Positions 1-64,000 of a DNA stretch of 64,000 nucleotides are shown here, one piece after another (positions within the stretch are counted from its first letter, which is position 1; each line of letters opens with the position of its first letter). The position numbers were made by a program, and so were the translations under genes. The notes beneath the pieces are model-generated. The model was given only the letters and a program-made list of their open reading frames with translations. It was not told the origin of the DNA and made no database searches. This stretch comes from a bacterium (lineage in GTDB: Bacteria > Patescibacteriota > Minisyncoccia > Phycocordibacterales > CAIZLB01). The stretch spans positions 24,096 to 88,095 of the forward strand of contig JBAXXP010000003.1 in NCBI GenBank assembly GCA_037127815.1, written 5' to 3'.

Positions 1-459
1 AATTTTGTTTGGGTATTGCCATTTCAAAAAGAATTTAGAGAATAATTCATCGTCATCTATTTCATCATTTAGCCATTTCTTTGCAAGCTCTGTAATCACC
101 ACAGAACCCTTTGACTGCAAAGCTACACAAAGACCAAATCTATTTAATATACCAGCGGCGGTTCTACCCCGACCTGACCCATCTACACTTTTGCCTCGAT
201 ATTTTTGTAATATATTTTCCACAATATGATCTTCGAGATCATCCGCTGAATCTTCTGAATACACAGCATTAATAAGAGATTCTTCTTGCAGAGTACTTTT
301 AGTTGGTTTATAGAGACGCTTTTTAATTTGTAACCCAAAAAACTTTTCTTGACCATGAATATCAAAAACCTCACCTTCCAGTTCACTTAGTGCTCTGAGC
401 ATATTTTCCATTCTTTCAGGATTCCTTATTGTCGTGTTAAAACTCCATGTTTTTGCCAT
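1..459 (-). CDS. Type IIS restriction endonuclease, AlwI/PleI/MlyI/Nt.BstNBI family (N-terminal part, gene runs off window start)
   Basis: An ORF opens at the ATG at 457-459 (minus strand) and has no stop before position 1; the ORF track missed it because it is partial. My translation is MAKTWSFNTTIRNPERMENMLRAL...GRGRTAAGILNRFGL...LKWQYPN. This matches the conserved N-terminus I remember for the AlwI family (W-x-STRPR-PEK, STRDR...KTYGF, KWQYPS in Nt.BstNBI). It lies directly downstream of a tandem methyltransferase on the same strand. Confidence 0.6.
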   Translation of the reverse strand, partial: MAKTWSFNTTIRNPERMENMLRALSELEGEVFDIHGQEKFFGLQIKKRLYKPTKSTLQEESLINAVYSEDSADDLEDHIVENILQKYRGKSVDGSGRGRTAAGILNRFGLCVALQSKGSVVITELAKKWLNDEIDDDELFSKFFLKWQYPNKI

Positions 460-485
460 ATTAACTGATATTATACATTATTTAG

Positions 486-2483
486 CTATTTATAGTTAGT
501 GATTAAAACCTCTTCAGTCAGGCTTTTACATGCTTTTGATTGGTAATTTGAGTTATTATAATTATGCCTGATTTTATTAACGATAAAACCATTTTTATTT
601 ACAAACTCTATGAGGCTACTATTTACCTTACCTTTATGCTTAATAACATTTGAAAGAGCAAATTTTATTCCACTTTTATGTAAAATTAATAATGTTTTGT
701 AAAGAGACACTTCATCATCATTCGACCACCCCCCAGATTCATTATAAGATGCAAGGCCCAATAAGTACGGAGGATCCAGATAAACAAAGTCATTCTTTTT
801 AAAATACATACTATTTAGATCTCTAAAGTCACCCACTTTAAAATCAATATTTTTATGATTTGTTATAGCATTAAAGTTTGCTAAATTTCTTCGAGAATTT
901 CCATTATAATCTCTCTTTCCTACAGGTAAATTAAAATAACCAGTCGAGTTAAATCTTATTTGATTATTAAAACCATACAAAATTAAAGCCAAAAGCATTG
1001 GATTTTTTTCTTTTATTTTACCCGAATTATATTCCTCTCTAAGTAATAAAAATGGTTTTTTGTTAAAATTCCCAAGTCCAGTAGAACTCTCACTCAAGTA
1101 ATGTTCATAACCATTGACATGGCTATGACTCAAACCATAATTTTTAATTATTTTGATAAGATTTTGATTAAGTTCTTCAAAATTCGTCGTTTTAATGAAT
1201 CGAAGCAAGTCAACAACTCTGGAATTTTTGTCTATACAAACTATCTTATTAGCCACTGCATTTATACCCACATTTGCACCACCACAAAATACGTCATAGA
1301 AAGTGTCAATTTCTTTAGGAAAATATTTAGTTATTTGTGGTAAAAGCTTGTGCTTACCTCCAGTATAATTAAGTGGAGATTTTATATAGGTAGGTAAATG
1401 TGTGTTATCCTCAGAAAACAACCTTGCGGTCTTAGAACATTTTTTCTTTGTTACCCTGCAAAAAAATATGCGCTCCTTTAAATCAGTCTTATTGGAACGC
1501 CCCGTTGTAAATTGATTAAAATCACGTTCATAAATCTTAACGCTACCCCGTCTTTCCAATGCCGATATTATCTCATGATCACTTATACGTGATTGAGATC
1601 TAGAATTACCATTGGTTCCCATATCGTTATAGGAAACCAGAATATAGCTAGCATCTATGTTTTCTATTAAATCACTGAAGGAATTTCCCGCCGATTTTAG
1701 ACTATAGTTGCTCTTAATATTTGATCTGTCCATTTTTTTTGCCACTCCATAGACCTTTTCTTTTTTCCACATAGCTATATTTTCTAATAGATGATAAGCA
1801 TCTGAATACTGTCTAGAATTATATGGAGGATCTATATATACTACATCTGAATATATCGTTTTTACTAGCTCATTTGCATCTTGTTTGTATATTTTAGCTT
1901 TATATTTATTTTCTTGAATATTTAGAGGCCTTAATTCTAAAATCATTCTAGGAATCTCTATCTTTCTATATGCATCATAATGTCCAACAGTATTAGCTAT
2001 ACGATCCAAAGCATAAATTAGAGAGGTAATAAGGTAAGCCCTTTCCCTAATGTTAATTTTATTTTCAACATAAAGATTCTCAATATCTTCCCGTATATGT
2101 CCAATAATCTTTGAATTTATTGAGTCAAAGTAGGTATTTGAAAAATTTTTTGAAAAATAATTATGTGGTATATTGCCAAACTTCAGATTATTATAATCAA
2201 CCAACTTATTCACCAAAAACTTAAGACGAATTTTTTCTTTACCAAAGAAAGCTACATAACTCTGATAATTTGATTCTAGTATATCATTAATAAAAACATC
2301 AGATTTCTTATTAAAATAGCTTGCAACGACACCAGTTCCACCAAAAATATCAGCAAATGAGGAATATTTTGCCTTCTCTTTTATTAAAATATCATTTATA
2401 AAGCTTAATAACTTTGTCTTACTGCCAAGATATCGACGTTGAGATATTGAGGTTAATTTATTTCCAAAACATGCATCTAACAT
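486..2483 (-). CDS. Tandem-fused (two-domain) N6-adenine DNA methyltransferase, Dam-like alpha class; Type IIS RM modification enzyme
   Basis: 665 aa with two complete methyltransferase modules. Each has motif I (FGGTGVV / FCGGANVG) followed by motif IV (DPPY). Double methyltransferases are typical of asymmetric Type IIS sites such as GAGTC. Confidence 0.8.
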   Translation of the reverse strand: MLDACFGNKLTSISQRRYLGSKTKLLSFINDILIKEKAKYSSFADIFGGTGVVASYFNKKSDVFINDILESNYQSYVAFFGKEKIRLKFLVNKLVDYNNLKFGNIPHNYFSKNFSNTYFDSINSKIIGHIREDIENLYVENKINIRERAYLITSLIYALDRIANTVGHYDAYRKIEIPRMILELRPLNIQENKYKAKIYKQDANELVKTIYSDVVYIDPPYNSRQYSDAYHLLENIAMWKKEKVYGVAKKMDRSNIKSNYSLKSAGNSFSDLIENIDASYILVSYNDMGTNGNSRSQSRISDHEIISALERRGSVKIYERDFNQFTTGRSNKTDLKERIFFCRVTKKKCSKTARLFSEDNTHLPTYIKSPLNYTGGKHKLLPQITKYFPKEIDTFYDVFCGGANVGINAVANKIVCIDKNSRVVDLLRFIKTTNFEELNQNLIKIIKNYGLSHSHVNGYEHYLSESSTGLGNFNKKPFLLLREEYNSGKIKEKNPMLLALILYGFNNQIRFNSTGYFNLPVGKRDYNGNSRRNLANFNAITNHKNIDFKVGDFRDLNSMYFKKNDFVYLDPPYLLGLASYNESGGWSNDDEVSLYKTLLILHKSGIKFALSNVIKHKGKVNSSLIEFVNKNGFIVNKIRHNYNNSNYQSKACKSLTEEVLITNYK

Positions 2484-2634
2484 ATGTACTCATTATAGAG
2501 TTAAGACTATTTTTTGTAAACAGACTAATCCACATTTTGCAGTTTTAATTGATATTCTTAATAGAAAATAGAAATCTAATTTACTAAACCTACAAGTTAA
2601 TCTCACTAGACTTGTATGACCTTCTACGTCATTA

Positions 2635-3972
2635 ATGATATATATGGAAACAAAAGATCAACGCCAAATTAGCCCTGATTTGAGACAAACCTTATCAAGC
2701 CCTGTAAGGGTGAAATATTGCCTTTATGCGAGGAAATCGACGGAATCTGAGGAAAGACAGATCTTATCAATAGAATCGCAAGTAAATGAGATGTTACAGA
2801 TAGCTGAGAGAGAAGGATTAGAAGTTGTGGACATTAGACGTGAATCGCACTCCGCAAAGGATTCTGGGCAAAGACCTGTTTTTAAGGAGATACTTACAGA
2901 TATCAGAAGTGGAAGATATTCAGGAATACTAACATGGGCACCCGATAGATTATCGAGAAATGCTGGAGACCTCGGAAGTCTTGTGGATCTTATAGATCAA
3001 AAATCACTTATTGAGATAAAAACCTACGGACAAGTATTCAGCAACTCCCCGAGTGATAAATTTCTACTAATGATTTTATGTTCACAAGCTAAGCTTGAAA
3101 ATGACAACAAGAGTGTAAACGTTAAAAGAGGACTGCGAACAAGATGTGAAATGGGATTATGGCCTGCCCCTGCCCCAACTGGATATTTGAATGAAAAAAG
3201 AATAGATAGAAAAGGATACGTAATGGTTGATACAGAACGTGCGCCTGTTATTAAGAAGATGTTTGAAAAGGTGGCGTATGAAAAATGGAGCGGAAGAAAA
3301 ATATACCATTAGCTTAAATTTGAAATGAATTTCAGAAGTTCAACGAGCAATAAGCCCTTAACTTTGAGCAATATATACAAACTTCTCCAAACACCATTTT
3401 ATTATGGAAAATTTGAATATCCTGTCAAAAGTGGTAATTGGTATATGGGAAAGCACGAACCTTTGATAAACATAGAACTCTTTGAAAAAGTCCGTGAGCA
3501 ACTTAAGAGATCTGAAATAACACACGAGAGAAAAGACTATGCGTTTTCTAGACTTATGACATGTGGGTTATGTGGATCAGGAATATGTGCTGAAGATAAG
3601 TATAAGAAACTCAAGAATGGTGGTACGGCACATTACATATACTATGGATGTAATAGATCAAAGAATTTGGATTGTAAATGTGGATATATAAGAGAGGAAG
3701 AGTTGATAAAGCAATTGGTTGAAATGATAGACAAGATAGAGGTTGATCAGAAGTTTATCAAAGGCAAATTTGAACAAGAACGAGAACGTATGGTTACGTT
3801 CCAAAAACAATTTTACGGAGTCAAACAATCAAAGCTTGAGATTGAATTTGATTCAAAGAAGTATACTGAGCATGTTTTGACAGAAGGGACAGTTGAGGAG
3901 AAAAGAGAGATGTTGGCAAATCTTAAGGGTAAAGTTATTATGAAAAATAAGGAAATAATTATTACGCAGTAG
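2635..3972 (+). pseudogene. Large serine recombinase interrupted by a single in-frame TAG at 3310-3312 (ORFs 2635..3312 and 3325..3972 are in the same frame)
   Basis: The N-terminal part (YCLYARKSTE...SIESQ...TWAPDRLSRNAGD) and the C-terminal part (zinc-ribbon CGLCGS...YYGC) are collinear with the intact paralog at 19034..20347. 3325-2635=690 is divisible by 3 and only a TAG separates the two ORFs. TAG is a normal stop elsewhere in the window. Confidence 0.7.
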
Positions 3973-4609
3973 ATGCAGATGGTTTATTATCATTACGCGC
4001 ATCAATAAGTACAATATTTTCACCTTCTGATATATCTAATTCTTTAAAAATTTTGCGTACACGAATCAACTCTGATTCAGACATGTATACAATAACAAAA
4101 AATCCTTTCTGTGTCTGATTAGCCTCTTTATAAATTTCAAGTTGTTTTTGAAGATTATTCTTTAGATGTTTATTTTTTGCTAATTTAAATTCTACAAGAG
4201 ATGAATCCTTGTTTCCTCTGGAAATCTTATAATCAACAGGACCTCTCCCGTTGTTGACCTCACTATCAACACTTGATTGACTACCACACCAAACAAGACG
4301 AAACATAACTTGAATATCGCTTTCTTTAGCAACGACAGAACCACTTCTTGTATAAAAAATACGATACCCATCATTTTTTTCGATTGAATCCTTTAGGTAT
4401 TTGATACGAGCCATTGCTTCTTCATACGTTGAACCTGTAGAAGCATAAAAGTCAGTCTCATCAGCAAGTTTATAGCTAAAGTTTTTTGCAATATCAAGGA
4501 ATAGAGTTTCCGATAATTCTACTTTTACCGAACTAGCATTAACAGCGTCTTCACCTCTCTCTTCTTTTCTTTTAATGTAGTAGTCTATGGCTTCAGGGAA
4601 TTTCTTCAA
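3962..4609 (-). CDS. Hypothetical protein with a possible PD-(D/E)xK nuclease-fold motif (VDYKI...VEFKLAK); only a TTG start
   Basis: The 215-aa ORF starts at a TTG with no ATG in frame. Its frame stays open about 45 codons further upstream and overlaps the end of ORF 4711..5490, which suggests a frameshifted single gene. Confidence 0.35.
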   Translation of the reverse strand: MKKFPEAIDYYIKRKEERGEDAVNASSVKVELSETLFLDIAKNFSYKLADETDFYASTGSTYEEAMARIKYLKDSIEKNDGYRIFYTRSGSVVAKESDIQVMFRLVWCGSQSSVDSEVNNGRGPVDYKISRGNKDSSLVEFKLAKNKHLKNNLQKQLEIYKEANQTQKGFFVIVYMSESELIRVRKIFKELDISEGENIVLIDARNDNKPSASTA

Positions 4610-4710
4610 AGTTTCATAGACAGCTTTGTGTACGTCTTTCTGGGAAGCAGGTTTTTCTTTACCTTTTTTTGTCTTTTCCCTATGAGGAAGTTGGCTACGA
4701 AAATAGTTGT

Positions 4711-5490
4711 CTAGCTGTGCGCGAAGTTGTTCATTTGAATTGCATAAGGAATATCTTCAAAGTGATCAAAAAGGTCTGTCTTATTAATCCATATATCATC
4801 TTTGGTCAAAATATCCCGAGGAGTCAAAATGATATAATCACCATCAATATAAGGAAGTAAATATTTACGATCCTCCCACACTTCTGTTGTGTAATTAAAT
4901 TTAACCTTACGGACAGTGATTTCTCTTAATTTTTCTTTATTAATATTTTCAACAGCAAAATCTTGAGTATAATTTAAAAGATAATATTTTATTAGATTGG
5001 TTGTAAAATCACTAATACTATCGCGACCGACCCCTTCTTTGATTAAACACAGCTTTTCTAAGTGACTACTTGTTGTTACCACTTCTTTTCCGAAATCTCT
5101 AAATATATTTTCTAAATTTCCATTGAGAGCGGAGGCGAATTTATTGCCTAAACCACGACCTCCGTTTCCATTATTAGTAAATCCAAACCAATTTTGTTTT
5201 ACTTCAGGAAAACGGTACCAAGCACTTAATAGTCCAGGATTAATTGAACTTGATGATTTGTTTTTAAGAAAACGGAGGTACTCAATTATTTCCTCGTGAA
5301 GTTCTTGATACTCTGTTTTTTTACTATGAAACAAGAGAAATGGATCTATGAACAGTGGTAAATCAGCAACGAGTGAAATATTAAAAGCTCCATATTGCTT
5401 AATCACCTCTTCTGAAACATCAAAATAATCTGAAAAGTATAATTTTATTTTGAGTTTCTGTTTTTTTTCCATGTGTAATACGGGGCTCAA
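4711..5490 (-). CDS. Hypothetical protein (possibly the N-terminal part of a frameshifted larger gene together with 3962..4609)
   Basis: 259-aa ORF of ordinary composition. No motif recognised. Confidence 0.45.
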   Translation of the reverse strand: MSPVLHMEKKQKLKIKLYFSDYFDVSEEVIKQYGAFNISLVADLPLFIDPFLLFHSKKTEYQELHEEIIEYLRFLKNKSSSSINPGLLSAWYRFPEVKQNWFGFTNNGNGGRGLGNKFASALNGNLENIFRDFGKEVVTTSSHLEKLCLIKEGVGRDSISDFTTNLIKYYLLNYTQDFAVENINKEKLREITVRKVKFNYTTEVWEDRKYLLPYIDGDYIILTPRDILTKDDIWINKTDLFDHFEDIPYAIQMNNFAHS

Positions 5491-5804
5491 CGCTCTGTGG
5501 TCTTGCCTCGATACTGCGCTGACTCGTGCTGACTGTCACGGTCTTGAACCTACGTGGTGAGACCCCACAACACACTTAGCAAACCCTTCTACTCTCTATA
5601 TGAGGCGTCTCGGTCTCTAGGCTGTTTTAATGAGTAAGGTAAACAGAGCATATTTCACCCGTCTCGGTCACTGTCTCATTTTGATATATGGACTACCTCC
5701 CTCAGTATTATTATATACGGCTATTTATCAAAAAAGAGACAAATGAGACACTATAAAGGAGATATCCGTCGGTGTCTCATTTATAAGCCAATCAAAGCAT
5801 ATAT
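5491..5804. promoter_or_regulatory. GC-elevated divergent intergenic control region with iteron/operator-like repeats
   Basis: The motif tgtctcattt is direct at about 5675 and 5773 and inverted (aatgagacac) at about 5739. The motif cgtctcggtc occurs twice. A 10-bp inverted repeat aatgagacac...gtgtctcatt lies just upstream of the start of ORF 5805. It sits between divergently transcribed genes. Confidence 0.35.
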
Positions 5805-6449
5805 ATGGCAGTATCAGATAAATTAGTAGAAGAAATTAAACAATTAGCAAAGGAGAAAGGTGAAGAAATGGATGACGCAAAAGCTCGTGAAGGTGCTGAG
5901 AATTTAGTGGGTTTCTTTGATATTTTATGGAAACTTGCAAAAGAAGATTCAAAGAAAAAGAAAAGATTAAAAACAGAACCAGATGGATTCCCTGTAGATG
6001 GGACATACACCTGTCTTGTCTGTGGTAATAGAATAGATGAAACAAACGGATGGTATGACTGGTATGGTCACACCTGCCTTATTTGTCGTAAGGCAGTTAA
6101 AGATAAAACTATACCAACGTTCATCTTTCAACACAGGAATAGTTATTTTTCCATTTCGAGTTTAAATTACACTTTTAATATTAAACATCAGACCGCTAAG
6201 AAGTATATAAAGGAAGGTAAATTAATTCCAAGGATTATTTTAAATGACGACGGGACACCGCATGACTATATATTTCTTAAAAAAGAAAATCCTCAACTAA
6301 TTGAGAAATATTCTCCAGAGAGAAAATCATATGACAGACACAGATCTAAAGTTTCTGACGCTTGGTCTAGAAAAGCAAAAGCTGAAATGAAAGAAGAATT
6401 TAAAAAACATCAAGAAAGGATAAAAAAGATTACAGAAAAATATCGCTAA
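5805..6449 (+). CDS. Hypothetical zinc-ribbon protein (CLVCGN...HTCLICR), lysine-rich C-terminus
   Basis: 214-aa ORF with a Cys4 motif. Convergent with the terminase-like gene, with a 4-nt overlap. Confidence 0.45.
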   Translation: MAVSDKLVEEIKQLAKEKGEEMDDAKAREGAENLVGFFDILWKLAKEDSKKKKRLKTEPDGFPVDGTYTCLVCGNRIDETNGWYDWYGHTCLICRKAVKDKTIPTFIFQHRNSYFSISSLNYTFNIKHQTAKKYIKEGKLIPRIILNDDGTPHDYIFLKKENPQLIEKYSPERKSYDRHRSKVSDAWSRKAKAEMKEEFKKHQERIKKITEKYR

Positions 6450-7501
6450 TATTTCTCACCTACATTTGGTATAACGGTCTTGCCATCCCAGCCATCAGGA
6501 TCATCAACGGTTTGATCCTTATACATAAGCCTGCCTTTAGCCCATAAAGGTGCGGATATTTTGAAATGCTCTTTTTTGGTAGCCGTATTTGTTATTGGAT
6601 AGTCCACATACTTTAATTTATGCACAGAGTCTCTAACTGATGAAATATTCAATTTATAGTCCCTATCAAACATGCGGTACAGGTCATTGCCTTGTATGTC
6701 AGGTAAATCATCTCGTATTTTCTCAACGTCTTTGATTGAATATCTTTGTGGCCACAATATTCTGTTTTTATTATCAAGTAATGGATATGCATAGTACTTA
6801 CCACGAAGCTTGTTCTTTACCATGAGTTTTTTCAATCGAATCATAAGTGAATCATAATTCAATAAATTTCCAAGTACTACAATGTTCGTATTTTCATCTC
6901 CAATCGACATAATCTCATTTAAAAACCACTCATAGAGCATATTTCTTTTATTCTTGTCTTGAACCGAAACAATATCCTCCATATCGTCACAGATAATCAA
7001 ATCAGGTCTTTTGTTTTTATACTTTAATCCTCTAATGTTTTGAAGTGAACTAATACACATGATTTTTGCACCATATAGAGGTAATTCAATAGAGTATGCA
7101 CCCCACTCTGTTGTACTTGATTTGAATGGACCAAGATCCTGCTTGAGTAATTCATTATCTTCAAGCTCAGATTTTATATTTTGAAAATGTGCTTGAGATT
7201 GAAGTTTACTTTGACTAACTATTAGTACATTTTTCTTTTGGTGTTTTCCAAGAATCGCCCACATCACATTTGAAAGATTAAGAATTGTGGATTTACCAGA
7301 TCCACGAAACGACATCACAACATTTAATTTTTCATCATATTTTTCAGTCATACGAAACATCTCTTTATGAAAGAACGCATACGGATAGTTTATGTGGTGC
7401 GCAAGATAGATACTACAAAATGCCTCATGTGATTCTTTCACAAGTTTTCTTCTGACGTTACTATCAGAAATTATATTTTGCAGTATCTTTTCTTTATCCA
7501 T
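6446..7501 (-). CDS. Phage terminase large subunit-like ATPase (ATPase domain only, no recognisable nuclease domain)
   Basis: Walker A VMSFRGSGKST and Walker B-like DLIICDDMED. The N-terminal FHKEMF...motif is typical of TerL. At 351 aa it is about 100-150 aa shorter than a full TerL. Confidence 0.5.
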   Translation of the reverse strand: MDKEKILQNIISDSNVRRKLVKESHEAFCSIYLAHHINYPYAFFHKEMFRMTEKYDEKLNVVMSFRGSGKSTILNLSNVMWAILGKHQKKNVLIVSQSKLQSQAHFQNIKSELEDNELLKQDLGPFKSSTTEWGAYSIELPLYGAKIMCISSLQNIRGLKYKNKRPDLIICDDMEDIVSVQDKNKRNMLYEWFLNEIMSIGDENTNIVVLGNLLNYDSLMIRLKKLMVKNKLRGKYYAYPLLDNKNRILWPQRYSIKDVEKIRDDLPDIQGNDLYRMFDRDYKLNISSVRDSVHKLKYVDYPITNTATKKEHFKISAPLWAKGRLMYKDQTVDDPDGWDGKTVIPNVGEKY

Positions 7502-7522
7502 ATGTGTTCTTCGAAAAGGCTA

Positions 7523-7909
7523 TTAAGTAAATAAGACTAGAGCACTTTTCAGCGTCTTCTCTTGTTCTTTTGAAAGAGGTATTTCTTTCCTTGGTTTTAG
7601 GAGAGAATGTTCTTTTTCTTTGAGTAAAAATCTTTGATGATTATGACGAAGCCAAAACTGTACGGCTTGAAACTTTTTATCTTTAATGAGACCAATTAGC
7701 TGTGATTCTGTCATGTCATTTATCAATTCAATACCGTCTTCGATAGCTTGTTCTGAATCCCTTAAAAACTCAGGATCTTCATTCCTCCACCTATAGTAGG
7801 TTGCACGAGCTATGTTTGATTTCTTACATGCCACTTCAATAATTGGTATTGATCGAATGTGTCCAAGCAGTCGATCCTTATCCTTTTTTGTCGATTCTTT
7901 TTTAGTCAT
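7523..7909 (-). CDS. Small HTH protein, terminase small subunit-like
   Basis: 128 aa with an HTH (KKSNIARATYYRWRNEDPEF). Immediately upstream of the TerL-like gene on the same strand. Confidence 0.4.
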   Translation of the reverse strand: MTKKESTKKDKDRLLGHIRSIPIIEVACKKSNIARATYYRWRNEDPEFLRDSEQAIEDGIELINDMTESQLIGLIKDKKFQAVQFWLRHNHQRFLLKEKEHSLLKPRKEIPLSKEQEKTLKSALVLFT

Positions 7910-7911
7910 GG

Positions 7912-9234
7912 CTAGTTAATTTTCTTACGCTTCTTGCCAGTCTCTTTCTCCCAACGATTCATAATTACTTCAGCATAGACATGAGATTTTTCCATGATAA
8001 AGCAACGTCGACCCATCTTCACAGATGCAATTAAAGTACTTCCGCTTCCTCCAAACGGTTCAAGAATTAAATCGTTTCTTTTCGTTAATACTTTAAGGTA
8101 TGGAATAAGTAGCTCTAGTGGTTTTGTGCCAAAGATAATTTCTTGCCCTGATGATTTTTTATCTGCGGCGGTATGAGATATGAAATCAGTTGGACATATC
8201 TTCTTTCCTTTTTCATATGGTTCAAAATGTGGTTTACCTGAAGTGGCAAAGATTGCATTCTCATATTCATTTTGAAACAATCCCTCCTCAGGCTCAAGAT
8301 TGAGATCTACTTCTCCTGAAGTTCCAACAAGTGCAATATCTGTCTTATTGAAAAACTTATTTGAAGCAGAAAAACCTTGCATACGATTAGGAACATGCCA
8401 AGTGATTGTGTTTCTATATTTCCAATGTACTTCGAGTGCATTCCAGATGGTTCTAAGGTTTTTTGGATTCTCAAAGATAATGATTGAGAAGTCAGGTTTT
8501 TGTACCTTTGCAACATTTGCCATCCAAAGATCCGAGAAATTATCAGGCAAGACATCAGTCTCTAAATATCTGCGATTCTTCTTTGATCCAAATCCAACTG
8601 TTGGACCATCCTTACCTCGACCTTTACCTTTTAAATAGTCTAAGATATATGGTGGATCAGTTAGCACCATATCTACCTTGTTATCTCCCATTAGTTTCAA
8701 CATATCGGCTTCTATTGTGGAATCGCCAATCATTAATCTAGAGTCTCCGAGTTCATAGATATCGCCCTTTTTTGCTTCAACTTTAATGTCGAGCTTATCG
8801 AGTTCTTTTTGTAAATCAAATTGCTCTTCATTTTTCTCGATTGGAAATATGTCATCAATGTCTTCTGAGGTAAAACCAACATCAAGAAGAATTGAGCTAT
8901 CAAACTCAGCGAGCATCTCAAGATCAAATTCTCCTTGATTGCGATTAAGTCTGAGGTTAAGTTCAAGCTCTTTTTCAAGAGGTAAATTCACAAATACTAC
9001 TGGCATATTTTTATATCCAAGTTCCTTGCATACATCAACCCTAAAATGACCTCCAACAATTATCATCTTTCTATCTTCGTGATTATTTACAATAATCGGA
9101 TCAACATTACCGAAACGTCTAATACTTTCCTTGAGCTGTTCTTTTTGCTCCTTACTCCACTTGCGTGGATTTTTATCATTTACCTTCAACTCGTCGATTG
9201 AGACGTACTCAATCTTTAAACTTTCTTTATTCAT
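7912..9234 (-). CDS. ParB-like nuclease domain fused to an N6A/N4C DNA methyltransferase (beta class); phage-type orphan methyltransferase
   Basis: The N-terminus has a ParB-N motif (KNPRKWSKEQ...GGHFR). The methyltransferase motifs are DPPY (IV) then FGGSGST (I), in beta-class order. This fusion is frequent in phage genomes next to terminase genes. Confidence 0.8.
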   Translation of the reverse strand: MNKESLKIEYVSIDELKVNDKNPRKWSKEQKEQLKESIRRFGNVDPIIVNNHEDRKMIIVGGHFRVDVCKELGYKNMPVVFVNLPLEKELELNLRLNRNQGEFDLEMLAEFDSSILLDVGFTSEDIDDIFPIEKNEEQFDLQKELDKLDIKVEAKKGDIYELGDSRLMIGDSTIEADMLKLMGDNKVDMVLTDPPYILDYLKGKGRGKDGPTVGFGSKKNRRYLETDVLPDNFSDLWMANVAKVQKPDFSIIIFENPKNLRTIWNALEVHWKYRNTITWHVPNRMQGFSASNKFFNKTDIALVGTSGEVDLNLEPEEGLFQNEYENAIFATSGKPHFEPYEKGKKICPTDFISHTAADKKSSGQEIIFGTKPLELLIPYLKVLTKRNDLILEPFGGSGSTLIASVKMGRRCFIMEKSHVYAEVIMNRWEKETGKKRKKIN

Positions 9235-9644
9235 ATACTTACTAGATAATTAATTTGTAATCTAGAAGCAACAAAAAACCGCCTACAATATCAAAGTAAT
9301 CTTTAATACCAAAGGCGGGTTTTCATCTATTGTATCGACCTGTGTTAGTAATAGAAAAAGCTTTAACCTTTGGGGTTAAAATTTCTACTACTTACTTGGT
9401 CACCCTCGTCAGTCCACTATCATGAGATAGTTTCTGAAGTATTTTCCAAATAGGTTTATATATAGAACTAGCTAAGGATGCGTAATTATATCCATCTTAG
9501 CCGATACGATATGAGACTGTCTAAGTGCTTCTGCGTCTATTTTAGCACGAAATATGATACAGCAAATGTCTTATTTCTGTTTTTTAGCACACCTTAACTT
9601 TTTCCCTTATTCGATAGGGTTTTTTGAATGTGAAATGTGGATAA

Positions 9645-10061
9645 CTATTTTTTAAATAGTATAGATTCCTGACTTTTAAACTCAGATTCACGCCCAACAA
9701 TGGGATTGCCATTTACATCAGCACTGTAGCTGACAATCTCTTTGTTTGTATATAAATCATAAATATATTGAGTAACTATATTTGAACCAATATAGCCACC
9801 TTTGTATAAACATTGGTTTGTTTCCTTGTTGAATCTATACTCGGAATTCATTATTCCGTCTCTTAATTCTTTTTTATCTTTTTCGAATCTTTCAGATCCA
9901 ATTTGCTCACATTTCTGAATATTAGCGATTTCTTCTTTTCTTGTTTGTTCAGTAGTTTCTCTTTTATCCTGTCTTGGTAAATACCAAATAAAATAGTATC
10001 CAACGGAAAGCGAGATAACTATCAGAGCAGTATTAACTGCTTTTTGTAATTCATTATTCAT
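9645..10061 (-). CDS. Hypothetical small membrane-anchored protein
   Basis: 138 aa with an N-terminal TM segment (ALIVISLSVGYYFIWYL). Confidence 0.4.
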   Translation of the reverse strand: MNNELQKAVNTALIVISLSVGYYFIWYLPRQDKRETTEQTRKEEIANIQKCEQIGSERFEKDKKELRDGIMNSEYRFNKETNQCLYKGGYIGSNIVTQYIYDLYTNKEIVSYSADVNGNPIVGRESEFKSQESILFKK

Positions 10062-10065
10062 AAGC

Positions 10066-10235
10066 CACTGTAGCGGTTTTAGCCTATTAATTTAATAATA
10101 GGCGAAGAGAATTGAGTCGTTAGACAGAAGACTCCTCGCCATTGCGACAGAGCTTGCGCCCTGCCCATATCTAGTTTCCCAGACATGACCGCTACAGTGA
10201 CTCTGACGAGGAGTCTTCCATACTGTAGCGGTTTT
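10066..10235. repeat. Interleaved repeat element: A(cactgtagcggtttt) - hairpin - B(gaagactcctcg) - A'(accgctacagtg) - B'(cgaggagtcttc) - A(actgtagcggtttt)
   Basis: Read directly from the sequence. The 12-bp motif occurs direct at 10066, inverted at 10188 and direct at 10222. An independent 12-bp inverted pair lies at 10127 and 10207 and interleaves with the first set. A small perfect hairpin gcctatta/taataggc lies at 10082-10103. A'-A plus TTTT forms a terminator-like hairpin on the plus strand. Confidence 0.55.
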
Positions 10236-10371
10236 GATATTCCGACCATATCCTAGAGAATTAAGGGTTCTTTAGGGGTTAGGTCTTTGTTGTTAATGAA
10301 ATGATAGCAGAAAATTTGCTATCTGTCAGTAGCTTAGATATGAGGGTTTGCGAAGCAGAAGTTACCAACAG

Positions 10372-13300
10372 CTAAACTGGCTGAAATTCTCGATAGACAC
10401 GAACTGTTTCCATATAAATAGATTCAATTAAACGTTCCGTTTGCATAATTTCTGTAATTCCTTTTTGAATCAAAAGAAGTCTTACATTCTGACGAATTCG
10501 AGCTTTAATAGTTTCATTATTTGTCCAATCAATAGTTAAGTCTCGACGGATACGCTTTGTAAGTTCTTTTACAAAGTCTTTGATATCTATTCCAGATTTT
10601 TTAAGATCAGGATCTGTCTGAAGAGTATCGTAGAAAGTTATTTCTTCAGGTGAGAGTCCGAGTGATTGGCTCTCTTCATCAAGTTTCTTGATCTCATCAG
10701 CAATTTCCAAAAGTCTTTTGATAATCTCAGCGGAACTGATTACATTATTTTCGTATTTCTCAATAAGATCAGTAAGGAGTGTAAGCATAGTCTCATAACG
10801 AGCCTTGTTCATTTTCATACGAGAAATAATTTCTTGATCAAGTAGTTTGCGAACTGCATCTACAGCAAAGTTTTGGAATCTAACTTTTTTAATTTCTTCC
10901 ACAAACTTCGAATCAAAGATTGAAATACTTTTAGAATCTCCGTTTGTAGAGAACAGATTAATAATATCTTCCGCTTGTATCGCATCATGCACAAGACTAC
11001 GAATAGCACTTTCCGTCTCTTCTGGAAATACCGCCTTAGGTACAACTGTTTGTTTATTAATACTTTCTTTTACTGCCTGTAGAAACTGAATGTCGGTAAT
11101 AATATTCATTGCAGGAGTTGAGGGCATTACAAGAGCATGAAGTTTTGATAGTTTAGATACAACTCCAATATATGCCATCTTTTGGTCATCAGAAAGACGC
11201 TCGTCCTTTGAAATAACCGCATTGATTGATTCTTGAAGAAGATTAGAAAGTTCGATTCCCTTAAGATTTCTCCATCCACTGAAATTTACTCCATACAAAA
11301 AACCAACCGCTTCTGCATGAGAATGATTCATTTCAGAAATAATTTCATCAAGTGGTAGTAAAGCATTGTTCTGTATATCAGAATCATACATCGCGAGAGC
11401 TTTCTTTAGATTTTCAGCGATACCGATATAGTCAACGATCAATCCACCCGGCTTGTCTTTGTATACACGATTTACACGAGCAATTGCTTGCATAAGTCCG
11501 TGGTTCTTTAATGGCTTATCCAAATACATAGTATGCAGATTTGGCACATCGAAACCAGTAAGCCACATATCACACACAATTGCGATCTTGAGTGAATCAT
11601 TTGTTTTCTTGAATCGCTTCTCGAGCTTCTTCATATCACGTTCTGACTGTATCTCATTCGCAAATTCTTCACTATTTGAAATAACCACAGCACATTCTGG
11701 TGCTCCAACAATTTTCTGTATTTCTCTATAGATTGATACTGCAATACGACGACTCATTGTTACCACCATAGCCTTACCACTAATAGGTCGATTATTAAAG
11801 TGATATACAATATCTTTTGCAACTTGCTCAATACGACTTTGTGATCCCACTACTTCTTCAAGCACTGCCCATTCTTTTCGAGCTTTTGCTTTTTCTTCTA
11901 CAACAATTTCTCCCAAAATATCATCAAGTTTTGAATCAACGAATTTATCCGCTAGATGAAGTGGAACCAGGCGTCCTTCATAATAAATAGGAACGGTCGC
12001 ACCATCTTCTACTGCTTGTCCAATTTTGTATGAACTAACAATTGGACCGAATACTGCAAAAGTATCCTTATCGTTTTGCGATATCGGTGTTCCTGTCACA
12101 CCCAAAAAGCTCGCATTTGGCAAAGCCTGTCTTACTGCACCAGCAAAGACACTGTACTGAGTACGATGAGCTTCATCCGTAAGAACAATAAGGTTCTCTC
12201 TTTCTGATAGGACATTCTTTGCATCAGGATCATCTTGAAACTTCTGTATTGTAGTAAAAATGAGTTCACTACCAATGTTTTTTAATCTCTTTTGTAAATC
12301 AAGAATACTACATGCTCTCTTTGCAAGATTGTCATAACCAGTTCTTTTGAATGTTTTATATAGCTGATCATCTAAGTCTTCACGATCCGTCAAAAATAAA
12401 TACGCAGGACTTTTCAATTCTTCAATATTCTTAGTCTTGTTTACATAAAAAACCATAGAGAGTGATTTACCAGATCCTTGTGTGTGCCAAAAGACTCCAA
12501 TCTTACGATCTTGTTCTCCACGCACAGCACGAAGTGTGCTTTCAACTGTTGTATTTACTCCGTAGTATTGATGGTACAAACACATCTTTTTTGTGAATGT
12601 TACAGCTTCACCATCTCCATCCGCTTCAAAAACAAAGAAGTTTTGTAAAACATCCAATAGTCGTGTTCGTTCAAATAATCCTTTAGTTAGTACTTCTAGC
12701 TGATTAGTATTCTTTGGAGCATCAATAGGCGTTGTGATTCCTTTCCACGTTCCATATCTTTCCCATGAAGATGAGATAGTCCCATGTCGTGCATTAATAA
12801 GATCAGAGAGGCCAATTATTTGATTGTATAAAAAAAGCTTAGGTATTTCTTTCTTGTATCTTTCAATTTGACGGTATGCTTCACCGATAGTTACAGATCC
12901 ATGAACAGCACTTTTAAGTTCAAACAAGCCAACAGGTAAACCGTTGATAAAAATAACCACATCAAAGCGATTTGTAGTATCTATTCCTTGTACAGTAAAT
13001 TGATTGACCACCAAGAATTCATTGTTATCTCCATTTTTAAAATCAAGAAGTTTAACTAAATCTGTTTTTTCTTCGCCGTTTTCTCTCCATGTTGTTTTTT
13101 TGCCATTCACGAGCCATGAATAAAACTCCTTATTCCCAAGCATCGGATCATTATGGTGATAATCAGAAATTTCTTTTACTACAATCTCTGCTTGATCAGC
13201 GGGAATTTGAGGATTAATTCTGCGAACAGCACCAAGAAGACGATCTTTTAAAACTACACCCCGAAAATCCTCACGTTCTGCATGAGGTTGCCCAGGATTA

Positions 13301-13392
13301 ATATCCGGACCGTATACATACTCATAACCTTGATCTTGTAGCCATTCAATGAGTGATTGTTCTGTTAAATTGTTTTCGTTTAAGTTTTTCAT
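10372..13392 (-). CDS. hsdR: Type I restriction enzyme R subunit (HsdR)
   Basis: 1006 aa with SF2 helicase motifs (HTQGSGKS, DEAH-like LTDEAHR) and an N-terminal nuclease region. Last gene of the RM operon. Confidence 0.9.
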   Translation of the reverse strand: MKNLNENNLTEQSLIEWLQDQGYEYVYGPDINPGQPHAEREDFRGVVLKDRLLGAVRRINPQIPADQAEIVVKEISDYHHNDPMLGNKEFYSWLVNGKKTTWRENGEEKTDLVKLLDFKNGDNNEFLVVNQFTVQGIDTTNRFDVVIFINGLPVGLFELKSAVHGSVTIGEAYRQIERYKKEIPKLFLYNQIIGLSDLINARHGTISSSWERYGTWKGITTPIDAPKNTNQLEVLTKGLFERTRLLDVLQNFFVFEADGDGEAVTFTKKMCLYHQYYGVNTTVESTLRAVRGEQDRKIGVFWHTQGSGKSLSMVFYVNKTKNIEELKSPAYLFLTDREDLDDQLYKTFKRTGYDNLAKRACSILDLQKRLKNIGSELIFTTIQKFQDDPDAKNVLSERENLIVLTDEAHRTQYSVFAGAVRQALPNASFLGVTGTPISQNDKDTFAVFGPIVSSYKIGQAVEDGATVPIYYEGRLVPLHLADKFVDSKLDDILGEIVVEEKAKARKEWAVLEEVVGSQSRIEQVAKDIVYHFNNRPISGKAMVVTMSRRIAVSIYREIQKIVGAPECAVVISNSEEFANEIQSERDMKKLEKRFKKTNDSLKIAIVCDMWLTGFDVPNLHTMYLDKPLKNHGLMQAIARVNRVYKDKPGGLIVDYIGIAENLKKALAMYDSDIQNNALLPLDEIISEMNHSHAEAVGFLYGVNFSGWRNLKGIELSNLLQESINAVISKDERLSDDQKMAYIGVVSKLSKLHALVMPSTPAMNIITDIQFLQAVKESINKQTVVPKAVFPEETESAIRSLVHDAIQAEDIINLFSTNGDSKSISIFDSKFVEEIKKVRFQNFAVDAVRKLLDQEIISRMKMNKARYETMLTLLTDLIEKYENNVISSAEIIKRLLEIADEIKKLDEESQSLGLSPEEITFYDTLQTDPDLKKSGIDIKDFVKELTKRIRRDLTIDWTNNETIKARIRQNVRLLLIQKGITEIMQTERLIESIYMETVRVYREFQPV

Positions 13393-13396
13393 AATA

Positions 13397-15169
13397 TTAA
13401 TTAATTTTTTCTGAAAGAAAATTAAAGATTTTCAAGAATTTATTTTTAGTTTCATTCGAAATTTCAAACTCCTTATTTTCAGCCAAAAGCATTTGAATCC
13501 CACTATTGAATTTTGATTTTTCATAAACTGTGGACTTTGGATCAAAATACTTAGTGATTCCAAGTTTTTCTGTTTTACTAAACAGTTCTTCACAAGAGCA
13601 CTTATCAAAAGAAATATCTATGTCACTTAAATCGAATATTCGATTATGAATATCGACACCAAACTCTTTTAAATATCTTTTCTTTTGTAACTTTCCTTCC
13701 TTATCTGCATCTAATAAACCAACGAAATTTCTACCCCATGATACATACAGAGCAATTGGTTGATCTAATTTACTTGCACCTGTTCCTGGATAAAAATTAA
13801 AATTCTGTAATTTTAAAATAACTTTGCAGATGTACTTAAGCGAATAATAATCATTTTTCCCTTCAGTTATAATTATTGGAGGCACCTCTTCTAATAGACC
13901 AGGTTGATATTCGAGCACATCCAGAATAGGCTGAAAATAAGCAGCGTCTGAAGGATTTTCTGCGACAAATTTTTTGTACTGTATTGCTTCAACATCAGTT
14001 TGTGAAGCATCAAAACTTACCTCATCATTATAATTTAACGCCTTATTTCGAACAATGTACGCTCCAGATAACCATTCTGGATTAATTAGATGATGACTAT
14101 GGGTCGTATAAATTAACTTTGATTTCTTTGTGATCTCACTAAATGTACTCAACAGATTCTTCTGAGCAGTTGAATGTAGATTTGAAGCTGGCTCATCCAA
14201 TAGAAAAAGTATTTCCCCAGAACTTGAAATTCTTTCTTTTCTAAACTCAGTAAAAAGAAGGAAAGTAAAAAACCACCTAAAACCAAGACTTCTTTCTGAT
14301 ATTGAGAAAGTATCTACACCTTCTTTAAGACGAAGTTCTAAATAACTCCTACCTTCTGGATCAATATCGGTTGAAACAATGATTTCCTTTTTCCCAATTT
14401 TTGAAAATTTACCCCAAGCTGAAAATACCACTTTTGAAATTTTAGCAGCCATCAAACTCTCGGTTTTTTCTAAAGCTTGCTTGTTTGCAGCAGTAGACTT
14501 ATTCTTTAAATTATTCAAAATTGTTTCTTCTACAGTAAATGTCCCATTGATTGTAGATAATACATCTTGAATAATGTTGTAATACTGCATCTCTGTAGAA
14601 GATACTGTATTAGGTTCGAGATATATCCTCTCTGGAAACTTCGCCAAGAAGTCTGGATAATATATTACTTCTGGTAAAAATTCTTCTTTTATATGTTTAT
14701 AAATTTGTTGCTTTTCATTTAATGGTAACTCGATAAATTTACCACCTTTTTTCTTTTGTCCTTCAATATCTAATCCGAATTTAATTTCAGTAGTAGTTGG
14801 AATAGCTCGATCAAAATTATAATATCGATAAATTTTTAAATTTTCAGGGAATTTGAAATCAACGTACTTTGTAATATTTGTATTTATATATTTTTTAATT
14901 TCTACAACATCATCTGATGAAAAATTTATTGTTGCTATTATTTCAGTGGCACCAGTAAAGCTTGCAGTATCAGATTTTGGTATGAGATTATGTCGTTGAT
15001 CCATGAGTGCTTCATTGGAAAGATTATAAATAGCCTCTAGAATAGTTGTCTTACCACTCTCGTTTAAACCAACTAAAGTAAAAATTTTTGAATCAACAGG
15101 AAAATTAACATTAAGATTTAGTTCTTTAATGCCCTTATATTTTTTTATTTTAAAATTTGAATAGTACAT
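13397..15169 (-). CDS. OLD-family / Gabija GajA-like ABC-type ATPase with C-terminal Toprim nuclease domain, embedded between hsdS and hsdR
   Basis: Walker A GLNESGKTT, ABC-type Walker B LLDEPASNLH and H-loop TTHSHH. C-terminal Toprim motifs IIITEGKNDY and LLDADKEG. Gaps of 5 bp and 4 bp to the flanking genes imply one operon. Confidence 0.75.
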   Translation of the reverse strand: MYYSNFKIKKYKGIKELNLNVNFPVDSKIFTLVGLNESGKTTILEAIYNLSNEALMDQRHNLIPKSDTASFTGATEIIATINFSSDDVVEIKKYINTNITKYVDFKFPENLKIYRYYNFDRAIPTTTEIKFGLDIEGQKKKGGKFIELPLNEKQQIYKHIKEEFLPEVIYYPDFLAKFPERIYLEPNTVSSTEMQYYNIIQDVLSTINGTFTVEETILNNLKNKSTAANKQALEKTESLMAAKISKVVFSAWGKFSKIGKKEIIVSTDIDPEGRSYLELRLKEGVDTFSISERSLGFRWFFTFLLFTEFRKERISSSGEILFLLDEPASNLHSTAQKNLLSTFSEITKKSKLIYTTHSHHLINPEWLSGAYIVRNKALNYNDEVSFDASQTDVEAIQYKKFVAENPSDAAYFQPILDVLEYQPGLLEEVPPIIITEGKNDYYSLKYICKVILKLQNFNFYPGTGASKLDQPIALYVSWGRNFVGLLDADKEGKLQKKRYLKEFGVDIHNRIFDLSDIDISFDKCSCEELFSKTEKLGITKYFDPKSTVYEKSKFNSGIQMLLAENKEFEISNETKNKFLKIFNFLSEKIN

Positions 15170-15174
15170 ATAAT

Positions 15175-16314
15175 CTAAATTAATTTTGCCAATAATTGAT
15201 CTCTTTGTGACCTTAGAGAAATGTTTTCAACATATAACGATATTTGTTTTTCAAATAAGTTACTTAGAATTTTGTCAGCTTTTCTGAGTAAGGATTCATT
15301 AGGTATTAGAACTAATGCGTCACTTATATGGTGTCTTTGTATGTGACCCATAGTCGTAGCTTTTCCTTCTGCAATCGCTTTAAATTCTTGAAGGTGTCTT
15401 TGTAAATATTGATACACAAACCATTTTGGGTAATACTGCGAAGTGACTTTGAATATATGCTGATTCAAAATTCCATCTTCACCAATCCACACCATTACAG
15501 AAAGACTCCCAGACCAAGCAAACAAGATATCTCCCTTTTTGATAATGTATTTTGTGTCTATATTTTTAGTTGCTCGATCAGAACTTTTATCAATACCGGA
15601 ATTCATCTCTCGTATTTTGATAACAGGAAATGAATCTTCCTGTCTTTCAGCTGGATATTTTTGTGAAGCAACTCCATTTAAAAAATCAGCTATTTTATCT
15701 AATCTTTTAACCTCCCACCCTTCAGGAATTTCTCCTAAATCACTCTCAACCATTTTCACATTCTCATACCCTGGAAATTTGAAATCAATAAGCCATTCAT
15801 TAAAAATAGTCTGGGCTGTTGTTTCAAGATTTTTTATAATAATATTATTATTTTCTATTTTTTTATCATAAGCACTCAAAATAGAGGCAATCCTTTTTTG
15901 AGTTTCTTTACATGGTGTTTCTACACTAATACTGTAAATAGTATCTCGATTTAAACCAGGAACAGCAGAATCGCCTCCATATCTAGGTAGATTAATTCTT
16001 TGTAGAAGATAGTAAACATACTTTAAATCAAAATCTTCAGAAACTTCATCGACATAGAAAACTGTATCTATTGGATATGATTCCTTTTCTGAATATGATA
16101 ACGATCCGACATTTCCTTTACGACCAATTATTATGGATGGTTTTTTTACCTTTGATTCATTATGAAAACCTACTAAACCACTTGATGCATAAACAGGAAT
16201 AGCACCCATTACTCGATTACGTTCAGGTAATCCAAAACCATATTTAATTTCCATCAAATCAGAAATTTGATGTGCTGTTTTTTCAATATTTATTTGTTCC
16301 AATAATTTAGTCAT
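15175..16314 (-). CDS. hsdS: Type I RM specificity subunit (HsdS), two target-recognition domains
   Basis: 379 aa with the typical HsdS repeat architecture and conserved central/C-terminal helical spacer motifs. Confidence 0.85.
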   Translation of the reverse strand: MTKLLEQINIEKTAHQISDLMEIKYGFGLPERNRVMGAIPVYASSGLVGFHNESKVKKPSIIIGRKGNVGSLSYSEKESYPIDTVFYVDEVSEDFDLKYVYYLLQRINLPRYGGDSAVPGLNRDTIYSISVETPCKETQKRIASILSAYDKKIENNNIIIKNLETTAQTIFNEWLIDFKFPGYENVKMVESDLGEIPEGWEVKRLDKIADFLNGVASQKYPAERQEDSFPVIKIREMNSGIDKSSDRATKNIDTKYIIKKGDILFAWSGSLSVMVWIGEDGILNQHIFKVTSQYYPKWFVYQYLQRHLQEFKAIAEGKATTMGHIQRHHISDALVLIPNESLLRKADKILSNLFEKQISLYVENISLRSQRDQLLAKLI

Positions 16315-16315
16315 A

Positions 16316-17152
16316 TTATTTTTTACAATTAGAACACAGGTTCATACCTGTTAACGAAATTGATGCTGAATTAAAATCATAAGGATATGTTTTCCCACAC
16401 TTGCTACAAATCTGATTTCCTAACACATAGTGATTATTATTTAATAAATCAGACTTACCAAGAGAGAAGGATGTACTGTCTCCTAAAGTTGTAGCACTAA
16501 ACAAAACAGATTCTCTTTCTTTTTTCATGTTTTTAATCTGTTTTTCTAGCTGTGCAATTTTTTTACCAAACCCCTCTTGCTCTACAGCTGTTGCTGATTG
16601 AGCTAATTTCATTTTTTGATCTAACAAATCCATAACAAATGCTCTGTATGTTTCATTAAACTTTTCTTGAACTTCTTTTTCACTCCTAAGCGTTGGATCT
16701 ATATCAATCCAGTCCTCATACCCAGAGTTAACATTTAATTCAATCACAGATAAATGACGATCAATCTCATTTAGTTGAGGTTTTACATCTCTTGTTGCTT
16801 TCTTACTAAAGGTCATCACCCAGCAACGTAAACTACCAATTTGTTTTTGTATCGACTGCAAATTACGTACAGCAGACTGACCTTTTTTTCGAAGTATATT
16901 TTCACCTGTAACTTTTGAATACTCATTTTGGAATATACCTCCGGCTATTCCACCAGTTATACTTCCGAATACAGCTAAAAGATTTGAAAATAATTCATTT
17001 GTTTTAAACCATATAGATAGACCGAGTGAGATGATGGTAACTACTATAAAAACAAGGAACCATGGATCAAAAATCATGTTTGCAAAACTATTCCATTTTT
17101 GTTTAAGTCTAGTCATATATTTAAAATCCAAGTTCTTTAAGATTATTTTCAA
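16316..17152 (-). CDS. Hypothetical membrane protein: 2 N-terminal TM helices, coiled-coil, C-terminal zinc ribbon; embedded between hsdM and hsdS
   Basis: TM segments FLVFIVVTIISLGLSIWF and LLAVFGSITGGIAGGIF. C-terminal CSKCGK...CSNCKK. It overlaps the hsdM end by 32 nt and lies 1 nt from the hsdS start. Confidence 0.5.
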   Translation of the reverse strand: MKIILKNLDFKYMTRLKQKWNSFANMIFDPWFLVFIVVTIISLGLSIWFKTNELFSNLLAVFGSITGGIAGGIFQNEYSKVTGENILRKKGQSAVRNLQSIQKQIGSLRCWVMTFSKKATRDVKPQLNEIDRHLSVIELNVNSGYEDWIDIDPTLRSEKEVQEKFNETYRAFVMDLLDQKMKLAQSATAVEQEGFGKKIAQLEKQIKNMKKERESVLFSATTLGDSTSFSLGKSDLLNNNHYVLGNQICSKCGKTYPYDFNSASISLTGMNLCSNCKK

Positions 17153-18914
17153 TTTGTTTCTCTAGCTCTCGACCATTAGCAAAAGCATCTCTCAGTTCCA
17201 CCGAAAGCTTTTGCATTTTTTCTTCAAATGAAATTCCATCATCTTCTACATCAGCAAGTCCAACATATCTTCCCGGAGTTAATACGTATCCATTCTTTTT
17301 TATTTCTTCCAAATTTGCTGATTTACAAAAACCAGAAATATCTTCATATTTTTCTACACCTGATTCTTCACGCCAAGCTTTAACAGTATCTGTTATTTTT
17401 TTAATATTTTTTTCATTAAAAACTACCTGCTTACGTGAAATCTGTTCAAACGTATCTCGAGCATCAATAAACAAAGTTTCTCCAGATCGTTTTCGAAAAC
17501 GGTCACCACCTTTGTTTTTTGATAGAAACCAGAGAGATACAGGAAGTGATACGTTGTAAAAAAGTTTTGATGGACAAGAAATTATTACATCAACCAAATC
17601 TGCTTCTATAAGTTTTTGACGAAGCTCTCCTTCTTTACCAGATACAGCTAATGCACCATTAGGCATAACAAATCCAGCTTGACCATTTGGAGCAAGGTGG
17701 TGAGTAAAGTGCTGTACCCAGAGGAAGTTTGCATTTCCACTTGGGGGTATCCCAAGAAAGATTCTTGGATCATTATCAGAAAGTTTTGAAGGATCCCATT
17801 CTGCATTAAACGGAGGATTTGCAATTAAAAAATCTGCCTGGAGATGAGGAAACATATCTTTGTAATAAGTATTTCCAAGTTCAATCTTTCCTGAGAGACC
17901 ACGAATAGCAAGATTCATTTTACATAAACGAAGTGTTGTTTGATTACTTTCTTGTCCACTGATAGAAAGTTTTGAAGGATCCATCTTGTGATCTCGTAGA
18001 TATTCACCCATAGATACAAACATGCCCCCACTACCACAAGCAAAGTCTGCTACACGAGCATTTTCATACGGCTCAAGTATTTCTGTAAGAAGCTTAACAA
18101 TTGATCTAGGGGTAAAAAATTCCCCTCCACGTTTTCCTTCAGATGAAGCAAACTGACCTAGGAAGTATTCATAGATACGACCAAGAATATCTTTCTCACG
18201 ATCAAAATCATGGTCAAAAGAAATTTGTGAAAAGATATTTACAAGTTCTCCAAGAACAGTATGGTCAAGGTTTACTTTGGTATATACACGAGGAAGAACA
18301 TTTTCAAGTTGAACTGGATTATCCTTTTCGATGAGTTCCATTGCAGTATCAAGAATTTTTCCAAGATCAGAACTCATTGTTTTTGTTTGCAAAAATTCCC
18401 AACGAGATTTTTCTGGCACATAGAAAACCCCTTCTGATGTATAGAAGTCTTTTGTTTCAAGAATCGCTTTTCGTGCTTCTTCAGTAGGAACATAAAAGTC
18501 TTCGTTTTTTGGATCTTTTGTCAGATCAGCAAGAACTTCTCTTCGTTTATAGAATGAATCAGATATATATTTCAAAAAGAGAAGACCGAGAACAATATTC
18601 TTGTACTCTGACACATCCACATTGCCTCGCAATTTATCTGCCGCCATCCAAAGTTCTTTTTCAAAACTAAGGTCGTGGTGATGATTCTTATCTAAAACCT
18701 TTTTAGTGACGCTTTTTTGCTGTTCACTAATACGGTTCTGTATATCTTCTGAAAGAGAAGACATTGGGATCAAATATGTTGGTTTAGAGGGGTCTCCTAT
18801 ATTTTCAGCCTTAATTTCACCTTTTTTGATCTTTTGGTGAATGGCTATACGACTAATACCCAACATCTTTGCGAGTTGTGTAGGAGTTACAAATTGTGTT
18901 TTATCGATTGACAT
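17121..18914 (-). CDS. hsdM: Type I RM methyltransferase subunit (HsdM) with an N-terminal HTH extension
   Basis: Catalytic NPPF motif (LIANPPFN) and AdoMet motif DFACGSGGMF. The first ~70 aa (LAKMLGISRIAIHQKIKKGEI) resemble a MerR/excisionase-type HTH that HsdM normally lacks. Confidence 0.9.
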   Translation of the reverse strand: MSIDKTQFVTPTQLAKMLGISRIAIHQKIKKGEIKAENIGDPSKPTYLIPMSSLSEDIQNRISEQQKSVTKKVLDKNHHHDLSFEKELWMAADKLRGNVDVSEYKNIVLGLLFLKYISDSFYKRREVLADLTKDPKNEDFYVPTEEARKAILETKDFYTSEGVFYVPEKSRWEFLQTKTMSSDLGKILDTAMELIEKDNPVQLENVLPRVYTKVNLDHTVLGELVNIFSQISFDHDFDREKDILGRIYEYFLGQFASSEGKRGGEFFTPRSIVKLLTEILEPYENARVADFACGSGGMFVSMGEYLRDHKMDPSKLSISGQESNQTTLRLCKMNLAIRGLSGKIELGNTYYKDMFPHLQADFLIANPPFNAEWDPSKLSDNDPRIFLGIPPSGNANFLWVQHFTHHLAPNGQAGFVMPNGALAVSGKEGELRQKLIEADLVDVIISCPSKLFYNVSLPVSLWFLSKNKGGDRFRKRSGETLFIDARDTFEQISRKQVVFNEKNIKKITDTVKAWREESGVEKYEDISGFCKSANLEEIKKNGYVLTPGRYVGLADVEDDGISFEEKMQKLSVELRDAFANGRELEKQIENNLKELGF

Positions 18915-19033
18915 ATGTTAAGTATAGCATAGTGTATAAAATAATGCAACTTAACACATGTAAAGTTACCAACATCTGAGAGACTGGGGCGCTCTAGACT
19001 CATAGGGCAATCAGCGTCATTAATGTAGTTGTA

Positions 19034-20347
19034 ATGAAAATACAAAAACCGCTACAAGTGACTCCTGACGAGGTCGCACCAATTAAGTACTGTCTTTACG
19101 CACGTAAATCAACCGAGCAAGAGGATAAGCAAGCATTATCAATAGAATCGCAGGTTAAAGAGATGATAATTCTAGCCGAGCGAGAGGGGTTGGAAATAGT
19201 CGAAATTAAGCGAGAATCGCACTCCTCCAAGGAGGTTGGGCAAAGACCTGTGTATAACGAGCTTATCAATGAAATCAGACAAGGCAAGTTCAACGGAATT
19301 CTGACATGGGCACCTGACAGGCTAAGTAGAAACGCTGGAGACCTAGGATCAGTAGTTGATCTTATGGATCAGAAGCTTCTACATGAAATAAGGACTTATG
19401 GACAGAAGTTTACAAATAATCCAAATGAAAAGTTCTTACTGATGATTCTTGGTTCACAAGCAAAGCTTGAGAATGACAACAAGATGGTAAATGTGAAGCG
19501 AGGACTTAGAGCGAGGTGTGAGATGGGACTATGGCCGTCCGTTCCCCCAACTGGGTACCTAAGCCACTCTGATAGAAATAAAAAATGTGAAGTATTACCT
19601 GATGAACAGAGAGCTTGTGTGATTAAACAAATGTTTGAAAAAGTTGCATACGATGGATGGTCAGGTCGAAAACTTTTCAAGTGGTTAGAAGAAGATATAC
19701 GATTTAAGACAAAACATGGAAAAGCACTGACATTGAGTAATGTATACATAATTCTCAAAAGTACCTTCTACTATGGTGAGTTTGAATATCCAAAAGGAAG
19801 TGGACAATGGTATGTAGGAAAACATGAGCCAATCATAACCAAAGATTTATATAACCAAGTACAGGATAAGATAACAAATGATCACTTAACGAGAACCCAA
19901 GATAAAGAGTTTGCGTTTACTAAGATGATCACCTGTGGACTATGTGGATCAGGAATTACCGCTGATGAGAAATTCAAGAAACTCAAAGACGGAACAACAA
20001 ACAGATACGTATATTATGGATGTACAAAGTTTAAAGATAAGGATTGTCCGTGTGGATACATACGAGAAGAAGACCTAATCGAACAGTTGGCAAATATATT
20101 AGATACAGTTTCGTTAGATGAAATAGGTATGAAATATAAGATCAAAACTGAAATTGAGTCACACAACGAATTTCAAGAGTCAGTATTAGGAAAGGAGGTG
20201 AAAGAGAAAACAAAGATTAAAGATGTTGATATAAGAAACTATGCAAAGCATATTTTGCGGAAGAGACCACTGTACGAAAAGAGAGAACTACTAAGTCATT
20301 TAAGAAGTAAATTGGTACTAAACGAAAAACAAATTAAGATTAAATAA
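19034..20347 (+). CDS. Large serine recombinase (intact), paralog of the pseudogene at 2635..3972
   Basis: 437 aa. The resolvase catalytic domain has a YARKST...SIESQ serine motif. It is followed by a recombinase domain and a zinc ribbon (CGLCGS...YYGCTKFKDKDCPCGY). Confidence 0.85.
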   Translation: MKIQKPLQVTPDEVAPIKYCLYARKSTEQEDKQALSIESQVKEMIILAEREGLEIVEIKRESHSSKEVGQRPVYNELINEIRQGKFNGILTWAPDRLSRNAGDLGSVVDLMDQKLLHEIRTYGQKFTNNPNEKFLLMILGSQAKLENDNKMVNVKRGLRARCEMGLWPSVPPTGYLSHSDRNKKCEVLPDEQRACVIKQMFEKVAYDGWSGRKLFKWLEEDIRFKTKHGKALTLSNVYIILKSTFYYGEFEYPKGSGQWYVGKHEPIITKDLYNQVQDKITNDHLTRTQDKEFAFTKMITCGLCGSGITADEKFKKLKDGTTNRYVYYGCTKFKDKDCPCGYIREEDLIEQLANILDTVSLDEIGMKYKIKTEIESHNEFQESVLGKEVKEKTKIKDVDIRNYAKHILRKRPLYEKRELLSHLRSKLVLNEKQIKIK

Positions 20348-23300
20348 CCTCTGGAGTGATCGCATCAGAATTAATCTTTTCGGCATTTACTACTTCTGCA
20401 AGATAATCGTCTAAGACTTTGAAAACAGGTGCGAGATCCTCTCTATATGTTGCTGTGTAATTACCAACATACAACGTCTTTTCTTTTTCATTAAGATTCA
20501 TTGCCTTTATGGCGCTAGAATTTTTTTGCCAATATTCAGCTAATTTTTCCTTATGTAAAACCTTTGTAAATTCGTTAATGTGAGGAATATAATTCCGACC
20601 ATCTTCTCTTGCAGATGCAAATACACTTGCGAAATTTCTTAAAAGATAATCGATGAAATGCTCTACATTCTCGGGTGATGAAGGATTAAAGCACACGTCA
20701 AAGATGTAATCATTTATAGCATCAGCAATTTGATGACGGTCATCGTTTCCTGTTGGATCATAATATCCACAACCAACACCACTGCTTATTATTGAATTTC
20801 CAAGTTGATAAATAGTAAAGCCTGTTATTATACTCTTAAGTACAGCGACTTGTTTATCTAAATCACCTTGAGAAATCTTGCTATTAATGACTTGTGATTC
20901 TAGATAGTCTTTATACTGGCCTGCTAAATCTTTCAGTTCTAGATTTGATATTTCCTCAAAAATGTTTCGCTTAGTATCTATATACTGCTTTTTAAAAATA
21001 TCGAAGACTTTCTGTGATATTTCCCGCATTTCTTCCTTGGCAATCACTTGAGTATTTCCTTCAGTTGGTGCACCCTTATCAGAATGTTTTGATAATGCAC
21101 GACTCAAATCAAAAATATCTCCACCTCTGTCAGCACTGCAATACAAGCGAAACGCCATAAGATCGTAGAGTCCGAGAACACCTCTTGTCGGTAATGAAAG
21201 TTTTTCCAAAACACCACAGCCAGAGTGTTCTCCTTCTCCGAAAATCCATTCAGCAATTTCCTTTATGTTTTTTTCTGTATTCCCAGAATGTTTTCCTGAA
21301 TCATCACTCCATCCAGCATCATTCAATAGACGTATCAAGAATAGATCTGAGTCTTTTCTTAATCCTACACCAATATTCTCTATTTCAATATGCGAATAAT
21401 CAGGCAGATTATCAAGTAAATGGGTAATAAGTATATTACTAATATTTGGAGGTAAACTTCGAGCATTGTTTACTATAATTCGCCACAGCTTTGCACGAGT
21501 AAACTCACCTTTATCAAAGGCAAATTTCGGGTCAGCAAATGCATCTTCAATAGTTTTTGAACCTGAGGCTATCTCGTCTTTCCAGTTAGCGTAAAACCTA
21601 TGCTGTTCTGTATCTTCAGGTTTAGCAAATTCGACTATTAATCGCAAATACGCTTCCAAATTTCTTCCATTTGTCCATCCACCATTAAAACAGGCATATG
21701 AGGTTTTAATATCTTCTGATACACCATCTATACGAGCATACGTATCTCGGTGCGGAAACTCTGCATTTGTACCAAGTCTTACATTAACATCAAAAATCCT
21801 ATCAAGAAGAAATTTTTGACGACTCATGTCGGGAAAGTGTTTTATATATTCAGTGTAGTATGTTGAATTTTTATACTCTGATTCACTAAATGATCCTCTT
21901 CTCTGACTACTGTCCTCTATAGGATATCCATCTTCATGAGGTAGAACTAACGAAAAAAAACCTCGACTACCGTTTGTCTCGCTATCATAGATTTTTCTAA
22001 AAATATTTGGAAAGTGAATATAAATCAAAAGGAGGTGAATAAGATCTTGCTTATCAAAGTCAGTATTTTGAAAATCTGTACTTTCAAGTTCAAAAAGAAC
22101 CACCGTATTAATCAGTCTTTTAAGCTTTCTGACATCGCCAATAAATGGAAGATAGTTATGGTAGCCTGACGATTTATATATATCAAGTAAGCCACCTAAT
22201 GCCTGACGAACAAGAATAGGATCTACCAACTTAGTAGAAACAGCCTTATCAAGATTATCTGAAACATACTTAGCAAGATTTTCTTTATCAAGAAAAAGAC
22301 TAATTTTTATATTTACAAATTTTTCAAGAAACTCGCTTATCTTTTCAGCGTCAGGTGTCTCAGATTCAAGAATCCCTATATTTTCTGTATCATAACAAAG
22401 CACATAAGAAATATTTGGTAATACAAAGCTCTTTCTAATAACAAATAAAATATCCTTTATTTCAGAAAAAGTCATTCTATCTAAATCATCAACAATAATA
22501 ATAACTTTCTTTTTAAATCTTTTTAATACGGCATTTAAATCATCAAAAGCTTCGTCTGCGGTATAATCTACAGTCAATGTTGGTAAACTAAAACCAAAGA
22601 TTGAAAAACGATTAACCTCTCTAAGTAATCTAGCATATCTCGAAATCAAAGGTTTTATTTCTGGTACGAATGAATCTTTTTGAATTGAGTGTATTAATCC
22701 ATCAACAAAAACCTCCAATAAGTTTTTGCTCCCAGCATACCTCAAGGGGTTAAACTTAAAAATAACAGTTTTATTACTCTGATTTTCATCCCAATGTTCT
22801 TTACAAAAATTTATAAAAGAGGATTTACCAATACCCCAAGGAGCATCAACTCCAAAGACAAAACTTTCTGAGTTTCCATTATTGAAGACTCTTTCAGCAA
22901 ATTTATTAGCCTTATCAGCAAGATTGAGCAGATCATTTTTTCTTTCCTTAAGTTCATGATCTGAGAGAAAATTTGATTCAGTTTCTTTTTTCTTCCAAGA
23001 AATTGATCTGAAAATAACAAAAGCAGTAAGGATTACTGGAGCAAAAACTAAAATCAGTAATTGCTGAAATGAAAATGATATGACTAATTTTTTATACCAA
23101 TCATATAAAAATCCTCCCCATGCTACATCTATCCAAATACCGAAACAAAGAGCCGTTAAAACATCAAAACGATAGCTTCTATAAAATTTACACAGATCTT
23201 GAACAGTATCTCGTATCAACACATAAAACAATGTCGTAATAATACCCAATGACGCCCCCAAAATAATCCATCCTTCATGACCAAACTTCGATATTGCATT

Positions 23301-23531
23301 GTTTAATTGAAGAGAAAAAGCTTGTGAAAAATAGAAAACCTCAACAAATAAAATACCAAAAAATACTGTTTTTATAATGACAATAAGATTCGCCGTAATA
23401 AGCCCAGGATCAGAAAAATAGTCCTTAAATTTAGAATATTGTTGTTGGGTCCTTTTCAAAAGTGTAGTTTGCTTCATAACGGCAATTATACTGTTATTTT
23501 GAAAAAGTTCGAGCCCATGACTGGTGCTCAA
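20340..23531 (-). CDS. KAP-family P-loop NTPase with N-terminal multi-TM region
   Basis: 1063 aa with the KAP Walker A VDAPWGIGKSSF. Four to five hydrophobic helices precede the NTPase domain. Confidence 0.75.
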   Translation of the reverse strand: MSTSHGLELFQNNSIIAVMKQTTLLKRTQQQYSKFKDYFSDPGLITANLIVIIKTVFFGILFVEVFYFSQAFSLQLNNAISKFGHEGWIILGASLGIITTLFYVLIRDTVQDLCKFYRSYRFDVLTALCFGIWIDVAWGGFLYDWYKKLVISFSFQQLLILVFAPVILTAFVIFRSISWKKKETESNFLSDHELKERKNDLLNLADKANKFAERVFNNGNSESFVFGVDAPWGIGKSSFINFCKEHWDENQSNKTVIFKFNPLRYAGSKNLLEVFVDGLIHSIQKDSFVPEIKPLISRYARLLREVNRFSIFGFSLPTLTVDYTADEAFDDLNAVLKRFKKKVIIIVDDLDRMTFSEIKDILFVIRKSFVLPNISYVLCYDTENIGILESETPDAEKISEFLEKFVNIKISLFLDKENLAKYVSDNLDKAVSTKLVDPILVRQALGGLLDIYKSSGYHNYLPFIGDVRKLKRLINTVVLFELESTDFQNTDFDKQDLIHLLLIYIHFPNIFRKIYDSETNGSRGFFSLVLPHEDGYPIEDSSQRRGSFSESEYKNSTYYTEYIKHFPDMSRQKFLLDRIFDVNVRLGTNAEFPHRDTYARIDGVSEDIKTSYACFNGGWTNGRNLEAYLRLIVEFAKPEDTEQHRFYANWKDEIASGSKTIEDAFADPKFAFDKGEFTRAKLWRIIVNNARSLPPNISNILITHLLDNLPDYSHIEIENIGVGLRKDSDLFLIRLLNDAGWSDDSGKHSGNTEKNIKEIAEWIFGEGEHSGCGVLEKLSLPTRGVLGLYDLMAFRLYCSADRGGDIFDLSRALSKHSDKGAPTEGNTQVIAKEEMREISQKVFDIFKKQYIDTKRNIFEEISNLELKDLAGQYKDYLESQVINSKISQGDLDKQVAVLKSIITGFTIYQLGNSIISSGVGCGYYDPTGNDDRHQIADAINDYIFDVCFNPSSPENVEHFIDYLLRNFASVFASAREDGRNYIPHINEFTKVLHKEKLAEYWQKNSSAIKAMNLNEKEKTLYVGNYTATYREDLAPVFKVLDDYLAEVVNAEKINSDAITPEVI

Positions 23532-23585
23532 AAATATTCTTCCTAAACGACCATTTTAGGTGTTTAGGTAGGTCTCACTAAACTG

Positions 23586-23656
23586 CTGGGAGACTAGGAA
23601 TCGAACCTAGATTAAAAGCTTCAAAGGCTTCTGTCCTACCTTTAGACGATCTCCCA
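23586..23656 (-). tRNA. tRNA-Gln (anticodon UUG)
   Basis: Manual fold of the minus-strand sequence TGGGAGA TC GTCT AAAGGTA GGAC A GAAGC CTTTGAA GCTTT TAAT CTAGG TTCGATT CCTAG TCTCCCA G. It has a 7-bp acceptor with the U1:A72 typical of bacterial tRNA-Gln, a G73 discriminator and a GGTTCGATTCC T-arm. CCA is not encoded. Its 3' end points toward the KAP/recombinase island. Confidence 0.8.
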
Positions 23657-23738
23657 ATGTTCTATACTTTAATATGAAATTGACTATAAATCAAGCCCTA
23701 TTTTAAATGGTTGGAATTGGATATTTGAGGAAGTGAAA

Positions 23739-23767
23739 ATGCGGCGCGCCTGATGGGCGCGCCGCAT
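23739..23767 (-). terminator. GC-rich perfect hairpin (atgcggcgcgcc-tgatg-ggcgcgccgcat) downstream of the minus-strand membrane protein gene
   Basis: A 12-bp perfect stem in an AT-rich context, followed on the minus strand by CATTTTCAC. Confidence 0.45.
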
Positions 23768-23777
23768 GCCGAATCTA

Positions 23778-24224
23778 TCAACAGTCATCTCCCTTGGGGC
23801 CGGAGGGGTTTGGGACGATCTTGAAATCAAGATCAACAAATCGCTTATAATTTTGCTCCAGTGTAATCTGGTTCCAAACAAGTGCACTATAGCCGATCAC
23901 ACCTATCAGGACCTCAAAGGATCCATAGCAATGGAAGCCACCGTGGGCAATTGAGAATAGTGGTATAAACAGAGCGAGTCCAAATGAAATAGCTGCGCAA
24001 AGCTTCCTAATGACGTCATACATTGGCTCAATTGAGGCCTCGTCTTCCTCTTCCTTGCATATTTGCCTAAACTCATCAATCCTGTAATAGATAAACATGA
24101 TGTATGGGAGTATAACCAACACCTTCATAATCCACAGTCTAACTAGACCCTCGGGGTGAATTGCTGACAATAGAACAAGAATGAACGCACCTATAATGGT
24201 CGTCCACATGATTTTCGATTTCAT
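23778..24224 (-). CDS. Hypothetical integral membrane protein (4 TM)
   Basis: 148-aa ORF with hydrophobic helices. Confidence 0.45.
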   Translation of the reverse strand: MKSKIMWTTIIGAFILVLLSAIHPEGLVRLWIMKVLVILPYIMFIYYRIDEFRQICKEEEDEASIEPMYDVIRKLCAAISFGLALFIPLFSIAHGGFHCYGSFEVLIGVIGYSALVWNQITLEQNYKRFVDLDFKIVPNPSGPKGDDC

Positions 24225-24319
24225 AATATCTGAATGTTTGGGTTGAATTGAAAACTGAATCAGGTTTGATCCTCTGGGATTATGTCAGAGCTTGGGTTTT
24301 GCGTCAAATATTGATTTTC

Positions 24320-24349
24320 TTGACTTTTATTGATAGCGTTTGCTATAAT
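24320..24349 (+). promoter_or_regulatory. Sigma70-like promoter: TTGACT (24320-24325), 18-bp spacer, TATAAT (24344-24349)
   Basis: Near-consensus -35 and -10 hexamers. No protein gene follows on the plus strand before a terminator. Confidence 0.4.
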
Positions 24350-24355
24350 AGTAAC

Positions 24356-24479
24356 ATGTCACTTCGTGGTATGGACCACGAAGCTCCGAGGAATCCACAG
24401 TAATTCAAGATGATTCCGTTTAAATTTGCTTCATCAAAGAAGCTCCGAAAAAACCATCCGCAAGGGTGGTTTTTGTTTT
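24356..24479 (+). ncRNA. Candidate ~125-nt small RNA bounded by the promoter and a GNRA-loop terminator
   Basis: Predicted hairpins are cttcgtgg/ccacgaag, ggaatc/gattcc and gcttc/gaagc. The terminator is aaaaaccatcc-GCAA-gggtggttttt followed by GTTTTG. A 10-nt direct repeat gaagctccga sits at 24380 and 24439. No ORF on this strand. Confidence 0.3.
24449..24479. terminator. Bidirectional rho-independent terminator with GCAA tetraloop
   Basis: An 11-bp stem flanked by an A-run on one side and a T-run on the other. It also terminates the minus-strand gene 24481..24885. Confidence 0.6.
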
Positions 24480-24480
24480 G

Positions 24481-24885
24481 TTAGATTAAAAAAGAAAGGA
24501 GTTTTGCCTTCACCCTTTCAAAATCACTTATATTCATATCCTCTATTTTCCTTATAAATCTTTTAAGACTGACTGAACGAGTCTGCGCCATATTCACTGC
24601 ATTTGGTATGCTTTTTCCATTTAAAAAATATACAAAATTTTTGTCGTCTTTCATCTTACTCGTAGTTGGCGCAACTAATGCTCCATATTTATTAAAAATC
24701 TTAATAACAACAACAGGTCTTTCAAAACCATGATTTTTACCACTTACTTCAACTCCAATATTTTGACCTAGGTTTACCCACCATATTTCTCTTGCTTTTG
24801 GATATAAAAATCTTTCAGATTTATGTATTCTTATTTTCAGATTATTCCACTTATTAAAAATTTCCGATATTTCATCATTATTCAT
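24481..24885 (-). CDS. MazF/PemK-family endoribonuclease toxin-like protein, no adjacent antitoxin gene
   Basis: Region REIWWVNLG...GFERPVVVI...VAPTTSK...KAKLLSFL aligns motif-for-motif with E. coli MazF (GDLIWVDFD...RPAVVL...CVPCTTQSK...IKAKINVLI). It has a 30-aa N-terminal extension. The 96-bp upstream gap holds no ORF. Confidence 0.65.
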   Translation of the reverse strand: MNNDEISEIFNKWNNLKIRIHKSERFLYPKAREIWWVNLGQNIGVEVSGKNHGFERPVVVIKIFNKYGALVAPTTSKMKDDKNFVYFLNGKSIPNAVNMAQTRSVSLKRFIRKIEDMNISDFERVKAKLLSFLI

Positions 24886-24981
24886 TCTAGAATTATAAAA
24901 TATGGAACCCTCAAATATTCTAAATATTTCCTAAAGAAAAACGAAAGAATTTATGAGATACACATGAAATTGAAGCTGGGT

Positions 24982-26064
24982 CTACTCCAAACACTCCGCC
25001 ACAACCATCTCAAGTGGTAAGGTTGGAATCGCGCTTTTTCCAAGTCTTCCGTGAGCAATCAATAGTCTCTCTAGTATTAGAGATATCTTCTTTGGTGACT
25101 TCATCGCTAGTCTTTCTGCATCTGTTGCACTTCCCTTCTCTTGATCAAATGCAATTGGCTCACCTGGAGCTCTCACACTTCCACTACTCATACTCATAAG
25201 TAATGTCTTTCTAACACTTTCAAGAACAAGCTCGGTGAACAACTTCACATCTCCTCCATTTTCTCTAACTGCATCAAGTTGTGCCAGGGCAAGTGGGGCG
25301 TCTCCAGTTATTATTCCTCTTGCGAAACTACCAACAGTTACACTCTTTGGAGCTCCTGTAATTTGTTCAACTTCAGCAAGACTGATTTCTTTTTTATCAT
25401 CCCCTGCAAGAGAAAGAACTTTTTGCAAAACACTCAATGTGTCTCTAAATGATCCATCGCCAAGAAGAGCCAAGAGACTACCTACTTCATCGTCAATTGT
25501 AATTCCCTCTTTCTTTGCAATATCAATCGATATTTTTTTTAGAACTTCTACATTTGGTTTCTTGAATTGAAAAGTCTGACATCGTGAAATAACGGTTTCT
25601 GGCAACTTATGCATTTCTGTTGTTGCGAGAATAAATATTACATGTTTTGGGGGCTCTTCTAGAGTTTTCAGGAATGCATTAAAGGCCGATTTTGAAAGCA
25701 TATGTACCTCGTCCAAAATATAAACTTTGTAAGCTGAATCAAAAGGCATTGTATGCACTGATTCATTTAATGTTCTTATATCATCAACACTAGTGTTTGA
25801 TGCGGCATCAATTTCATATAGATCTTTATCAGTTGTACCAAGCTCACGAGCAAAAATTCTAGCAACACTTGTTTTTCCTGTCCCTCTTCCTCCACAGAAT
25901 AGATATGCATGAGCAACCTTTCCTGATTTTATTGAATCCTGAAGAACTGAGACAATATGCTCCTGTCCTATTACTTCAGAGAAATTTGCTGGACGATATA
26001 TTCTATATAAGGACGAGTGATGTGTTTGAGATGTTGTTGTTTGCTGTGTGGTTTTTGAAGACAT
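24982..26064 (-). CDS. dnaX: DNA polymerase III subunit gamma/tau (short form)
   Basis: Clamp-loader AAA+ motifs HAYLFCGGRGTGKTS and ILDEVHML, plus the SRC motif. Confidence 0.85.
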   Translation of the reverse strand: MSSKTTQQTTTSQTHHSSLYRIYRPANFSEVIGQEHIVSVLQDSIKSGKVAHAYLFCGGRGTGKTSVARIFARELGTTDKDLYEIDAASNTSVDDIRTLNESVHTMPFDSAYKVYILDEVHMLSKSAFNAFLKTLEEPPKHVIFILATTEMHKLPETVISRCQTFQFKKPNVEVLKKISIDIAKKEGITIDDEVGSLLALLGDGSFRDTLSVLQKVLSLAGDDKKEISLAEVEQITGAPKSVTVGSFARGIITGDAPLALAQLDAVRENGGDVKLFTELVLESVRKTLLMSMSSGSVRAPGEPIAFDQEKGSATDAERLAMKSPKKISLILERLLIAHGRLGKSAIPTLPLEMVVAECLE

Positions 26065-26124
26065 AAGGAGAGTATAGCATCTATTAGTGTGGTGGTGGAA
26101 GCTATAAACAAAACAATAATATTA

Positions 26125-26802
26125 CTATTCCAATAAATCAATTTCACAAAGAGTACTATGGTCAGTTGTTGGATTGTTAACTAAATAATAAGGTGTTCTG
26201 TCCATAAAACCAGATAGTGCTGGAGATGGACATTGTGTGCCACTACCCTCTTGGGCCCAAATTATTGTAACAGCATTTATACCGGGATAATCTATGCCTG
26301 AATTTTTGTAATAAGCTATACCTAATGACTGAAAACCCCAAGAAGCACCTGTACCATCTACCAGGGATACTTTGGTATTTTCTACAGGTATTTTACCAAT
26401 ATCCACGTAAGGTAATAAAGCTGCTCCGAGCCCATCACTAAAATCTGAACTTGTATCATTACGTACTCCGCTAGTCCACCCAGTAAAGTAACAGGTACCT
26501 GTACATTTACCATACCAAACGATATTATAGGTAAGAGGGTTTCCAACACCATATGTTCCTCCAGAAAATGTATGAGTATTTGGATATTTACCATTAGCCG
26601 TCCTGTACAATTCTAAAGCATTAATCAATTGTTTTACAGACTGAAACCTTGCTGTATTTCTTGCTTTGATTCTCGCACTCTGAACACTCACCAAAACAAC
26701 ACTTGAAAGCATGGCAATTATAGAAATGACCACCATTAGCTCAATTAGTGTGAACCCCCCCCCCCGTTTTGTTTTTATTCTAATAGAACTATTGAGTGAC
26801 AT
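26125..26802 (-). CDS. Type IV pilin / pseudopilin with G11 homopolymer in the signal-peptide region
   Basis: Prepilin cleavage/methylation motif GFTLIELMVVISIIAM. Eleven consecutive C on the plus strand at 26755-26765 encode R-G-G-G just before the motif. Confidence 0.7.
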   Translation of the reverse strand: MSLNSSIRIKTKRGGGFTLIELMVVISIIAMLSSVVLVSVQSARIKARNTARFQSVKQLINALELYRTANGKYPNTHTFSGGTYGVGNPLTYNIVWYGKCTGTCYFTGWTSGVRNDTSSDFSDGLGAALLPYVDIGKIPVENTKVSLVDGTGASWGFQSLGIAYYKNSGIDYPGINAVTIIWAQEGSGTQCPSPALSGFMDRTPYYLVNNPTTDHSTLCEIDLLE

Positions 26803-27103
26803 GATTTTTAAAATTAAATAATGGAGGGTTTGCAGGATCTATCGTTTGACTAGGTTCACCTCCAGAAAAAATAGTGAAGCCAAAAAAAGACTTCAAGCAA
26901 ACAAAAGTTACCACTATACACACCACGACAATACCAAGCATAAAGTAATTTACTTGAGTGTCATTCTTAAATAAACCCCAGCTCATAAAAAAGCTTTTTA
27001 GGCCCTTCTTTGCAGGATTCTGTGCTACTGCAAAGTTTCTCGAACCATTTGCAAAACTTTGTGCACTATATTTATTTTCTTCCTCAAATTGAATATCTGA
27101 CAT
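26789..27103 (-). CDS. Hypothetical small membrane protein
   Basis: 104 aa with one TM helix (MLGIVVVCIVVTFVCL). It overlaps the pilin start by 14 nt. Confidence 0.35.
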   Translation of the reverse strand: MSDIQFEEENKYSAQSFANGSRNFAVAQNPAKKGLKSFFMSWGLFKNDTQVNYFMLGIVVVCIVVTFVCLKSFFGFTIFSGGEPSQTIDPANPPLFNFKNHVTQ

Positions 27104-27118
27104 GTTATTAGGATTATA

Positions 27119-27997
27119 TCATAATCCTAATGCATTTATGCAATATCTAAGACCAGTGTTTGTTGGACCATCGTTAAAAAGATGACCTAAATGGGATCCA
27201 CAGAATGCACATTTTACTTCTGTTCTTTTCATTCCCAAACTATTGTCTTCCTTGAGTTCTATTGTCCCCTCTATCGCTCTATCAAATGATGGCCATCCGC
27301 AACCGGAATTAAATTTTGTTCCTGTCTCAAATAGTTCATTTTTGCATCCTGCACATCTGTAAACTCCCGTCTTATCAGCTTCAATATTTTTGCCCGTAAA
27401 TGGCGCTTCTGTTTCTGATTGACGTAGAATTTTATATTGTTCAGGTGATAAAGTTGTACTCCACAACAGGGGTGCAATTTCTTTCTGTAATTTCTCTAAT
27501 TTTGGCGCGATAACGAGCTGACAATATGGCGCAGTTTTGTGTAATGCAAAATAGTCTTGATGACTAATTTCTGCAAGAGTAAATTCCCCTGGCTCCCCAT
27601 CCTTTGGAAGAGCTTTAATTTCTGTAGCTACATTTTCCAAATTTTTAATAAATTTTTCAGCTTCCGTTTTTTGATCCTCTGTTGTATATAAAATTATTGA
27701 TCTGTATTGTGTTCCAATGTCATTTCCTTGTCTATTTATCTGCGTGTAATCATGTGATGAGAAAAATACTTTCAAAATATTTTCTGTGGAAATAAGTGCG
27801 GAATTATATTCAACCTTAATTACCTCTGCATGGTCTGTTGTTCCTGTGCAAATTTCTGGGTAAGTTGGGCTAAAAGTCTTTCCGCCGGCATATCCTGGAA
27901 ATACATTAAGCACCCCTTTAACATCTTTAAGAACTGCTTCTGTACACCAAAAGCATCCTCCTCCGAGAATAATAGTTTCTTTTATTGGTTTTGCCAT
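27119..27997 (-). CDS. msrAB: Bifunctional peptide methionine sulfoxide reductase MsrA-MsrB fusion
   Basis: MsrA active site GGGCFWC. MsrB motifs CAGC...GWPSF...CAFCGSHLGH...RYCIN. It ends with a TGA stop. Confidence 0.85.
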   Translation of the reverse strand: MAKPIKETIILGGGCFWCTEAVLKDVKGVLNVFPGYAGGKTFSPTYPEICTGTTDHAEVIKVEYNSALISTENILKVFFSSHDYTQINRQGNDIGTQYRSIILYTTEDQKTEAEKFIKNLENVATEIKALPKDGEPGEFTLAEISHQDYFALHKTAPYCQLVIAPKLEKLQKEIAPLLWSTTLSPEQYKILRQSETEAPFTGKNIEADKTGVYRCAGCKNELFETGTKFNSGCGWPSFDRAIEGTIELKEDNSLGMKRTEVKCAFCGSHLGHLFNDGPTNTGLRYCINALGL

Positions 27998-28024
27998 AGT
28001 GACTATATTATACTCCTTTTAAAT

Positions 28025-29206
28025 CTATATTTCAGCAATAAAATCTTCAACTATTTTTCTAACCTCCCCTGCATTTTGTGTCTCCATTAATTGTGCACGT
28101 AACTCCTTTGCTCCATCAAAGCCATTAACATAGGCCTTATAATGCTTCTTCATTACGGCAAAGTTTTTTATTCCTCCAAGTTCGTTTTGAAATTTTTGAG
28201 TGTGCTCTACCATTACATTTAGCTTTTCTTTTATGGATGGCTCCAGCGGTTCTTGCAGAGGGTTTCTAATTGTAGAAAATAACCAAGGATTTCCAAAAAT
28301 TGCTCTACCAATCATAACACCGTCTGCACCTGTATCCTTTGCTTTTTTGTATCCATCTTCAATTGATTCTACATCTCCATTTCCAAATATTAATGTGTGA
28401 TTCTTTCCAGCTTCTATAAGATGCGATTGCATTTTATTTCTTATCAAAACTGCACGATTCACATAATCCCAATTTGCTGGAACTTTTGACATTTCTTTTC
28501 TTGTTCTTGCATGAACTGTAACAACAGCAGGTGCAGCTTCTAGAATATTTTTTAACCATGAATCTAATTCATCTTTATTATATCCAACTCTAGTTTTAAC
28601 AGTTATGGGAATTATTTTTATCGATTTTTCACCAGTACTATCCCCTTTACTTTCCTGGCTCGCCCTCTCTACTCCCCGCTTTGCAGCAAGGACAATTTCT
28701 TTAGCGAGTTTCGGATTCTTCATCATTGAAGCCCCTGCTCCCTGCTTTTCAATACTTTTATCAGGACATCCCATATTTAAATCTATTCCATCAAATCCAA
28801 GTTCAGCAACCAATTTGCAAGCTTCCTCCATATATTGTGGATGTGATCCAAAAAGTTGTGCAACTATTGGATGCTCTAATTCTGATGAGAATTTTAAATC
28901 TGCTAGTAGTTTTTTCTTTCCTTCCTCTGTTGCTCTGACAAGTCCGTCAGCTGCCACAAACTCAGTCCACAAAACATCTGGCATTCCATATTTTGCGATT
29001 ACATATCTAAAGGCACAATCTGTAACATCTGCCATTGGAGCAAGAACAAAGATGGGACGATTTTCACTTTTGCATTTTGAGTCTATCTCTTTCCAAAAAC
29101 CCAAATTTGGTTCCTCAATCTCTATAGCAGAAGGACCACAACAAGTGTGACTCATTGCGTTCTTGTAGATATTTTTTATAAAATTTTTAACAGTTTTTAA
29201 AGCCAT
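28025..29206 (-). CDS. dus: tRNA-dihydrouridine synthase
   Basis: Motifs LAPMADVTD, GIDLNMGCP and the conserved lysine/TIM-barrel signatures. Confidence 0.8.
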   Translation of the reverse strand: MALKTVKNFIKNIYKNAMSHTCCGPSAIEIEEPNLGFWKEIDSKCKSENRPIFVLAPMADVTDCAFRYVIAKYGMPDVLWTEFVAADGLVRATEEGKKKLLADLKFSSELEHPIVAQLFGSHPQYMEEACKLVAELGFDGIDLNMGCPDKSIEKQGAGASMMKNPKLAKEIVLAAKRGVERASQESKGDSTGEKSIKIIPITVKTRVGYNKDELDSWLKNILEAAPAVVTVHARTRKEMSKVPANWDYVNRAVLIRNKMQSHLIEAGKNHTLIFGNGDVESIEDGYKKAKDTGADGVMIGRAIFGNPWLFSTIRNPLQEPLEPSIKEKLNVMVEHTQKFQNELGGIKNFAVMKKHYKAYVNGFDGAKELRAQLMETQNAGEVRKIVEDFIAEI

Positions 29207-29244
29207 ATATTATGCGTATTGTAGCAGATTTTGAGGTAAATTAA

Positions 29245-29273
29245 AGGGCGCGGAGGTCGAAGACCTCCGCGCC
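29245..29273 (-). terminator. GC-rich perfect hairpin (gggcgcggaggtc-gaa-gacctccgcgccc) downstream of the HAD gene
   Basis: 13-bp perfect stem with a T-rich tail on the minus strand. Confidence 0.5.
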
Positions 29274-29289
29274 CGCTTTGAGTCGCTAA

Positions 29290-30159
29290 TCAAATCGTAA
29301 GTGACGCGCTCAATTCAATATCACCAAATGCAGCCCTTGCTATCTCATCGTAGGAAATCATTCCCCTAGCACCATTATCAATCATCTTCTCCCTCCACTT
29401 CCTGTCACGAGTAGATTCTCCGTTGATGGTCGCTTTGCTCATTACCGCAACTGGAGTAACCATATCACTATATCCCTTTGCTGACTTCATGTCTTTTGGA
29501 CTATCTCCAAAGAAGTAAAAAGGAACAAATGATTTTCCTCCATGATGCATCCAATGGAAGCTTGCCAAGGATCCTAGAACACCGGACTTATTAACTCCTG
29601 AGACAATGACATCAAATGAAATACCAGTCTGTTTTTTTAGAATCCAGGAAACAGGAAGAACCGTGTTTGCAGTCACAAAAATAATATACCGTGAGACATT
29701 AACTTCCTGAAGCATTTCTATTGCTCCTGGAAAAAACTTACTGGGTTTTATCCGTTCGACCTCAAGTATGATCCTGCTATATTGTTTCCATGCATCTTCC
29801 ATTGAAATCCTTCTTGGAAGTCCCCAATGGTGAAAGCATTCTCCACTCAATATAACTCCCATCTTGAATTCATCTAAGCCAGGAACCCTTCGGGTAGCTG
29901 ACGTGTACTGGCCAATAAAATGTCTGGCCGCCAACCAATAAGTCTTAGCACTGTCATAGACGGTGCCGTCAAAATCAAATGCAATCAATGGTTTTGGAAC
30001 ACCACAGCTGGACAATTCGACATTAACAACTTGACTATCTTTTATGCCATGGATCTTTGTGAGAAAGATCCTGTTCATATTTTCACCACCTCCTGTATAT
30101 AATTCTATACCCGATATCATTTTGGAAAAGAGCTTGTTTGCGCTCCCCTTTCTGTACAA
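29290..30159 (-). CDS. HAD-family hydrolase
   Basis: DFDGT motif (IAFDFDGTVYD). Confidence 0.55.
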   Translation of the reverse strand: MYRKGSANKLFSKMISGIELYTGGGENMNRIFLTKIHGIKDSQVVNVELSSCGVPKPLIAFDFDGTVYDSAKTYWLAARHFIGQYTSATRRVPGLDEFKMGVILSGECFHHWGLPRRISMEDAWKQYSRIILEVERIKPSKFFPGAIEMLQEVNVSRYIIFVTANTVLPVSWILKKQTGISFDVIVSGVNKSGVLGSLASFHWMHHGGKSFVPFYFFGDSPKDMKSAKGYSDMVTPVAVMSKATINGESTRDRKWREKMIDNGARGMISYDEIARAAFGDIELSASLTI

Positions 30160-30271
30160 AAAGGTACCACACTAATATATACTTAGCAATACCGATTAGA
30201 TTTTACAAGATATGATACAATGATGAAATACAAATTATAAAAATAAGTAGTTGAGCCAAAAACTCGATTAA

Positions 30272-31636
<1,365 letters not shown>

Positions 31637-31644
31637 TTAAAACA

Positions 31645-33282
31645 ATGAACAACACACAAGACGCAGACTATGGAGTAACAGAAACTGATGGTACAGCTGT
31701 TGCAGAAAGACATCATCTTAGAAAACCTATAATTCTAATTGTTCTTGATGGTTGGGGTTACAGAGAAGACAAGAAAGACAACGCAATTGCTGAGGCAAAT
31801 ACTCCCAGATTTAAAGAATTCTGGAATACTTATCCTCACACCCTTTTGGATGCAAGCGGCCTTGCAGTAGGTTTACCTGAGGGTCAAATGGGAAATAGTG
31901 AAATTGGTCACACAACAATTGGTGCGGGACGTGCAATGGATACAGATTTGGTTAGAATAAAAAAATCAATTACGAGCGGTGAGTATGAAAAGTTACCACC
32001 ATTTGTTGAATTATTTAATCATGTCAATCAAAACGACAGCACCCTTCATGCTATGGGACTTTTAAGTGATGGTGGAATACACAGTCATCAAGACCATCTA
32101 TTTGCATTTATTCGTGCTGCAAAAAACGCTGGAGTAAAAAAACTAGCTATTCATGTCTTTACAGATGGTCGTGATGTTCCCCCACAAAGTGCTTCAAAGT
32201 ATATTGCAGACCTTCAAGCAGTTATCAAAGAAGTTGGTCTTGGATTTATCGCAACTATTTCTGGTAGATACTACGCGATGGATCGTGATAACAATGCAGA
32301 GAGACTAGCAAAAGCTGAGGATGCTATTTACAACACCAAAGGAAATCTTTGTGAAATAAATCCAGTAGATTATTTGGAAAATCTTTATAAAGAAGAGAAG
32401 ATTGATGAACTACTAGAGCCAATTGTTTGTAAGAATACTATTGGAGGAATTACCAATGGTACAGAAGTGATAGGCGCTCCGATAAATGAACATGATGGTA
32501 TTTTCTTTTACAACTTTAGAGCAGACCGTGCACGCCAATTAACAAGAAGTATTCTAGCAAAAGCAAAGTCTATGGATTTATCTTTTGTAGGAATGGCTTC
32601 ATATGGTGATGAGTTTAATTATCCCGTTGTATTCCCTTCTCTACTTATCGAAACGACTCTTGCAAAAGAAATTTCTCAAGACGGTTTTACTCAAGCTCAT
32701 ATTGCAGAAACAGAAAAGTTTCCTCATGCTACATATTTTCTAAATGGTGGAGTTGAGAAACCATATCCTGGAGAATCACATATTCTTTTAGCAAGCCACA
32801 AAGATGTTCCTACACATGACTTAGCACCAAAAATGCGAGCTGAAGGAATTGCTGATAAGGCGATTGAGCAAATAGAAGCAGGCACTGATTTTATCTTTAT
32901 AAACTTTGCCAATGCTGACATGATTGGCCACACAGCAAATGTTCCAGCTATAATTGAGTCTGTAGAGGAAGCTGATAAGCAATTAGGACGAGTAGTTGAT
33001 GCAGCCGTTGCACGTGGTGGTATAGTGTTTATTACAGCTGATCATGGAAACGCTGAATTAAATATTGATCAAACAACTGGAAAGAAACATACATCACATA
33101 CAACAAACTTGGTCCCGATGATTGTAACAGACAAAGAAATAAAATTACGTGAGAAAGGCAATTCAACAAACACAGCAACGTTTGGTGTTCCAACACTAGC
33201 TGATATTGCACCAACTATTTTTGATGAGATGCAAATCAAGAAGCCGGATTTCATGACGGGAGAAAGTTTGATTGTGAAATAG
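31645..33282 (+). CDS. gpmI: 2,3-bisphosphoglycerate-independent phosphoglycerate mutase
   Basis: Motifs LDGWGY, GNSEIGH and ADHGNAE. Confidence 0.95.
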   Translation: MNNTQDADYGVTETDGTAVAERHHLRKPIILIVLDGWGYREDKKDNAIAEANTPRFKEFWNTYPHTLLDASGLAVGLPEGQMGNSEIGHTTIGAGRAMDTDLVRIKKSITSGEYEKLPPFVELFNHVNQNDSTLHAMGLLSDGGIHSHQDHLFAFIRAAKNAGVKKLAIHVFTDGRDVPPQSASKYIADLQAVIKEVGLGFIATISGRYYAMDRDNNAERLAKAEDAIYNTKGNLCEINPVDYLENLYKEEKIDELLEPIVCKNTIGGITNGTEVIGAPINEHDGIFFYNFRADRARQLTRSILAKAKSMDLSFVGMASYGDEFNYPVVFPSLLIETTLAKEISQDGFTQAHIAETEKFPHATYFLNGGVEKPYPGESHILLASHKDVPTHDLAPKMRAEGIADKAIEQIEAGTDFIFINFANADMIGHTANVPAIIESVEEADKQLGRVVDAAVARGGIVFITADHGNAELNIDQTTGKKHTSHTTNLVPMIVTDKEIKLREKGNSTNTATFGVPTLADIAPTIFDEMQIKKPDFMTGESLIVK

Positions 33283-33309
33283 TACTTACCACAAGTATCG
33301 TTCTGCAAC

Positions 33310-33339
33310 AAAAAAGTATGCTCTCAAGCATACTTTTTT
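33310..33339. terminator. Bidirectional rho-independent terminator (aaaaaagtatgc-tctcaa-gcatactttttt)
   Basis: 12-bp perfect stem flanked by A- and T-runs, between convergent gpmI and ORF 33364..33879. Confidence 0.6.
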
Positions 33340-33363
33340 GTTGACTCTTTAATATCAAACGAT

Positions 33364-33879
33364 TTACGCAGCCAACTTTTCTAATATCTTAATCTCCTCC
33401 TCTAGGTGATGCTCGTCTGTTTTCAATTTAGTAATTTCTTGTTCTTCCATTCTCTTTCTACTTATTGCAACAGCCAATTCCTTTACATGATTCTCTGTTG
33501 TTTTGTCTGAATAAGCCTTTAAACTAGTTACCTTTTGTATTTCAGTTTCAATATCCTTAATTTTATTTCTAAGCTCTCTAATCTTCATATCAAAGTTCTC
33601 TACAGTCTTAGGGGCTGATAACCTAACAACATTACCTTCGAGCCTCCTAAACTCCACATTTCTTCTAGCTAGCTCATCCTTAATTATTCTTAATTTAATA
33701 TTCCTTGACTGAATATCTTGCTTTGCACGAGTTTGCTGATCTTTCTTTCTTTGTTCCGCAATCTGCTTAAGTCTCATCTGTTCAGATGCACCAGCATCAA
33801 ACCCAAGCGCTTGCTTATGTTGTGAAAAACTATCTCCTTGTTGATATCCAAATGTCATATTGATTACATTATACATCAT
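33364..33879 (-). CDS. Hypothetical coiled-coil protein
   Basis: 171 aa with charged heptad-like composition. Confidence 0.4.
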   Translation of the reverse strand: MMYNVINMTFGYQQGDSFSQHKQALGFDAGASEQMRLKQIAEQRKKDQQTRAKQDIQSRNIKLRIIKDELARRNVEFRRLEGNVVRLSAPKTVENFDMKIRELRNKIKDIETEIQKVTSLKAYSDKTTENHVKELAVAISRKRMEEQEITKLKTDEHHLEEEIKILEKLAA

Positions 33880-33927
33880 TCATCATTTATACATAAATTT
33901 ATAGAAGATGTTTTGTATATAATAATA

Positions 33928-34311
33928 CTATTCAATTGAATCAAAAAACACTAAATCATATTTCTCCTTTAAAATAACGGAAGATGAAGTCTTGTTGAAT
34001 TTGATACCTATGTCCCTATCTTCCTTTAGTTCTGGAGTACTTTGAACTGTGTTGGATACCAAGCTGCTAAAACTATTCTCGATTTTTTGATTACTGATCC
34101 TAAATCGTCTATATATATTTGCAAAATTAATGTTATAAATATTATCATTTCTAAACTCCGTCCGTTTATCATTGGAGGCCAACCTACTATTCATTTGAAT
34201 CATAGACTCAATAACAAACACGGCAAAGGTTACAAAAACCGCACAATAAATCACAATCTCTATCAAAGTGAATCCTTGCTTAAAATTTGTATTTATTTTT
34301 TTATATATCAT
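33928..34311 (-). CDS. Pseudopilin / minor pilin (prepilin-type N-terminus)
   Basis: Motif GFTLIEIVIYCAVF. Confidence 0.6.
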   Translation of the reverse strand: MIYKKINTNFKQGFTLIEIVIYCAVFVTFAVFVIESMIQMNSRLASNDKRTEFRNDNIYNINFANIYRRFRISNQKIENSFSSLVSNTVQSTPELKEDRDIGIKFNKTSSSVILKEKYDLVFFDSIE

Positions 34312-35609
34312 GCGGGAATTAATTCAAAAATTATTGGTGTTATTGATTCTGTTGAAGTCCCATTCATTTTGTAATTTGATCCAACTCCAAAAATTTTATC
34401 CCCAACACACTCTAAATCTATTATCGAACTTGTGGTATTAATTGTCTGTATTATTTTAGACAAATCAAAACTATCTCTAATTTGAATTTTAGAATTATTC
34501 TTTCCGGCTGCAATAAATAAATTTCTGCCAGAGATAAGCATTGAATATATACCTTCATTAACATCTATAGAATTTACTAAATCATAGACAAAACTTACAG
34601 CTGTGTTCTGGTTCAAGTTCTTGGTACTTGTAGAATAATCCCTATCTATATTAATCTTGAACAGTTCGTTATTTCCAGCTGTCCTTCCAACATAAATTGA
34701 GCCATTATCTTGAATCAAACTCCTTACATTTCCAAGTGATCCAAACAGATCAAATGAGCTTACAGATGGAGCAAACGGAAATAAAGTCATGGGTGTGTAT
34801 GTAAAATTGCAATTTAAACACAAATCAATTATTTCAGGCTCCTTTGCTGTTGAGACAAGAAGGTGCTGGTATTTATCATACATTGGCCATAAATCCTGGA
34901 CCGAGCTATCCAGTTCCCATTTGTTATCAATAGCACCAGCCATCCCTATAACAGAATCTATTTTTGTTAAATCAATAGAAAACAGTTCTTCATTATTATT
35001 TTTCTTGAGTCCTACAAATAAGTGCGGATAAATAATTGCTAACTTTGTTGCATACACCGGATTAGCGGAGCTGGACCAAGATATTTTATAATCACCGACT
35101 TTATTAAGTTTCATAAGAGTGGGATCAAATTTAAATTTTTGTATCGCGCTATTAACACTTGAATTAATTACTAATATATTTCTTCCTACATTAACCAATC
35201 CCAGAACACCAGGCCCAGAATCAATTCTGTCTAATGGCTCTGAAATATTTTTATAATTATATGTAATCAAATCATAATCCGTTGTTGAGGCGGAATTCAA
35301 GCTCACATAAATATTCTGGCCATCTGAAATTATTCCCGTCACTTCAGTAGAGGTTGATTTAACTGGGATTATTTGAGATATCATCATGTACGAGGATGGT
35401 GTACTAGTCCCCGTGTCACCACTACATAAATCGACTCTATTCATATATGCCTCTGAACCAACTTTTGTTACATCAAAAATTGTTTGATTAGAAACGTCTT
35501 GAATTAATTTATATGGAGACCTTTCATTTATGCCAAGTATATATGAATTTATAGGAATCATAATTGCAATCCAAAGCATTAAGGAGGTCATCAATTCTAG
35601 TATGAGCAT
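34308..35609 (-). CDS. Large pilin-like / pilus-associated protein with degenerate prepilin N-terminus
   Basis: N-terminus MLILELMTSLMLWIAIMIP. It lies in the operon with the pseudopilin, pilC and pilB. Confidence 0.35.
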   Translation of the reverse strand: MLILELMTSLMLWIAIMIPINSYILGINERSPYKLIQDVSNQTIFDVTKVGSEAYMNRVDLCSGDTGTSTPSSYMMISQIIPVKSTSTEVTGIISDGQNIYVSLNSASTTDYDLITYNYKNISEPLDRIDSGPGVLGLVNVGRNILVINSSVNSAIQKFKFDPTLMKLNKVGDYKISWSSSANPVYATKLAIIYPHLFVGLKKNNNEELFSIDLTKIDSVIGMAGAIDNKWELDSSVQDLWPMYDKYQHLLVSTAKEPEIIDLCLNCNFTYTPMTLFPFAPSVSSFDLFGSLGNVRSLIQDNGSIYVGRTAGNNELFKINIDRDYSTSTKNLNQNTAVSFVYDLVNSIDVNEGIYSMLISGRNLFIAAGKNNSKIQIRDSFDLSKIIQTINTTSSIIDLECVGDKIFGVGSNYKMNGTSTESITPIIFELIPA

Positions 35610-35647
35610 TAATATTTTTTGTTAATTATAATCTTAATTTAATCATT

Positions 35648-36760
35648 TTAATAACCCGTATAGGAAATAAGTGAATACATTGGCGTGATAATAGAAACTG
35701 CAATAAACCCAACGCCTATCCCAACAGCAATCATTGATATTGGTTCAATAAGCTTATTTATCAAAGAAATTCCTTCATCAAAATATTCTTGATGAATGTC
35801 TGCTATAGAAGAAAATGTCTCCGATATAGACCCAGTTTGCTCTCCACAAACAATTAAAGGAATCCATATTTTATTTTTACTGGACACCTCCCTACCTATG
35901 CTTTTTGACAAGAGCATTCCACCTTCAACTTCATTTGCAACGTTTAAGAGTTTTGTTCTTTCTACTGGTATTAGAGATCCCTTTGCTGAGTCTCGTAGCG
36001 ACTCGACAAGGAGACCACTTGAAGCAAAGACCTCGCTTGCTATTCTAAAGCTAATTAAGGCCGAGTAATGATTTATTAGGCTTCCAAATACTGGAATTTT
36101 AATCATTAAGCTTCCAACGTGATTTTGAAAAGTCTCTAGGCCTTTTTTCTTTATATAAAACACAAACCCTATCGTAATTACTACAGATAAAATAATTCCC
36201 AAAAACATCATAGGCAATAAATTGTCACTTAAGAAAAAAAGCACTTGTGTTGTCCAAGGTATGCTAATTCTTCCTCCACTAAATAAAGGTTTAATCTTTG
36301 GTACAATTATTATTAGTATCATTAATACTAAAATTAAAGATACGGCCAGTATAATACATGGATAAAGTAGGGCTAATAATAACTTTGATTTGGTTTTCTC
36401 TATACTCTTACTCATTTTGCATACACGGTTTATCCCCTCCGGTAAATTACCTGAACTCTCAGATTTTTTTATGATTGTTAATTCATAGTTTTTAATTGGT
36501 AAATTCAAATCTTCTATAGATTGTCCAAAAGTTTTACCTGATTTCAATTTATTTATTATTTGATTTTTCCAATCCAAGTCACCTTCATTATTACAAAAAA
36601 CACTAAGTGATTCTACAAGAGGTACACCAGCAGAATATAACCTAGCGAACATTTTGAAATGTACCAGTATATCTTTTCTTAATTTTGAGTTACTTATTTT
36701 TTTCATTATTTTTTCATATCTTATCCACTTTATTTCTTTTATCTTCTTCCATTGATTCAT
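35648..36760 (-). CDS. pilC: Type IV pilus assembly / T2SS platform protein PilC/GspF family
   Basis: 370 aa with duplicated GspF domains and three TM segments. Confidence 0.85.
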   Translation of the reverse strand: MNQWKKIKEIKWIRYEKIMKKISNSKLRKDILVHFKMFARLYSAGVPLVESLSVFCNNEGDLDWKNQIINKLKSGKTFGQSIEDLNLPIKNYELTIIKKSESSGNLPEGINRVCKMSKSIEKTKSKLLLALLYPCIILAVSLILVLMILIIIVPKIKPLFSGGRISIPWTTQVLFFLSDNLLPMMFLGIILSVVITIGFVFYIKKKGLETFQNHVGSLMIKIPVFGSLINHYSALISFRIASEVFASSGLLVESLRDSAKGSLIPVERTKLLNVANEVEGGMLLSKSIGREVSSKNKIWIPLIVCGEQTGSISETFSSIADIHQEYFDEGISLINKLIEPISMIAVGIGVGFIAVSIITPMYSLISYTGY

Positions 36761-37889
36761 AAGTGAATTCTTCTTTATATCTACTTACGTCTGACTTACC
36801 ATTATTTTCATCTGTAAAAACTGTGTATGCGTCACCGTCTTTGTTGTGTAACAGGCTTTCAAAAGTAGCTATTTGATCATGTGCCCATTCTGCATCCTTA
36901 GAAACATTTTCCAACCTCTGATTAAATACAGCTCTAATAACCATAGAAAATTCATAAGAATCCGCTCCTAAATATCTACATCTTCTTATTGCCATTTTTA
37001 CATCCCTTGCATGAATTGTTGTTATTACGGTATGCCCTGTTAAGGCAAGGTTCATTACACTCTTCATGGTGTCAGAATCTCTAACTTCACCAACATAAAT
37101 AACATCTGGGTCCTGCCTCATGGAAGCCTTAAGTGCTTGAACATAGTTAAAGCCTGATTGAGGGCGTATTTGAACTTGCCTTAAACCATCTAACCGTCTC
37201 TCCACAGGATCTTCAATTGTTAAGACTTGCTTGTTTTCTTCAACTAAAGAAGTCAGCAAACTGTACGCACTAGTAGACTTACCACTACCCGTTGGACCCG
37301 AAAAAATAACAAGCCCGGGGGAGATCCTTAAACTTTCTAATAGATTTTGAAATACAGATGAAGACATACCTGTGTCCGTTAGATATTGTATTTTTAAACC
37401 AGAAGAATCTAGTACACGTAAAACCATACACTCTCCATCAACCCCCGGAATTGTTGCTACGCGAACTCTATAGTTTAAGTGCCCAAAACTACCATCTTGT
37501 GGTACATCCCTTATGTCTATGCGCATTTGAGCAAGAATCTTATACCTTCCAATTAATTCTATGTATTGTTCATACCTTATATAGCGACCTTCACTCATAT
37601 CTCCTTTTATTCTAAATCTTATTTCCGTCTTGTCCTTAAAAGGTTGGATATGAATATCCGATGCAGATAATTTTATAGCATCTGCAATTAATGTATCAGC
37701 TTGATCAATTGAATTCTTTGAATGTAAATATAATAATGACTCATCATGACTTTTTTTTATAGAATTTACTATTGCTTCAGGTAAAATTACCGATGCAATA
37801 GATGGTTCTGTCAAAATAGAGAGGCCTTGTTTTATAGACCCCTCTTTTAATCTTACTTTCAAAATATTCTCACTGGTTTTTTGTGCCAT
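36714..37889 (-). CDS. Type IV pilus/T2SS ATPase (PilB/PilT/GspE family)
   Basis: Walker A GPTGSGKST, Asp box, Walker B and GEVRD motif. Confidence 0.85.
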   Translation of the reverse strand: MAQKTSENILKVRLKEGSIKQGLSILTEPSIASVILPEAIVNSIKKSHDESLLYLHSKNSIDQADTLIADAIKLSASDIHIQPFKDKTEIRFRIKGDMSEGRYIRYEQYIELIGRYKILAQMRIDIRDVPQDGSFGHLNYRVRVATIPGVDGECMVLRVLDSSGLKIQYLTDTGMSSSVFQNLLESLRISPGLVIFSGPTGSGKSTSAYSLLTSLVEENKQVLTIEDPVERRLDGLRQVQIRPQSGFNYVQALKASMRQDPDVIYVGEVRDSDTMKSVMNLALTGHTVITTIHARDVKMAIRRCRYLGADSYEFSMVIRAVFNQRLENVSKDAEWAHDQIATFESLLHNKDGDAYTVFTDENNGKSDVSRYKEEFTYESMEEDKRNKVDKI

Positions 37890-37899
37890 ATGAAAATCC

Positions 37900-37957
37900 T
37901 AACAAATCAATATGAGTTTTCTATAAAGAAAAGATAAAGAAATACCAAAGATTTTAT
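37900..37957. repeat. 58-bp perfect direct repeat, copy A (taacaaatcaatatgagttttctataaagaaaagataaagaaataccaaagattttat)
   Basis: Identical to 38886..38943. The two copies flank the Bro-N gene. Confidence 0.85.
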
Positions 37958-38015
37958 TTTATATTTTTTTGATTATTTAATTTCTAAACATTATTTGTCT
38001 ATTCCAGTATTATTT

Positions 38016-38822
38016 CTATATGCCTTTTACAAATCTGCGCCTTGTCACAATAGACCTTTTCAACTTAATTTCCAGTCTCTTTCTGGCATCACCTGCAATA
38101 TCACCACCAAATTTTGCATCTTCTTTAAGTTTTGATATACCTTTTGAATCTTCATTTCTATGAATTTCGGTTGTAGAGCGCTCTCCCAACATATTAAAAA
38201 TCAATTCAAAATCATTCATGTTATCTCTCAAACTTTCTTTTTTAAGTCCTTTGAGTTTTTTATATTCTGAGGGTGTAACACCGAAGGTAGCTTTAGAAAT
38301 TTCTGCTGTTAATATTTCATAATCAAGACAATCTCTTGCCCCTCTACTTTTCCATTCCTCAGTCAGCTCTTCACGAATGGTAATACCATGCATACGTTTC
38401 TCAATCCAGTTTTCACTATAACCTTTTAGTTTATACAATTCCCTTGTTCTTTTGACTCCGAGTTCTGGATCCTCTATTTCTTTAACTCTTTCATAACCAA
38501 CCTTTGCTAACCACCGTTTGAATGGTTCTGCTTTTGGCGAAGGAATAGATTGAATAATACGAAATACCCCTTCTGTATTTGCGCAGTCAGTTTCATATTT
38601 TTTACCATCAGATGACTCCAAATTCAGTTGACTACAAATTGTAGACAACTGAATCCCTTCATCATTTTTGACACGAGTTTTCATTGCGCTCCAATAAGCA
38701 CTTGCTCTTGTGCTATCTGTGAGCACAGCTACTATATCTACAATTGAAAAGTACCATTCCTTATTATGAATAACTCTACGTACCCTTCCTCCGTTAAATA
38801 TCACTATTTTGGAAATCTCCAT
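38016..38822 (-). CDS. Bro-N domain protein (phage antirepressor / DinD-like)
   Basis: N-terminal Bro-N signature (FNGGRVRRVIHNKEWYFSIVDIVAVL...GVFRII...FKRW). Confidence 0.7.
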   Translation of the reverse strand: MEISKIVIFNGGRVRRVIHNKEWYFSIVDIVAVLTDSTRASAYWSAMKTRVKNDEGIQLSTICSQLNLESSDGKKYETDCANTEGVFRIIQSIPSPKAEPFKRWLAKVGYERVKEIEDPELGVKRTRELYKLKGYSENWIEKRMHGITIREELTEEWKSRGARDCLDYEILTAEISKATFGVTPSEYKKLKGLKKESLRDNMNDFELIFNMLGERSTTEIHRNEDSKGISKLKEDAKFGGDIAGDARKRLEIKLKRSIVTRRRFVKGI

Positions 38823-38848
38823 ACTGTGATTAAATATTATATTTTAAT

Positions 38849-38877
38849 GTGCGGCAGAAATTTCATTTCTGCCGCAC
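38849..38877. repeat. 13-bp perfect palindrome gtgcggcagaaat-ttc-atttctgccgcac followed by A8
   Basis: GC-rich dyad at the junction of the Bro-N cassette and repeat copy B. Confidence 0.6.
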
Positions 38878-38885
38878 AAAAAAAA

Positions 38886-38943
38886 TAACAAATCAATATG
38901 AGTTTTCTATAAAGAAAAGATAAAGAAATACCAAAGATTTTAT
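38886..38943. repeat. 58-bp perfect direct repeat, copy B
   Basis: Identical to 37900..37957. Confidence 0.85.
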
Positions 38944-38948
38944 ATTAA

Positions 38949-39899
38949 CTATATCTTGTATTCTCCTATAGAAATTCTTTTTATAGAATATGCCAAAGCC
39001 GGAACATTTAATTTTTCACCAATTAGTTCAGCTAGAGTTCTCATGTACGACCCGCTTCCACATCTAACTTTTATCTTAATCAAAGGAAATTCAATACCCT
39101 GAGTACTATCGCCAGAATGCTTCTTGGTATTTTTTTTTGTATTACTAGAACTATTATTTACAGAGACCTTGTCCCACTCTTGTATTATTTCATTCTGTCT
39201 AAAGTCACCTTTTATTTTTTTGATCCTTTTGATAACATTATTATGTAGTTCATTGGCAGTGATAAAACTGAGATCAATAAACTCAATATCTTTTATAGAC
39301 AGTTTTGTTGTCGGTCTAACAAATGAATCTTTTGATTCATTTGTTGTTTTTTTTCCGAACTCACACTCTTCATTTTCTACATCTTCTTCTGAATCAAATT
39401 CTCTAAACCACATATGTAGTGGCTTTCCGTTTACAGTCTTTGAAGAAAACCATGGATATGGTACCTCCAAATCACCAATAAATGATTCACAAATATTTCC
39501 AATATTTTTAATATCAAAAACTACCTCATTATTTGAAACAGAATTTAATAGCCCTAAAATATCTCCAGTATCAGTTACGGCACCCAGCAGAACCTCAACC
39601 TTATATTCTTTCTCTAGACCCAAAAAGTGTTCCTTGTCCTTTATAGCCTCACCTCGCAAAAAAATCATCAGACCTTCTGCCACAGGATCCAAGCGTCCAG
39701 CGTAAGTGAATTTATCATTAAATGGTAAAAAACCTTCATCTTTTAAACGATTTAAACACTCAAGAGGTGTTTCTCCTTCCTTTTTATATGCCACAAAAAC
39801 ATCGTTTTGTGTATGTAGTTTTTGATTGTCTAAATTAGTCATCTTAGGATACAATAATACCACTAAATTAAATAATATGAGAAAACTTTTTTTTGACAT
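38949..39899 (-). CDS. tRNA pseudouridine synthase (TruB-like) with a long insertion
   Basis: Catalytic YAGRLDPVAEGL motif and C-terminal GSGSYMRTLAELIG motif. Confidence 0.55.
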   Translation of the reverse strand: MSKKSFLILFNLVVLLYPKMTNLDNQKLHTQNDVFVAYKKEGETPLECLNRLKDEGFLPFNDKFTYAGRLDPVAEGLMIFLRGEAIKDKEHFLGLEKEYKVEVLLGAVTDTGDILGLLNSVSNNEVVFDIKNIGNICESFIGDLEVPYPWFSSKTVNGKPLHMWFREFDSEEDVENEECEFGKKTTNESKDSFVRPTTKLSIKDIEFIDLSFITANELHNNVIKRIKKIKGDFRQNEIIQEWDKVSVNNSSSNTKKNTKKHSGDSTQGIEFPLIKIKVRCGSGSYMRTLAELIGEKLNVPALAYSIKRISIGEYKI

Positions 39900-40452
39900 T
39901 GAAACTAGAAATACATTTCAGGAGGTAGGTAAGGCAGACCCTGCAGCACTAGATATCTCTGTATTATGTGCCTACGACTCTGAAACTGCTGAATATACAA
40001 GTTATACTCAGGAAGATTTACATAAATTTTGGCCTTTAATTGAGCAAGCTGACGTTCTTGTGACTTTCAATGGCGATCATTTTGATATTCCCCTACTTAA
40101 CAAATACTATCCAGGAAACCTACTACAAAAGAAAAGTCTAGACCTTCTTAAGGAAGTTAAAAAATCCCTTGGCTTTAGAGTGGGGTTGGGTGTTATTGGA
40201 CAAGGAACATTAAACGCTGGAAAAAGTGCTCATGGGTTAGAGGCTGTGGAATGGTGGAAAAAAGGCGAGATTGAGAAAATAATAAAATATTGTCTTGACG
40301 ATGTTAAAATCACTAAAGAGGTTCATGATTACGCAATCGCCAATAAAAAGCTAAAATATAAGGAAGGTGAAGCTATTATTGAATTCTCTGTTGAAACAAA
40401 AGACTGGGAAGATGCTGGAGAAAACAAGATGAACTTTACATTGCCTTTTTAG
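39826..40452 (+). CDS. DEDD-type 3'-5' exonuclease (RNase H-like, PolB-exonuclease-related)
   Basis: Motifs FFDIET, FNGDHFDIP and YCLDDV. Confidence 0.55.
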   Translation: MSKLVILGYNNTTKLNNMRKLFFDIETRNTFQEVGKADPAALDISVLCAYDSETAEYTSYTQEDLHKFWPLIEQADVLVTFNGDHFDIPLLNKYYPGNLLQKKSLDLLKEVKKSLGFRVGLGVIGQGTLNAGKSAHGLEAVEWWKKGEIEKIIKYCLDDVKITKEVHDYAIANKKLKYKEGEAIIEFSVETKDWEDAGENKMNFTLPF

Positions 40453-40477
40453 CATTTAATTTGATATAATAGACAAC

Positions 40478-41221
40478 ATGGAAAATACACAAAACAAAGT
40501 ATCGATACAAGCACTAATAATACCTTTAGCGATTGTTGTTGCGGGAGCATTAATAGCCGGAGGAATATATATGACTGGAACAAATCCAAGTAAGGCTGTA
40601 GCTAACGCTGCTGTAAAATTACCAAATCCAACAGCAAACATTGTTGTAGAACCAATAACAGCAGTAGACCATGTCCTAGGAGATCCAAAAACAGCAAAGA
40701 TTACAATTATAGAATACTCAGATCTAGAGTGTCCTTTCTGTAAGTCATATCATGCAACAATTGGAAAAATCTTCGATGAAAAGAAAGCTGATGGAACTTT
40801 AGCTTGGGTTTATAGACACTCTCCAATTATTGAACTACACAGCAATTCACCAAAGGAAGCAGAGGCAACAGAGTGTGCAGCAGAACTTGGAGGAAATACA
40901 GTTTTCTGGAAATATCTTTCAGAAATATTTAAAAATACCCCATCAAATAATGGCTTAGAAAAAGCTAAATTGTATGAATTTGCTGACACAGTTGGATTAG
41001 GTGCGAAAGCATTCAAAACATGTTTAGACAGTAATAAATATGCAAGTAAAATATCAGAACAAATTGTAGCAGCAAAGAAGGCTGGTGTTGAAGGTACACC
41101 TTATACAGTTCTTATAATGGACGGAAAGAATGTTCCATTAGTGGATAAAGACGGAAACGGACTAGGAGCTATGCCTTATCCTCAGATGAAGCAAATCATT
41201 GATAGTTTGTTGAAACAATAG
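40478..41221 (+). CDS. DsbA-like thiol:disulfide oxidoreductase, membrane-anchored
   Basis: N-terminal TM segment and CPFC active site. Confidence 0.75.
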   Translation: MENTQNKVSIQALIIPLAIVVAGALIAGGIYMTGTNPSKAVANAAVKLPNPTANIVVEPITAVDHVLGDPKTAKITIIEYSDLECPFCKSYHATIGKIFDEKKADGTLAWVYRHSPIIELHSNSPKEAEATECAAELGGNTVFWKYLSEIFKNTPSNNGLEKAKLYEFADTVGLGAKAFKTCLDSNKYASKISEQIVAAKKAGVEGTPYTVLIMDGKNVPLVDKDGNGLGAMPYPQMKQIIDSLLKQ

Positions 41222-41279
41222 ATCTCTGCTACAGGGTTCATGATTTATTTATATATATAAATAAATCCACCATTGCAAC

Positions 41280-41966
41280 ATGAAAATTTCAATTATTATT
41301 CCTGCACATAATGAAGAGGCTTCTATTGAAGCTGTCGTTAAAGCTGCGTTGAAACAGGACTATCCTGATTTTGAGATAATCGTTGTCGATAATTGCAGTA
41401 CTGACAGAACTGCAGAAATTGTGAAAAATATGGGAGTCAAAGTAGTCTCCGAAACCCGTAAGGGTACACAGTGGGCAAGAGAGAAAGGTCGGACTGAAGC
41501 TAACGGTGACATTATAGCCAATCTTGATGCTGACTGTTTATCTGATTCTAACTGGCTTCAAAAAGGTGTAAAACATTTTTCTTCCAAGAAAGTGGTTGCC
41601 GTTACCGGTCCTTATGATTATTACGATGGTGATAAATTTTTTAGAAAATTCTCCCTTGTATTTCAGAAATGCGCATACACTATATCTAATTATATTCTAC
41701 AAAAAATTCACAAAGGTGCTGTCACAATAGGTGGAAATGTTTTTCTTCGAGCTAATATTTTAGAAAAGATTGGTGGATACAATACAAATATATTGTTCTA
41801 CGGTGATGATACAGATACAGCAAAGCGAATGGCAAAAGAAGGTACGATTATTTTTGATAGAAATCTTATAATGAAGACTTCAGCAAGACGTCTTAAATCA
41901 CAGGGGTCTATAAAAACATCGGTTATTTATATTTATCACTTCTTTAAGGTTATTTTTAGGGCTTAG
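41280..41966 (+). CDS. Family 2 glycosyltransferase
   Basis: Motif ISIIIPAHNEE...IIVVDNCSTD. Confidence 0.8.
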   Translation: MKISIIIPAHNEEASIEAVVKAALKQDYPDFEIIVVDNCSTDRTAEIVKNMGVKVVSETRKGTQWAREKGRTEANGDIIANLDADCLSDSNWLQKGVKHFSSKKVVAVTGPYDYYDGDKFFRKFSLVFQKCAYTISNYILQKIHKGAVTIGGNVFLRANILEKIGGYNTNILFYGDDTDTAKRMAKEGTIIFDRNLIMKTSARRLKSQGSIKTSVIYIYHFFKVIFRA

Positions 41967-42122
41967 AGACTTAGTGTTCGAAAGATTATATAAATATTTA
42001 AATTAGGGGTAAAGCTCTAAAACACACGAAATTACCCAGAAGGCGAGCCTGTGGCGATTTTTCTAAATCGTTTGCTGAATTGACTGAGCCCAAATAGACA
42101 TTGATGATATAATAATACTATC

Positions 42123-42974
42123 ATGCAATCAGAGAAAAAAATAAGAAACGATATTCCCTACAAAAAAGAAAGGCTAGTTAGGGTTATTGTGCAATTTAGA
42201 AACGGATCAACATCCGCAGGAACAGGTTTTTTTATAAATAGTAGTGGAGAACTTTTGACATGTTTTCATGTTATTTCTGCAATGGAGTTACGTAATTTTA
42301 GAATACAGAAATCTCAAAACATAAACTCCCCCACGCTTACAAACGTATCGTCCTCTAGCTTATCAGAGCATGATAAAATAAAAAACTCATTAGAAACCTC
42401 CATAATGAGAATAGAGGTTGAACTTCATGATGGTGTTAGAAAAATTGCTACGTTAACAAAATTTAATGAAACTTACGATGTATGTTTGTTAAAAATCGAG
42501 CAAACAGATAGTGGCAATAATTTTCCATTCTTTGAACTTGATACATCTTACATGCCAGAATATGATGAATCTACTTTCTTCTGTGGTTTCCAAATGACAG
42601 GTGGATATAATGATCCCACTATGTATCCATTTTCAACAAACAGAGCTGTAGTATCTGCCTTTCCTAATATTGAGGTGGCCGGTGATAAATATAATCACAT
42701 TCAATTGAATTCTATAAATCTTGGTGGAAATAGTGGGGCCCCTCTATTTACAGAAGGAAGTAATACGGTTATCGGAATAATAAACGGAAACATGAGTTGG
42801 GGTCGAGGAGACCTTGCGGTTGTTAACAATATTAGCGTCATTAATACTGACTCTACACAGAACACAGCGCCTGAGACCGTACAAAGCCTCTCTCAAGGAC
42901 TATTGCGAGTTCCTCTTTCTATTGCGTATTCAACCCCAATAAAGCTGATAAGCGAGCAAACTAATATTTTATAG
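42123..42974 (+). CDS. Trypsin-like (S1) serine protease
   Basis: His (LTCFHV) and Ser (GGNSGAPLF) catalytic motifs. Confidence 0.65.
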   Translation: MQSEKKIRNDIPYKKERLVRVIVQFRNGSTSAGTGFFINSSGELLTCFHVISAMELRNFRIQKSQNINSPTLTNVSSSSLSEHDKIKNSLETSIMRIEVELHDGVRKIATLTKFNETYDVCLLKIEQTDSGNNFPFFELDTSYMPEYDESTFFCGFQMTGGYNDPTMYPFSTNRAVVSAFPNIEVAGDKYNHIQLNSINLGGNSGAPLFTEGSNTVIGIINGNMSWGRGDLAVVNNISVINTDSTQNTAPETVQSLSQGLLRVPLSIAYSTPIKLISEQTNIL

Positions 42975-43067
42975 TTATCCACAAGATTGCTAACATTAGG
43001 TACTTTTTCTTTGGTTTTTGTTTATTTAAAAATGCATTAATATTAGTATTATAATTAAATTTTAAAA

Positions 43068-43736
43068 ATGAAAATACTAATAATAGATGATGATATTTTT
43101 TTGGCTGAAGCAATGAAAAGTTCTCTTGAATCCTTATGTTATGTTGTTGACATGGCACATGATGGAAAGAGCGGTTCTTATATAGCAAGAATAAATAAAT
43201 ATAATATTATATTATTGGATTTAATCCTTCCTGAAAAAGACGGTGTGACAATTTGTAAAGAAATCAGAATGGCGGGAATAACCTGTCCAATTCTTGTTGT
43301 TTCTACCCAATCAGAAATACCAGACAAAGTTACAATGCTAAAAATAGGTGCGGATGATTATATTACTAAGCCATTTAATATTGAGGAGCTTCTTGCAAGA
43401 ATTAATGCTTTAACAAAAAGGCCTTATGAAATCATGGAGGATGTTATGACATTAGATGATTTAACAATTGATACAAATACTCAAATGGTTACAAAACAAG
43501 GCCAAGAAGTTTATTTAACCCGCAAGGAATATATGCTACTTAATTGTTTTGCAAGAAATGAAGGCAAAATAATAACAAGAGGAAGAATCCTAGAGGAGGT
43601 TTGGGAAAGAGATTCAAATCCATTTACCAATACAGTTGAAACACATATTAGAAACTTAAGAAAAAAAATTGAAACTGGAGACAAAAGAATGATACATACA
43701 GTTAGTGGGCGTGGTTATAGAATGCTTAGATCTTAA
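43068..43736 (+). CDS. OmpR-family response regulator (no adjacent histidine kinase)
   Basis: Receiver domain (DDD...K) plus winged-helix domain. Confidence 0.9.
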   Translation: MKILIIDDDIFLAEAMKSSLESLCYVVDMAHDGKSGSYIARINKYNIILLDLILPEKDGVTICKEIRMAGITCPILVVSTQSEIPDKVTMLKIGADDYITKPFNIEELLARINALTKRPYEIMEDVMTLDDLTIDTNTQMVTKQGQEVYLTRKEYMLLNCFARNEGKIITRGRILEEVWERDSNPFTNTVETHIRNLRKKIETGDKRMIHTVSGRGYRMLRS

Positions 43737-43822
43737 ATGATTATTGAGTAGTTATATAACAATGAAAAAACATCGCTGGGCAAACCATACGATGTCTTAT
43801 AAGTGGAGTGAACTTTTGATCC

Positions 43823-44146
43823 CTATGATTCTGGGCTATCATATTCACCTGACTTTATTTTTTTCTTAACACCAAGATATTCCATGTATCCAATAAGCAT
43901 TCCAGCAATGGCTGCGCCTTCCATTATAGAGAACATTAATAGTGATGGTAAGTTGAGCCATATCACCAGGACATAGAACAGAACATGAGGCACCAGCACG
44001 AAAACTGATACCAACTTCATTGATCTACGATCCTTGAATCCGTCTCTGAACGCTGCGTAGAATCCGGCAGTGCTGTATATAAAATTGATGAGCACTAAAA
44101 TTCCAAGCCCAATACACATAAGAGTATTACTGCTAATCGATGTCAT
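43823..44146 (-). CDS. Hypothetical small membrane protein
   Basis: 107 aa with 3 TM helices. Confidence 0.4.
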   Translation of the reverse strand: MTSISSNTLMCIGLGILVLINFIYSTAGFYAAFRDGFKDRRSMKLVSVFVLVPHVLFYVLVIWLNLPSLLMFSIMEGAAIAGMLIGYMEYLGVKKKIKSGEYDSPES

Positions 44147-44429
44147 TTGTTTACGTGGTTGAATTTAGTTTGATATCAGAATCATATTACCAGCTGCCGC
44201 CAGTAGTGTTATTAGCCCTTACTAATAACTGATTATGATTATCATTTCTAAATTCAATCAAACAAATAAAGAATATCTCAAATCGAATCGAAAGAACTTT
44301 ATTTCATGGCTAACAATAACCTAAATTAAGTGGTATGTCAATCAATTTTAGGGCCGATTTTGTTGGCTCCAGATAGCAATAAATGTTATTATATCTTGTA
44401 CTTATTAATCAATTTATAATTTAAAATAC

Positions 44430-45119
44430 ATGAAAAGTGAATTAAAATTTATTGGAGTTATCGCATTTATAACAGTTCTGGTTGTTGGTGCAGGGCTATA
44501 TATTTCAGCTCAAAACGGCGGGCAAACAGGTATTCCAAAACCAATACTTAAAATGGAGCTTCTTGTAAAAGCTGGAAACCCAGTTACTGAGAATGGTGTA
44601 ACTTCCCTACTAAAAGACTCTGTCGTAAGCACTTCATCTGTGACAATAGTAGAGTTTGCTGACTATGCATGTCCAGCGTGCTCATCACTTGAACCTGAGA
44701 TTGAACAATTGTTAAAAGAAAATCCTACAATAAGGTACGTATACAGAACTATACCAATTCATGCCCAGTCAAAAGATGAAGCTAAGATGGTATACGCCTC
44801 TATTGCACAAGGAAAATTCAAGGAGTTTGCAAGTGTAGTGTTTAAGAATCAGCAGGAGTGGGATAAAGTTGGAACAGACTATAAACCTTTCTTTGAGAAA
44901 TACGCAAAAGATCTTGGTATTGATGTTGCAAAACTAAATGATGATGCAAAAAATCCAGCATATCTAGCAACAATTGAGTCAGATGCAAAAGATGCTAATG
45001 ATTTAAGTATATATGCAACACCAACAGTTATTTTTGTAGGACCAAAGGGTTCAACTTATATTCAAGGAGCTGTTCCAAAGTCAGAGCTTCAGAAAATGGT
45101 TGATACAGTTTCAAAATAG
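44430..45119 (+). CDS. DsbA-like thioredoxin-fold protein (second paralog)
   Basis: N-terminal TM segment and CPAC motif. Confidence 0.7.
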   Translation: MKSELKFIGVIAFITVLVVGAGLYISAQNGGQTGIPKPILKMELLVKAGNPVTENGVTSLLKDSVVSTSSVTIVEFADYACPACSSLEPEIEQLLKENPTIRYVYRTIPIHAQSKDEAKMVYASIAQGKFKEFASVVFKNQQEWDKVGTDYKPFFEKYAKDLGIDVAKLNDDAKNPAYLATIESDAKDANDLSIYATPTVIFVGPKGSTYIQGAVPKSELQKMVDTVSK

Positions 45120-45144
45120 TCATAGACACAGATTTAAGAAGAAT

Positions 45145-45182
45145 AGCCGCAGCACCAAAGGTGCTGCGGCTATTGTTTTGTT
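45145..45182. terminator. Rho-independent terminator (agccgcagcacc-aaa-ggtgctgcggct + TTGTTTTGTT)
   Basis: 12-bp perfect stem. Confidence 0.6.
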
Positions 45183-45187
45183 GGAGG

Positions 45188-45826
45188 TCAACACGGGACC
45201 ATTGAACCCCAAGAGCTGCGTCTGACAAATTTCTCTCTGCAAATCGTCAGTCCAAAGCTATCCACCGGACGAGTATAACCGAGCCACGCTGTAAACCAAA
45301 ACCATGACCCATCATTATTTTTACTCACATTCCGATGAAGATTGAATACACATCTTCGTCCACGAAAACCACGAAGCACGGTACCTAGAAACTCGATATG
45401 TTCAACACCAAACTCATCGTATATAAAGCGAAGTGCCGTCTGTCCTTCTTCCACAAATAAGGCTTGTCCAAATTTGGCATCCGCCTGAACAGACGTCCTA
45501 ACCAATCTTTCTTTTCTCACTTCCCCAGTTATGCGGTTTTCTCCTGGTTTCAAACCATTAAGAAAATTACATTGCTTTGAAAATTTAGAAAAATCAATCT
45601 CCATGATATTAGATGAACGTTTACTCTGCTCCTCTTTGCCCTCCAGACCATTTCCATCCTTTGGACCACGCCAGGTTTCCAATTTGAAACCTTCTTCATT
45701 ACCCCTACTTGCGGTGAGTGTGAATGGTATACTTCTATCAATACGGATAATTACAGGTTTAATCTTTACCTGCATACTCGCAGGATCTTCACGCTCTAAA
45801 CTTAAGTCTGAATTACTTTGTGTCAT
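45188..45826 (-). CDS. Hypothetical protein in GC-elevated islet
   Basis: 212-aa ORF. The local G+C is clearly higher than the flanks, so a compositionally driven ORF cannot be excluded. Confidence 0.35.
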   Translation of the reverse strand: MTQSNSDLSLEREDPASMQVKIKPVIIRIDRSIPFTLTASRGNEEGFKLETWRGPKDGNGLEGKEEQSKRSSNIMEIDFSKFSKQCNFLNGLKPGENRITGEVRKERLVRTSVQADAKFGQALFVEEGQTALRFIYDEFGVEHIEFLGTVLRGFRGRRCVFNLHRNVSKNNDGSWFWFTAWLGYTRPVDSFGLTICREKFVRRSSWGSMVPC

Positions 45827-46082
45827 AAAACATATCTATTGGTTTGAATTTCTTTTGAAAAATCTTCCCTCATTGGTTGATTTGCCCTTATTTAATTTAC
45901 CGTTTTAGATGTTATATGTCAATTTAATATTCTTAAAAAATAAGGTATAACCACAGTATTATATTGCCTACAATTAATTTGACATATCAAGTTTTGTATG
46001 TAATATTAATAATGATTTTACTTAAGGGAGTAGAATTAACGAAGGTTCAACTAGCACAAATATTCACACATAGAAAAATAAC

Positions 46083-46427
46083 ATGTCCCATTTGGATGAG
46101 GAAATTGCCAAGAAAATGGCCCGGCTTCTGGATTTAGATAAGGAGACCGTTGCCAGACTTACGGATATCATCAAAACCAAAACGGCTGTTGAAGCTCGTG
46201 GAGCCTATGATAGAGCAGCACGTGGTAGCACTGAAAAGGCTTTTGCAGAACAACATTGGGATCATATCTCGATGGAAGCAGTCAAAAGCGCAACTACCTG
46301 TAAAGACCTCGGTGCTGCAACCTCGGAAGCGAGAGATGGCAGTAAAGCCCTGTATGTTGGGTTCAAGAGACTTCACGATAGATGTCTTACGTCCAGCGAT
46401 GGACTATTGGGATGCTGCTCCAAATAG
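46083..46427 (+). CDS. Hypothetical small Ala-rich protein in GC-elevated islet
   Basis: 114-aa ORF. An overlapping 177-aa ORF in another frame runs through both terminator hairpins and is probably spurious. Confidence 0.3.
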   Translation: MSHLDEEIAKKMARLLDLDKETVARLTDIIKTKTAVEARGAYDRAARGSTEKAFAEQHWDHISMEAVKSATTCKDLGAATSEARDGSKALYVGFKRLHDRCLTSSDGLLGCCSK

Positions 46428-46451
46428 CTACACGACTCAAACAACCAAAAA

Positions 46452-46486
46452 CCGGCGGCCGTTCAATCGGCCGCCGGATTTCTTTT
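46452..46486. terminator. Bidirectional terminator ccggcggccg-ttcaat-cggccgccgg, followed by a second 14-bp palindrome at 46487-46514
   Basis: Perfect 10-bp GC stem flanked by A- and T-runs. Tandem perfect palindrome ggggtcaggcacca/tggtgcctgacccc. Confidence 0.6.
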
Positions 46487-46525
46487 GGGGTCAGGCACCA
46501 TGGTGCCTGACCCCAAATACAAATA

Positions 46526-49500
46526 CTAGTTGCCAGCTAATAACCAATCTTCAAATTCTTTTATCCCCTTCAGAGTTGGGTCATACTCAGTTACATCAGG
46601 AAAGTCTAGATTCATTATTTTATCATAAACGATGCAAACCAATCTACTCAATCTATCATAATCATTATCTTCTTCATCCTTAATATGCGCCAAATCCAAA
46701 TCCAGACTCACAATTCTCTCCTTAATACTCCCTTTTTCTGTTTTCTCTTTTACAGGTTCAACGAACTGTAGTATTCCCTTTGAAACTTTACAATTTTTAT
46801 ATCGTACTGAATTTTCCATCAATAATTTATAGAACACCAGCTGGCGCTTATAATTATTTAATTTTATTTTCTTATCTTCTTCACTTGATTGCCAACTAAA
46901 TTCAGCCTTGCCAGTTTTGAAGTCAACAACTTCATATTCCCTATTTTCATTTTTAAATATTTTATCGATTTTACCTGTCAAATGCGCACTTCTATTTTGT
47001 GCATCAGTTATAACTACGCCTTCATTTTTAAAATCAACTTCAGACAAATCGTCTCCGCTAAAGTCCTCTTTTTTCTGATCATAAAATGCAGATAAAGCTT
47101 CCTCTCCTTTAGATATATAATATTCAAAATCCGTTTTAGACATCCTCTCCTTTTTCAAAGCTTCTCCAAACCATTTTAATAGTCTTTGCTTTTCTGTTGT
47201 GTTAATTTCTTCCTCACTGCCATCAATTCCTTCGTCATAATAATCATATTCTGATTGTTCCTTTTTCTTAGATACAATTAACCTCTCAATTGCTTTGTGA
47301 ATTGCCGACCCATATGAACTTACCAAAGTTTTGGCTTGAGGAAATCGCAATAAATTTTGCTCCAAAAATGTTTGTGGACCGCCTCTTTTGACATCTAGGA
47401 AATTATTCAAGTGAGTAACAGAAAGCTTATAGTCCTTCAGTGGTATCTTTAATAGTTCTATTTCTTCACCAAAGAACGGTGGAGTATTATAAAGCATCCA
47501 AGAAGCTGTTAGTAGCTCATGAGTCTCAGGAACACCCTCTAGAGAGGTGTCTGTTGGGTTATACAGCGTTTCAAGTACGGCAGGTGACTTTGTATAATCA
47601 AAATCATTGGGAGGAAGCAGGAACCTAAGTAATGAAGATTCCTTACCAGTCTCTGCAATTCTATATGAAGTCAAATATAAATGTCGCTTTGCACGAGTTA
47701 ATGCAACATAGAACAATCTCAGCTGATCAGTTTCATCATCTCCAGCTGGCTGAATTGGTAGGTTTATAGGGAATGATATTTTATTACTCGATCCCCTTCC
47801 GGCCCAAATACTATCCTGGCAAGACAATACAAAAACTGTATCAAACTCTAAACCTTTTGCCCCATGGGATGATAATAGATTCACAGCATTTTCACCACTC
47901 GCAAAAGGACTTTCATCATTAAGTGGTAAATTATTTTTTTGTCGAAGGTTAACAAAGTTAATCAAATCTTCAATCGTCAAATAGTGATAACTTATATCAT
48001 TTGATGAATCATCGTTTAATGCGCGCTCTCCCACATAATCTCTAAGGGCTCTCACAAAAACTCGAAGACTTGAAAGAAAAGAAAGATATTCTGTTCTTGA
48101 ATGCTCAAATTTTTCTTTGTTAAAATAATAATCTTTGAATGGAGATTTTATTTCTGTTTTTATTGGAGCAGCATTTATACTATTTATTTCATCAATATTA
48201 TCTTCGATATCCTCATTATCCTCTTCACTTTCAGAAACCAAAACAACATGAGCTCCAATTATTATATCTAGCACTTTTTCCAATGGTTCATATAGAGAAA
48301 TGTTGGCGACATCAATTAAAAAGTGTGCTATGTCTACAACTTTTTTATCTTCCCATTCTAGCATTATTTCTAGCCATTTTTTTCGGGTCTCATATGCAAC
48401 CTTAGATATTTCCCAAATAGTTTTTCTACTCAATTGCCAAAATGGAAAACTTAGAATTTGTGGGAGAAAATTATCTGCTTCTATTGAATCTTTTCTAGAT
48501 AGACTTGCGACAAATCTTGAAATAATAATCAATTGCATTATATGCGGCTCAAGAAAAACATTCTGTTCACGTTGATATCTTATTGGAACATTTACCGCCT
48601 TAAGAAATGGAACAATCTCTTCAAGTCGGGAGTGCTTTCTCGCAATCACAGCAATATCTTCTGGATTTGTTCCATTATCAATCAACTCTTTTATTTTCCT
48701 AGAAACGTAATGAGATTCATGTAATGCTGTGTCTAATTTTTTATGAATAATATCTCCCTTTCCTAAATCTTTATTCATCGATGTAAGGCTTTTCTCCAAT
48801 TCCGGCATCTTGTCTTCAAGTCTGCCTGTTCCCTTTCTCATTAAGTGAGTGGCAATATCCAATACGTCTTGTGTTGATCTATAGTTATCTGTCATTGTAA
48901 CAATTTCAACATCGGTAAATCTAATTCTAAAATTCAAGATATTAGAAAGCTCAGCGCCTTGGAATTTATATACAGCCTGATCATCATCGCCAACAACCAT
49001 CACATTAGGTCTCCCTTCATTCACTGGAGCATTGAGGATTAGATTTACAAGCCTCATTTGAGCATTATTTGTGTCTTGGAACTCATCGATTAAAATATAT
49101 TGATACTGCTCTTGTAATTCAAATTTAAGACGTGGATGCTTTTCTATAGCTTCGATTGCATCCAGTATCATATCGTCAAAATCAAAAAAAGCCTTACTTG
49201 TCATTCTCTTTCTATACAAATCATATACGTCAGCCAAAATATCCATCTTTTCTTCATCAAGAGTTTCTTTCAAAGTCTTTGTTTTATCGTCTCTTGTTTT
49301 TATGTTTTTTGTTTTCCAAAGTGAAATTTGAGTATTTTTTCCTTCATCTATTTCCGCATCAATAAGTGCAGCTTGAAGGGAATTTGCATAAGCAGCCAGA
49401 ACAGGCAAGAATATTTCTTCCTTGGATGGAAATGGGTCTTCTTTATTTTCTAACTCTGCTTGCTTTGCTAATTTTAATACGGTTTCTTTAACTATGTTCA

Positions 49501-50152
49501 ATGTATCCTTTCCAAGTCTTTCTTCAAGCGCTGGAACAATGATTATTTCAGCTCTACTTACTGAACGTTTATTATGTGCGATTATCTTCCTAAACTCATC
49601 TGGGGTGATTCCAGACTTTTTAAGTTGTTCAATTCTTTTCTTTGCATCTGCTAGATACGAAAATCCCTTTTCTTCATGGTAACTGTCTCTGAATAAATTA
49701 CCCTGTGGAAGATTTGAGAATATTTCTTCTAGGATTCTAACTTGGGTCAATGAATCTGCGGCGGTGAATTGTGTACCCTTATAAAAATATTCTGGGTATT
49801 TTTGTATAATGTTTATACAAAAACTGTGGAACGTATGAATTGAAACTCTATAAGCTTCATTACCAATTAGTTTTGACAGACGGTCTCTCATGTTAGATGA
49901 GGCGGCATCAGTGAATGTCATACACAATATATTTGAAGGTAGAACCTGAGTTTCCTTTAGAATTTTTGCAACGCGCAAAGACAGAATCTCTGTTTTTCCA
50001 GAACCAGGGCCAGCTACCACAAGTAGAGGTCCTTCAATGGTGTCTACAGCCTTCTTTTGCTGTTTGTTTAACTTGGCGTACCTTGTCTCAAATTGATTCT
50101 GTTTTGGGGTTTGGGACCCCTTACTTCCATGAGTTTGTTTTGCATTTACCAT
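46526..50152 (-). CDS. UvrD/PcrA-family helicase fused to C-terminal PD-(D/E)xK (RecB-like) nuclease; AddA-like
   Basis: Helicase motif I AGPGSGKT and further helicase motifs. C-terminal nuclease motifs VVDFKTGK...YKRQLVFYKLL. Confidence 0.85.
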   Translation of the reverse strand: MVNAKQTHGSKGSQTPKQNQFETRYAKLNKQQKKAVDTIEGPLLVVAGPGSGKTEILSLRVAKILKETQVLPSNILCMTFTDAASSNMRDRLSKLIGNEAYRVSIHTFHSFCINIIQKYPEYFYKGTQFTAADSLTQVRILEEIFSNLPQGNLFRDSYHEEKGFSYLADAKKRIEQLKKSGITPDEFRKIIAHNKRSVSRAEIIIVPALEERLGKDTLNIVKETVLKLAKQAELENKEDPFPSKEEIFLPVLAAYANSLQAALIDAEIDEGKNTQISLWKTKNIKTRDDKTKTLKETLDEEKMDILADVYDLYRKRMTSKAFFDFDDMILDAIEAIEKHPRLKFELQEQYQYILIDEFQDTNNAQMRLVNLILNAPVNEGRPNVMVVGDDDQAVYKFQGAELSNILNFRIRFTDVEIVTMTDNYRSTQDVLDIATHLMRKGTGRLEDKMPELEKSLTSMNKDLGKGDIIHKKLDTALHESHYVSRKIKELIDNGTNPEDIAVIARKHSRLEEIVPFLKAVNVPIRYQREQNVFLEPHIMQLIIISRFVASLSRKDSIEADNFLPQILSFPFWQLSRKTIWEISKVAYETRKKWLEIMLEWEDKKVVDIAHFLIDVANISLYEPLEKVLDIIIGAHVVLVSESEEDNEDIEDNIDEINSINAAPIKTEIKSPFKDYYFNKEKFEHSRTEYLSFLSSLRVFVRALRDYVGERALNDDSSNDISYHYLTIEDLINFVNLRQKNNLPLNDESPFASGENAVNLLSSHGAKGLEFDTVFVLSCQDSIWAGRGSSNKISFPINLPIQPAGDDETDQLRLFYVALTRAKRHLYLTSYRIAETGKESSLLRFLLPPNDFDYTKSPAVLETLYNPTDTSLEGVPETHELLTASWMLYNTPPFFGEEIELLKIPLKDYKLSVTHLNNFLDVKRGGPQTFLEQNLLRFPQAKTLVSSYGSAIHKAIERLIVSKKKEQSEYDYYDEGIDGSEEEINTTEKQRLLKWFGEALKKERMSKTDFEYYISKGEEALSAFYDQKKEDFSGDDLSEVDFKNEGVVITDAQNRSAHLTGKIDKIFKNENREYEVVDFKTGKAEFSWQSSEEDKKIKLNNYKRQLVFYKLLMENSVRYKNCKVSKGILQFVEPVKEKTEKGSIKERIVSLDLDLAHIKDEEDNDYDRLSRLVCIVYDKIMNLDFPDVTEYDPTLKGIKEFEDWLLAGN

Positions 50153-50358
50153 GTATAGATTATACCAGTTATGATAAAAATTTTCTAAATTATCCTAAGG
50201 CAATTTACACAAAAATAACCATATTTTACTGCTGGCAAAATTTGACATTGATATTTAGCAGTGTTATGGTTCTATTAGTCGGTTCTTTTCAAAAATAGGT
50301 ATTCAGCTGGTGCTGAGTGCTTAATTGTTAATGCCGAATAATTCTATAGAAAACAACA

Positions 50359-50730
50359 ATGAGAACTCAATTAGCTACCGCACGTGTTTATGAACTACCT
50401 CCCACAATAGATCTTGTAAAAGGAGGTCTTCCTTTCCCTCTATTTGCCGTTTCGGCAAACGAGACTTTTGTGGGAAAGATGAATCATGAGCAGATTACAA
50501 TGTATCAACTTATTGAAGGGTCGGCCTATGATTTGTCAATTACGGATGAAGAACGCGAATCATCATCGCAGAAAATCGACAAAGGACTACATCATGATGA
50601 AATTGTGTCGCTGAGGGAGAAATTCTTGTCAGCTCTTCGCTCTGCTTTTCCAAAGCTTATTGGTAAAAAAACAATAACTGTTCGCTGTGGATATGTTGTC
50701 GTTTATAATAAAAGCGAGGACGATGAATAA
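50359..50730 (+). CDS. Hypothetical protein
   Basis: 123-aa ORF followed by a strong terminator. Confidence 0.4.
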   Translation: MRTQLATARVYELPPTIDLVKGGLPFPLFAVSANETFVGKMNHEQITMYQLIEGSAYDLSITDEERESSSQKIDKGLHHDEIVSLREKFLSALRSAFPKLIGKKTITVRCGYVVVYNKSEDDE

Positions 50731-50764
50731 AAAACTTCAACAGATCCTGTGAGATGGATATGCA

Positions 50765-50799
50765 ACGCCCCGGATGCTTTCAGCATCCGGGGCGTTTTT
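50765..50799 (+). terminator. Rho-independent terminator (acgccccggatgc...gcatccggggcgt + TTTTT)
   Basis: A perfect stem of 13-14 bp followed by T5. Confidence 0.65.
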
Positions 50800-50823
50800 C
50801 AATTACTTTTCTATTTCTGAGAA

Positions 50824-53451
50824 TTAATTTTCACCATAATTTGGACTTGAATAACAAGTCTTAACACCAACCGGTATTTCTATTGCTTTATCACCCAACC
50901 CAACGCATTTAAGTGTGTGTGTACCGACTGATATAGATACTTGTCCATCAAGCTTTATATTGTTATCAACTACAGGTAATGATGTTACAGGAACAGAAAC
51001 CTGGCCAGATTTATTTATCAGACTACATGACTTAACATTTTGTGCATCCAAATACAACGGGCATTTTCCTCCAACGGGGACAATGTTAGATCTAAATTTG
51101 AATGTAACTATCGATATAGCTGGTATAACCTTTAGGTCAGAACCTAAGTTTGTGAACTCTGAGGAACAAGTACCAACGATTGTTTTTGTAGGTATCCAGC
51201 TATTTCCAACACAAGAATAATTAGTTTGAGTTCCTTCTGTACATGTATCCTTTGGTCTAGAATCTGTACAACCAACTTTTACACTACATGAGGCCTGAGC
51301 AATTACTTCAGGATAAGCACTGTCAACAGCACTTACACTGACTGATGTATGAATACCTGATGTATCATAACCATATGTTGTAAGAAGAGGACTGTTATTG
51401 CCGGACAGAAGAGTTCCATCCTTATACCACTTATATGAAACCGTACTTGAGGCATTGTATGGTGTTGCCTCATACGTTACATCTGTACTTACCGCAACAG
51501 CATCAGCCTTACACGAAAGAGCTAATGAACCACCAGTAGTCACTACAGGAGCGGGTGTACAGTTGAATTCACCTCCTACCAAAGCACTCCAAAATCCAGT
51601 CTTAGTATCTCTTGTGTGAATCCACCACATATAAGTATGATCAGGTACTACTGCAGAAGAATAAGAACTACCTGTATAACTGTCAATCCAATTGTGGTTT
51701 GAAGCAGAAAAATCTGCACCCATAGTAACTGTAGGGTGAATAGTTTTATCAACTATTCGAATATAGACAGTATCGTAGCCACTCGGATTAACCCAAGCTA
51801 AATTAGCTGCTCTTCCATCTGTTGAACATGAGACTCCAGCTCCAGATGGAGACGGAGGAGCAGCTTGAAACGCAGCACCAACTCCATTTGCACAACCAAC
51901 ATACGATCCATCTTCACTAAGTGAATATGATGCACCTATACTTGCGTGATATGACAGCACTAAAGCGTTAAGATTGGCAAATGCAGTAGCATAATCATAA
52001 TCAACATTGCCATTTACATAATTTCTCATTAATTCACAGGTAGCTACAGCCAGAGGAGACCCGTCATATCCACCAGGATTAGTATAGTAAATAAAACCAC
52101 CATTATTTACTACTCCAGTTTTACACAGGCCAGCAACATTTGCTGAAGCATTTACTTTTTTGAAATTAAAATAACCAATAATTTTTTCTAATAATGAGAC
52201 AGGTTTTATTTGTGTGTTTGAGACTTTGAATCCAGATTTTATTTTATTCTTAAACTGACTAACTAGATCAGTAAATGGTTTATAGTTTGAGAGATTTTTT
52301 AATCTACCATAAGGACCTGTATCTGATAAAACAATAAAAATCCCGATATCTGATCCAGGGTCCTTACTATTGGCAATAATTTCTTTTAGTTTTGATGCGG
52401 CCTCTTCTTTTTTATTATTTTCAGCATAAGTATATGCCTCATTCATATCAGCCCTAGAAATAACAATAGGTCTATCGTTATTCATTAAACCAATATCAAC
52501 AAGAGCTGCTGCTTTCTGAGCTTCATAATTCTTTATAGCTAGATCTACATCGCCTTGTTTTCCATATATGTTTGCAATTAAGCCCATTGCATATGAAAGG
52601 TTGGGGTACATAGAAAGAGACTTATTCAACATCTCAAGGGCTTTTACATAATCACCTTTCAACATATAGGCATTACCCATTGCAACATAAGCTTGTGGAT
52701 ATGTTGGATCTGTAGAAATTGAACTTGAGGCATATGCGAATGCATTATCTATAGCCTTAGTTGAGGTTGAGCTTAAAGCAAGGAAACTTAAATCATAATA
52801 AGCCTCAGATCTAATTCTTGTATTATCAGCAAAAGAAGTGACTAAAAGAAATTGTTTTTTAGCTTCTTCAACCTTACTCTGCCTTGAATAAAGTCTACCT
52901 AGATTCATTTTAACATCTAGATTAGTTGTATCTAAACTGTCTGCCCTTAGATAGTCAATCTCAGCAGATTTTAGATCTCCAGATAAATCATAAGCATGAC
53001 CTCTATGGACATAAGCACTACTACTATTTGAATCCAAAGATATAGCACTAGAATACGCATCTATTGCCCCAGGAAAATTACTCATGATTTCTGTTGCATA
53101 ACCAAGAGCGATGTAAGCCTTAACACTAGTTGGGTCAAGCTTCAGTGCTTCCTTTGCATAATCTAAAGCTTTTTGGCCATACTCTTTTTCCTTGAATTCT
53201 GTACTTCCTTTTTGTGCCCATGATAAGGAAAGTGCAATTAGTGTTGCAATATTATTTGGGTCAGACCTTAGGGTATTAGTTGAAACCTCAATAGCTTTAT
53301 TTAAATCACCCTTATTAAAAGAATCAACTACCTCAGTTGGTACAACTGAGGTAGTTGGAGCTCTTAATGTATATCTTTGATAAGCAAACAGTCCTCCTAT
53401 AAGAACTATTGCAATCAAAATTATGCCGAACATCAATTTTTTATTATTCAT
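50824..53451 (-). CDS. Large membrane-anchored TPR-repeat protein with Cys-rich C-terminal domain
   Basis: N-terminal TM segment, multiple TPR-like repeats, then a C-terminal ~450 aa rich in G/S/T/C. Confidence 0.55.
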   Translation of the reverse strand: MNNKKLMFGIILIAIVLIGGLFAYQRYTLRAPTTSVVPTEVVDSFNKGDLNKAIEVSTNTLRSDPNNIATLIALSLSWAQKGSTEFKEKEYGQKALDYAKEALKLDPTSVKAYIALGYATEIMSNFPGAIDAYSSAISLDSNSSSAYVHRGHAYDLSGDLKSAEIDYLRADSLDTTNLDVKMNLGRLYSRQSKVEEAKKQFLLVTSFADNTRIRSEAYYDLSFLALSSTSTKAIDNAFAYASSSISTDPTYPQAYVAMGNAYMLKGDYVKALEMLNKSLSMYPNLSYAMGLIANIYGKQGDVDLAIKNYEAQKAAALVDIGLMNNDRPIVISRADMNEAYTYAENNKKEEAASKLKEIIANSKDPGSDIGIFIVLSDTGPYGRLKNLSNYKPFTDLVSQFKNKIKSGFKVSNTQIKPVSLLEKIIGYFNFKKVNASANVAGLCKTGVVNNGGFIYYTNPGGYDGSPLAVATCELMRNYVNGNVDYDYATAFANLNALVLSYHASIGASYSLSEDGSYVGCANGVGAAFQAAPPSPSGAGVSCSTDGRAANLAWVNPSGYDTVYIRIVDKTIHPTVTMGADFSASNHNWIDSYTGSSYSSAVVPDHTYMWWIHTRDTKTGFWSALVGGEFNCTPAPVVTTGGSLALSCKADAVAVSTDVTYEATPYNASSTVSYKWYKDGTLLSGNNSPLLTTYGYDTSGIHTSVSVSAVDSAYPEVIAQASCSVKVGCTDSRPKDTCTEGTQTNYSCVGNSWIPTKTIVGTCSSEFTNLGSDLKVIPAISIVTFKFRSNIVPVGGKCPLYLDAQNVKSCSLINKSGQVSVPVTSLPVVDNNIKLDGQVSISVGTHTLKCVGLGDKAIEIPVGVKTCYSSPNYGEN

Positions 53452-53722
53452 ATGGAAAAGTAATCTTTTAATTAGTGTACTTTATAAACTTAACTGTCTA
53501 ATTATACACCTAAATGCACACAAACTTACATCAAAATACTTCTTAATGTGGATAAGCTATTATACTTGGGTTAAAAATTAGGGTCAGCATTCAATCGTAT
53601 TTTCATTCTATAAAGAACAAAAATTCATTGCTATTATCCATTAATGTGCAGTATAATTAAAAGTATTAATAGATTAAACGGATCAGATCTTCTGACCTAA
53701 GTTAGGCTCTTTATGTATTTAT

Positions 53723-56680
53723 ATGAAAAAAATATCTTTAACCTTAGTATTATTAGCCGCGATGCTGTTTTCAGGTACAGCACACGCACAAACTTTTGTT
53801 CCCAATAAATTAGTTTTTTCTTTAACAGCGCTATCTAGTGTTTTGCAAAAAAACATACCAGTACTAGAAAGTGGAGATATTGTAGACCTAAAGGCAACAT
53901 TAGACATCTCAGACCTTCCTCAAGACAAGACAATGGTCGAATATGGTGTATTTAAACAAATTACAAATGGAAATACAACCGAGTATGAACCAATAGAAGT
54001 TCTTCAAACGGATAAAGTATACGTAAAATCTGGTGAAAAAACCTTGAAGGTTAACGTTCCTAAGGTTTTTGAAGCAAACGGTACCTCAACGTATGTATTT
54101 TATGCAAGAACATATGTTACAGATGATGTAGATAAGGAAAACATGGTTATTTCTAAAAATAATTTTTTTATTCACGGAAATAATAGCCCAATAACTAAAG
54201 TTAAGTATGTAAACCTATATCACTCTAATGGAACAAGATACTCGATAGGTTCTGGTCCTACAATTTATGATTTATCCAAAACAACATACAAAGGGGTTGC
54301 AAGTTCAACATCAATTGAAGTAACTTTTGAATCAAATATAGATACAGTAGTAACTCCAAACATTAATTTTTCAAAATTAAGATCAGACGTTAAAATCCCA
54401 GATTTAAAGCCCGAAGATATTAAAATTAGAAAAGGAGAGACTACAGTAACAATTCCTCTACCTACATTCGATTACGCACCTGGAGTATATTTAGGTAATC
54501 TAAAATTAGACAATTCTAATATCCCTACAATTAGTTTCAAATATATAGTCGGGGGTGACATGGTAACATTTGGAGAACCGGTATATGTTTTAGGCAGTGA
54601 AAATCAAGTACTCAATTTTGAGATATATGGTACACCCATAGATCTAAATCTTGATGAAAAATTAAATAATCTCTCTACATCTACTATTGTAGACCAAACA
54701 TCTAACTCGGGAATGATTTATGGTACCACTTTTATGTTATTAGATAAGAACAATAAATCTTTATATACCGTGAGTAAAGATATAGATTTTTCTACTTCTA
54801 CTTATTCATTGGTTATTCCAAAAGATATTAAAAATATCACAGGAGTTTCTATAAAAACTATGAACAAGAACGGAGTAGTGCTTTTTGAAGGAACAAAACA
54901 ATTGAATATTCCTGAAAATAAATCAAACACATTAATGCTAGTATCGTTGGGTCTCTTGTTTATATTAGCCATATCTTCTGTATTTCTCTTCAAGCACAAA
55001 TACATAAAACTACTAGCTGCTATTATTGCTCTTGCAATTCTATTTTTAGGAATAAATATAGCAACAGCTTCTGTTGTATGGCCTGTTGGTGTATGGCCTG
55101 TTGATGCCAAATATAAAGTATATGAGGCACTTAATAGCGATGAAGGATCATACAGAAGTGGGACGATTGGATACCTAGGTAGTCTGGTGAGATTTAACAC
55201 CAACGTACCAACTGAGCAATATAGTCCTGATGAGGATTTGGTTTTTACATATCAAGCTTCCTATACATACTGTACCAATGACCCTAACAACGGACGAATA
55301 CAAATAGGTCTGACTACAAAATCAGAAAACTATATGAAGAACGTTCAAACCTGGGTTCCAAATAATGGTCCATTTTCCCATGGTAAGTGGGTTACAACAC
55401 AGGTAGTCGCACAAAAAGATATCATGAGTGTACCCGGAACAGTTTATAATTACGGACTTTCATATGCAGGTAGTAATACAAAATCTGCCTCATACGAAGG
55501 TCACAGAATGACTTTTACCTCAAAATGGATAACAACAAACATAGGTAAACCTACTGTAGGATCTAATCTTCTTATCTTCTACAGTGTTGTTGGTGGAGGT
55601 AAGGGTGGTTATACTACATATAAAATACCTTTGAATATTAAACAAATCTTAGTACCTAACGCTACCAGCACTATTCCTACAGATATAGATATTCCAAAAG
55701 TTACAATAAGTGTTGATGACATTAATTCAACGGGCGCTACTGTAAAATGGACTTATACAGCCCCAAAACCTCAAGCAAACTATCAGGTTCAAGTTTCAGA
55801 TACCGAGGATTTTTCTGGTAAAACAATAAATAACGTCGGATCAAATGATGGTATAACTAGAAAAAATGATTCTGGTGCACAAAAAATATTCAGCTTGCTT
55901 AAAAGAGCTGTTGCAGCAGCGGATATTAGCAGTATTCGTGATTCAATAATAGACGGTCTATTACCTAGTACAAAATACTGGGCAAAAGTAAGAGCAGGTA
56001 ATGGAACAGAATGGAGTGAATGGGCAAGTGTACCGTTTACTACCGCCTCTTCAACAAGTGGTGCGGTAAATGGTTGTGATACTAACATAATTAGTGACGG
56101 AGTTGGTTTGTATTCTACATCAACAAATCTTTGTAAGACAGGACATGCATTAGTTGACAAGTCATTTAATCTGAATTCTAACAGTGCACAAACATGGTCA
56201 TGGAAATGTACGCAAAACTCTACACCATCTAATGCAAGTAATTGTTCAGCTAGATGCCAAAGCAATCTTTATGATTCATCTACTAATAAGTGTCTTACAT
56301 CTGGAAGCAATGGTGACATGTGCTCAAACATAGAAGGTATACAGTTAGCTAATGACTCCATATACAAAACTACAAATTGTATTCTTCCAACATTAACTGC
56401 AACAGTTAAATTAAACAGTCCCTTTGCTGATGAAAATACATCAAAATGTTCTTTAAGTTGGTCAGCCACATCCAACGTAGACACAAAACTTGAAAACACA
56501 ACATGTAAACTGGATGGAAAAAATGTTAATCCAATACAGATCAATCAACAAGTTCTAGTCGGACGACATACTCTTGTCTGGCAGACAAACATTTCAGATG
56601 GTGCAGCATCGACTATCTCTTCCCTCCCTGTTACAAAGAGTTTTAATTGCCAAAGGGTGCCAATACAATCAGAGAATTAA
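53723..56680 (+). CDS. Large secreted/surface protein with signal peptide, internal TM segments, FN3-like and Cys-rich C-terminal regions
   Basis: Signal peptide MKKISLTLVLLAAMLFSGTAHA and central hydrophobic helices. Confidence 0.55.
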   Translation: MKKISLTLVLLAAMLFSGTAHAQTFVPNKLVFSLTALSSVLQKNIPVLESGDIVDLKATLDISDLPQDKTMVEYGVFKQITNGNTTEYEPIEVLQTDKVYVKSGEKTLKVNVPKVFEANGTSTYVFYARTYVTDDVDKENMVISKNNFFIHGNNSPITKVKYVNLYHSNGTRYSIGSGPTIYDLSKTTYKGVASSTSIEVTFESNIDTVVTPNINFSKLRSDVKIPDLKPEDIKIRKGETTVTIPLPTFDYAPGVYLGNLKLDNSNIPTISFKYIVGGDMVTFGEPVYVLGSENQVLNFEIYGTPIDLNLDEKLNNLSTSTIVDQTSNSGMIYGTTFMLLDKNNKSLYTVSKDIDFSTSTYSLVIPKDIKNITGVSIKTMNKNGVVLFEGTKQLNIPENKSNTLMLVSLGLLFILAISSVFLFKHKYIKLLAAIIALAILFLGINIATASVVWPVGVWPVDAKYKVYEALNSDEGSYRSGTIGYLGSLVRFNTNVPTEQYSPDEDLVFTYQASYTYCTNDPNNGRIQIGLTTKSENYMKNVQTWVPNNGPFSHGKWVTTQVVAQKDIMSVPGTVYNYGLSYAGSNTKSASYEGHRMTFTSKWITTNIGKPTVGSNLLIFYSVVGGGKGGYTTYKIPLNIKQILVPNATSTIPTDIDIPKVTISVDDINSTGATVKWTYTAPKPQANYQVQVSDTEDFSGKTINNVGSNDGITRKNDSGAQKIFSLLKRAVAAADISSIRDSIIDGLLPSTKYWAKVRAGNGTEWSEWASVPFTTASSTSGAVNGCDTNIISDGVGLYSTSTNLCKTGHALVDKSFNLNSNSAQTWSWKCTQNSTPSNASNCSARCQSNLYDSSTNKCLTSGSNGDMCSNIEGIQLANDSIYKTTNCILPTLTATVKLNSPFADENTSKCSLSWSATSNVDTKLENTTCKLDGKNVNPIQINQQVLVGRHTLVWQTNISDGAASTISSLPVTKSFNCQRVPIQSEN

Positions 56681-56713
56681 TTTCTTTATACAACTAAGAG
56701 ATACAACAAAAAC

Positions 56714-56750
56714 AAAACCCCTATCCAGATAAGATTAGGGGTTTTGTTTT
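56714..56750. terminator. Bidirectional terminator (aaaacccct...aggggtttt)
   Basis: 9-bp stem, T-run downstream and A-run upstream, between convergent genes. Confidence 0.5.
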
Positions 56751-56790
56751 ATAGGACTTATCCTTTTGAGACCATCTAATACAGGTAAAT

Positions 56791-58311
56791 CTAGTAGTTC
56801 TTCAATCTATTAACCTTATCATGCTGTCTTATCTTCTCATGCGCTTTAGCCTCAATTTGCCTAATGCGCTCACGAGTTACTCCAAACATCTTACCAACCT
56901 CCTCAAGTGTATGTTGAATTCCATCAGCAAGCCCGTGACGCAACATTAAAATCTCTCTTTCCTTCTCAGAAAGATCTGCCAATATCTCCTTGACCTGGTC
57001 AGCAAGAATTCTTCTTGATGATTCTTGATCTGGTGAAAGAATCTTATCATCAGGAATAAAGTCTCCAAATGTTGACTTATCATCATCATCACCAACTGAT
57101 GCATCCAATGAAACCGTTGTTTGATCTATTTTTTCAATTGTATAAATCTTCTCAACATCTATTCCCATTTCAATTGCAATTTCCTCAGGTAATGGATCAC
57201 GTCCCAAGTCTTGAGTAAGTCTTCTTAGGACTTGCTTATACTTTGCGATAGTCTCAACCATGTGAACTGGAACTCTAATTGTTCTTGATTGATCAGCTAG
57301 AGCACGAGTAATTGACTGTCTAATCCACCATGTTGCATAAGTTGAAAACTTAAAACCCTTTGACCAATCAAACTTATCTACAGCTTTAAACAAACCAATA
57401 TTTCCCTCTTGAATCAAGTCAAGTAATGTTAAATCAGGACTTCTGTTTGCATATTTTTTTGCAATAGAAACTACAAGTCTCAAGTTTGCCTTAGCAAGCA
57501 ACCCTTCCGCTTCCTTATCGCCATTTTGAATTCTTTTAGCAAGATCCTTTTCTTCTGATCCGGTAATCAAAGGATATTGTCCAATTTCCTTAAGGTACAT
57601 TTGAATTGAGTCGTAATTTGAATCAGTTTTAGTAACTGTATACTTCTTAAGAAGAGCCTCTTCTTGATTACTTACGTCAAGCATTCCCCCACCTTCAAGA
57701 ACATCGATTCCTGCTGTTTGAAGTCTCTCATACAGAACATCAAGAAAGCTAATGTCTTCTTCAATATTTGGAAATTCTTTCAAAATCTCATCGTATGTAA
57801 CAAATCCTCTATCTCGTCCTCTACCAAGTAAAACTGTTGCCTTCTCCTCCCAAGTAGAAGTCTTCCCTTTTGCGCTGGTTTTTGTTGAGTGAAACGCAGA
57901 TTTGTCTGTCTTTTTCAAAACTTTAACAACAACTTTTTTCACTTTTTCTTTTTTATCAACAACTACTTTTACTGCAGGTACTTTTTTTACAGCTTTTATT
58001 TCCACCTTTTTGATTGGCTTCTTTTCCACAACTTTTATTTTTTTATCTGAAGCCTTAGGTGTTATTTTATTCAATTTTTTATTTATATTTATTTTATTTT
58101 TATCTAAATTTTTATCTACAGATTTTTTTTCGATCTTGATATTTTTTTTCTCGGTTTTTACGTTCTTTGCATTCTTATTTAAAATAGGTTTTGTAATCTT
58201 CGTAGATAATGAAACCTTACTTTTTGAAACAATTTTTGTTTTAGTAGTGCTTTTTGGAGCGCTTTTTTGTACCGGCTTATTTAGTTTTTTATTTTGTTTG
58301 TCTTTTGTCAT
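56791..58311 (-). CDS. rpoD: RNA polymerase sigma-70 factor RpoD with ~140-aa lysine-rich N-terminal extension
   Basis: Regions 2-4 are conserved ([25 protein letters not shown]). The N-terminal KKV/KKI repeats replace the usual acidic region 1.1. Confidence 0.9.
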
Positions 58312-58387
58312 AGCTCCTTTTGTTTAAAGAAATCATATTACAATACCTTGAATGTTACACTAGTTTCATTGTGAAATAAAGTGTTTT

Positions 58388-60286
58388 TTACCCATATAAT
58401 TTCTTTTTCTTTTGCACCTCTGCAAGCTTTAAAGATATCTCTTGGCATTCCTTCAAAATTTTCATCGCTTCATCCTTTTTCTGTAATCTCTCCATTTTAT
58501 TAAGATTATTCATCAAAATAGAAAGTGTCTGTTTTGCTGTTCTCTCTTCAATCTCCAGCAACAACTCTTCTATGTCATGATCTAATTTAGAGCTTCCCGC
58601 AAATAAAACTTCCGCCTCAAATGAAAGTCCCGTTGGAGAAGAAGATATTCTTTCATCAAAATATTTCTTACTCACAGAGTCCAAAAAACTCTCTGCCCTA
58701 CTCAACACTTGTTCTGCTTTATCTAGATTAGCAGAATCTCTTAGCCAAAGAATTAAGCCTATCAATCTGTCTAATGTCTTTTTATCACTATCACTCAGGT
58801 CATCAAAACCCTTTATAGAAGAATGATCCATACTATTGGCCTCCAAATTTTCTCTATCTCCATTTCCTTTGATTCCACCGTCACCTACATTATCACTTAC
58901 GTTACCATCAGACCTAGATGTAGGGTTGTTTTGCAACTTATTTCTTGCAATTAATCTTTCCACCTCCGCTCTCAAATCAGCCTCCTGAATATCTGTTCTC
59001 AAACTAATTCTATTAATAAAATGCGCTCTATCGATTGAGCTCTCGATTGCAAGTACATAGGGTAGCACTTCAATCTCAACCGCTTTCCATAGATCTCTTC
59101 CTTTTAATCCTTCGCCCTCTAGGATGTCAAGATAAAAATCAATTATGTGTTTTGCATTCTTCAAACATGTCTTAAACTTTTCCTTATCTTTTAGTATTAA
59201 CGATGCTGGATCTTCCCCCTTAGGAAGCCCTGCTATTTTAACATCCATTCCAAGTGATAATGCAAGATCCCATGCCTTAAGACTTGCCTTAAGCCCAGCC
59301 TTGTCTGCATCATAGACAATCATTGTATTGTCTGTAAGTCTTTTTATTTTCTCTAAATGAAGTTTTGTAAGAGAAGTTCCTGATGTCGCAACTGTATTAT
59401 TGAATCCCGCCTGATGTGCTAAAAGCATATCAAACTGACCTTCAACTAAAATTGCATAACCAAACTTTCTGATACCTTCCTTTGCTTTATGATATCCATA
59501 AAGTATTTCCGATTTATTAAACAGTGGACCGTCTGGGCTATTTAAATATTTTGGTGCTTCTTTGACTGCATCTTTTGCTACAGTATTCGAATCATCATTT
59601 ACTGCGTTTGTTGATTGAGCAATCTCCGGTTTAGCAAATTCTATAAATCTTCCAGAGTATCCGACAACACGCCCAGATGAGTCAGCTAAAGGAAACATTA
59701 TTCTCTCCCTGAATCTGTCGTATACACTTGTTCCTGTCTGCTTAATTAGTCCAACTTTTTCTGATTCAACAGCAGAAATATTATTTGTTTTTAAATGATC
59801 TTCCAGATTTCTCCACTCATTTAATGCAAGACCAATTCTCCATGCTTTTATAGTCTCATCTGTTAGTCCTCTTTCATACAAATAATCTAATGCAAATTTT
59901 GATTTTGGATTTCCATGTAATTGATTTTCATAAAACACAGTTGATGTTTCAAGAATATTTCTAAGTTTGTCTAAATCAGATTCTTTGCTTCTGTCGTGCT
60001 GAAATTGCATTAATTCAACACCAGCTTTATCAGCCAATATTTTAAGAGCGCCAAGAAAATCTATTCTTTCAAATTCTTCAACAAAGGTAAAAATATCACC
60101 CTTTACTCCGCAACCAAAACAATAGTAATTATTTCTAGCTGGGGAGATAAAAAACGATGGGGTTTTCTCATTATGAAAAGGACAGCGCGCCTTGTAGTTT
60201 GCGCCTGTCTTTTCAATTTTTATGTAAGCTCCAATAACCTCTGCTATTGTAAGCCTTTCTTTTATTGTTTGAGCGGCTGATGACAT
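58388..60286 (-). CDS. dnaG: DNA primase
   Basis: CHC2 zinc finger CPFHNEKTPSF...CFGCG and a Toprim domain EGQFD...DaD. Confidence 0.9.
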   Translation of the reverse strand: MSSAAQTIKERLTIAEVIGAYIKIEKTGANYKARCPFHNEKTPSFFISPARNNYYCFGCGVKGDIFTFVEEFERIDFLGALKILADKAGVELMQFQHDRSKESDLDKLRNILETSTVFYENQLHGNPKSKFALDYLYERGLTDETIKAWRIGLALNEWRNLEDHLKTNNISAVESEKVGLIKQTGTSVYDRFRERIMFPLADSSGRVVGYSGRFIEFAKPEIAQSTNAVNDDSNTVAKDAVKEAPKYLNSPDGPLFNKSEILYGYHKAKEGIRKFGYAILVEGQFDMLLAHQAGFNNTVATSGTSLTKLHLEKIKRLTDNTMIVYDADKAGLKASLKAWDLALSLGMDVKIAGLPKGEDPASLILKDKEKFKTCLKNAKHIIDFYLDILEGEGLKGRDLWKAVEIEVLPYVLAIESSIDRAHFINRISLRTDIQEADLRAEVERLIARNKLQNNPTSRSDGNVSDNVGDGGIKGNGDRENLEANSMDHSSIKGFDDLSDSDKKTLDRLIGLILWLRDSANLDKAEQVLSRAESFLDSVSKKYFDERISSSPTGLSFEAEVLFAGSSKLDHDIEELLLEIEERTAKQTLSILMNNLNKMERLQKKDEAMKILKECQEISLKLAEVQKKKKLYG

Positions 60287-60378
60287 TTAATTTATTTATT
60301 ATATGTGTGACCTCACGCCCCGCAGAAGAAAATCACTTCTACTCCACTTACATAATGCGAAGGGTCTGCATCCTGATG

Positions 60379-60404
60379 CCCCGACCCTACCCACGCACCA
60401 ACCC
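60379..60404 (-). other. G-tract cluster (GGG-N9-GGG-TA-GGG-TC-GGGG on minus strand) in GC-elevated leader upstream of dnaG
   Basis: Read from the sequence. Four G3+ runs lie within 26 nt on the dnaG-sense strand, about 90 nt upstream of the dnaG ATG. Confidence 0.4.
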
Positions 60405-60460
60405 ATCTTACTATGTGTTCACGATTAAAGTTTACGATCAGAATCGTCTATATCTCAATA

Positions 60461-63400
60461 TTAGTTACCCTCTTCTGCAATGACCTCCTCCTTTAGCTTC
60501 TCAATCATCTTCCACTTTTCACTACCAATGAATCCAGAACCAGCAGGAATTAATCTACCGATGATTACGTTTTCCATTATACCGTATAGAGGATCCTTTT
60601 GTGCCTTAAGTGAAGCATTGATAAGCATTCTGTTTGTGTGTTGAAAAGAAGCAGCTGACAAGAAACTTCTTCTTGTAAGTGAAGCCTCTGTAATACCAAG
60701 AACAATTGAATCTCCCTTTGCCTCAATGAATTCAGCTCCCTTAACAAGATCCTTGACTCTGTTATTCTCTTGATCCAATTCAAATTGTTCAACAATATCA
60801 CCAATTGCAAATTGAGTATCTCCCGCAACCTTAATCTTTATACGTGAGAACATTTGACGAACAATAATTTCAATGTGCTTTCTTGAAACATTTTCTCCTT
60901 GTAATTCATAAATCTTCTTAACTTCAGCAATGATATATTCTTGAGTACGAGCTTGTCCTGCGTATGCAAACAACTCTTCAACGCTGGCGTGACCATCTGT
61001 TACAATATCTCCCTTTGATACATGTTGTCCAATTTTAATTAGAGGAACACGGGCATAGTGACATGTGTATTCAATTTCACTTCCTTTCTTACTCTTTGTA
61101 GGAACATCAGGAAGAAGCTTTATTATTTTTTCTTTTCCAACTTCTCTAATGTCTGTAATCATACCATCGTGTGATATAACAACAGCTGCATTTTTTGGAT
61201 TTCTCTTTTCAAATACTTCTTCAACACGAGGAAGTCCGGCTGTAATATCTCCTCCGACAACAGCAACTCCTCCTGAGTGGAATGTACGCATAGTTAGCTG
61301 TGTACCTGGCTCTCCAATAGCTTGTGCTGCAATTGTTCCTACAGCTTCACCTGTTTCTACTAATGCATTTTTACCAAGGTCAGATCCATAACACATTCTA
61401 CAAATACCTCCTGGAGTTTTACATACAAGTGGTGATCTAACAAAAACTTCAGTTACACCTAGCTTATCAAGTTTCTTAGCATCCTCTTTTGTAATCAGGT
61501 GATTTCTCTTGTGTATAACTTCACCTTCTGCATTTAGAATATCTTTTGCAAGAACACGTCCTGATGAAATCTTTAACATTGAAAGGTCAATACCTGATGA
61601 ACCAATTTTGTTAACAATAATACCTTCCTTTGTTCCACAATCCTCTTCTGTAATCATCACACTTTGTGCAACAACGAATAGCTTTCTAGTTAAGTAACCA
61701 GACTTTGCGGTGTTAAGTGCGGTATCAGTCATACCCTTTCTGGCTCCGTGAGATGAAATGAAATATTCAATAGGTGTAAATCCTTCTTTGAAAGATGAAA
61801 TAATTGGAAGCTCCAATGTCTCTCCTTGAGCGTTTGCAATAAGTCCTTTCATACCAACCATCTGTGTAAGGTTACCAACAGAACCTCTAGCTCCTGAAAT
61901 AACCATGTCATATACAGGACTTGTACTATCTAGATTGTCAGAAACAAGTTTTTCAATTTGTGACTTTGTATCTTGCCAAATTGAAACGTTCTTTCTGTGC
62001 TTCTCTTCCTTTGAAAGAAGACCTTCATTGTATTGTTCAAGAACCTCAAGAGATTTATCTTCTGCAATTTTAACAAGTTCAGCCTTTCCTTCTGGAATTT
62101 TAACATCGTCCAATGACCAAGTAACTCCTGACTTTGTAAGATATTTGAAACCAAAATCTTTAAGTGCATCAATAAATGGTGCGACTCTACTAATACCTTC
62201 TACGGTAATAATGTCATCAATAATTGAGTTCAAAATTGATTTAGTAATTTCCTTATTTACGAATGGCTGACTAGCTGGCAAAACGTTGTTGAACAAAATT
62301 CTTCCAATACTTGTTTCAAACATTTTTCCTCTATTCTCTCCATACTTTTCTTCATCTGGCGCAATAACATTAATTTTTGCTCTATATGAAAGTGCGTTAA
62401 AACTAAGTGCTTGAATAGCATCGTCAAAAGATGAAAAATACTTTCCTTCCCCCATATCTCCAGCGATATATCTAGACATCCAGAAAGATCCAAGAACAAT
62501 ATCCAACAACTTTGCGGTAACAGTTGGGTCTCCAGAACCAGGCTTTAGAATGTTTTTATCAGCAGCCATAATTTCTTTAGCTTCTTTTTGAGCTTCTTCA
62601 GAAAGTGGGACGTGAATGGCCATTGTGTCACCATCAAAGTCAGCGTTAAAAGGTGAACAAACTAGGGGGTGAATTTGAATAGCATTTCCTTCAATTAGAA
62701 CTGGCTTGAATGCCATAATTGAAAGTCTGTGAAGAGTAGGTGCACGGTTTAGAAGCACATACTTTTCCTTAATAACTTCTTCAAGAATTGCCCAAACTTC
62801 AGGAATACCATCATCAATTAATCTTGATGCTCCTCTGATGTTGAAAGCAGCTTCCTTTCTAATAAGTTCTGAAACAACGAATGGTCTAAACAACTCAAGC
62901 GCCATGTGCTTTGGAACTCCACATTGATCAAGCTTAAGATTTGGACCTACGACAATTACAGAACGTCCGGAATAGTCAACACGCTTTCCAAGAAGGTTTT
63001 GACGGAACAATCCTCTTTTACCTTTTAGGTTATCAGCAAGAGATTTAAGTGGTCTTCTTTGCGCTGCATTTAGTCCTGCAAAAGATGCATTACCATGTCT
63101 GATTGTATTATCAATCAAAGCGTCAACTGCTTCCTGTAAAATACGCTTTTCATTTCTTAGAATAACGTCAGGGGCATTAATTTCCTTAAGTTTCTTTAAA
63201 CGATTATTTCTGTTGATCACACGTCTGTACAAGTCATTAACATCTGATGTTGCATGACGTCCTCCTTCAAGCGCAACCATAGGGCGAAGTGCTGCAGGAA
63301 TAACAGGAAGCGCATTGATAAACATCCACTCAGGTCTAATCTTTGAACGAACCATTGATTTAATAAGAGCAAGTCTCTTAATCATTTTCTCACGGTCTGC

Positions 63401-64000
63401 TGCACTAACTTTAGTAAAATCAATTTCTAATTGTGCCAAAAGTTTTGACAAATCAAGATTTTTGAAAATATTAAAAACAGCTTCAGCTCCGATTCCAGCT
63501 TCAAAAGCAACACCAAATCTCAATGAGAATTTGTGGTATTGATTTTCATCCAAAACTCTACCAACTTGAATACTTTCAATATCGCGCTTTGCTGACATCA
63601 AAAGATCTGTTAGTGCCTCTTTTGTTTTTTCATCAGTAACAGTTTTTACCTTATTCTTGAATTCACCATCTAATTCTTTTAGAAGTCTAGTTTTTTCTTC
63701 ATCGTTAACATGCGTAATTAGGTAACCAGCAAAATATATAACTTTTTCAACATCACCTTGACTCATTCCAAGAACTTGAGCGACACGAGAAGGCATAGTT
63801 CTCAAATACCAGATATGAGAAACAGGAACACAAAGTTCAATATGTCCCATTCTCTCACGTCTAACAATTGACTTAGTTAATTCAACTCCACATTTTTCAC
63901 AAACAATACCCTTGTATCTAATACCCTTGTACTTTCCACAATAACACTCAAAGTCTCTTTCAGGTCCAAAGATTTTCTCATCAAATAGACCATTTTTCTC
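60461..64000 (-). CDS. rpoC: DNA-directed RNA polymerase subunit beta' (partial; N-terminus lies beyond window end)
   Basis: NADFDGD catalytic motif, trigger loop and overall collinearity. The ORF stays open to position 64000. Confidence 0.95.
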   Translation of the reverse strand, partial: EKNGLFDEKIFGPERDFECYCGKYKGIRYKGIVCEKCGVELTKSIVRRERMGHIELCVPVSHIWYLRTMPSRVAQVLGMSQGDVEKVIYFAGYLITHVNDEEKTRLLKELDGEFKNKVKTVTDEKTKEALTDLLMSAKRDIESIQVGRVLDENQYHKFSLRFGVAFEAGIGAEAVFNIFKNLDLSKLLAQLEIDFTKVSAADREKMIKRLALIKSMVRSKIRPEWMFINALPVIPAALRPMVALEGGRHATSDVNDLYRRVINRNNRLKKLKEINAPDVILRNEKRILQEAVDALIDNTIRHGNASFAGLNAAQRRPLKSLADNLKGKRGLFRQNLLGKRVDYSGRSVIVVGPNLKLDQCGVPKHMALELFRPFVVSELIRKEAAFNIRGASRLIDDGIPEVWAILEEVIKEKYVLLNRAPTLHRLSIMAFKPVLIEGNAIQIHPLVCSPFNADFDGDTMAIHVPLSEEAQKEAKEIMAADKNILKPGSGDPTVTAKLLDIVLGSFWMSRYIAGDMGEGKYFSSFDDAIQALSFNALSYRAKINVIAPDEEKYGENRGKMFETSIGRILFNNVLPASQPFVNKEITKSILNSIIDDIITVEGISRVAPFIDALKDFGFKYLTKSGVTWSLDDVKIPEGKAELVKIAEDKSLEVLEQYNEGLLSKEEKHRKNVSIWQDTKSQIEKLVSDNLDSTSPVYDMVISGARGSVGNLTQMVGMKGLIANAQGETLELPIISSFKEGFTPIEYFISSHGARKGMTDTALNTAKSGYLTRKLFVVAQSVMITEEDCGTKEGIIVNKIGSSGIDLSMLKISSGRVLAKDILNAEGEVIHKRNHLITKEDAKKLDKLGVTEVFVRSPLVCKTPGGICRMCYGSDLGKNALVETGEAVGTIAAQAIGEPGTQLTMRTFHSGGVAVVGGDITAGLPRVEEVFEKRNPKNAAVVISHDGMITDIREVGKEKIIKLLPDVPTKSKKGSEIEYTCHYARVPLIKIGQHVSKGDIVTDGHASVEELFAYAGQARTQEYIIAEVKKIYELQGENVSRKHIEIIVRQMFSRIKIKVAGDTQFAIGDIVEQFELDQENNRVKDLVKGAEFIEAKGDSIVLGITEASLTRRSFLSAASFQHTNRMLINASLKAQKDPLYGIMENVIIGRLIPAGSGFIGSEKWKMIEKLKEEVIAEEGN

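Follow-up and report, generated by a model that had tools for sequence, protein, structure and literature searches.

The window, the whole 64,000-nucleotide stretch of DNA that was analyzed, corresponds to contig k141_181641 offset by 24181; negative coordinates lie to the left of the window, and left-flank coordinates were converted as window = 1522 - L181. It contains foreign or accessory DNA that adjoins the 3′ end of an intact tRNA-Gln(UUG) gene. Family matches confirm the gene content described in the original prediction, with a phage-like module, a type I restriction-modification (RM) operon with inserts, and a KAP NTPase, in addition to two large serine recombinase (LSR) genes. The features are listed below, assigned to two units, A and B, each with two variable slots, X and Y.

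About -10380..5623: element A, ~16 kb, its LSR with a nonsense mutation
5624..23584: element B, 18.0 kb, tRNA-proximal, its LSR intact
1..459, minus strand: 5′ part of an AlwI-like type IIS restriction endonuclease (PF09491 RE_AlwI on the gene called in L001/L181), slot X of A
486..2483, minus: fused double D12-class N6-adenine DNA methyltransferase (PF02086, two stretches, E=2.8e-57), slot X of A
2583..2637, plus: degenerate copy of the LSR upstream element, with an AACCTAC block, CTAGACT (2606-2612) and CGTCATTAATG (2627-2637)
2644..3972, plus: LSR-left, pseudogene; Resolvase, Recombinase and Zn_ribbon_recom (Pfam) across its two halves
3962..5490, minus: DUF8371 (3962-4609) and DUF8370 (4711-5490), slot Y of A
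5500..5623, plus: right-end segment of A, ending in GAGGCGTCTCGGTCTCTAGGCT, with the core CGTCTCGGTC at 5606-5615
5624..5804, plus: left-end region of B, with another CGTCTCGGTC core at 5660-5669, 54 nt beyond the one in the right end of A; precedes the 214-aa gene
5805..6449, plus: left-end gene of B, 214 aa, four-Cys motif, 40% identical to the 206-aa left-end gene of A; no family match
6446..7501, minus: truncated terminase large subunit (TerL; phrog_38, E=6e-37), ATPase domain only, nuclease domain missing
7523..7909, minus: HTH protein, TerS-like by a weak match (PF13022, E=8e-7; TerS phrogs, E ~6e-5)
7912..9234, minus: ParB_N nuclease-like domain fused to an N6/N4 DNA methyltransferase (ParB-methylase), 64% identical to the copy in A
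9645..10061, minus: predicted membrane protein, 138 aa, no family match
10146..10285, minus: LOOT small RNA gene (Rfam RF03000; 51.9 bits vs a gathering score of 46.4, E=7e-7)
10360..10369, plus: AGTTACCAAC, left-hand copy, which borders slot X of B on the left and lies 2 nt before the hsdR stop codon
10372..18914, minus: type I RM operon with two inserted genes, slot X of B, comprising
10372-13392, minus: hsdR
13397-15169, minus: AriA/OLD/GajA-like ATPase (insert)
15175-16314, minus: hsdS
16316-17152, minus: a further gene, a 278-aa ORF from TTG, called as 266 aa in assemblies
17121-18914, minus: hsdM
18964..19025, plus: upstream element of LSR-right, with the right copy of AGTTACCAAC (18964-18973), CTAGACT (18994-19000) and CGTCATTAATG (19015-19025)
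19034..20347, plus: LSR-right, intact, 437 aa (PF00239 Resolvase, PF07508 Recombinase, PF13408 Zn_ribbon_recom)
20340..23477, minus: KAP-family P-loop NTPase, PifA/QatA-like (PF07693, E=1e-39; PADLOC PifA, E=1.6e-27), slot Y of B
23492..23584, plus: right-end segment of B, ending in TAGGTCTCACTAAACT directly at the tRNA 3′ end
23585-23656, minus: intact tRNA-Gln(UUG) with its 3′ end toward the island; anchors the array in the chromosome

Extra DNA at the tRNA-Gln gene

The order dnaX to tRNA-Gln is kept in ~50 of 80 species loci, and in three close relatives synteny runs as far as dnaX. Comparison with relatives that lack the island bears out the junction at the tRNA: in L006 and L008, whose contigs reach the gene, all similarity ends exactly at the tRNA 3′ end, unrelated genes follow beyond it, and no LSR or RM genes were found at this tRNA site. 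Synteny with L006 resumes at window position -11183, where RhuM is 87% identical at the nucleotide level, and the corresponding interval measures 34.8 kb here vs 1.36 kb in L006, which may carry a scar of the right end rather than a virgin site. Relative to the closest genome, the extra DNA amounts to ~34.8 kb (window about -11183 to 23584). The left boundary thus lies outside the window, as anticipated, and the type IIS RM genes (1..2483) are part of the island; the 21-kb size first proposed has to be replaced by one of ~35 kb. Among the ~50 species, few have an LSR at the dnaX/tRNA-Gln site (L011, L031, L043 and, in part, L078).

The island does not stand out in base composition. The genes examined in the window and left flank did not include a tyrosine integrase, nor was a displaced tRNA 3′ fragment or direct repeat, for which the original prediction had looked to the distal end, found in the window or the 19 kb to its left. 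Across ~20 independent assemblies of the population, neither an excised circle nor an empty site nor an alternative junction turned up, so present-day mobility of the array is putative.

Two recombinase genes in two homologous units

As originally described, the two LSR genes are encoded on one strand at a distance of 16.4 kb, and the left one is a pseudogene. LSR-right matches the phrog_95 integrase family (E=7e-64), its nearest solved structure is SPbeta SprA/YokA (E=3e-13), and it is presumed to be the integrase of element B. LSR-left is colinear with it over the full length (53% amino acid and ~72% nucleotide identity) and is broken only by a single TGG-to-TAG change, which puts an in-frame stop (3310-3312) in place of the Trp codon of LSR-right. 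This TAG is present in every independent assembly carrying the gene, which excludes a sequencing error, and TAG is a normal stop in this genome, as hsdR terminates with it. The true start of LSR-left is likely the ATG at 2644, not 2635.

Upstream of both genes, a CTAGACT-N14-CGTCATTAATG motif is found with identical spacing (2606-2637 and 18994-19025). The shared motif is thus real, but it ends 6 nt (LSR-left) and 8 nt (LSR-right) before the ATG rather than about 20 nt. It recurs, gapless and with the same spacing, in 60 LSR loci from unrelated metagenomes, which removes its value as a sign of duplication. The invariant bases across the family are CT.GAC and G.CAT, the spacers are not conserved, and neither is the CATTAATG palindrome in these 60 loci, although it had been taken as part of the motif. 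The GTTACCAAC block of the upstream element occurs at two spacings, approximately one helical turn apart. The motif is probably the family's conserved DNA control region, an operator/promoter for a binding protein.

The original prediction pictured the island as bracketed by the two recombinases, through a single integration at tRNA-Gln followed by duplication of the LSR and its control site in place. The same-strand genes with a common upstream motif and the position of the island beside the tRNA would fit such a history, and an IMG/VR contig with LSRs ~16.7 kb apart could mean a two-recombinase design. We consider it very improbable, as the LSR copies share only the identities given above, the motif occurs throughout the family with spacers that are not conserved, LSR-left is a pseudogene, and the island reaches ~11 kb past it. 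Moreover, three more modules are doubled in the same order at 36-64% identity, and end motifs are repeated at the A/B junction. The protein identities between A and B are 53% for the LSR, 40% for the left-end protein, 64% for the ParB-methylase and 36% for the HTH protein (a 125-aa gene in A). The common order is left-end motif with the 206- or 214-aa gene, ParB-methylase plus TerS-like gene, X, LSR, Y and right end, and each LSR sits near the tRNA-proximal end of its own unit. Since four modules are homologous at 36-64% amino acid identity, the LSR pair points to two acquisitions of diverged sister elements, not in situ duplication, and the array is best read as two such elements in tandem, head-to-tail.

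The ParB-methylase module is internal in both elements. Element B carries the ParB-methylase/TerS/TerL module in the opposite orientation to the common cassette, and its TerL aligns with residues 13-303 of a 500-aa homologue in L163, whose C-terminal Terminase_6C-like domain (marginal, at 22.2 bits vs a cutoff of 22.6) has no counterpart in B. The inversion and the truncated TerL indicate that B may be immobile. We describe element A as older or decaying, and a remnant of a third element further to its left is possible. LOOT adjoins the LSR cassette in 13 further loci, and this small RNA gene belongs to the element family.

Element ends, cargo slots and related loci

The exact core CGTCTCGGTC occurs in just three copies in 83 kb, all on the plus strand (-10378, 5606 and 5660), marking the left edge of A and the A/B junction. 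It is followed by GAGACAAATGAGACA at -10347 and 5736. The left end of B contains AATGAGACA repeats, direct at 5736-5750 and inverted at 5672-5680 and 5773-5781, and the same motif set is found at -10378..-10333, before the homologous 206-aa gene of A. The right end of A matches the end in L162, where GAGCCGTCTCGGTCACCATAGGCT abuts the tRNA, and aligns with the junction in L173; the terminal segment of B plus tRNA (23492-23657) matches L088 (7409-7574) at 75%. In IMG/VR contig 3300014205_009253, two cores are separated by 54 nt and flanked by the same blocks, and its two LSR genes are 16.7 kb apart. The cores in L112 are likewise 54 nt apart, and this junction carries a 24-nt tRNA 3′ fragment, which indicates integration inside the tRNA in some family members, unlike here. 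The two ends of B have only a degenerate core in common (GTTTAGGTAGGTCTCAC vs CGTCTCGGTCAC). The left edge of A shows a single core preceded by a right-end-type arm, so an extra assumption is needed, either a third remnant or an attP-like junction.

The slots hold defense-type genes that differ among relatives, and a defense function of this cargo would be expected. In slot X of A, the AlwI-like endonuclease is 599 aa in full, with the remainder left of the window, and L119 repeats the arrangement (AlwI on minus, D12 methyltransferase on minus, LSR on plus). In slot Y of A, DUF8371 and DUF8370 jointly span one 457-478-aa defense-candidate protein (PDC-M36A / phrog_30194) and represent either a split gene or a two-gene unit; a DUF8370-like gene lies between LSR and tRNA-Gln(CUG) in L134. 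The window has just two exact copies of AGTTACCAAC, and the type I RM operon of B sits precisely between them; repeats of this type bound slot X in the same arrangement in L086. In place of the RM operon, L086 has an AAA_13 system in this slot and L088 an SMC-like ATPase. Slot Y holds the KAP NTPase here (real start ATG 23477, giving 1045 aa) and Fic in L086, and is empty in L088, where the LSR terminator is directly followed by the terminal segment.

The region could also be explained as a hypervariable chromosomal defense island next to a tRNA, built by many small insertions and homologous recombination, in which the LSRs act locally in AGTTACCAAC-flanked RM capture/excision or as resolvase or invertase. 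Such a role would suit the exact direct 10-mers that flank the slot X cargo immediately before the LSR control region, the divergent RM genes directly upstream of the LSR in L119, L123, L144, L155, L164 and L168, and the lack of observed excision products and of a distinct base composition. We nevertheless regard it as unlikely, because the protein is a large integrase-type LSR by its phrog_95 match, not a small invertase, and because the repeated left- and right-end motifs of two colinear units are left unaccounted for, as are the convergent tRNAs with their conserved right-end segment and the occurrence of one LSR lineage at tRNA-Gln in genomes with different neighbors.

Relatives of these elements adjoin tRNA genes in dozens of similar genomes. 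The downstream tRNA is convergent with the LSR in 37 of the 38 related LSR loci having such a tRNA (Gln, Arg, Lys, Leu, Ser, Asp and Glu); in 11 cases the distance is only 72-175 nt. The conserved right-end segment spans these seven tRNA types: at least 13 of the loci have a CNTCTCGGT-type motif (up to one mismatch) at a distance of 20-32 nt from the tRNA 3′ end, and L015, L031, L043 and L071, whose tRNA sequences differ, are near-identical over the first 28-31 nt past the tRNA 3′ end. Orthologues of the B recombinase are found at tRNA-Gln(UUG) in L088, L092 and L093; the lineage thus keeps to this tRNA despite different neighbors, as L088 has the ATP synthase operon, not dnaX, on the far side.

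A ParB-methylase gene precedes the LSR in ~44 of 92 related loci. The phage-type TerL, TerS-like and ParB-methylase genes, together with 12 relatives on contigs called viral by IMG/VR, raise the question of whether A and B are decayed prophages of ordinary temperate phages with serine integrases, their other phage genes deleted, rather than members of a dedicated cargo-carrying or satellite-like family. The truncated TerL in B and the broken LSR, and perhaps PDC-M36A-like gene, in A would agree with decay. However, the same compact cassette (ParB-methylase, TerS-like gene, with or without TerL, then LSR) ends at a tRNA in ~44 of the 92 loci, searches of A, B and the 6-kb flanks examined revealed no gene for a capsid, portal or tail, and 8-12 kb of each 16-18-kb element is cargo. 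These observations make the prophage origin quite improbable.

We therefore favor, as the probable explanation, a ~35-kb array of integrative elements at the 3′ end of tRNA-Gln(UUG), consisting of two diverged sister elements arranged head-to-tail. The host is an uncultured bacterium of the Patescibacteria with a Paceibacterota-like chromosome, and the window begins inside the array. Each element starts with a left end carrying the CGTCTCGGTC core and AATGAGACA repeats before the 206/214-aa Cys-rich protein, continues with the phage-type module of ParB-methylase and TerS-like HTH (in B also the TerL ATPase fragment and LOOT), slot X directly upstream of the LSR regulatory region, the LSR, and slot Y past the LSR terminator, and finishes with a conserved right-end segment of ~90-120 nt abutting the tRNA 3′ end. 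The LSR, as putative integrase, would recombine a site on the element, made of its joined right and left ends, with one on the chromosome that lies at the tRNA 3′ end or slightly beyond it, and a short crossover would leave no displaced tRNA fragment at tRNA-Gln here. A second element entering the same tRNA would displace the first, giving the 16.4-kb LSR spacing. Slots X and Y would be exchangeable hotspots for defense genes, namely the type I RM system with AriA/OLD-like ATPase, the type IIS RM system, the PifA-like KAP NTPase and the PDC-M36A-like gene. A canonical LSR would not be expected to act on attP and a site that is already occupied, and the formation of a tandem array therefore counts against this model.

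Comparison with known integrative elements

The array resembles tRNA-associated islands, including tycheposons, in its position at a tRNA 3′ end, its tRNA-proximal recombinase gene, its absence from close relatives, its tandem arrangement and its defense/accessory cargo. For tycheposons, tandem junctions and a minority of LSR-encoding elements have been reported (10.1101/2020.12.28.424599). As a rule, tRNA islands employ tyrosine integrases and show a displaced tRNA 3′ fragment as direct repeat (PMC4383910; PMC4701971). Here, in contrast, the sole recombinase is an LSR, and no tRNA fragment was found in the window or in 19 kb of left flank.

SCC elements of staphylococci use the CcrAB/CcrC large serine recombinases, insert at the 3′ end of rlmH/orfX and form composite tandem arrays, including units with defective recombinases, with RM and accessory genes as cargo. 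Like them, the array lies at the 3′ end of a conserved housekeeping gene, is presumably LSR-driven, and combines a defective recombinase in tandem with RM cargo. However, its LSR is not a Ccr equivalog (CcrB 122.8 bits vs a cutoff of 900), the flank is a tRNA rather than rlmH, the host belongs to Patescibacteria, and the array also contains LOOT RNA and a phage-type packaging module. Phage satellites (P4-like, PICI-like) share with A and B the format of a small integrative element with integrase and terminase-related genes and no virion genes, as well as integrase-adjacent variable hotspots with RM, Abi-like and PARIS/OLD-like systems. The integrase here is a serine, not a tyrosine, recombinase, and satellite behavior is putative; no replication/primase module, helper phage or capsid-redirecting genes were identified in the elements.

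Finally, the serine integrases of temperate phages (SPbeta SprA, A118, TP901-1, Bxb1, phiC31) have the same Resolvase, Recombinase and Zn ribbon domains and a gene beside the element end. Their targets are usually protein-coding genes or intergenic sites, with short common cores (PMC10654092; PMC4701971), whereas the LSR family described here is consistently associated with tRNA 3′ ends.

Extent and probable tandem organization of the island

The window was mapped from an ORF listing, Pfam, PHROGs and PADLOC. ENA contig k141_181641, which matches it (record position = window position + 24181), supplied 19 kb to its left, numbered here with negative coordinates. Two of the genes encode large serine recombinases (LSRs).

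Features of the window from its left end to tRNA-Gln (coordinates, strand, description)
1-459, minus: AlwI-like endonuclease gene, 5' part
486-2483, minus: double D12 adenine methylase
2644-3972, plus: LSR-left, with an in-frame TAG at 3310-3312
3962-4609 and 4711-5490, minus: DUF8371 and DUF8370, jointly spanning one PDC-M36A / phrog_30194-type protein
5805-6449, plus: 214-aa Cys-rich protein
6446-7501, minus: TerL ATPase-domain fragment
7523-7909, minus: TerS-like HTH protein
7912-9234, minus: ParB_N-methylase
9645-10061, minus: 138-aa protein
10146-10285, minus: LOOT small RNA gene (RF03000, from Rfam)
10372-18914, minus: type I restriction-modification (RM) operon (hsdR, AriA/OLD/GajA-like ATPase, hsdS, 278-aa ORF, hsdM)
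19034-20347, plus: LSR-right, intact, 437 aa
20340-23477, minus: PifA/QatA-like KAP NTPase
23585-23656, minus: tRNA-Gln(UUG), on which ARAGORN and Rfam concur

To the right of tRNA-Gln lie core genes (dnaX, a pilin-like gene, msrAB and dus). Left of the window are DUF2130, DUF2779, a second ParB-methylase with a TerS-like HTH gene, DUF2188, DUF3892, a HEPN AbiU2 protein, a 206-aa protein, a serine hydrolase, and an XRE repressor with an IrrE/ImmA-like peptidase, the peptidase match being weak and below cutoff. The type I RM operon carries two inserted genes, an AriA/OLD/GajA-like ABC-type ATPase between hsdR and hsdS (13397-15169, minus strand) and, between hsdS and hsdM, a 278-aa ORF starting from TTG (16316-17152, minus strand; called as 266 aa), which has no family match and overlaps the end of hsdM.

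The DnaX relatives place the organism among the Patescibacteria/Paceibacterota. Synteny with window positions 24982-36500 is kept in three close relatives, whose DnaX is 85-90% identical. The same tRNA-Gln is present in two of them, L006 and L008, while the contig of the third, L007, stops short of it. In L006 and L008 the similarity ends exactly at the tRNA 3' end, beyond which lie unrelated genes without an LSR or RM system, so that an accessory island abutting this tRNA, as originally predicted, is indeed seen. Its predicted size of about 21 kb is too small. Synteny with L006 resumes at -11183 with RhuM (87% nucleotide identity), an 84-aa ORF, DUF6629 and a 167-aa ORF, and from these two breakpoints the extra DNA amounts to 34.8 kb here versus 1.36 kb in L006. 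The roughly 35 kb are best read as a composite of two units, and annotations should avoid treating the pair of LSR genes as the limits of a single island. Base composition does not mark out the island, either by GC or by skew. In a multiple alignment across subfamilies, the tRNA-proximal flanks are too diverged to place the crossover or to tell if L006 bears a scar.

Four modules are present twice, with amino acid identities of 64% for the ParB-methylase, 53% for the LSR, 40% for the 206/214-aa protein and 36% for the HTH protein. Both units follow one order, namely an end motif with the 206/214-aa gene, ParB-methylase/HTH, a variable cargo position (slot X), LSR, a second cargo position (slot Y) and a terminal segment. 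The ParB-methylase/HTH module is inverted in the right-hand unit. In both units the slot X cargo is encoded on the minus strand and immediately precedes the LSR. The exact end-motif core CGTCTCGGTC occurs just three times in 83 kb, always on the plus strand (-10378, 5606 and 5660), and GAGACAAATGAGACA is found at -10347 and 5736, ahead of the homologous 206/214-aa genes; the repeats AATGAGACA also stand at the left end, before the 214-aa gene. Positions 5604-5623 (GAGGCGTCTCGGTCTCTAGGCT) closely resemble the sequence that abuts tRNA-Gln(CUG) in another locus, L162. On the basis of the CGTCTCGGTC/GAGACAAATGAGACA placement and the match of GAGGCGTCTCGGTCTCTAGGCT to the L162 end, we set the boundary at about 5623/5624. 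The array would thus consist of two units in tandem rather than one island, placed from sequence features at about -10380 to 5623 (element A) and 5624 to 23584 (element B).

An equivalent junction is found in an unrelated IMG/VR contig, itself with two LSR genes 16.7 kb apart, where two cores lie 54 nt apart and the blocks GCTGACTGTC, CCCTTCTACTC and CTGTCTCATTT are conserved. In locus L112 (4896-4985) the cores are likewise 54 nt apart, with a tRNA 3' fragment occupying the 24 nt ahead of the second core. This hints that insertion in part of the family takes place within the tRNA gene, which is then restored. A possible tRNA-like fragment seen by eye in locus L144 (9932-10052) gave no tRNA match when tested. 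At the left edge of element A (about -10510 to -10366; 11888-12030 in L181, the record that extends left of the window), an arm of the right-end type runs into a single core, preceded by the serine hydrolase gene (-11101 to -10544, minus strand), which is absent from L006. Possibly this arm and core are left over from a third, outermost element.

The distal direct repeat of the tRNA-Gln 3' segment that had been proposed is absent: allowing up to 3 mismatches, the 3' 24-mer finds no match in the window, and a self-comparison of the 37.5-kb island, including 13 kb left of the window, reveals no such repeat. Neither the A/B junction nor the left edge of element A contains a tRNA-like fragment.

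The recombinases and their upstream region

Both recombinases contain a Resolvase domain (PF00239; E=4e-19 in LSR-right and 8e-20 in LSR-left) with the catalytic serine motif Y-A-R-K-S-T, and C-terminal to it PF07508 and PF13408 (Recombinase and zinc ribbon); a match to the integrase family phrog_95 is also obtained (E=7e-64). The two genes are colinear (53% protein and about 72% DNA identity), and LSR-left is disrupted by a single TGG to TAG change that is seen in all independent assemblies of this population. These data bear out the prediction of two LSR genes in the same orientation, the left one a pseudogene.

Upstream of both genes stands CTAGACT-N14-CGTCATTAATG with identical spacing. 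The shared motif that had been noticed is therefore real, but its end is separated from the ATG by 6-8 nt rather than about 20 nt. Across 60 loci, the 49 nt of the LSR upstream region align without gaps, with C15, T16, G18, A19, C20, G37, C39, A40, T41 and T45 invariant. Further upstream, at a distance of 8-10 or 18-21 nt, comes a third block, GTTACCAAC; the two spacing classes differ by about one helical turn. The bases that form the CATTAATG palindrome (cattaatg), suggested earlier as the control or binding core, are variable in these 60 loci, and the palindrome was rejected as the functional core since it is not conserved in the LSR family. A sigma-70 promoter reading was also discarded, a consensus scan having found no plus-strand promoter upstream of either LSR. 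When CTRGACT was checked for hairpin formation, only 52% of cells were paired, slid controls were similar, and RNAalifold yielded only the invariant GAC/GTC triplets, so that no structured RNA is proposed here. We read the motif as a candidate protein-binding control region conserved with the LSR gene across the family, and neither as an element end nor as the trace of a recombinase duplicated together with its control site. In locus L157, two near-identical LSR genes (5902-7272 and 8836-10197) with identical upstream elements lie 2.9 kb apart, which looks like a recent tandem duplication or two very small elements.

tRNA association and cargo across the LSR family

Aligning the two LSRs gave a pattern that, scanned against metagenome contigs, returned 238 relatives, of which 80 were fetched; IMG/VR contigs contributed 12 close relatives (44-88% identical). 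In about 44 of 92 loci, a ParB-methylase, a TerS-like HTH protein and often a TerL of 490-500 aa precede the LSR on the same strand; the window has this module in inverted orientation, with a TerL that lacks the nuclease domain. Where a tRNA lies downstream it is convergent with the LSR (37 of 38 loci); these tRNAs cover seven amino-acid types, and 11 are at 72-175 nt. At least 13 loci carry a CNTCTCGGT-type motif 20-32 nt from the tRNA 3' end, with one mismatch allowed. In four genomes with differing tRNA sequences the 28-31 nt immediately 3' of the tRNA are near-identical; as this segment stays constant while the tRNAs differ, it is assigned to the element. In locus L138, Rfam places a group I intron (8341-8615, minus strand; 69 bits) some 1 kb downstream of the LSR, at the usual tRNA position; it may sit within an intron-containing tRNA gene missed by ARAGORN.

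Orthologues of LSR-right (81-84% identical) are found at tRNA-Gln(UUG) in three loci, L088, L092 and L093. The order dnaX then tRNA-Gln(UUG) is kept in about 50 of 80 Patescibacteria species representatives (loci L009-L081), which makes it well suited to counting occupied and empty integration sites. An LSR lies there in just a few of these 50 or so species. In L088 an ATP synthase operon, not dnaX, lies across the tRNA-Gln, and this different neighbor argues for targeting over inherited synteny.

Comparison with L088 and a further locus, L086, points to exchange at two positions. The ParB-methylase, LOOT region and LSR are common to all three, and L088 also shares the terminal segment.

Cargo of the two variable positions (window; L086; L088)
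Slot X: type I RM operon; AAA_13 system; 932-aa SMC-like ATPase
Slot Y: KAP NTPase; Fic gene; empty

In the 64 kb, AGTTACCAAC has exactly two exact copies (10360-10369 and 18964-18973), which bound the type I RM operon, the left one 2 nt from the hsdR stop and the right one 50 nt past the hsdM start. In L086 the copies are arranged alike around different cargo. As a 9-10-mer, AGTTACCAAC is also a conserved block upstream of most LSR genes in the family, and divergent RM genes lie directly upstream of the LSR in six other loci.

The LOOT RNA (10146-10285, minus strand), with the phage-like module on one side and the type I RM operon on the other, scores 51.9 bits against a gathering score of 46.4 with the Rfam covariance model. 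LOOT was detected in 13 of 23 related LSR loci scanned (48-100 bits), where it is placed immediately 3' of the LSR, in the interval from TerL to the LSR, or upstream of the ParB-methylase gene; the Rfam scan found none in element A. A promoter-like site, CTGACA-N17-TATCAT, was noted by eye on the minus strand just upstream of LOOT. The literature searched contained nothing on the genomic context of LOOT.

Integration model and relation to known elements

We propose that the LSR would integrate the element at the tRNA 3' boundary. Three features argue for this role: there is no other recombinase, the LSR belongs to the integrase type, and it adjoins the tRNA-proximal end. No tyrosine integrase (PF00589-type protein) is present among the genes of the window or L181. 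The missing displaced tRNA fragment would follow from the short crossover of a serine recombinase. Canonical LSR rules do not account for the entry of a second element into an occupied site, nor does the model account for the tRNA fragment kept in some relatives. Sites at tRNAs are typical of tyrosine integrases, whereas serine integrases use short cores in mostly protein-coding or other targets (PMC10654092, PMC4701971).

The array resembles tRNA-targeting islands in that it abuts a tRNA 3' end and is absent from related genomes, but it differs from those of the tyrosine-integrase type in having neither a tyrosine integrase nor a tRNA 3' repeat (a fragment is seen in the relative L112). Its arrangement works like that of SCC composite islands; however, its recombinase is not a Ccr equivalog (CcrB 122.8 bits and CcrC 55.3 bits, with cutoffs of 900), and its target is a tRNA 3' flank instead of the rlmH 3' end at which SCC elements insert. 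On these defining features the array matches neither class. Tycheposon arrays (10.1101/2020.12.28.424599) work alike in arrangement. Set beside PICI/P4-like satellites, the elements have an LSR, the TerL ATPase fragment (E=6e-37), weak TerS-like matches and several genes without annotation; no capsid, portal or tail gene was matched in A or B, and no primase or Rep gene was recognized.

About 20 assemblies share one common arrangement, and no excised, empty or single-element form was found in them from the contexts of the 214-aa gene, LSR-right and the methylase. A search of IMG/VR for free attP-like sites (two CGTCTCGGTC cores 38-50 nt apart) returned just the known contig and unrelated high-GC matches. 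The truncated TerL in B and the dead LSR in A suggest that the array may be partly or wholly fixed.

Patescibacteria (CPR) have tiny genomes in which very few mobile elements are characterized, and the literature searched holds no account of LSR elements at their tRNA genes. Tentatively, and judging it somewhat likelier to fail than to hold, we picture a widespread family of small, satellite-like integrative elements, perhaps specific to Patescibacteria, that insert by an LSR instead of a tyrosine integrase at the 3' ends of many different tRNA genes, stack in tandem, encode LOOT as a regulator of their own and swap defence systems by way of two slots, one of them a cassette site set by the 10-bp AGTTACCAAC beside the conserved control region of the LSR. 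If this model holds, a common element family (>230 loci in one metagenome scan) would be where exchangeable defence systems are kept, and it would be a counter-example to tyrosine integrases making tRNA-adjacent islands. The orphan LOOT RNA would gain a concrete mobile-element context in which its function is testable, and tRNA-flank serine integrases would have practical interest as site-specific genome-engineering enzymes with conserved natural targets.

Finally, a 148-aa membrane protein and a PemK/MazF-like toxin are encoded between dnaX and tRNA-Gln (23778-24885, minus strand). Neither gene occurs in L006 or L008, and L007 encodes the toxin; since their presence differs among relatives, the dnaX side of the tRNA is variable too. 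Against a genomic GC content of 35%, a GC-rich hairpin at 23741-23768, GCGGCGCGCC-TGAT-GGGCGCGCCGC, is conspicuous; it follows closely on the 148-aa gene, whose terminator it probably is.

Follow-up and report, generated by a model that had tools for sequence, protein, structure and literature searches.

Two genes embedded in a Type I restriction-modification operon: an OLD-like ATPase-Toprim fusion and a predicted membrane zinc-ribbon protein

Gene content and layout of the operon

There are five open reading frames (ORFs) on the minus strand between positions 10372 and 18914 of the window, which is the whole 64,000-nucleotide stretch of bacterial DNA that was analysed. All five point in the same direction, and they correspond to the three genes of a restriction-modification (RM) system of Type I and two additional genes, one of which encodes a protein that we call X. 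The features of the locus are as follows.

17121..18914, minus strand: hsdM, Type I methyltransferase subunit, 597 amino acids (Pfam, PADLOC, NCBI MEI6042533.1)
16316..17116, minus strand: X, predicted membrane zinc-ribbon protein, 266 amino acids (homolog alignment, NCBI MEI6042532.1)
15175..16314, minus strand: hsdS, specificity subunit with two target-recognition domains, 379 amino acids (Pfam, PADLOC)
13397..15169, minus strand: ABC ATPase-Toprim fusion, 590 amino acids (Pfam, motifs, predicted fold)
10372..13392, minus strand: hsdR, restriction/translocase subunit, 1006 amino acids (Pfam, TIGR00348)
10303..10323, minus strand: terminator-like hairpin, located 49 nt beyond the hsdR stop codon (consensus scan, pattern match only)

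The domain sets that define the HsdM, HsdS and HsdR subunits are all present, as judged by Pfam, PADLOC and TIGR00348. HsdM matches the Pfam families N6_Mtase (E-value 5.8e-100) and HsdM_N (1.9e-23) and the PADLOC model MTase_I (2.6e-156), and it carries an additional N-terminal helix-turn-helix domain (Pfam HTH_17, residues 9-56). HsdS is matched in two stretches by Methylase_S (7.3e-29) and over its full length by the PADLOC model Specificity_I (4.3e-89). HsdR contains HSDR_N (7.1e-46), SWI2_SNF2 (1.6e-71), T1R_D3-like and T1RH-like_C (7.5e-62), its SF2 motor region matches SWI2_SNF2/ResIII, and the protein scores 598.8 bits against TIGR00348 (1.4e-179), for which the cut-off is 284.55.

ORFs of such lengths, with homologs at E-values of 1e-50 to 1e-250, are not chance occurrences. 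In addition, every gene of the operon is intact (pseudogenes, 0/5), which sets aside the concern of an earlier note on this DNA that the operon might be a product of mis-called ORFs or pseudogenes. The inter-ORF gaps in the ORF list are only 1, 5 and 4 nt, and thus the same note's description of five co-directional and nearly contiguous genes is accurate. However, the 32-nt overlap that it reported between hsdM and the gene for X is absent, because it arises from choosing the longest ORF for X (16316-17152, TTG start, 278 amino acids). All of the aligned X homologs (24/24) start at the residue matching the ATG at 17116, where the sequence M-K/T-x-L-K-x-K-W includes an invariant W8, and the NCBI record MEI6042532.1 likewise has 266 amino acids. 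Therefore, X is assigned to positions 16316-17116. The sequence at this start reads ...TAA ATAT ATG, which places the ATG 4 nt past the hsdM stop codon.

In the consensus scan, the hairpin after hsdR is the operon's sole terminator-like site outside the coding sequences. This position, in combination with gaps of only 1-5 nt, makes it plausible that the five genes are co-transcribed, in agreement with the single transcript proposed previously. Judged from its sequence, the locus is an intact Type I RM operon that is probably transcribed as one unit. The claim that two non-RM genes occupy intergenic slots of a genuine Type I RM operon is borne out by these gene identities.

The predicted membrane protein X and its neighbourhood

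Residues 18-37 of X form a strongly hydrophobic segment (mean Kyte-Doolittle value 2.4) that is predicted to be a transmembrane helix, and an uncharged glycine-zipper segment at residues 43-63 is predicted to be a second membrane helix. A conserved KKGQSAVRNL motif follows, and then coiled-coil helices (EIDRHLS, SGYEDWIDI), after which a variable linker leads to the zinc ribbon (CxxC...CxxC) at the C-terminus. Three of the cysteines C237, C240, C261 and C264 are invariant among 109 sequences. The fourth, C237, is found in at least 90% of them, as are W8, P18, G59, G79, A82, R84, L86, E117, W136, D138 and P141. The predicted topology has a cytoplasmic N-terminus, such that both the coiled coil and the zinc ribbon would face the cytoplasm.

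There are 537 cluster representatives of X homologs in the full HMMER search. Searches of X against Pfam, PADLOC, NCBIfam and PHROGs gave no family match, only sub-threshold coiled-coil noise, and Zn_ribbon_8 matches 7 of the 109 family members. A Foldseek comparison with the PDB, made with a poor query model (pLDDT 59), returned nothing at E<=0.001.

Among homologs that are at least 34% identical, X adjoins an N6_Mtase-family methylase gene or an S gene in 17 of 20 distinct contexts, many of which share ancestry so that the independent events are fewer. These contexts span four RM backbone types. One (L106) is a Type I operon whose HsdM is only 29-32% identical, two (L107 and L108) pair X with a type IIB/IIG-like fused nuclease-methylase and an S gene, and X is also found with an Eco57I-type methylase (L109) and with a Tsp45I Type II system (L105). 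X is usually followed by the S gene. Counting loci in which both gene ends are called, the distance from the hsdM stop codon to the X start codon is 4-5 nt in seven others (L006, L009, L013, L094, L095/L096, L099 and L106).

Pairwise identity between X proteins tracks that between the accompanying HsdM proteins (Spearman 0.83, 28 pairs from 8 loci) and HsdR proteins (0.74), with pairs that are non-independent. One pair, L013 and L106, is incongruent in that X is 49% identical versus 35% for HsdM. Thus, X co-diverges with HsdM, and its link with the methylase-S junction is much more consistent than that of ordinary cargo.

These observations cause us to consider X a tentative candidate for an RM-coupled component. 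In the reading that we favour, X is a membrane-anchored hairpin and a long-term resident of the operon lineage, translationally coupled to the gene for an HsdM-type methyltransferase, and at the inner membrane it probably works together with the methyltransferase/specificity module. It could be a tether that holds the RM enzyme where DNA enters the cell, or a guard effector that is freed when the module is disturbed and, with M/S blocked, perturbs the membrane via its glycine-zipper helices. The association with methylase and S genes across four backbones, the conserved spacing and the co-divergence all argue for such a partnership, the embedded fraction is closer to the behaviour of PrrC than to that of ordinary cargo, and a zinc ribbon and coiled coil that are modelled as cytoplasmic would suit protein or DNA binding.

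However, three close contexts (L001, L003 and L010) have no RM gene at the junction, and distant homologs (23-27% identity) adjoin lnt instead, which suggests that X may function without RM. The shared ancestry noted above inflates the count of 17/20, and the low-confidence model yielded no structural analogue in the PDB. We therefore regard the reading in which X, and not the ATPase, is the RM-coupled component as possible but doubtful. Somewhat less probable again is the bolder proposal that X founds a class of RM accessory proteins not described before. Such a protein would be anchored in the membrane, would partner HsdM-type methyltransferases through co-evolution in Type I, type IIB/IIG-like and Type II systems alike, and would carry a zinc ribbon; it would either localise restriction to the inner membrane, where foreign DNA enters, or serve as a PrrC-style guard that damages the membrane once anti-restriction proteins block the M/S module.

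The ATPase-Toprim gene and the probable turnover of cargo

The 590-amino-acid protein consists of an ABC ATPase (residues 1 to about 390) and a predicted OLD-type Toprim domain (residues about 430-590). The ATPase contains Walker A (G34-T41), signature-like (E292-F301), Walker B (L323-H332) and H-loop (T356-H360) motifs. The acidic residues E436/D440 and D487/D489 of the Toprim domain are invariant across the family, and all family-invariant motifs are intact in this protein. We assign the C-terminal domain as Toprim on the basis of its predicted fold and these four residues; it is unrecognised by Pfam, PADLOC and PDB sequence profiles, and the last 200 residues match zero Pfam or PADLOC families even at E<=10. 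The best full-length structural matches found by Foldseek are GajA and OLD, and PDB profile matches (8e-5 to 9e-6) cover the P-loop region only. Pfam, structure comparison and predicted fold thus agree with the earlier reading of this insert as an ABC ATPase joined to an OLD-type Toprim domain. By analogy with Class 1 OLD, GajA and HEC-04/IbfA, the ATPase may be a sensor or switch fused in a single polypeptide to a metal-dependent Toprim nuclease, and ATP-dependent dimerisation would gate the cleavage of nucleic acid.

There are 386 species representatives in GTDB with relatives of this protein, as well as thousands of metagenomic proteins. Same-strand hsd genes flank the gene in 15 of 80 loci (19%), or in 10 (about 17%) when the count is restricted to the 60 loci with full flanks, and the embedded members, mostly in the hsdS-hsdR slot (ten or more), occur at no fewer than 9 scattered places in the tree. 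This scatter suggests repeated insertion or loss. Clustering of neighbours over the 80 loci recovers hsdM, hsdS and hsdR as the only recurrent ones, with no helicase, retron or other recurring partner, and no hsd gene lies within 3.5 kb of about 80% of the homologs. Nevertheless, embedding at 17-19% far exceeds what is expected of a random gene, and the protein may be functionally linked to Type I RM, for example by sensing anti-restriction proteins. Homologs of both inserts recur in other hsd operons, and so the linkage on which the earlier note staked its proposal does extend beyond this genome.

A syntenic sister island (L006) shares the flanks of the present locus, a serine recombinase and a ParB-methylase, and its HsdM, X and HsdR proteins are 84%, 69-72% and about 74% identical, respectively. 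In its hsdS-hsdR slot a 325-amino-acid unknown gene replaces the ATPase gene, and an extra gene of 283 amino acids follows X. Across X loci this slot holds the ATPase-Toprim gene, the 325-amino-acid unknown, Fic, Fic with a PDC-S32-like protein, a 177-amino-acid unknown, or a 445-amino-acid protein with DUF3800. X is found in 0 of the 80 ATPase-Toprim loci, and the ATPase-Toprim gene in 0 of 34 other X loci (from L001-L013 and L094-L120), of which roughly half extend as far as the hsdS-hsdR slot. Accordingly, the two inserts co-occur in none of the other fetched loci with both slots readable.

We consider it reasonably likely that the operon carries two independent accessory genes, with the ATPase-Toprim gene as swappable cargo and X as a long-term resident. 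Most likely, the ATPase-Toprim protein is an autonomous single-gene defence nuclease. It would provide a second line of defence, and its benefit would come from riding a mobile, co-expressed RM operon and not from physical control by the RM complex.

Physical control of this kind is what the prr locus would suggest, where prrC lies between hsdS and hsdR. By that analogy, raised in the earlier note, an EcoPrrI-like RM complex would hold the ATPase-Toprim protein latent until a phage anti-restriction factor unleashes it. The analogy is sound as to gene position, since this too is an NTPase-nuclease fusion encoded between hsdS and hsdR, and the 15/80 homologs in hsd operons, mostly in the same slot, fit it as well. 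However, the nuclease domain is Toprim instead of the PrrC anticodon-nuclease domain, and the PrrC model is absent among the PADLOC matches listed for this protein. Type I RM operons are described as the almost exclusive setting of PrrC (Payne et al., bioRxiv 10.1101/2024.01.29.577857), whereas most members of the present family reside outside RM operons and have no other conserved partner. Moreover, the same RM enzyme is present in the sister island, where this gene is missing. A guard of the prr type is therefore unlikely.

Slightly less likely still is a fused form of PARIS, a system that likewise combines an ABC ATPase (AriA) with a Toprim protein (AriB, DUF4435). A merged AriA-AriB would sense Ocr-like DNA mimics, cleave tRNA and back up RM, and a sensor of anti-restriction within an RM operon is biologically sensible. 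AriA is indeed the best PADLOC match (6.6e-20, with the whole AriA model covered), and fused AriA-AriB forms have been reported (PMC11464382). Unfortunately for this proposal, the AriA model is essentially a generic AAA_15 ATPase, and the region that it matches is also matched by AAA_15, mad3, Old, GajA, PtuA and AbiLi. The C-terminal 200 residues have no DUF4435/AriB match at E<=10, the Toprim domain is about 160 amino acids compared with the 35 kDa of AriB, and GajA and OLD are the best structural neighbours, with no PARIS structure in the Foldseek top 50. Membership in PARIS, which the earlier note had brought up as a parallel, is not supported by these results. Finally, an obligate, co-evolved defence system of five components, as the tight packing and apparent single transcription unit might suggest, is close to refuted, since the set of five is not conserved as a unit: X and the ATPase-Toprim gene are together in none of the other fetched loci with both slots readable, and the sister island carries different cargo.

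Embedded genes and known defence systems

RM operons are now recognised carriers of additional immune genes, and this locus supplies two candidates. Of these, X matters more, in that its 537 cluster representatives have no annotation anywhere and its close relatives associate with methyltransferase genes across RM types. If X does couple RM to the membrane or guard it, then X would be a new component of the oldest known defence system, and its role would bear on where Type I enzymes act in the cell and on the response to anti-restriction proteins. If X is a mere passenger, the locus becomes an ordinary case of embedding.

That Type I RM operons can harbour embedded defence genes is established (Payne et al. 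2024, bioRxiv 10.1101/2024.01.29.577857), with TgvAB in the Vibrio cholerae VPI-2 island and the Campylobacter rlo genes (cited therein) as further examples (PMC11411939). Thus, the arrangement that was first taken to be an undescribed combination has precedents. The present inserts resemble such 'guilt-by-embedding' genes, which are often autonomous defence systems, in their intergenic slots, co-direction, tight spacing and cargo that varies between related operons. They differ from known embedded cargo in that the profile search matched neither of them to any full family of PADLOC v2, HEC and PDC candidates included, and in the firmer attachment of X to the methylase-S junction. Likewise, neither PADLOC nor Pfam contains the ATPase-Toprim family at full length.

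In architecture the protein is like Class 1 OLD proteins (P2 Old and Thermus scotoductus OLD, 6p74) and GajA, which have the same order of ABC ATPase and Toprim in one polypeptide of about 590 amino acids. Class 1 OLD is also a stand-alone gene, and here, too, the glutamate and DxD come after strands 1 and 3 in the predicted Toprim fold. However, sequence similarity to OLD is confined to the P-loop region, and models of Pfam and PADLOC fail to detect the Toprim domain. Gabija differs in that its GajB/UvrD-like helicase partner is absent here, where the flanking genes are hsdS and hsdR, and from the 80 loci as a recurrent neighbour.

There are two experimentally validated single-protein ABC ATPase-TOPRIM phage defences with the same domain logic, HEC-04 (bioRxiv 10.1101/2024.01.29.577857) and IbfA (PMC12111858), and it is by this logic that the present protein resembles them. 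HEC-04 was itself found through its embedding in another defence system, and both its Walker A motif and its Toprim acidic residues are required for defence (bioRxiv 10.1101/2024.01.29.577857). Its interval from the P-loop to the Toprim glutamate is shorter (K62 to E319, versus K40 to E436 here). In comparison with these systems, the OLD-like insert belongs to a kind of passenger already known, and X is a new lead.

Anatomy of the five-gene operon

There are five ORFs in the interval from 10372 to 18914 of the window, and they fill it, all on the minus strand.

17121-18914, minus strand: hsdM, matching N6_Mtase (5.8e-100) and HsdM_N, with an additional N-terminal HTH_17 (Pfam, NCBIfam, PADLOC)
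16316-17116, minus strand: X, encoding a 266-aa membrane zinc-ribbon protein from ATG 17116, 4 nt 3' of hsdM
15175-16314, minus strand: hsdS, with two Methylase_S stretches (Pfam, NCBIfam, PADLOC)
13397-15169, minus strand: the ATPase-Toprim gene, 590 aa, between hsdS and hsdR
10372-13392, minus strand: hsdR, with HSDR_N, SWI2_SNF2, T1R_D3 and T1RH-like_C, and a match to TIGR00348 (1.4e-179)

The ORF list agrees with the earlier note in showing five co-directional genes with gaps of 1 nt (X to hsdS), 5 nt (hsdS to ATPase) and 4 nt (ATPase to hsdR). However, the 32-nt overlap of hsdM and X described there is an artefact, because the longest ORF had been taken from a TTG start at 17152. This start was rejected and the shorter X adopted, since 24 of 24 homologs begin at the methionine of ATG 17116, the junction reads TAA-ATAT-ATG, and the NCBI entry MEI6042532.1 is also 266 aa long.

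It is plausible from the sequence that the five genes share one transcript. A terminator-like hairpin at 10303-10323, the sole one outside coding sequence, lies 49 nt 3' of hsdR. A scan for sigma-70-like promoters returned fewer sites than in shuffled sequence and none that is convincingly placed. Within hsdM there is also a perfect 19-nt direct repeat, AGAAAGTTTTGAAGGATCC, whose copies (17778-17796 and 17964-17982) are 186 nt apart. The additional N-terminal helix-turn-helix of HsdM (window 18747-18890, residues 9-56) has counterparts in other HsdM proteins encoded before X, being of the HTH_17/MerR type in the window and in locus L106 (6287-7996) and of the HTH_11 type in L013 (2491-4284). 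It may be an autoregulatory feature of the X-bearing operon lineage.

The explanation we favour, with moderate confidence, is that a functional Type I enzyme carries two add-ons, wherein the ATPase-Toprim acts alone and X is a stable membrane companion of the methyltransferase module.

The membrane zinc-ribbon gene X

The X protein has a short basic N-terminus followed by a strongly hydrophobic helix (residues 18-37), an uncharged glycine-zipper helix (residues 43-63, GSITGGIAGGIF) and a conserved basic motif, KKGQSAVRNL. Basic residues flank the hydrophobic hairpin on both sides, which implies that both termini are cytoplasmic. Next come some 130 residues of helices carrying the conserved EIDRHLS and SGYEDWIDI motifs, then a variable linker and a CxxC...CxxC ribbon. 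No curated family matches X in searches of Pfam, NCBIfam, PADLOC and PHROG. The AF2 model from 24 sequences is poor (pLDDT 59), and Foldseek found nothing significant for it in the PDB, the hits being CorA-like and coiled-coil noise. A word-indexed search recovers 26 homologs, whereas exhaustive HMMER extends this to 537 cluster representatives, of which 343 reach E<=1e-10; almost all are full length. There is no X in the plasmid and phage collections or in IMG/VR. Loci were scanned with the alignment of 24 sequences because the broad family alignment is too divergent for this purpose.

At 34% identity or above, X adjoins a restriction-modification (RM) methylase or S gene in 17 of 20 distinct contexts, which are of the following kinds.

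L094, L100, L006, L098, L099, L009, L095, L097, L102, L013, L103: Type I operons related to that of the window
L106: Type I operon with HsdM just 29-32% identical, in the order hsdM-X-hsdS-287aa-hsdR
L107, L108: Type IIB/IIG-like, with a LexA-like repressor, a fused HSDR_N_2 and N6_Mtase protein, X and Methylase_S, in that order
L109: an Eco57I-type methylase fragment immediately upstream of X
L105: a Tsp45I Type II system

The check proposed in the earlier note, whether X homologs are hsd-linked elsewhere, therefore comes out positive, with Type I contexts that include L006 and L106. Seven other loci have both gene ends called, and in these 4-5 nt separate the methylase stop from the X start. 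Three close contexts have no RM gene at the junction. These are a defence island that also encodes DpnI, Shedu and Fic (L001), a locus surrounded by housekeeping genes (L003), and L010-12, where X follows an S24 peptidase gene and a type III-like RM system is nearby.

In L107 (2493-7775) and L108 (5374-10138) the RM module containing X is preceded by a gene for a LexA-like S24 peptidase/repressor; in L010-12 (L010 4752-6262) such a gene stands immediately before X itself. This hints at SOS-type control of the modules in L107, L108 and L010-12. Distant homologs (23-27% identity) are found beside AbiTii in one locus and upstream of lnt, which encodes apolipoprotein N-acyltransferase, in four, either directly (L118) or with one small ORF between (L113, L119, L120). 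The lnt-linked homologs may constitute a distinct branch of the family, related to the cell envelope.

The more alike two X proteins are, the more alike their HsdM proteins tend to be (Spearman 0.83 on pairwise identities, 28 pairs); for HsdR the coefficient is 0.74. L013-L106 is a clear exception for HsdM. A related proposal, compatible with our main explanation, is that true coupling to RM resides in X, serving as a tether or a guard effector; we consider it less likely than not. As a companion of the methyltransferase module, X would reside with it stably at the membrane.

The ATPase-Toprim family

Residues 1-362 of the ATPase match AAA_15 and AAA_21 in Pfam. Among 22 aligned family members the invariant N-terminal motifs are a Walker A (GLNESGKT), a signature-like ERSLGFRWFF, a Walker B (LLDEPASNLH) and an H-loop (THSHH), and the C-terminal invariants are E436-G-K-x-D440 and D487-x-D489. 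No Pfam or PADLOC model matches the C-terminal 200 residues at E<=10, and searching the PDB with a profile built from an alignment of this domain gave nothing meaningful, such that the domain is identifiable only by fold comparison. The top Foldseek matches of the AlphaFold model (pLDDT 81) are full-length GajA (8u7i_A, 1.1e-14) and Thermus OLD (6p74, 3.7e-14). In this model E436 comes after strand 432-435 and the DxD after strand 482-486, which is the canonical Toprim layout. Because of these matches and this layout, the predicted fold supports the identity given in the earlier note, an OLD-like ATPase-Toprim.

There are more than 3,500 matching proteins in a metagenome-scale database, typically of about 590 aa and about 50% identity, and relatives occur in 386 GTDB species of many phyla. 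Flanks of the 80 fetched loci were searched with the Hsd proteins of the window, and neighbouring ORFs were clustered all against all. Same-strand hsd genes lie within 3.5 kb at 15 of the 80, so a link to hsd genes does exist elsewhere; where the flank extends 3 kb or more on each side, the count is 10 of 60. The slot is mostly hsdS-hsdR, and in L087 it is hsdM-hsdS. Clustering across the 80 loci revealed no recurrent partner gene beyond hsd genes; minor repeats among the neighbours are serine recombinases, at 7 loci, and, at 5, a type III-like methylase. The hsd-embedded members are dispersed over at least nine places of a neighbour-joining tree. The plasmid and phage collections hold no close homolog, the family being nearly absent there, and IMG/VR holds only six relatives.

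Such a distribution is what an autonomous single-gene module landing repeatedly in RM operons would show, and not what a component that depends on RM, as PrrC does, would show. It is accordingly unlikely that the ATPase plays a prr-like guard role, since PrrC is almost exclusively embedded (Payne et al., bioRxiv 10.1101/2024.01.29.577857) whereas this family is mostly found outside hsd operons. Also quite unlikely is a fused PARIS; the best PADLOC match of the protein is indeed AriA (6.6e-20), ahead of weaker N-terminal matches to mad3, the retron ATPase-Toprim, Old, GajA and PtuA, but the DUF4435 domain required for PARIS membership gave no match. Under the favoured explanation, the protein would act by itself, like OLD-type nucleases, with ATP-dependent ABC dimerisation controlling a two-metal Toprim nuclease whose substrate might be DNA or tRNA.

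Slot cargo, island setting and known systems

No X occurs at any of the 80 ATPase loci, nor the ATPase at any of the other 34 X loci, about half of which reach the hsdS-hsdR slot; the joint occurrence of both inserts in other hsd operons, raised in the earlier note, was thus not encountered. In the syntenic sister island L006 (HsdM 84%, X 69-72% and HsdR about 74% identical, with the same flanking serine recombinase and ParB-methylase), an unknown 325-aa protein replaces the ATPase and an additional 283-aa gene follows X. These two observations indicate that the five genes are not a conserved unit but a snapshot of a modular locus, and an obligate five-part system is highly improbable. A two-gene module with X was likewise rejected, as the genes after X in L006 (283 aa) and L001 (286 aa) are unrelated (E=0.26).

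The gene in the hsdS-hsdR slot of X-bearing operons is almost never the same twice, and the operon slots are exchange hotspots. In related operons they contain the unknown 283-aa and 325-aa proteins (L006 10806-11657 and 12852-13829) and, at L009 3208-5243, L099 7447-8577, L097 3332-5423 and L103 542-2749, Fic (twice), a PDC-S32-like protein, DUF3800 proteins and a coiled-coil protein of 445 aa. Among this cargo are several unannotated candidates for defence genes.

The operon is part of a small island of defence and mobility genes on a 93.5-kb contig. Features of the island and its surroundings are as follows.

2635-3972 and 19034-20347, both plus strand: paralogous large serine recombinase genes, 16,372 bp apart, about 72% nucleotide identity, the first split into ORFs of 225 and 215 aa, the second divergent from hsdM
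7912-9234, minus strand: orphan ParB_N and N6_N4 DNA methyltransferase fusion downstream of the operon, kept at the same position in L006 (17602-18927)
9645-10061, minus strand: ORF of 138 aa, hydrophobic helix at the N-terminus, no family match, about 300 nt 3' of hsdR, a possible island member
20340-23531, minus strand: PifA-like KAP-family P-loop NTPase, 1063 aa (PADLOC PifA, 1.7e-27), between the second serine recombinase gene and tRNA-Gln (23585-23656)
24481-24885, minus strand: PemK/MazF-type toxin gene adjoining dnaX (24982-26064)

The KAP NTPase is likely an abortive-infection gene. The RM operon and the ParB-methylase lie between the two recombinase paralogs, an arrangement that suggests nested or tandem integrative elements.

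That defence genes can be embedded in Type I operons is established, examples being PrrC, TgvAB (PMC11411939) and the Campylobacter rlo genes, and Payne et al. (bioRxiv 10.1101/2024.01.29.577857) have surveyed such genes systematically. Stand-alone ATPase-Toprim nucleases are already known as well; HEC-04 (bioRxiv 10.1101/2024.01.29.577857) and IbfA (PMC12111858) are validated defences that, like the protein described here, are single-protein ABC ATPase-TOPRIMs. What is new is a large OLD-like family outside the coverage of current defence databases and, more importantly, a family of unannotated membrane zinc-ribbon proteins whose genes show a position-specific link to HsdM-type methylase genes across RM types.

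Follow-up and report, generated by a model that had tools for sequence, protein, structure and literature searches.

The window analysed here, a 64,000-nucleotide stretch of a patescibacterial contig, carries a type I restriction-modification (R-M) operon with the gene order hsdM-orf266-hsdS-OLD-like gene-hsdR, flanked by a recombinase gene and a hairpin:

19034..20347, + strand: large serine recombinase, divergent from hsdM (Resolvase, Recombinase and Zn_ribbon_recom); same arrangement in the sister cassette L093
17121..18914, - strand: hsdM, 597 aa, first gene of the operon (N6_Mtase, E 6e-100; HsdM_N)
16316..17116, - strand: orf266, 266 aa, between hsdM and hsdS, no family match; same position in L093
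15175..16314, - strand: hsdS, 379 aa, immediately upstream of the OLD-like gene (Methylase_S in two stretches, E 7e-29)
13397..15169, - strand: predicted OLD-family ABC ATPase-Toprim nuclease gene, 590 aa plus stop (open reading frame, AAA_15, P2 Old family hhalign, AF2/Foldseek)
10372..13392, - strand: hsdR, 1006 aa, immediately downstream of the OLD-like gene (HSDR_N, SWI2_SNF2, T1R_D3-like, T1RH-like_C)
10303..10323, - strand: terminator-like hairpin past hsdR, probable end of the operon

The 590-aa reading frame described in the first-pass annotation is present, begins with ATG and lies on the - strand, which that annotation had not given. Its position in the slot between hsdS and hsdR is confirmed by the Methylase_S and HsdR domain matches of the flanking genes. 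The stop of hsdS is 5 nt from the start of the OLD-like gene, whose own stop is 4 nt from the start of hsdR, and a terminator-like hairpin is found only after hsdR; these junctions and the hairpin bear out the proposed placement in the R-M operon. Promoter-like sites within the operon showed no excess above chance. The gene is probably co-transcribed with hsdM-orf266-hsdS and hsdR, and probably translationally coupled to them. Its GC content (29.8%) is lower than that of hsdR (36.1%) and hsdM (35.6%), and no junction repeats above chance were found around it.

The sister cassette L093, whose HsdR is 74% identical to that of the window, carries an unrelated gene in the exact hsdS/hsdR slot, and the homology between the two cassettes breaks exactly at the borders of the slot gene, documenting precise cargo swapping at this junction. 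The OLD-like gene, inserted there, is most likely a swappable cargo of a mobile type I R-M cassette, of which the serine recombinase is probably the mobility gene.

All five motifs quoted in the first-pass annotation (Walker A, Walker B/D-loop, H-loop, TEG and DxD) are found in the protein where they had been placed, within two domains:

14045..15169, - strand: N-terminal ABC ATPase domain, residues 1-375 (Pfam AAA_15/AAA_21; PDB profile matches)
15044..15070, - strand: Walker A GLNESGKTT, residues 34-42; K40 invariant in 80/80
14174..14203, - strand: Walker B and OLD-type D-loop LLDEPASNLH, residues 323-332; D325, E326 and H332 invariant; aligns with P2 Old IDEPELYLHP
14090..14107, - strand: H-loop TTHSHH, residues 355-360; H357 invariant; aligns with P2 Old STHS
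13400..13957, - strand: predicted C-terminal Toprim domain with helical extension, residues 405-590
13847..13870, - strand: Toprim motif 1 ITEGKNDY, residues 434-441; E436, G437 and D440 invariant; aligned with P2 Old VEGKTE
13694..13717, - strand: Toprim DxD motif LLDADKEG, residues 485-492; D487 and D489 invariant; aligned with P2 Old D453/D455
13517..13591, - strand: segment with invariant E527 and K551; candidate active-site roles, by analogy

Pfam AAA_15 spans residues 1-362 of the 590-aa protein (E 4.4e-16; 59.9 bits, cutoff 32.1) and AAA_21 residues 30-362, and in the ATPase domain Walker A is separated from the signature motif by a helical/beta insertion. In the PDB, the sequence profile of the family matches Thermus scotoductus (Ts) OLD and the retron Ec83 ATPases. 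Twelve residues (K40, D325, E326, H332, H357, E436, G437, D440, D487, D489, E527 and K551) are invariant in a sample of 80 diverse homologues that are 36-52% identical to the window protein, so the quoted motifs are not chance matches.

In OLD proteins the canonical aspartate of the ABC D-loop is replaced by a histidine (DEPxxxLH), H283 in Ts OLD (PMC7049728). The corresponding OLD-type histidine of the window protein is H332, which hhalign aligns with P2 Old H306, and E436, D440, D487 and D489 are likewise in register with P2 Old E398, E402, D453 and D455. [quoted passage not shown] In the second metal-B pair (S/T-x-E), E527 is invariant and position 525 is variable; the P2 Old family hhalign stops at residue 509. 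By analogy with Ts E480/R487 and Burkholderia pseudomallei (Bp) E508/K562 (PMC7049728), E527 may be the second metal-B ligand and K551 the transition-state lysine. On these residues, the ABC ATPase-Toprim enzyme is predicted to be catalytically intact.

Profile comparisons identify the C-terminal domain as an OLD-type Toprim. The first-pass annotation had claimed this domain and suggested alignment to P2 Old as a check. With family alignments on both sides, hhalign gives a collinear match of 437 columns at a probability of 90.5% (E 1.3e-6; about 19% identity to P2 Old in the profile alignment), in which Walker A, Walker B/LH, the H-loop, EGK (TEGKxD) and DxD are all in register. This comparison is informative only with the P2 Old family alignment, since against the single P2 Old sequence the probability is only 36% and the match runs from Walker B to the H-loop alone. 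The claim is further supported by PF20469, which matches in register in 10 of 16 C-terminal domains of family members, in every case below the Pfam gathering score. The window protein itself gave ATPase matches only, with no Toprim match in Pfam (E<=10), PADLOC, NCBIfam or PDB sequences; its sole 'Toprim' match in Pfam is a spurious one at residues 258-275. Among PDB sequences, an HMM built from the C-terminal domain gave no meaningful match. The AF2 model of the full-length protein (pLDDT 85.8) has GajA and Ts OLD as its top Foldseek matches, and together with the full-length homology to P2 Old this upholds the P2 Old/GajA-type architecture first proposed.

Searched against 1.84 billion representatives, the C-terminal-domain profile gave 884 matches at E<=1e-3. 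Among the best 150 of these the domain lies at the protein end, the proteins are mostly about 570-650 aa long, and there is no clear split form and no bridge to canonical OLD families. Some shorter proteins also occur among these 150, and could be gene-call fragments. By its sequences the clade is a distinct and divergent OLD branch with a wide but patchy distribution, comprising about 200-450 clusters at 50% identity from 329 species-representative genomes. Its members are labelled only 'AAA family ATPase' and their Toprim domain is missed by current domain libraries, so that defence-system finders probably under-count the clade, notably in Patescibacteria and Bacteroidota. The ABC ATPase classification of Krishnan et al. 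2020 (NAR 48:10045) may already describe it.

The assignment to class 1 of the OLD family, as first suggested, stands in part. Like phage P2 Old and Ts OLD (PDB 6P74), the clade has no adjacent UvrD/PcrA/Rep helicase gene. However, class 1 proteins carry R/K seven positions past the metal-B glutamate (Ts R487; in P2 Old the equivalent pair is E543/K550), whereas 79 of the 80 homologues have E or D at position 534, seven past E527, and an invariant lysine, K551, is found in the following helix instead. Class 1 also lacks a C-terminal helical domain, while in the AF2 model of the window protein three further helices (532-589) come after the Toprim core. PF20469, moreover, is not reached by the window protein, and the recurrent type I R-M context is a further difference from class 1.

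The missing helicase also bears on whether the protein is an orphan GajA of a Gabija system (class 2 OLD), with its GajB helicase encoded elsewhere or lost. The single UvrD-like reading frame of the window (46526-50152; an AddA-type helicase-nuclease of 1208 aa, UvrD plus PD-(D/E)XK) is 31 kb away, as the first-pass annotation had also found, and no UvrD-like gene is adjacent here or in 80 related loci. In class 2 proteins (B. pseudomallei OLD CTR, 6NK8; GajA, 8U7I and 8SM3) UvrD/GajB is adjacent, whereas in the clade it never is at the loci examined. In addition, the PADLOC GajA models match the ATPase part only, and in the PDB the profile reaches Ts OLD, of class 1, and not GajA. Gabija, lacking any UvrD neighbour, was rejected as the least probable of the readings considered.

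A fused PARIS, with AriA and AriB in one polypeptide, has somewhat more in its favour. AriA is the best PADLOC name (6.6e-20), PARIS fusions exist (PMC9122126, PMC10802454), and a system that counters anti-restriction would be at home in an R-M context. Its sensing of the anti-restriction protein Ocr ties PARIS conceptually to type I R-M. PARIS and the present protein also share the pairing of an OLD-type ABC ATPase with a Toprim nuclease. PARIS is defined by a DUF4435 (PF14491) Toprim, separate or fused, beside an AAA_15/AAA_21 ATPase (PMC9122126). Such an ATPase is present here, but neither 16 C-terminal domains (E<=10) nor 42 full-length members (E<=1) gave a DUF4435/AriB match, and the C-terminal domain of the clade is closer to OLD C-terminal regions than to DUF4435/AriB. 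The PADLOC AriA models act here as generic AAA_15/AAA_21 models, and PARIS was rejected as highly improbable. With no adjacent UvrD gene and no DUF4435, the system is neither Gabija nor PARIS.

The distribution of the family is informative as to how tightly it is tied to restriction. In 63 of 80 family loci there is no hsd gene within 8 kb, and about one in five lies in a type I R-M operon. The hsdS, hsdR and hsdM genes are the sole recurrent neighbours, no other conserved partner gene being found among the 80 loci. The R-M-linked members are spread over at least seven sequence clusters (average-linkage clustering), the tight arrangement hsdS-X-hsdR is seen in several phyla, and the two closest relatives (81% and 59% identity) are also directly after hsdS. 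Homologues were not found in phages, and those on plasmids reached at most 27% identity. Since most relatives have no hsd genes, the protein is probably autonomous, and we favour, with reasonable though not full confidence, a single-polypeptide OLD-family nuclease that is carried as cargo of the R-M operon and provides a second layer of defence. Nevertheless, what lies behind the repeated tight insertion between hsdS and hsdR could be a genuine functional tie, with the protein as guardian or effector, and not co-expression alone.

The slot itself recalls the PrrC/RloC anticodon nucleases, which also lie co-directionally between hsdS and hsdR and combine an ABC-type ATPase with a C-terminal nuclease. 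PrrC has an unrelated anticodon-nuclease domain where the clade has a Toprim, and PrrC homologues are predominantly R-M-linked as opposed to only about 20% of the clade. One may nonetheless speculate that the protein acts as a PrrC- or PARIS-like guardian, latent as long as the R-M system works. According to this speculation, a phage DNA mimic or Stp-like peptide that disables or binds the R-M complex would free the nuclease to act on tRNA or DNA, aborting the infection. We regard such a trigger, and the guardian role as a whole, as possible but rather unlikely. Some 80% of family members are without an hsd neighbour, so latency cannot generally depend on Hsd proteins; no DUF4435 or AriB-like signal was obtained; and the slot takes unrelated cargo, as in L093, which fits a neutral insertion hotspot. 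A narrower version, in which the R-M-embedded members are true guardians, functionally wired to the type I enzyme and possibly tRNases like AriB or retron Eco2, appears to us similarly doubtful. If true, it would give single-gene OLD nucleases a natural trigger, and would mean that evolution had solved the PrrC problem a second time, independently. In retron Eco2 (Ec67) the Toprim has a reverse transcriptase as its fusion partner and is caged by msDNA, whereas the partner in the present protein is an ABC ATPase.

OLD-type ATPase/Toprim modules embedded in methylation-based defence operons are known from other systems. OLD-ABC plus Toprim 'backup effector' modules occur inside BREX and BREX-related loci (PMC12839542), and in MADS, Mad3 combines an AbiEii-type ATPase with a putative OLD Toprim, beside a methyltransferase and an S subunit (MADS preprint/supplement). 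By analogy, the protein might serve restriction as an additional or substitute effector, working with the methylation-specificity module and degrading unmethylated DNA that the Hsd complex recognises or translocates. In PADLOC, mad3 ranks third among the matches of the full protein (4.4e-12), and mad4 matches 5 of 16 C-terminal domains (1.3e-5), but these matches are partial and weak. In MADS, deletion of mad5 (in the numbering of the preprint's main text) was possible only when mad2 or mad3 was removed as well (MADS preprint). In contrast to BREX and MADS, the present module is one fused gene, and its host is a type I R-M system of the classical kind with HsdR intact. The Mad6-8 genes (kinase, DptG-like protein and helicase), mandatory by the definition of MADS (preprint methods), are absent from the hsdM-orf266-hsdS-OLD-hsdR operon. 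HsdR is full length, with its own HSDR_N nuclease domain and D...ELK motif, so no replacement nuclease is needed, and most family members have no methylase neighbour. An effector role of this kind is accordingly improbable.

Returning to the autonomous nuclease, a mechanism may be outlined from the biology of OLD, GajA and PARIS. The ABC heads would dimerise, and ATP binding and hydrolysis would gate the Toprim active site, formed by E436, D487 and D489 at metal A, D440 and E527 at metal B, and K551. This site would then cut nucleic acid, whether phage or host DNA or tRNA. The outcome would be a second defence layer, independent of restriction and expressed jointly with the R-M system. In this model the R-M operon would give co-expression and a permissive insertion site, and would not be an obligatory partner.

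Single-gene OLD nucleases are widespread, yet little is understood of what triggers them and what they target physiologically. The clade is an interesting but unsurprising addition to the known OLD nucleases, and its repeated insertion between hsdS and hsdR offers a simple handle on whether OLD enzymes back up restriction, as PrrC and PARIS do. As a separate observation, orf266, the gene between hsdM and hsdS, did not figure in the first-pass annotation and belongs to a small family of 26 proteins.

The OLD-like gene is an open reading frame of 590 codons, fourth in a co-directional operon of type I restriction-modification (R-M) genes, laid out as follows:

17121-18914, minus strand: hsdM (N6_Mtase, E 6e-100)
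16316-17116, minus strand: orf266, 266 aa, function unassigned; the open reading frame reaches 17152 with a TTG start
15175-16314, minus strand: hsdS (Methylase_S, two target-recognition repeats)
13397-15169, minus strand: the OLD-like gene
10372-13392, minus strand: hsdR (HSDR_N, SWI2_SNF2, T1R_D3-like, T1RH-like_C)
10323-10303: terminator-like hairpin 3' of hsdR

The domain matches of the flanking genes agree with the first-pass annotation, which had placed the gene between hsdS and hsdR in a slot like that of the anticodon nuclease PrrC, and each of the five motifs quoted there was found at the expected residues of the 590-aa minus-strand product. The hsdS stop is separated by 5 nt from the OLD-like start, and the OLD-like stop by 4 nt from the hsdR start. 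Promoter-like sites show no excess in the operon (31 seen against 38.7 expected from shuffled sequence). Given these gaps, the lack of a promoter-site excess and the hairpin after hsdR, co-transcription with the R-M operon is the simplest reading.

Pfam AAA_15 matches residues 1-362 across its full model length, scoring 59.9 bits (E 4.4e-16; gathering score 32.1), and AAA_21 matches there as well. The best PDB sequences for a 42-homologue profile were the retron Ec83 ATPase and Ts OLD, the class 1 enzyme of Thermus scotoductus (6P74, E 1.4e-5); neither the class 2 enzyme GajA nor AriA, the ABC ATPase of PARIS, was found among PDB sequences by this profile. The D-loop is ASNLH, with a histidine invariant in 80 homologues, a departure from canonical ABC ATPases that was reported for OLD enzymes (PMC7049728).

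A C-terminal Toprim domain had also been proposed, with profile searches and an alignment to P2 Old, the founding member of the family, as checks; it was the least secure part of that annotation. The window protein alone has no Pfam Toprim match even at E<=10, its searches of PADLOC, NCBIfam and PDB sequences returned the ATPase part only, and an HMM built on the last 196 residues found no match among PDB sequences. At the family level, PF20469 (OLD-like_TOPRIM) was matched by 15 of 42 full-length homologues and by 10 of 16 isolated C-terminal domains (best E 6.5e-4), all below the Pfam gathering score; a few homologues matched Toprim_2, Toprim or Toprim_4, and every Toprim sequence match is individually sub-threshold. 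Where coordinates were inspected, the PF20469 matches span nearly all 67 model positions (residues ~431-491, TEGKxD to LLDxD). We also fetched the P2 old gene, collected its family, aligned 29 members and compared the two family profiles by hhalign, which gave a probability of 90.5% (E 1.3e-6) over 437 columns (query 4-509). The alignment stays collinear, taking in the N-terminus, Walker A, DEPxxxLH, the H-loop and then the Toprim motifs, and the catalytic motifs are in register: ITEGKND lies opposite VEGKTE of P2 (E436=E398, D440=E402) and LLDAD opposite DLD (D487/D489 = D453/D455). An OLD-type Toprim is supported by three independent lines: the family-level PF20469 matches, the P2 Old comparison and structural matches. 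Among structural matches, generic receiver-domain folds come next after the OLD matches, and Foldseek returned the same OLD matches with weak E-values. That the protein is a fused PARIS, in which AriA would be joined to the DUF4435 Toprim protein AriB, is highly improbable, as DUF4435 was not found.

Invariant or nearly so in the 80 homologues, which come from many phyla and are 36-52% identical to the window protein, are K40 (Walker A), S294 and G296 (signature region), D325/E326 (Walker B), H332 (D-loop), H357 (H-loop), and E436, G437, D440, D487, D489, E527 and K551. Judged from mutants of the Ts and B. pseudomallei OLD enzymes, E436, D487 and D489 would correspond to the metal-A ligands and D440 to the first metal-B ligand; candidates for two further roles are E527 (second metal-B ligand) and K551 (transition-state Lys/Arg). 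The predicted catalytic inventory of an OLD ABC ATPase-Toprim protein is shown to be intact, E527 and K551 standing as candidates. Architecture, fold, putative metal-A and first metal-B residues, D-loop histidine and profile homology to P2 Old are all those of the OLD family, and the protein belongs to a divergent OLD clade missed by current domain libraries. Its description as a class 1, stand-alone OLD holds by the operational definition, there being no helicase neighbour, but the candidate catalytic basic residue is not at the class 1 place. The Ts and P2 enzymes carry a basic residue 7 positions past the Glu (Ts E480/R487, P2 E543/K550), whereas the window clade has an acidic E/D534 at +7 and an invariant Lys in the following helix, which resembles the class 2 arrangement.

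The family is large, with more than 3500 full-length relatives of ~590 aa in a protein search (best label 'AAA family ATPase') and 329 carriers among genomes sampled once per species, including Patescibacteria, Bacteroidota, Proteobacteria, Cyanobacteria, Acidobacteriota, Leptospira and one Woesearchaeote. Against 1.84 billion representatives, the C-terminal profile found 884, 458 and 203 clusters (50% identity) at E<=1e-3, 1e-10 and 1e-30; in the best 150 matches listed the domain ends each protein, mostly of ~570-650 aa, and shorter matches could be gene-call fragments. No homologue was found in 50,697 phage records, and plasmid relatives are ATPases only, at <=27% identity.

Probing 80 fetched loci with proteins of the window turned up two or more hsd genes nearby in 14 (window contig counted), one in 3 and none in 63, counts that ignore kinship between loci. 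Clustering of three genes on each side recovered HsdS in 15 loci (11 at -1), HsdR in 13 (8 at +1) and HsdM in 11, and no other recurrent neighbour, UvrD-like or otherwise. The absence of an adjacent UvrD/GajB partner, remarked on from the window, thus extends to these loci; with no GajB in any locus examined, an orphan GajA is scarcely credible. The hsdS-X-hsdR order recurs in six loci (L013, L017, L020, L039, L041, L052), with gaps of -20 to +10 nt and -59 to +4 nt, and in L051 and L081 the OLD-like gene sits between hsdM and hsdS. The R-M-linked members are spread over at least seven sequence clusters, and hsdS likewise immediately precedes the gene in the window protein's two nearest relatives (81% and 59% identity). 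R-M linkage of the clade is recurrent yet facultative. In L047 (Flavobacterium covae CP067379) and L083 the R-M-embedded OLD-like gene and hsdR are each broken into several ORFs; these operons may be decaying, or the breaks may be assembly errors.

A search for orf266 homologues led to contig L093, which holds a sister cassette of the same layout: divergent serine recombinase, hsdM, orf266 homologue, hsdS and hsdR, with a ParB-methyltransferase gene nearby. The HsdR proteins are 74% identical, and nucleotide homology of ~72-73% covers the recombinase, hsdM, orf266 and conserved hsdS segments. The break in homology falls precisely on the hsdS stop codon (window 15169), and homology returns at the hsdR start (window 13383); between them L093 carries an unrelated 325-aa gene (L093:9852-10829, plus strand) of no detectable family, a candidate defence or toxin gene. 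The GC content of the OLD-like gene is 29.8%, against 36.1% for hsdR and 35.6% for hsdM. From the breakpoints, the unrelated gene and the lower GC, the hsdS/hsdR junction behaves as a cargo slot. That type I R-M operons can harbour defence or toxin genes has been recognised since PrrC, with a generalisation in 2012 (PMC3506569), and OLD-ABC/Toprim modules in BREX loci were described in 2026 (PMC12839542); a cargo swap is documented here at the hsdS/hsdR junction. L093 has a further 283-aa gene without known function between the orf266 homologue and hsdS (L093:7806-8657). The operon of the relative with 59% identity contains three additional genes at the hsdM/hsdS junction (RhuM, DUF4145 and an unassigned 206-aa gene; L088:3329-5687, plus strand), which is thereby shown to be a second slot for cargo in such cassettes. 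No family in Pfam, PADLOC or NCBIfam matches the orf266 product, whose own family is small, at 26 proteins; its homologues occur at the same position in L093, in an integrase island beside Fic, SduA_C and DpnI (L092), and alone (L094).

We consider it likely that the protein is an OLD-family enzyme and works autonomously, since ~80% of relatives lack hsd genes. In such an enzyme, ATP-controlled dimerisation of the ABC heads would gate a two-metal Toprim nuclease, which in the window would form a second defence layer co-regulated with restriction. DNA is the substrate cut by P2 Old, Ts OLD and GajA; tRNA is cut by AriB and by the retron Eco2 Toprim, the latter being among the closest structural matches. 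The prrC gene of EcoprrI occupies the same hsdS/hsdR position (PMC3506569; PMC12707154), and OLD-ABC/Toprim modules have been proposed as BREX backup effectors (PMC12839542). One may thus speculate on a guardian that, like PrrC or PARIS, is switched on when restriction is inhibited; we regard this as rather unlikely, and if true it would add interest to the finding. Weak mad3 and mad4 HMM matches would suit a MADS-like effector, a nuclease acting with a methylation module, which the intact HsdR makes very doubtful. We assign the protein to none of Gabija, PARIS, PrrC or MADS.

Several further genes surround the operon. Large serine recombinase paralogues (2635-3312 plus 3325-3972, and 19034-20347, all plus strand) bracket the R-M region in direct orientation, 16.4 kb apart and ~72% identical in nucleotides; the left copy may be a pseudogene or frameshifted, as its Resolvase domain and its Recombinase/Zn-ribbon part are on separate ORFs. 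Downstream of the R-M operon, a 440-aa fusion of ParB_N and an N6/N4 DNA methyltransferase (7912-9234, minus strand) is kept beside the sister cassette in L093. At the island edge, a 665-aa product (486-2483, minus strand) carries a D12-class N6-adenine methyltransferase domain (E 3e-57) and is a further predicted orphan or type II-like methylase. Adjoining the right recombinase is a 1063-aa KAP-family P-loop NTPase (20340-23531, minus strand; PF07693, E 1e-39) with a PADLOC PifA match (1.7e-27) and a weak QatA match, which could be an additional defence gene of this island; tRNA-Gln (23585-23656, minus strand) lies just past it. Beside the island is a PemK-family toxin gene of 134 aa (~24480-24890, minus strand; L001:285-689), called from Pfam domains precomputed for L001, the identical public contig.

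Follow-up and report, generated by a model that had tools for sequence, protein, structure and literature searches.

Restriction-modification (RM) systems are the commonest prokaryotic defence and, to our knowledge, are regarded as wholly cytoplasmic. The abortive-infection genes embedded in hsd operons include those for PrrC and RloC, which are thought to back up restriction once a phage has disabled it. Among the effectors of CBASS, Pycsar and type III CRISPR (Cam1) are proteins that combine an N-terminal transmembrane (TM) region with a C-terminal sensor. We analyzed a 64,000-nucleotide stretch of DNA (the window) and use the name gene X for the open reading frame (ORF) at 16316-17152, and for its product, which lies between hsdM and hsdS.

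Like PrrC, RloC and the “restriction-linked ORFs” (rlo), X comes from an accessory gene that lies within a type I hsdM-hsdS-hsdR operon and is presumably transcribed with it. However, PrrC and RloC are cytoplasmic ABC-type ATPases/anticodon nucleases encoded between hsdS and hsdR, whereas X is a membrane protein encoded between hsdM and hsdS, and it also occurs in type II, type IIB/IIG-like and type III-like operons. We rejected X as a PrrC or RloC protein, since Pfam, NCBIfam and PADLOC models detected no P-loop, ATPase or nuclease domain in it.

X shares the plan of an N-terminal TM region and a C-terminal cytoplasmic domain with the 2TM/Cap15-type effectors of CBASS, PycTM of Pycsar, Cam1 of type III CRISPR and lambda RexB. 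Such abortive-infection TM effectors also resemble X in being constitutively co-expressed with a defence system, with membrane integrity as the presumed output. This likeness, drawn from general knowledge of these proteins, is architectural only, with no similarity in sequence or fold; moreover, unlike the CBASS, Pycsar and Cam1-type effectors, X contains no cyclic-nucleotide-binding, SAVED or CARF domain, and its operon encodes no signal synthase. ZorAB of Zorya and KwaA of Kiwa, phage sensors of the membrane that recruit effectors against DNA, likewise pair a membrane component with a long cytoplasmic helical extension and are genetically coupled to nucleases or helicases directed at invading DNA, but X is much smaller, has neither a MotAB-like stator nor the KwaA-like 4-TM fold, and is not matched by the PADLOC models of either system. 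Finally, the YrzE/DUF3792/TIGR04086 proteins have a TM hairpin rich in glycine and small residues in common with X, and a few distant X members match them (5/148 match DUF3792, and one member is named “YrzE family protein” by NCBI). The 150-residue cytoplasmic helical domain of X and its zinc ribbon are missing from these proteins, and the match of the window protein is non-significant.

A literature search for a membrane gene embedded between hsdM and hsdS gave one figure legend as its sole match. Extended Data Fig. 4 of Rodriguez del Rio et al. (Nature 2023; PMC10849945) includes a Patescibacteria TM FESNov family with hsdM, hsdS and recombinase flanks, which is probably the X family, matched by description alone (novel, transmembrane, Patescibacteria, hsdM/hsdS/recombinase). 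The FESNov catalogue assigns this family no function, and the grouping in which it stands, “DNA degradation and incorporation,” also includes comEA/comEC and pil contexts (PMC10849945). The paper offers no domain analysis, no distribution across RM types and no mechanism beyond that grouping, and its supplements have no hsdM entry (PMC10849945).

The window operon and the start of gene X

The window operon encodes HsdM, HsdS and HsdR on one strand, as recognised by Pfam and PADLOC, which identifies it as a type I RM operon (Table 1). The order recombinase-hsdM-X is repeated at two other loci (L007 and L030). A scan for promoters and terminators was uninformative, with promoter-like sites fewer than in shuffled sequence.

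The original prediction had described X as a 278-aa protein whose start overlaps the hsdM 3′ end by 32 nt, a result of placing that start at the first TTG in the maximal ORF (17152). In contrast, each of the 23 aligned homologues opens with M-K/T-x-L-K-x-K-W, aligned to the ATG at 17116, and none carries the 12-codon extension; for instance, the homologue P0001, 93% identical to X, begins MTRLKQKW. Thus, X is 266 aa long and starts 4 nt past the hsdM stop codon (17123-17121), and the overlap was an artefact of the TTG-extended ORF. The spacing of 1 nt between the X stop codon and the hsdS ATG was correctly given (stop 16318-16316, ATG at 16314).

Compared with the copy at L007, X has a pN of 0.115 and a pS of 0.674 (dN/dS ~0.07), and the comparison with L030 gives a dN/dS of ~0.13; these ratios (~0.1) indicate strong purifying selection. 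Judged from sequence, X is a genuine gene far beyond chance, with 537 clusters of relatives, a dN/dS of 0.07-0.13 and a shared start. It had been allowed that the ORF might be absent from related hsd operons; it is conserved there, under purifying selection.

Table 1. Gene X, its predicted protein regions and the neighbouring genes in the window.
Feature	Position	Strand	Basis or remark
Large serine recombinase, divergent from hsdM	19034..20347	+	Pfam Resolvase/Recombinase/Zn_ribbon_recom
hsdM, 597 aa, N-terminal HTH_17 + HsdM_N + N6_Mtase	17121..18914	-	Pfam; PADLOC MTase_I 2.6e-156
Spurious 12-codon N-terminal extension in the maximal ORF of gene X (TTG 17152)	17117..17152	-	Overlaps hsdM 3′ end
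Gene X, 266-aa membrane/helical-bundle/zinc-ribbon protein	16316..17116	-	ATG 17116, stop codon 16318-16316
Amphipathic, positively charged N-terminal helix, X residues 2-15	17072..17113	-	AF2 helix H2-15
TM helix 1, X residues 18-38	17003..17065	-	Hydropathy peak 2.4; AF2 helix H18-36
TM helix 2, X residues 42-63	16928..16993	-	Kyte-Doolittle scan, AF2, alignment
Cytoplasmic all-helical domain, X residues 64-209	16490..16927	-	AF2 model and conservation counts
Variable, predicted-disordered linker, X residues 210-231	16424..16489	-	pLDDT <50; length and sequence vary in alignment
C-terminal zinc ribbon, X residues 235-266 (C237, C240, C261, C264)	16319..16414	-	Alignment, Pfam
hsdS, 379 aa	15175..16314	-	Pfam Methylase_S; PADLOC Specificity_I
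OLD/AriA-like ABC-type ATPase, C-terminal Toprim-like region, 590 aa	13397..15169	-	Pfam AAA_15/AAA_21
hsdR, 1006 aa	10372..13392	-	Pfam HSDR_N, SWI2_SNF2, T1RH-like_C; PADLOC REase_I 5e-250

Protein architecture and extent of the X family

The X family comprises 537 representative clusters at 50% identity (E<=1e-3), nearly all of them full-length (260-310 aa), and repeating the word-indexed homologue search with the wide alignment brought in hardly any new members. Family-wide counts are given for 148 aligned members. AF2 run on these 148 sequences returned a model of X with a pLDDT of 88.9; run on 24 sequences, it gave a poor model (pLDDT 59).

X is an inner-membrane protein, and its predicted layout is an interfacial amphipathic helix followed by a TM hairpin, a helical domain, a flexible linker and a zinc ribbon. 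From hydropathy and charge distribution, both termini are predicted to be cytoplasmic. The N-terminal helix has near-invariant W8 (141/148) and F11 (126/148), and P18, at the head of TM helix 1, is present in 146/148. The two N-terminal TM helices of the original prediction were recovered by both Kyte-Doolittle and AF2 (Table 1). TM helix 2 bears a glycine zipper, G51xxxG55xxxG59 (GSITGGIAGG), in which G59 is kept in 138 of the 148 members and the general pattern [GAS]xxx[GAS]xxx[GAS] in 137. Zippers of glycine or small residues on TM helices typically mediate homo-oligomeric packing in channels.

In the AF2 model, TM helix 2 runs unbroken into a cytoplasmic stalk helix that extends to residue 106 and is followed by helices at 112-139, 142-173 and 177-209. 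Family motifs in this domain are [KR]-G-x-S-A-x-R-x-L (78-86), E117 and W-x-D-x-x-P (136-141). The central coiled-coil region predicted earlier corresponds to this long helical stretch, which draws coiled-coil-type noise matches to SMC, EzrA, JetC and LmuB. The SMC/Rad50 model matches of X are coiled-coil noise only.

The C-terminal CxxC...CxxC had also been correctly recognised: its four cysteines occur without exception in close homologues and in 122-124 of the 148 members family-wide. X has the two CxxC knuckles 15-25 residues apart that are expected of a zinc ribbon of the FmdB-like CxxC_CxxC kind, and AF2 places short strands at 235-244. Pfam Zn_ribbon_8 (PF09723) matches eight family members, with the window protein itself below threshold. 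The ribbon is the less conserved part of the protein, being absent from ~17% of members.

That X belongs to no recognisable family was borne out by searches of Pfam, NCBIfam, PADLOC, PHROG and PDB, none of which gave a significant match; the family is large and has no Pfam, NCBIfam, PADLOC or PHROG model. PADLOC-DB v2 had no match with X and, family-wide, just coiled-coil matches to LmuB/JetC (E>=7e-7), every PHROGs match had E>=0.003, and a sequence-profile search of the PDB found only zinc-finger or coiled-coil chance matches (E>=0.007). For the 148 members, Pfam, NCBIfam and PADLOC together yielded only Zn_ribbon_8, Gly-rich-TM matches and coiled-coil noise (SMC, Rad50, LmuB, JetC, EzrA, XaxA). 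Foldseek of the X model against PDB and BFVD returned nothing at E<0.3 (the top matches, CorA, MsbA and bMERB helices, are non-significant); the cytoplasmic domain thus has no fold relative in these collections, and no recognisable sensor domain was detected in it. No relatives were found by tblastn against plasmid and phage collections or by a scan of IMG/VR; therefore, X is not evidently phage- or plasmid-borne.

We also considered the HEPN superfamily, as R84-N85 and R120-H121 are invariant among close homologues and lie in the helical domain. We rejected it because no His follows R84 at 4-6 residues (RNLQSIQKQ), so that the R-x(4-6)-H motif is absent, and because R120 and H121 sit next to each other, with R120 retained in just 54 and H121 in just 57 of 148 members. 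In addition, there was no HEPN Pfam match and no HEPN structure among the Foldseek matches. The motifs and architecture given here amount to a family definition that is absent from current annotation pipelines and defence-finder tools.

Genomic context of X homologues

Homologues of X lie within an RM operon at 18 of ~32 informative distinct loci. At least four RM types are represented (type I, type IIB/IIG-like, type III-like and type II), and the same slot is used throughout although identity to X falls from 93% to 25%. The type I order hsdM-X-hsdS is found in the window and at seven other loci (L006, L007, L013, L030, L032, L035 and L039). Elsewhere, X follows an HSDR_N_2+N6_Mtase gene and precedes an S-like gene (L003 and L014; the order at L016 is similar, with only a C-terminal N6_Mtase/Eco57I fragment at the contig edge), or occurs as N6_N4_Mtase-X-ResIII (L041), N6_N4 methyltransferase-X (L004), EcoRI-like methyltransferase-X-GmrSD/HNH (L002) and Eco57I-type methyltransferase-Tsp45I-X (L012). 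At 14 of the RM loci, the methyltransferase stop and the X start either overlap, by up to 4 nt, or lie no more than 6 nt apart.

X is an accessory gene of RM operons. It sits immediately behind the methyltransferase gene, in nearly all cases with translational coupling, and is thus made together with M and S. The link to the RM complex that had been proposed as possible is strongly suggested by this position across four RM types. Because a conserved X follows the methyltransferase gene in the window operon and in at least four other kinds of RM operon, it probably represents a membrane accessory of RM defence systems that has not been described before. With over 500 sequence clusters, the unannotated family is at once conserved, membrane-anchored and tied into the M-S (or M-R) translational chain in at least four types of RM operon, and so would constitute a new accessory layer of RM systems, whether effector, guard or tether. 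X is also a concrete, small and cloneable candidate for membrane outputs built into RM operons.

The X-bearing RM operons come mostly from ultra-small groundwater bacteria, and most of the family is found in Patescibacteria, a group that relies on DNA uptake and has a largely uncharacterised membrane proteome. Seven further X loci are other defence or mobile islands, with AbiTii, Shedu/DpnI/Fic, ImmA-HTH/MazG/SLFN helicase, PIN or SNase/NACHT/CHAT neighbours. At ~7 loci, X stands amid housekeeping genes: Ddl (L001), Lnt (L020, L025 and L027), YchF (L043) and TSCPD. At L013, L035 and L039, HsdM is 73-78% identical while the X copies are merely 36-41% identical; X has therefore either been exchanged or evolves fast.

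Possible roles of X

Our tentative preference, with a probability of about 0.4, is that X is an RM-linked, oligomerising membrane sensor-effector that acts by abortive infection or exclusion; the abortive-infection role is one we infer from architecture. X would then be a self-contained second layer of defence on the RM system. Its cytoplasmic helical domain and tethered zinc ribbon would keep the oligomer closed until a phage cue (restriction failure or inhibition, or an invading nucleic acid or protein) releases it, and the released TM oligomer would cause an ion leak (abortive infection) or block DNA entry (exclusion). This reading is consistent with the 18 of ~32 loci that are RM-linked and the further neighbours of defence kind, with the small-xxx-small zipper in 137/148 members, and with the continuity of TM helix 2 and the stalk helix. 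Precedents for it are the abortive-infection genes of hsd operons and the TM effectors with C-terminal sensors introduced above. The unequal divergence of X and HsdM likewise fits a swapped or fast-evolving module facing phage factors, and not an obligate structural subunit. On the other hand, a pore, toxicity or a ligand has no support from homology, no fold relative was found for the cytoplasmic domain, the neighbouring genes encode no enzyme that generates a signal, and at ~7 loci X stands amid housekeeping genes. Furthermore, a regular slot right behind M, with methyltransferases of unrelated folds, is not obviously needed by an autonomous effector and might reflect a direct role in RM function.

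Such a direct role would fall to X if it were a membrane tether or fourth RM subunit at the inner membrane, which we consider rather unlikely. X might anchor the methyltransferase/restriction complex, or incoming DNA through its zinc ribbon, so that in episymbiotic CPR bacteria foreign DNA would be inspected on entry, whether it is injected by a phage or taken up through the type IV pilus/competence route. The invariable position behind M within RM operons, with translational coupling that would ensure co-production with M and S, speaks for this, as do the zinc ribbon, which hangs on a flexible linker and could plausibly bind DNA or protein, and further nucleases among the neighbours of X (SNase, Exo_endo_phos, GmrSD-HNH, Tsp45I). 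E. coli type I enzymes, too, have been reported to be membrane-associated. The FESNov placement of the hsdM/hsdS-associated TM family under DNA degradation and incorporation points the same way (PMC10849945). However, the partner methyltransferases belong to unrelated families (HsdM-type N6_Mtase, N6_N4_Mtase, EcoRI methylase), so that one conserved binding interface is unlikely; moreover, X and M do not co-diverge, and X is also found without any RM gene nearby.

The housekeeping neighbours at ~7 loci, and the resemblance of distant members to YrzE/DUF3792-type Gly-rich membrane proteins, could instead suggest a membrane protein of general function (in the envelope or under stress, for example) that has no mechanistic link to RM and was carried into RM operons and islands by virtue of their being hot spots of recombination in small CPR genomes. 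We regard this as improbable, given that X is embedded in an RM operon, in the same slot, at 18 of ~32 loci, over four RM types and identities from 93% to 25%, that seven more loci are in other defence or mobile islands, and that chance adjacency of a random gene to a methyltransferase gene would be expected in only a few percent of cases.

Less probable again is a dedicated membrane subunit or guard common to the SAM-dependent RM types I, IIB/IIG and III of ultra-small episymbionts. As a subunit, X would dock restriction complexes where DNA enters, and the same machinery would defend the cell and feed it nucleotides. As a guard, it would monitor the state of the RM system (inhibition by DNA mimics, SAM depletion by phage SAM lyases) and collapse the membrane potential when restriction is disabled. 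If either were true, X would represent a new family that links RM physically to the membrane.

A role for X in regulating the RM operon, comparable to that of controller proteins, is very improbable. X would then be a zinc-ribbon factor sequestered at the membrane that sets the timing or extent of restriction against methylation, for instance after transfer of the serine-recombinase element to a new host. This would accord with the zinc ribbon, the position between M and the S/R genes, the repeated linkage of the cassette to a large serine recombinase and the unusual regulation hinted at by the N-terminal HTH of HsdM. However, X contains neither an HTH nor another known fold of DNA-binding regulators and is present outside RM operons, the ribbon is missing in ~17% of members, and membrane anchoring and the conserved glycine zipper would be left unexplained.

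The original prediction had also suggested that X may act together with the OLD-like nuclease, whose gene sits in the variable hsdS-hsdR slot and whose product is matched by the PADLOC models AriA, ATPase-Toprim_I-B, Old and GajA. This gene adjoins the X family in this window only: tblastn with the OLD-like protein found no match in X loci L001-L027, and no AAA_15 or AAA_21 gene is listed for L028-L043. Thus, of the co-occurrences that had been proposed for analysis, the one with hsd genes is found in related operons and the one with OLD-like genes is not, and we rejected an OLD or PARIS (AriA-AriB) partnership. Unknown neighbours of ~280 aa at L028, L030, L032, L013 and L010 were likewise rejected as a conserved partner, being mutually dissimilar. 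The hsdS-hsdR slot of other X loci holds Fic, Shedu (SduA) or unrelated unknown genes, and the OLD-like gene may be one of many interchangeable cargo genes of this slot, with X independent of it. In the window operon, it occupies the PrrC-like slot.

Gene model, family and architecture

The membrane protein encoded between hsdM and hsdS of the window (X) lies in a cluster of five same-strand genes. The original prediction had read it as a 278-aa protein overlapping hsdM by 32 nt. The ORF stands, as does the single nucleotide between its stop and the hsdS ATG, but the length and the overlap are artefacts of starting the maximal ORF at its first TTG. The start M-[KT]-x-L-[KR]-x-[KS]-W is shared by 23/23 aligned homologues and aligns to the ATG at 17116, which falls 4 nt past the hsdM stop; P0001, a homologous protein 93% identical to X, begins MTRLKQKW. 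This common start gives a protein of 266 aa, and the gene spacing fits termination-reinitiation coupling. No obvious Shine-Dalgarno sequence was found at any of the five genes, so its absence at X is not evidence against translation.

A word-indexed search recovered 26 full-length relatives (37-93% identity), and an exhaustive profile search detected 537 representative clusters (50% identity) at E<=1e-3, of which 343 also reach E<=1e-10; almost all span 260-310 aa and match end to end. X is a real, conserved protein: relatives are many, and dN/dS is ~0.07 against the copy on contig L007 (pN 0.115, pS 0.674) and ~0.13 against that on L030, which counters both objections raised beforehand, poor conservation in related hsd operons and lack of translation. 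Genome matches come from MAGs of Saccharibacteria, Gribaldobacteria, the Parcubacteria group and Omnitrophota, with one member from Ignavibacteriota, and metagenome matches for the most part from groundwater and sediment; the plasmid, phage and IMG/VR collections searched yielded no relatives. The closest homologues of X and the window's GC content of 35% suggest that the window derives from a Patescibacteria-like organism. The L007 copy (82% identical) is broken by a frameshift near codon 219, the mark of either a pseudogene or a misassembly. In the P0087/P0175-P0177 cluster (479 or 453 aa), ~224 extra N-terminal residues lacking any Pfam match are fused ahead of the X architecture.

That X belongs to no recognised family was borne out by profile, PDB and Foldseek searches. 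X itself matched nothing in Pfam, NCBIfam, PADLOC or PHROGs, and no structure-linked relative was significant in a PDB sequence profile search or with Foldseek against PDB and BFVD. Individual scans of 148 members gave Zn_ribbon_8 in 8, the Gly-rich-TM models DUF3792/TIGR04086 in 4-5, and otherwise coiled-coil noise (SMC, Rad50, ASRP, LmuB, JetC). Members bear only three names in the sources: "hypothetical protein" and two others, "archaellum component FlaC" and "YrzE family protein", which evidently stem from the coiled coil and the Gly-rich TM region. The invariant R-N and R-H pairs prompted a HEPN-like reading, which did not survive testing.

The two predicted N-terminal TM helices correspond to hydropathy segments at residues 18-38 and 42-63, and the C-terminal ribbon to C237/C240 and C261/C264, with the four-Cys motif present in 122/148 members. 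An AlphaFold2 model built on the 148-sequence alignment (pLDDT 88.9, pTM 0.60) comprises a helix (2-15), TM1 (18-36), a single unbroken helix carrying TM2 into a cytoplasmic stalk (41-106), three further helices (112-139, 142-173, 177-209) and a disordered linker of variable length (210-231) tethering the small zinc ribbon. TM2 of the window protein contains a glycine zipper (GSITGGIAGG; G51xxxG55xxxG59), and a small-xxx-small-xxx-small face recurs in 137/148 members. By the positive-inside rule the topology is predicted to be N-in/C-in, given an N-terminal stretch of ~+3 net charge, a neutral four-residue loop (KTNE) and a basic stretch after TM2 (RKK), consistent with a cytoplasmic ribbon. 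Near-invariant residues are W8, P18, G59, [KR]78, G79, A82, R84, L86, E117, W136, D138 and P141; antiparallel packing of the helices would bring both [KR]GxSAxRxL (78-86) and WxDxxP (136-141) to the membrane-proximal end of the bundle.

Genomic settings of the family

Once duplicate contigs were removed, X lay inside a restriction-modification (RM) operon in 18 of ~32 informative loci, and the suggested link to the RM complex gains support from a post-methyltransferase position that recurs across operon types. Type I operons read hsdM-X-hsdS-...-hsdR (window, L006, L007, L013, L030, L032, L035, L039) or X-hsdS, either at the end of a contig or with further ORFs separating hsdM from X (L005, L009, L010/L011). 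In type IIB/IIG-like loci, a fused HSDR_N_2+N6_Mtase(+Eco57I) protein precedes X and a Methylase_S protein follows (L003/L015, L014, and L016, where the fusion is visible only as a C-terminal N6_Mtase/Eco57I fragment). A type III-like operon has N6_N4_Mtase (664 aa)-X-ResIII helicase-TnsA-like nuclease (L041), and type II or orphan methyltransferases give N6_N4 MTase-X (L004), EcoRI-like MTase-X-GmrSD/HNH (L002) and Eco57I-type MTase-Tsp45I-X (L012). The L002 pair is preceded by a MazF/Panacea toxin-antitoxin pair. X is translationally coupled to the methyltransferase, starting from 4 nt inside to 6 nt beyond its stop in 14 RM loci. In a neighbour-joining tree, RM-embedded copies fall on several deep branches (93% down to 25% identity).

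Outside RM operons, a further seven loci place X in defence or mobile islands of other kinds: SDH-protease/AbiTii (L024), integrase-Rep-DpnI-Shedu-Fic (L028), HTH-ImmA/MazG/SLFN-helicase (L038), PIN (L040), SNase/NACHT/CHAT (L042), integrase/EEP nuclease/UvrD (L033) and a Fic-like neighbourhood (L023).

The proposed partnership with the OLD-like nuclease did not hold, since that gene adjoins the family in the window only; X is independent of it. The hsdS-hsdR slot is otherwise occupied by Fic and a 276-aa protein (L032), Shedu SduA (L039) or unrelated unknowns of 287-444 aa (L006, L013, L030, L035). It resembles the known cargo slot of PrrC-type loci, but X sits in another, far more constant slot.

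Functional readings

Among the window, L006 and L030, HsdM is 83-85% identical and X 65-69%; among L013, L035 and L039 the values are 73-78% and 36-41%. Either X has therefore been swapped among operons that are otherwise alike, or it changes much more rapidly than M does; it is not a strictly co-evolving partner of M. Such discordance, together with the unrelated methyltransferase folds, argues against one conserved X-M protein interface and favours an autonomous module benefiting from co-expression with M.

We consider X most plausibly a sensor-effector with a gated membrane output (probability roughly 40%). X would homo-oligomerise through the TM2 zipper, and the oligomer could cause ion leak or abortive infection, or exclude DNA entry, potentially gated by the cytoplasmic domain or the zinc ribbon. 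SAM is either required for restriction in type I, IIB/IIG-like and III-like systems or stimulates it; speculatively, carriage of X by these types would fit a guard against anti-restriction.

That X is instead a tether or fourth subunit at the DNA entry site would suit its constant place after the methyltransferase, but seems unlikely given the evidence against a single X-M interface. Somewhat less probable still is a general membrane protein hitchhiking in these operons: RM and defence-island association is strong, although ~seven loci have housekeeping neighbours, namely Ddl (L001), Lnt (L020, L025, L027), TSCPD (L021) and YchF (L043). A role as a controller-like regulator is improbable, and the rest of the probability is given to no particular reading. 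In the Lnt-linked subfamily (24-27% identity; three related sediment contigs), apolipoprotein N-acyltransferase and a beta-propeller protein always follow X, which may mark a housekeeping branch or merely synteny of related genomes.

It is already known that hsd operons can harbour accessory and Abi genes (PrrC, RloC, rlo genes, embedded defence genes). New for X are the corrected gene model, family size, architecture and motifs, the spread over four RM types in a fixed post-methyltransferase slot, the decoupling from OLD and the discordant X/M divergence. Rodriguez del Rio et al. (Nature 2023, Extended Data Fig. 4; PMC10849945) depict a novel transmembrane family from Patescibacteria with hsdM, hsdS and a recombinase as flanking genes; by its description it is very probably the same family, and they discuss it solely in terms of a possible relation to "DNA degradation and incorporation".

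The island around the window operon

The operon and its surroundings are listed below; the remainder of the window is chromosomal (rpoC, Dus, MsrAB, AddA and a DNA polymerase III clamp-loader subunit matching DNA_pol3_delta2).

Coordinates of features in the window and at related loci
Feature	Location	Strand	Detail
D12-class MTase fusion	486-2483	-	665 aa
ParB_N+N6_N4_Mtase fusion	7912-9234; L030:15602-16813	- (window)	downstream of hsdR
ORF	9645-10061		138 aa
LOOT RNA (RF03000)	10146-10285	-	
hsdR	10372-13392	-	stop at 10372
OLD/AriA-like ABC ATPase	13397-15169	-	590 aa, Toprim-like C-terminus
hsdS	15175-16314	-	
X, maximal ORF	16316..17152	-	between hsdM and hsdS
hsdM	17121-18914	-	HTH_17 + HsdM_N + N6_Mtase
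Large serine recombinase	19034-20347	+	Resolvase+Recombinase+Zn_ribbon_recom; divergent from hsdM
KAP-family P-loop NTPase	20340-23531	-	PifA-like, 1063 aa; beyond recombinase
tRNA-Gln	23585-23656		beyond recombinase
MazF/PemK-like toxin	24481-24885	-	just past tRNA-Gln
X, split copy	L007:2735-3531		
Serine recombinase	L007:1-882; L030:4788-6065		divergent beside hsdM
Serine recombinase	L041:47-1564		near type III-like X operon
HsdM	L035:596-2275		MerR N-terminus
Lnt-linked X loci	L020:362-3231; L025:663-3122; L027:2-2171		

PADLOC MADS models matched the OLD-like protein (mad3, 4e-12), HsdM (mad2) and HsdS (mad5), all more weakly than type I RM models. As a canonical hsdR is present, a MADS identity was set aside in favour of a type I RM locus that carries an OLD/AriA-like gene inside it.

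A serine-recombinase integrative element may carry the RM+X cassette as cargo. The KAP NTPase, with a hydrophobic N-terminal region and PifA as its top PADLOC match (1.7e-27), is likely a second membrane-associated defence gene of the same island. Residues 9-56 of the window HsdM form an excisionase/MerR-like HTH_17 domain; like the MerR N-terminus in L035, it is a DNA-binding extension unusual for type I methyltransferases, here on ones that accompany X. The ParB_N and, farther on, D12-class fusions make the island rich in orphan-looking methyltransferases. The LOOT match, at 51.9 bits against a gathering score of 46.4 (E 7e-7), is an orphan structured RNA that borders the RM cassette, in the gap between hsdR and the 138-aa ORF.
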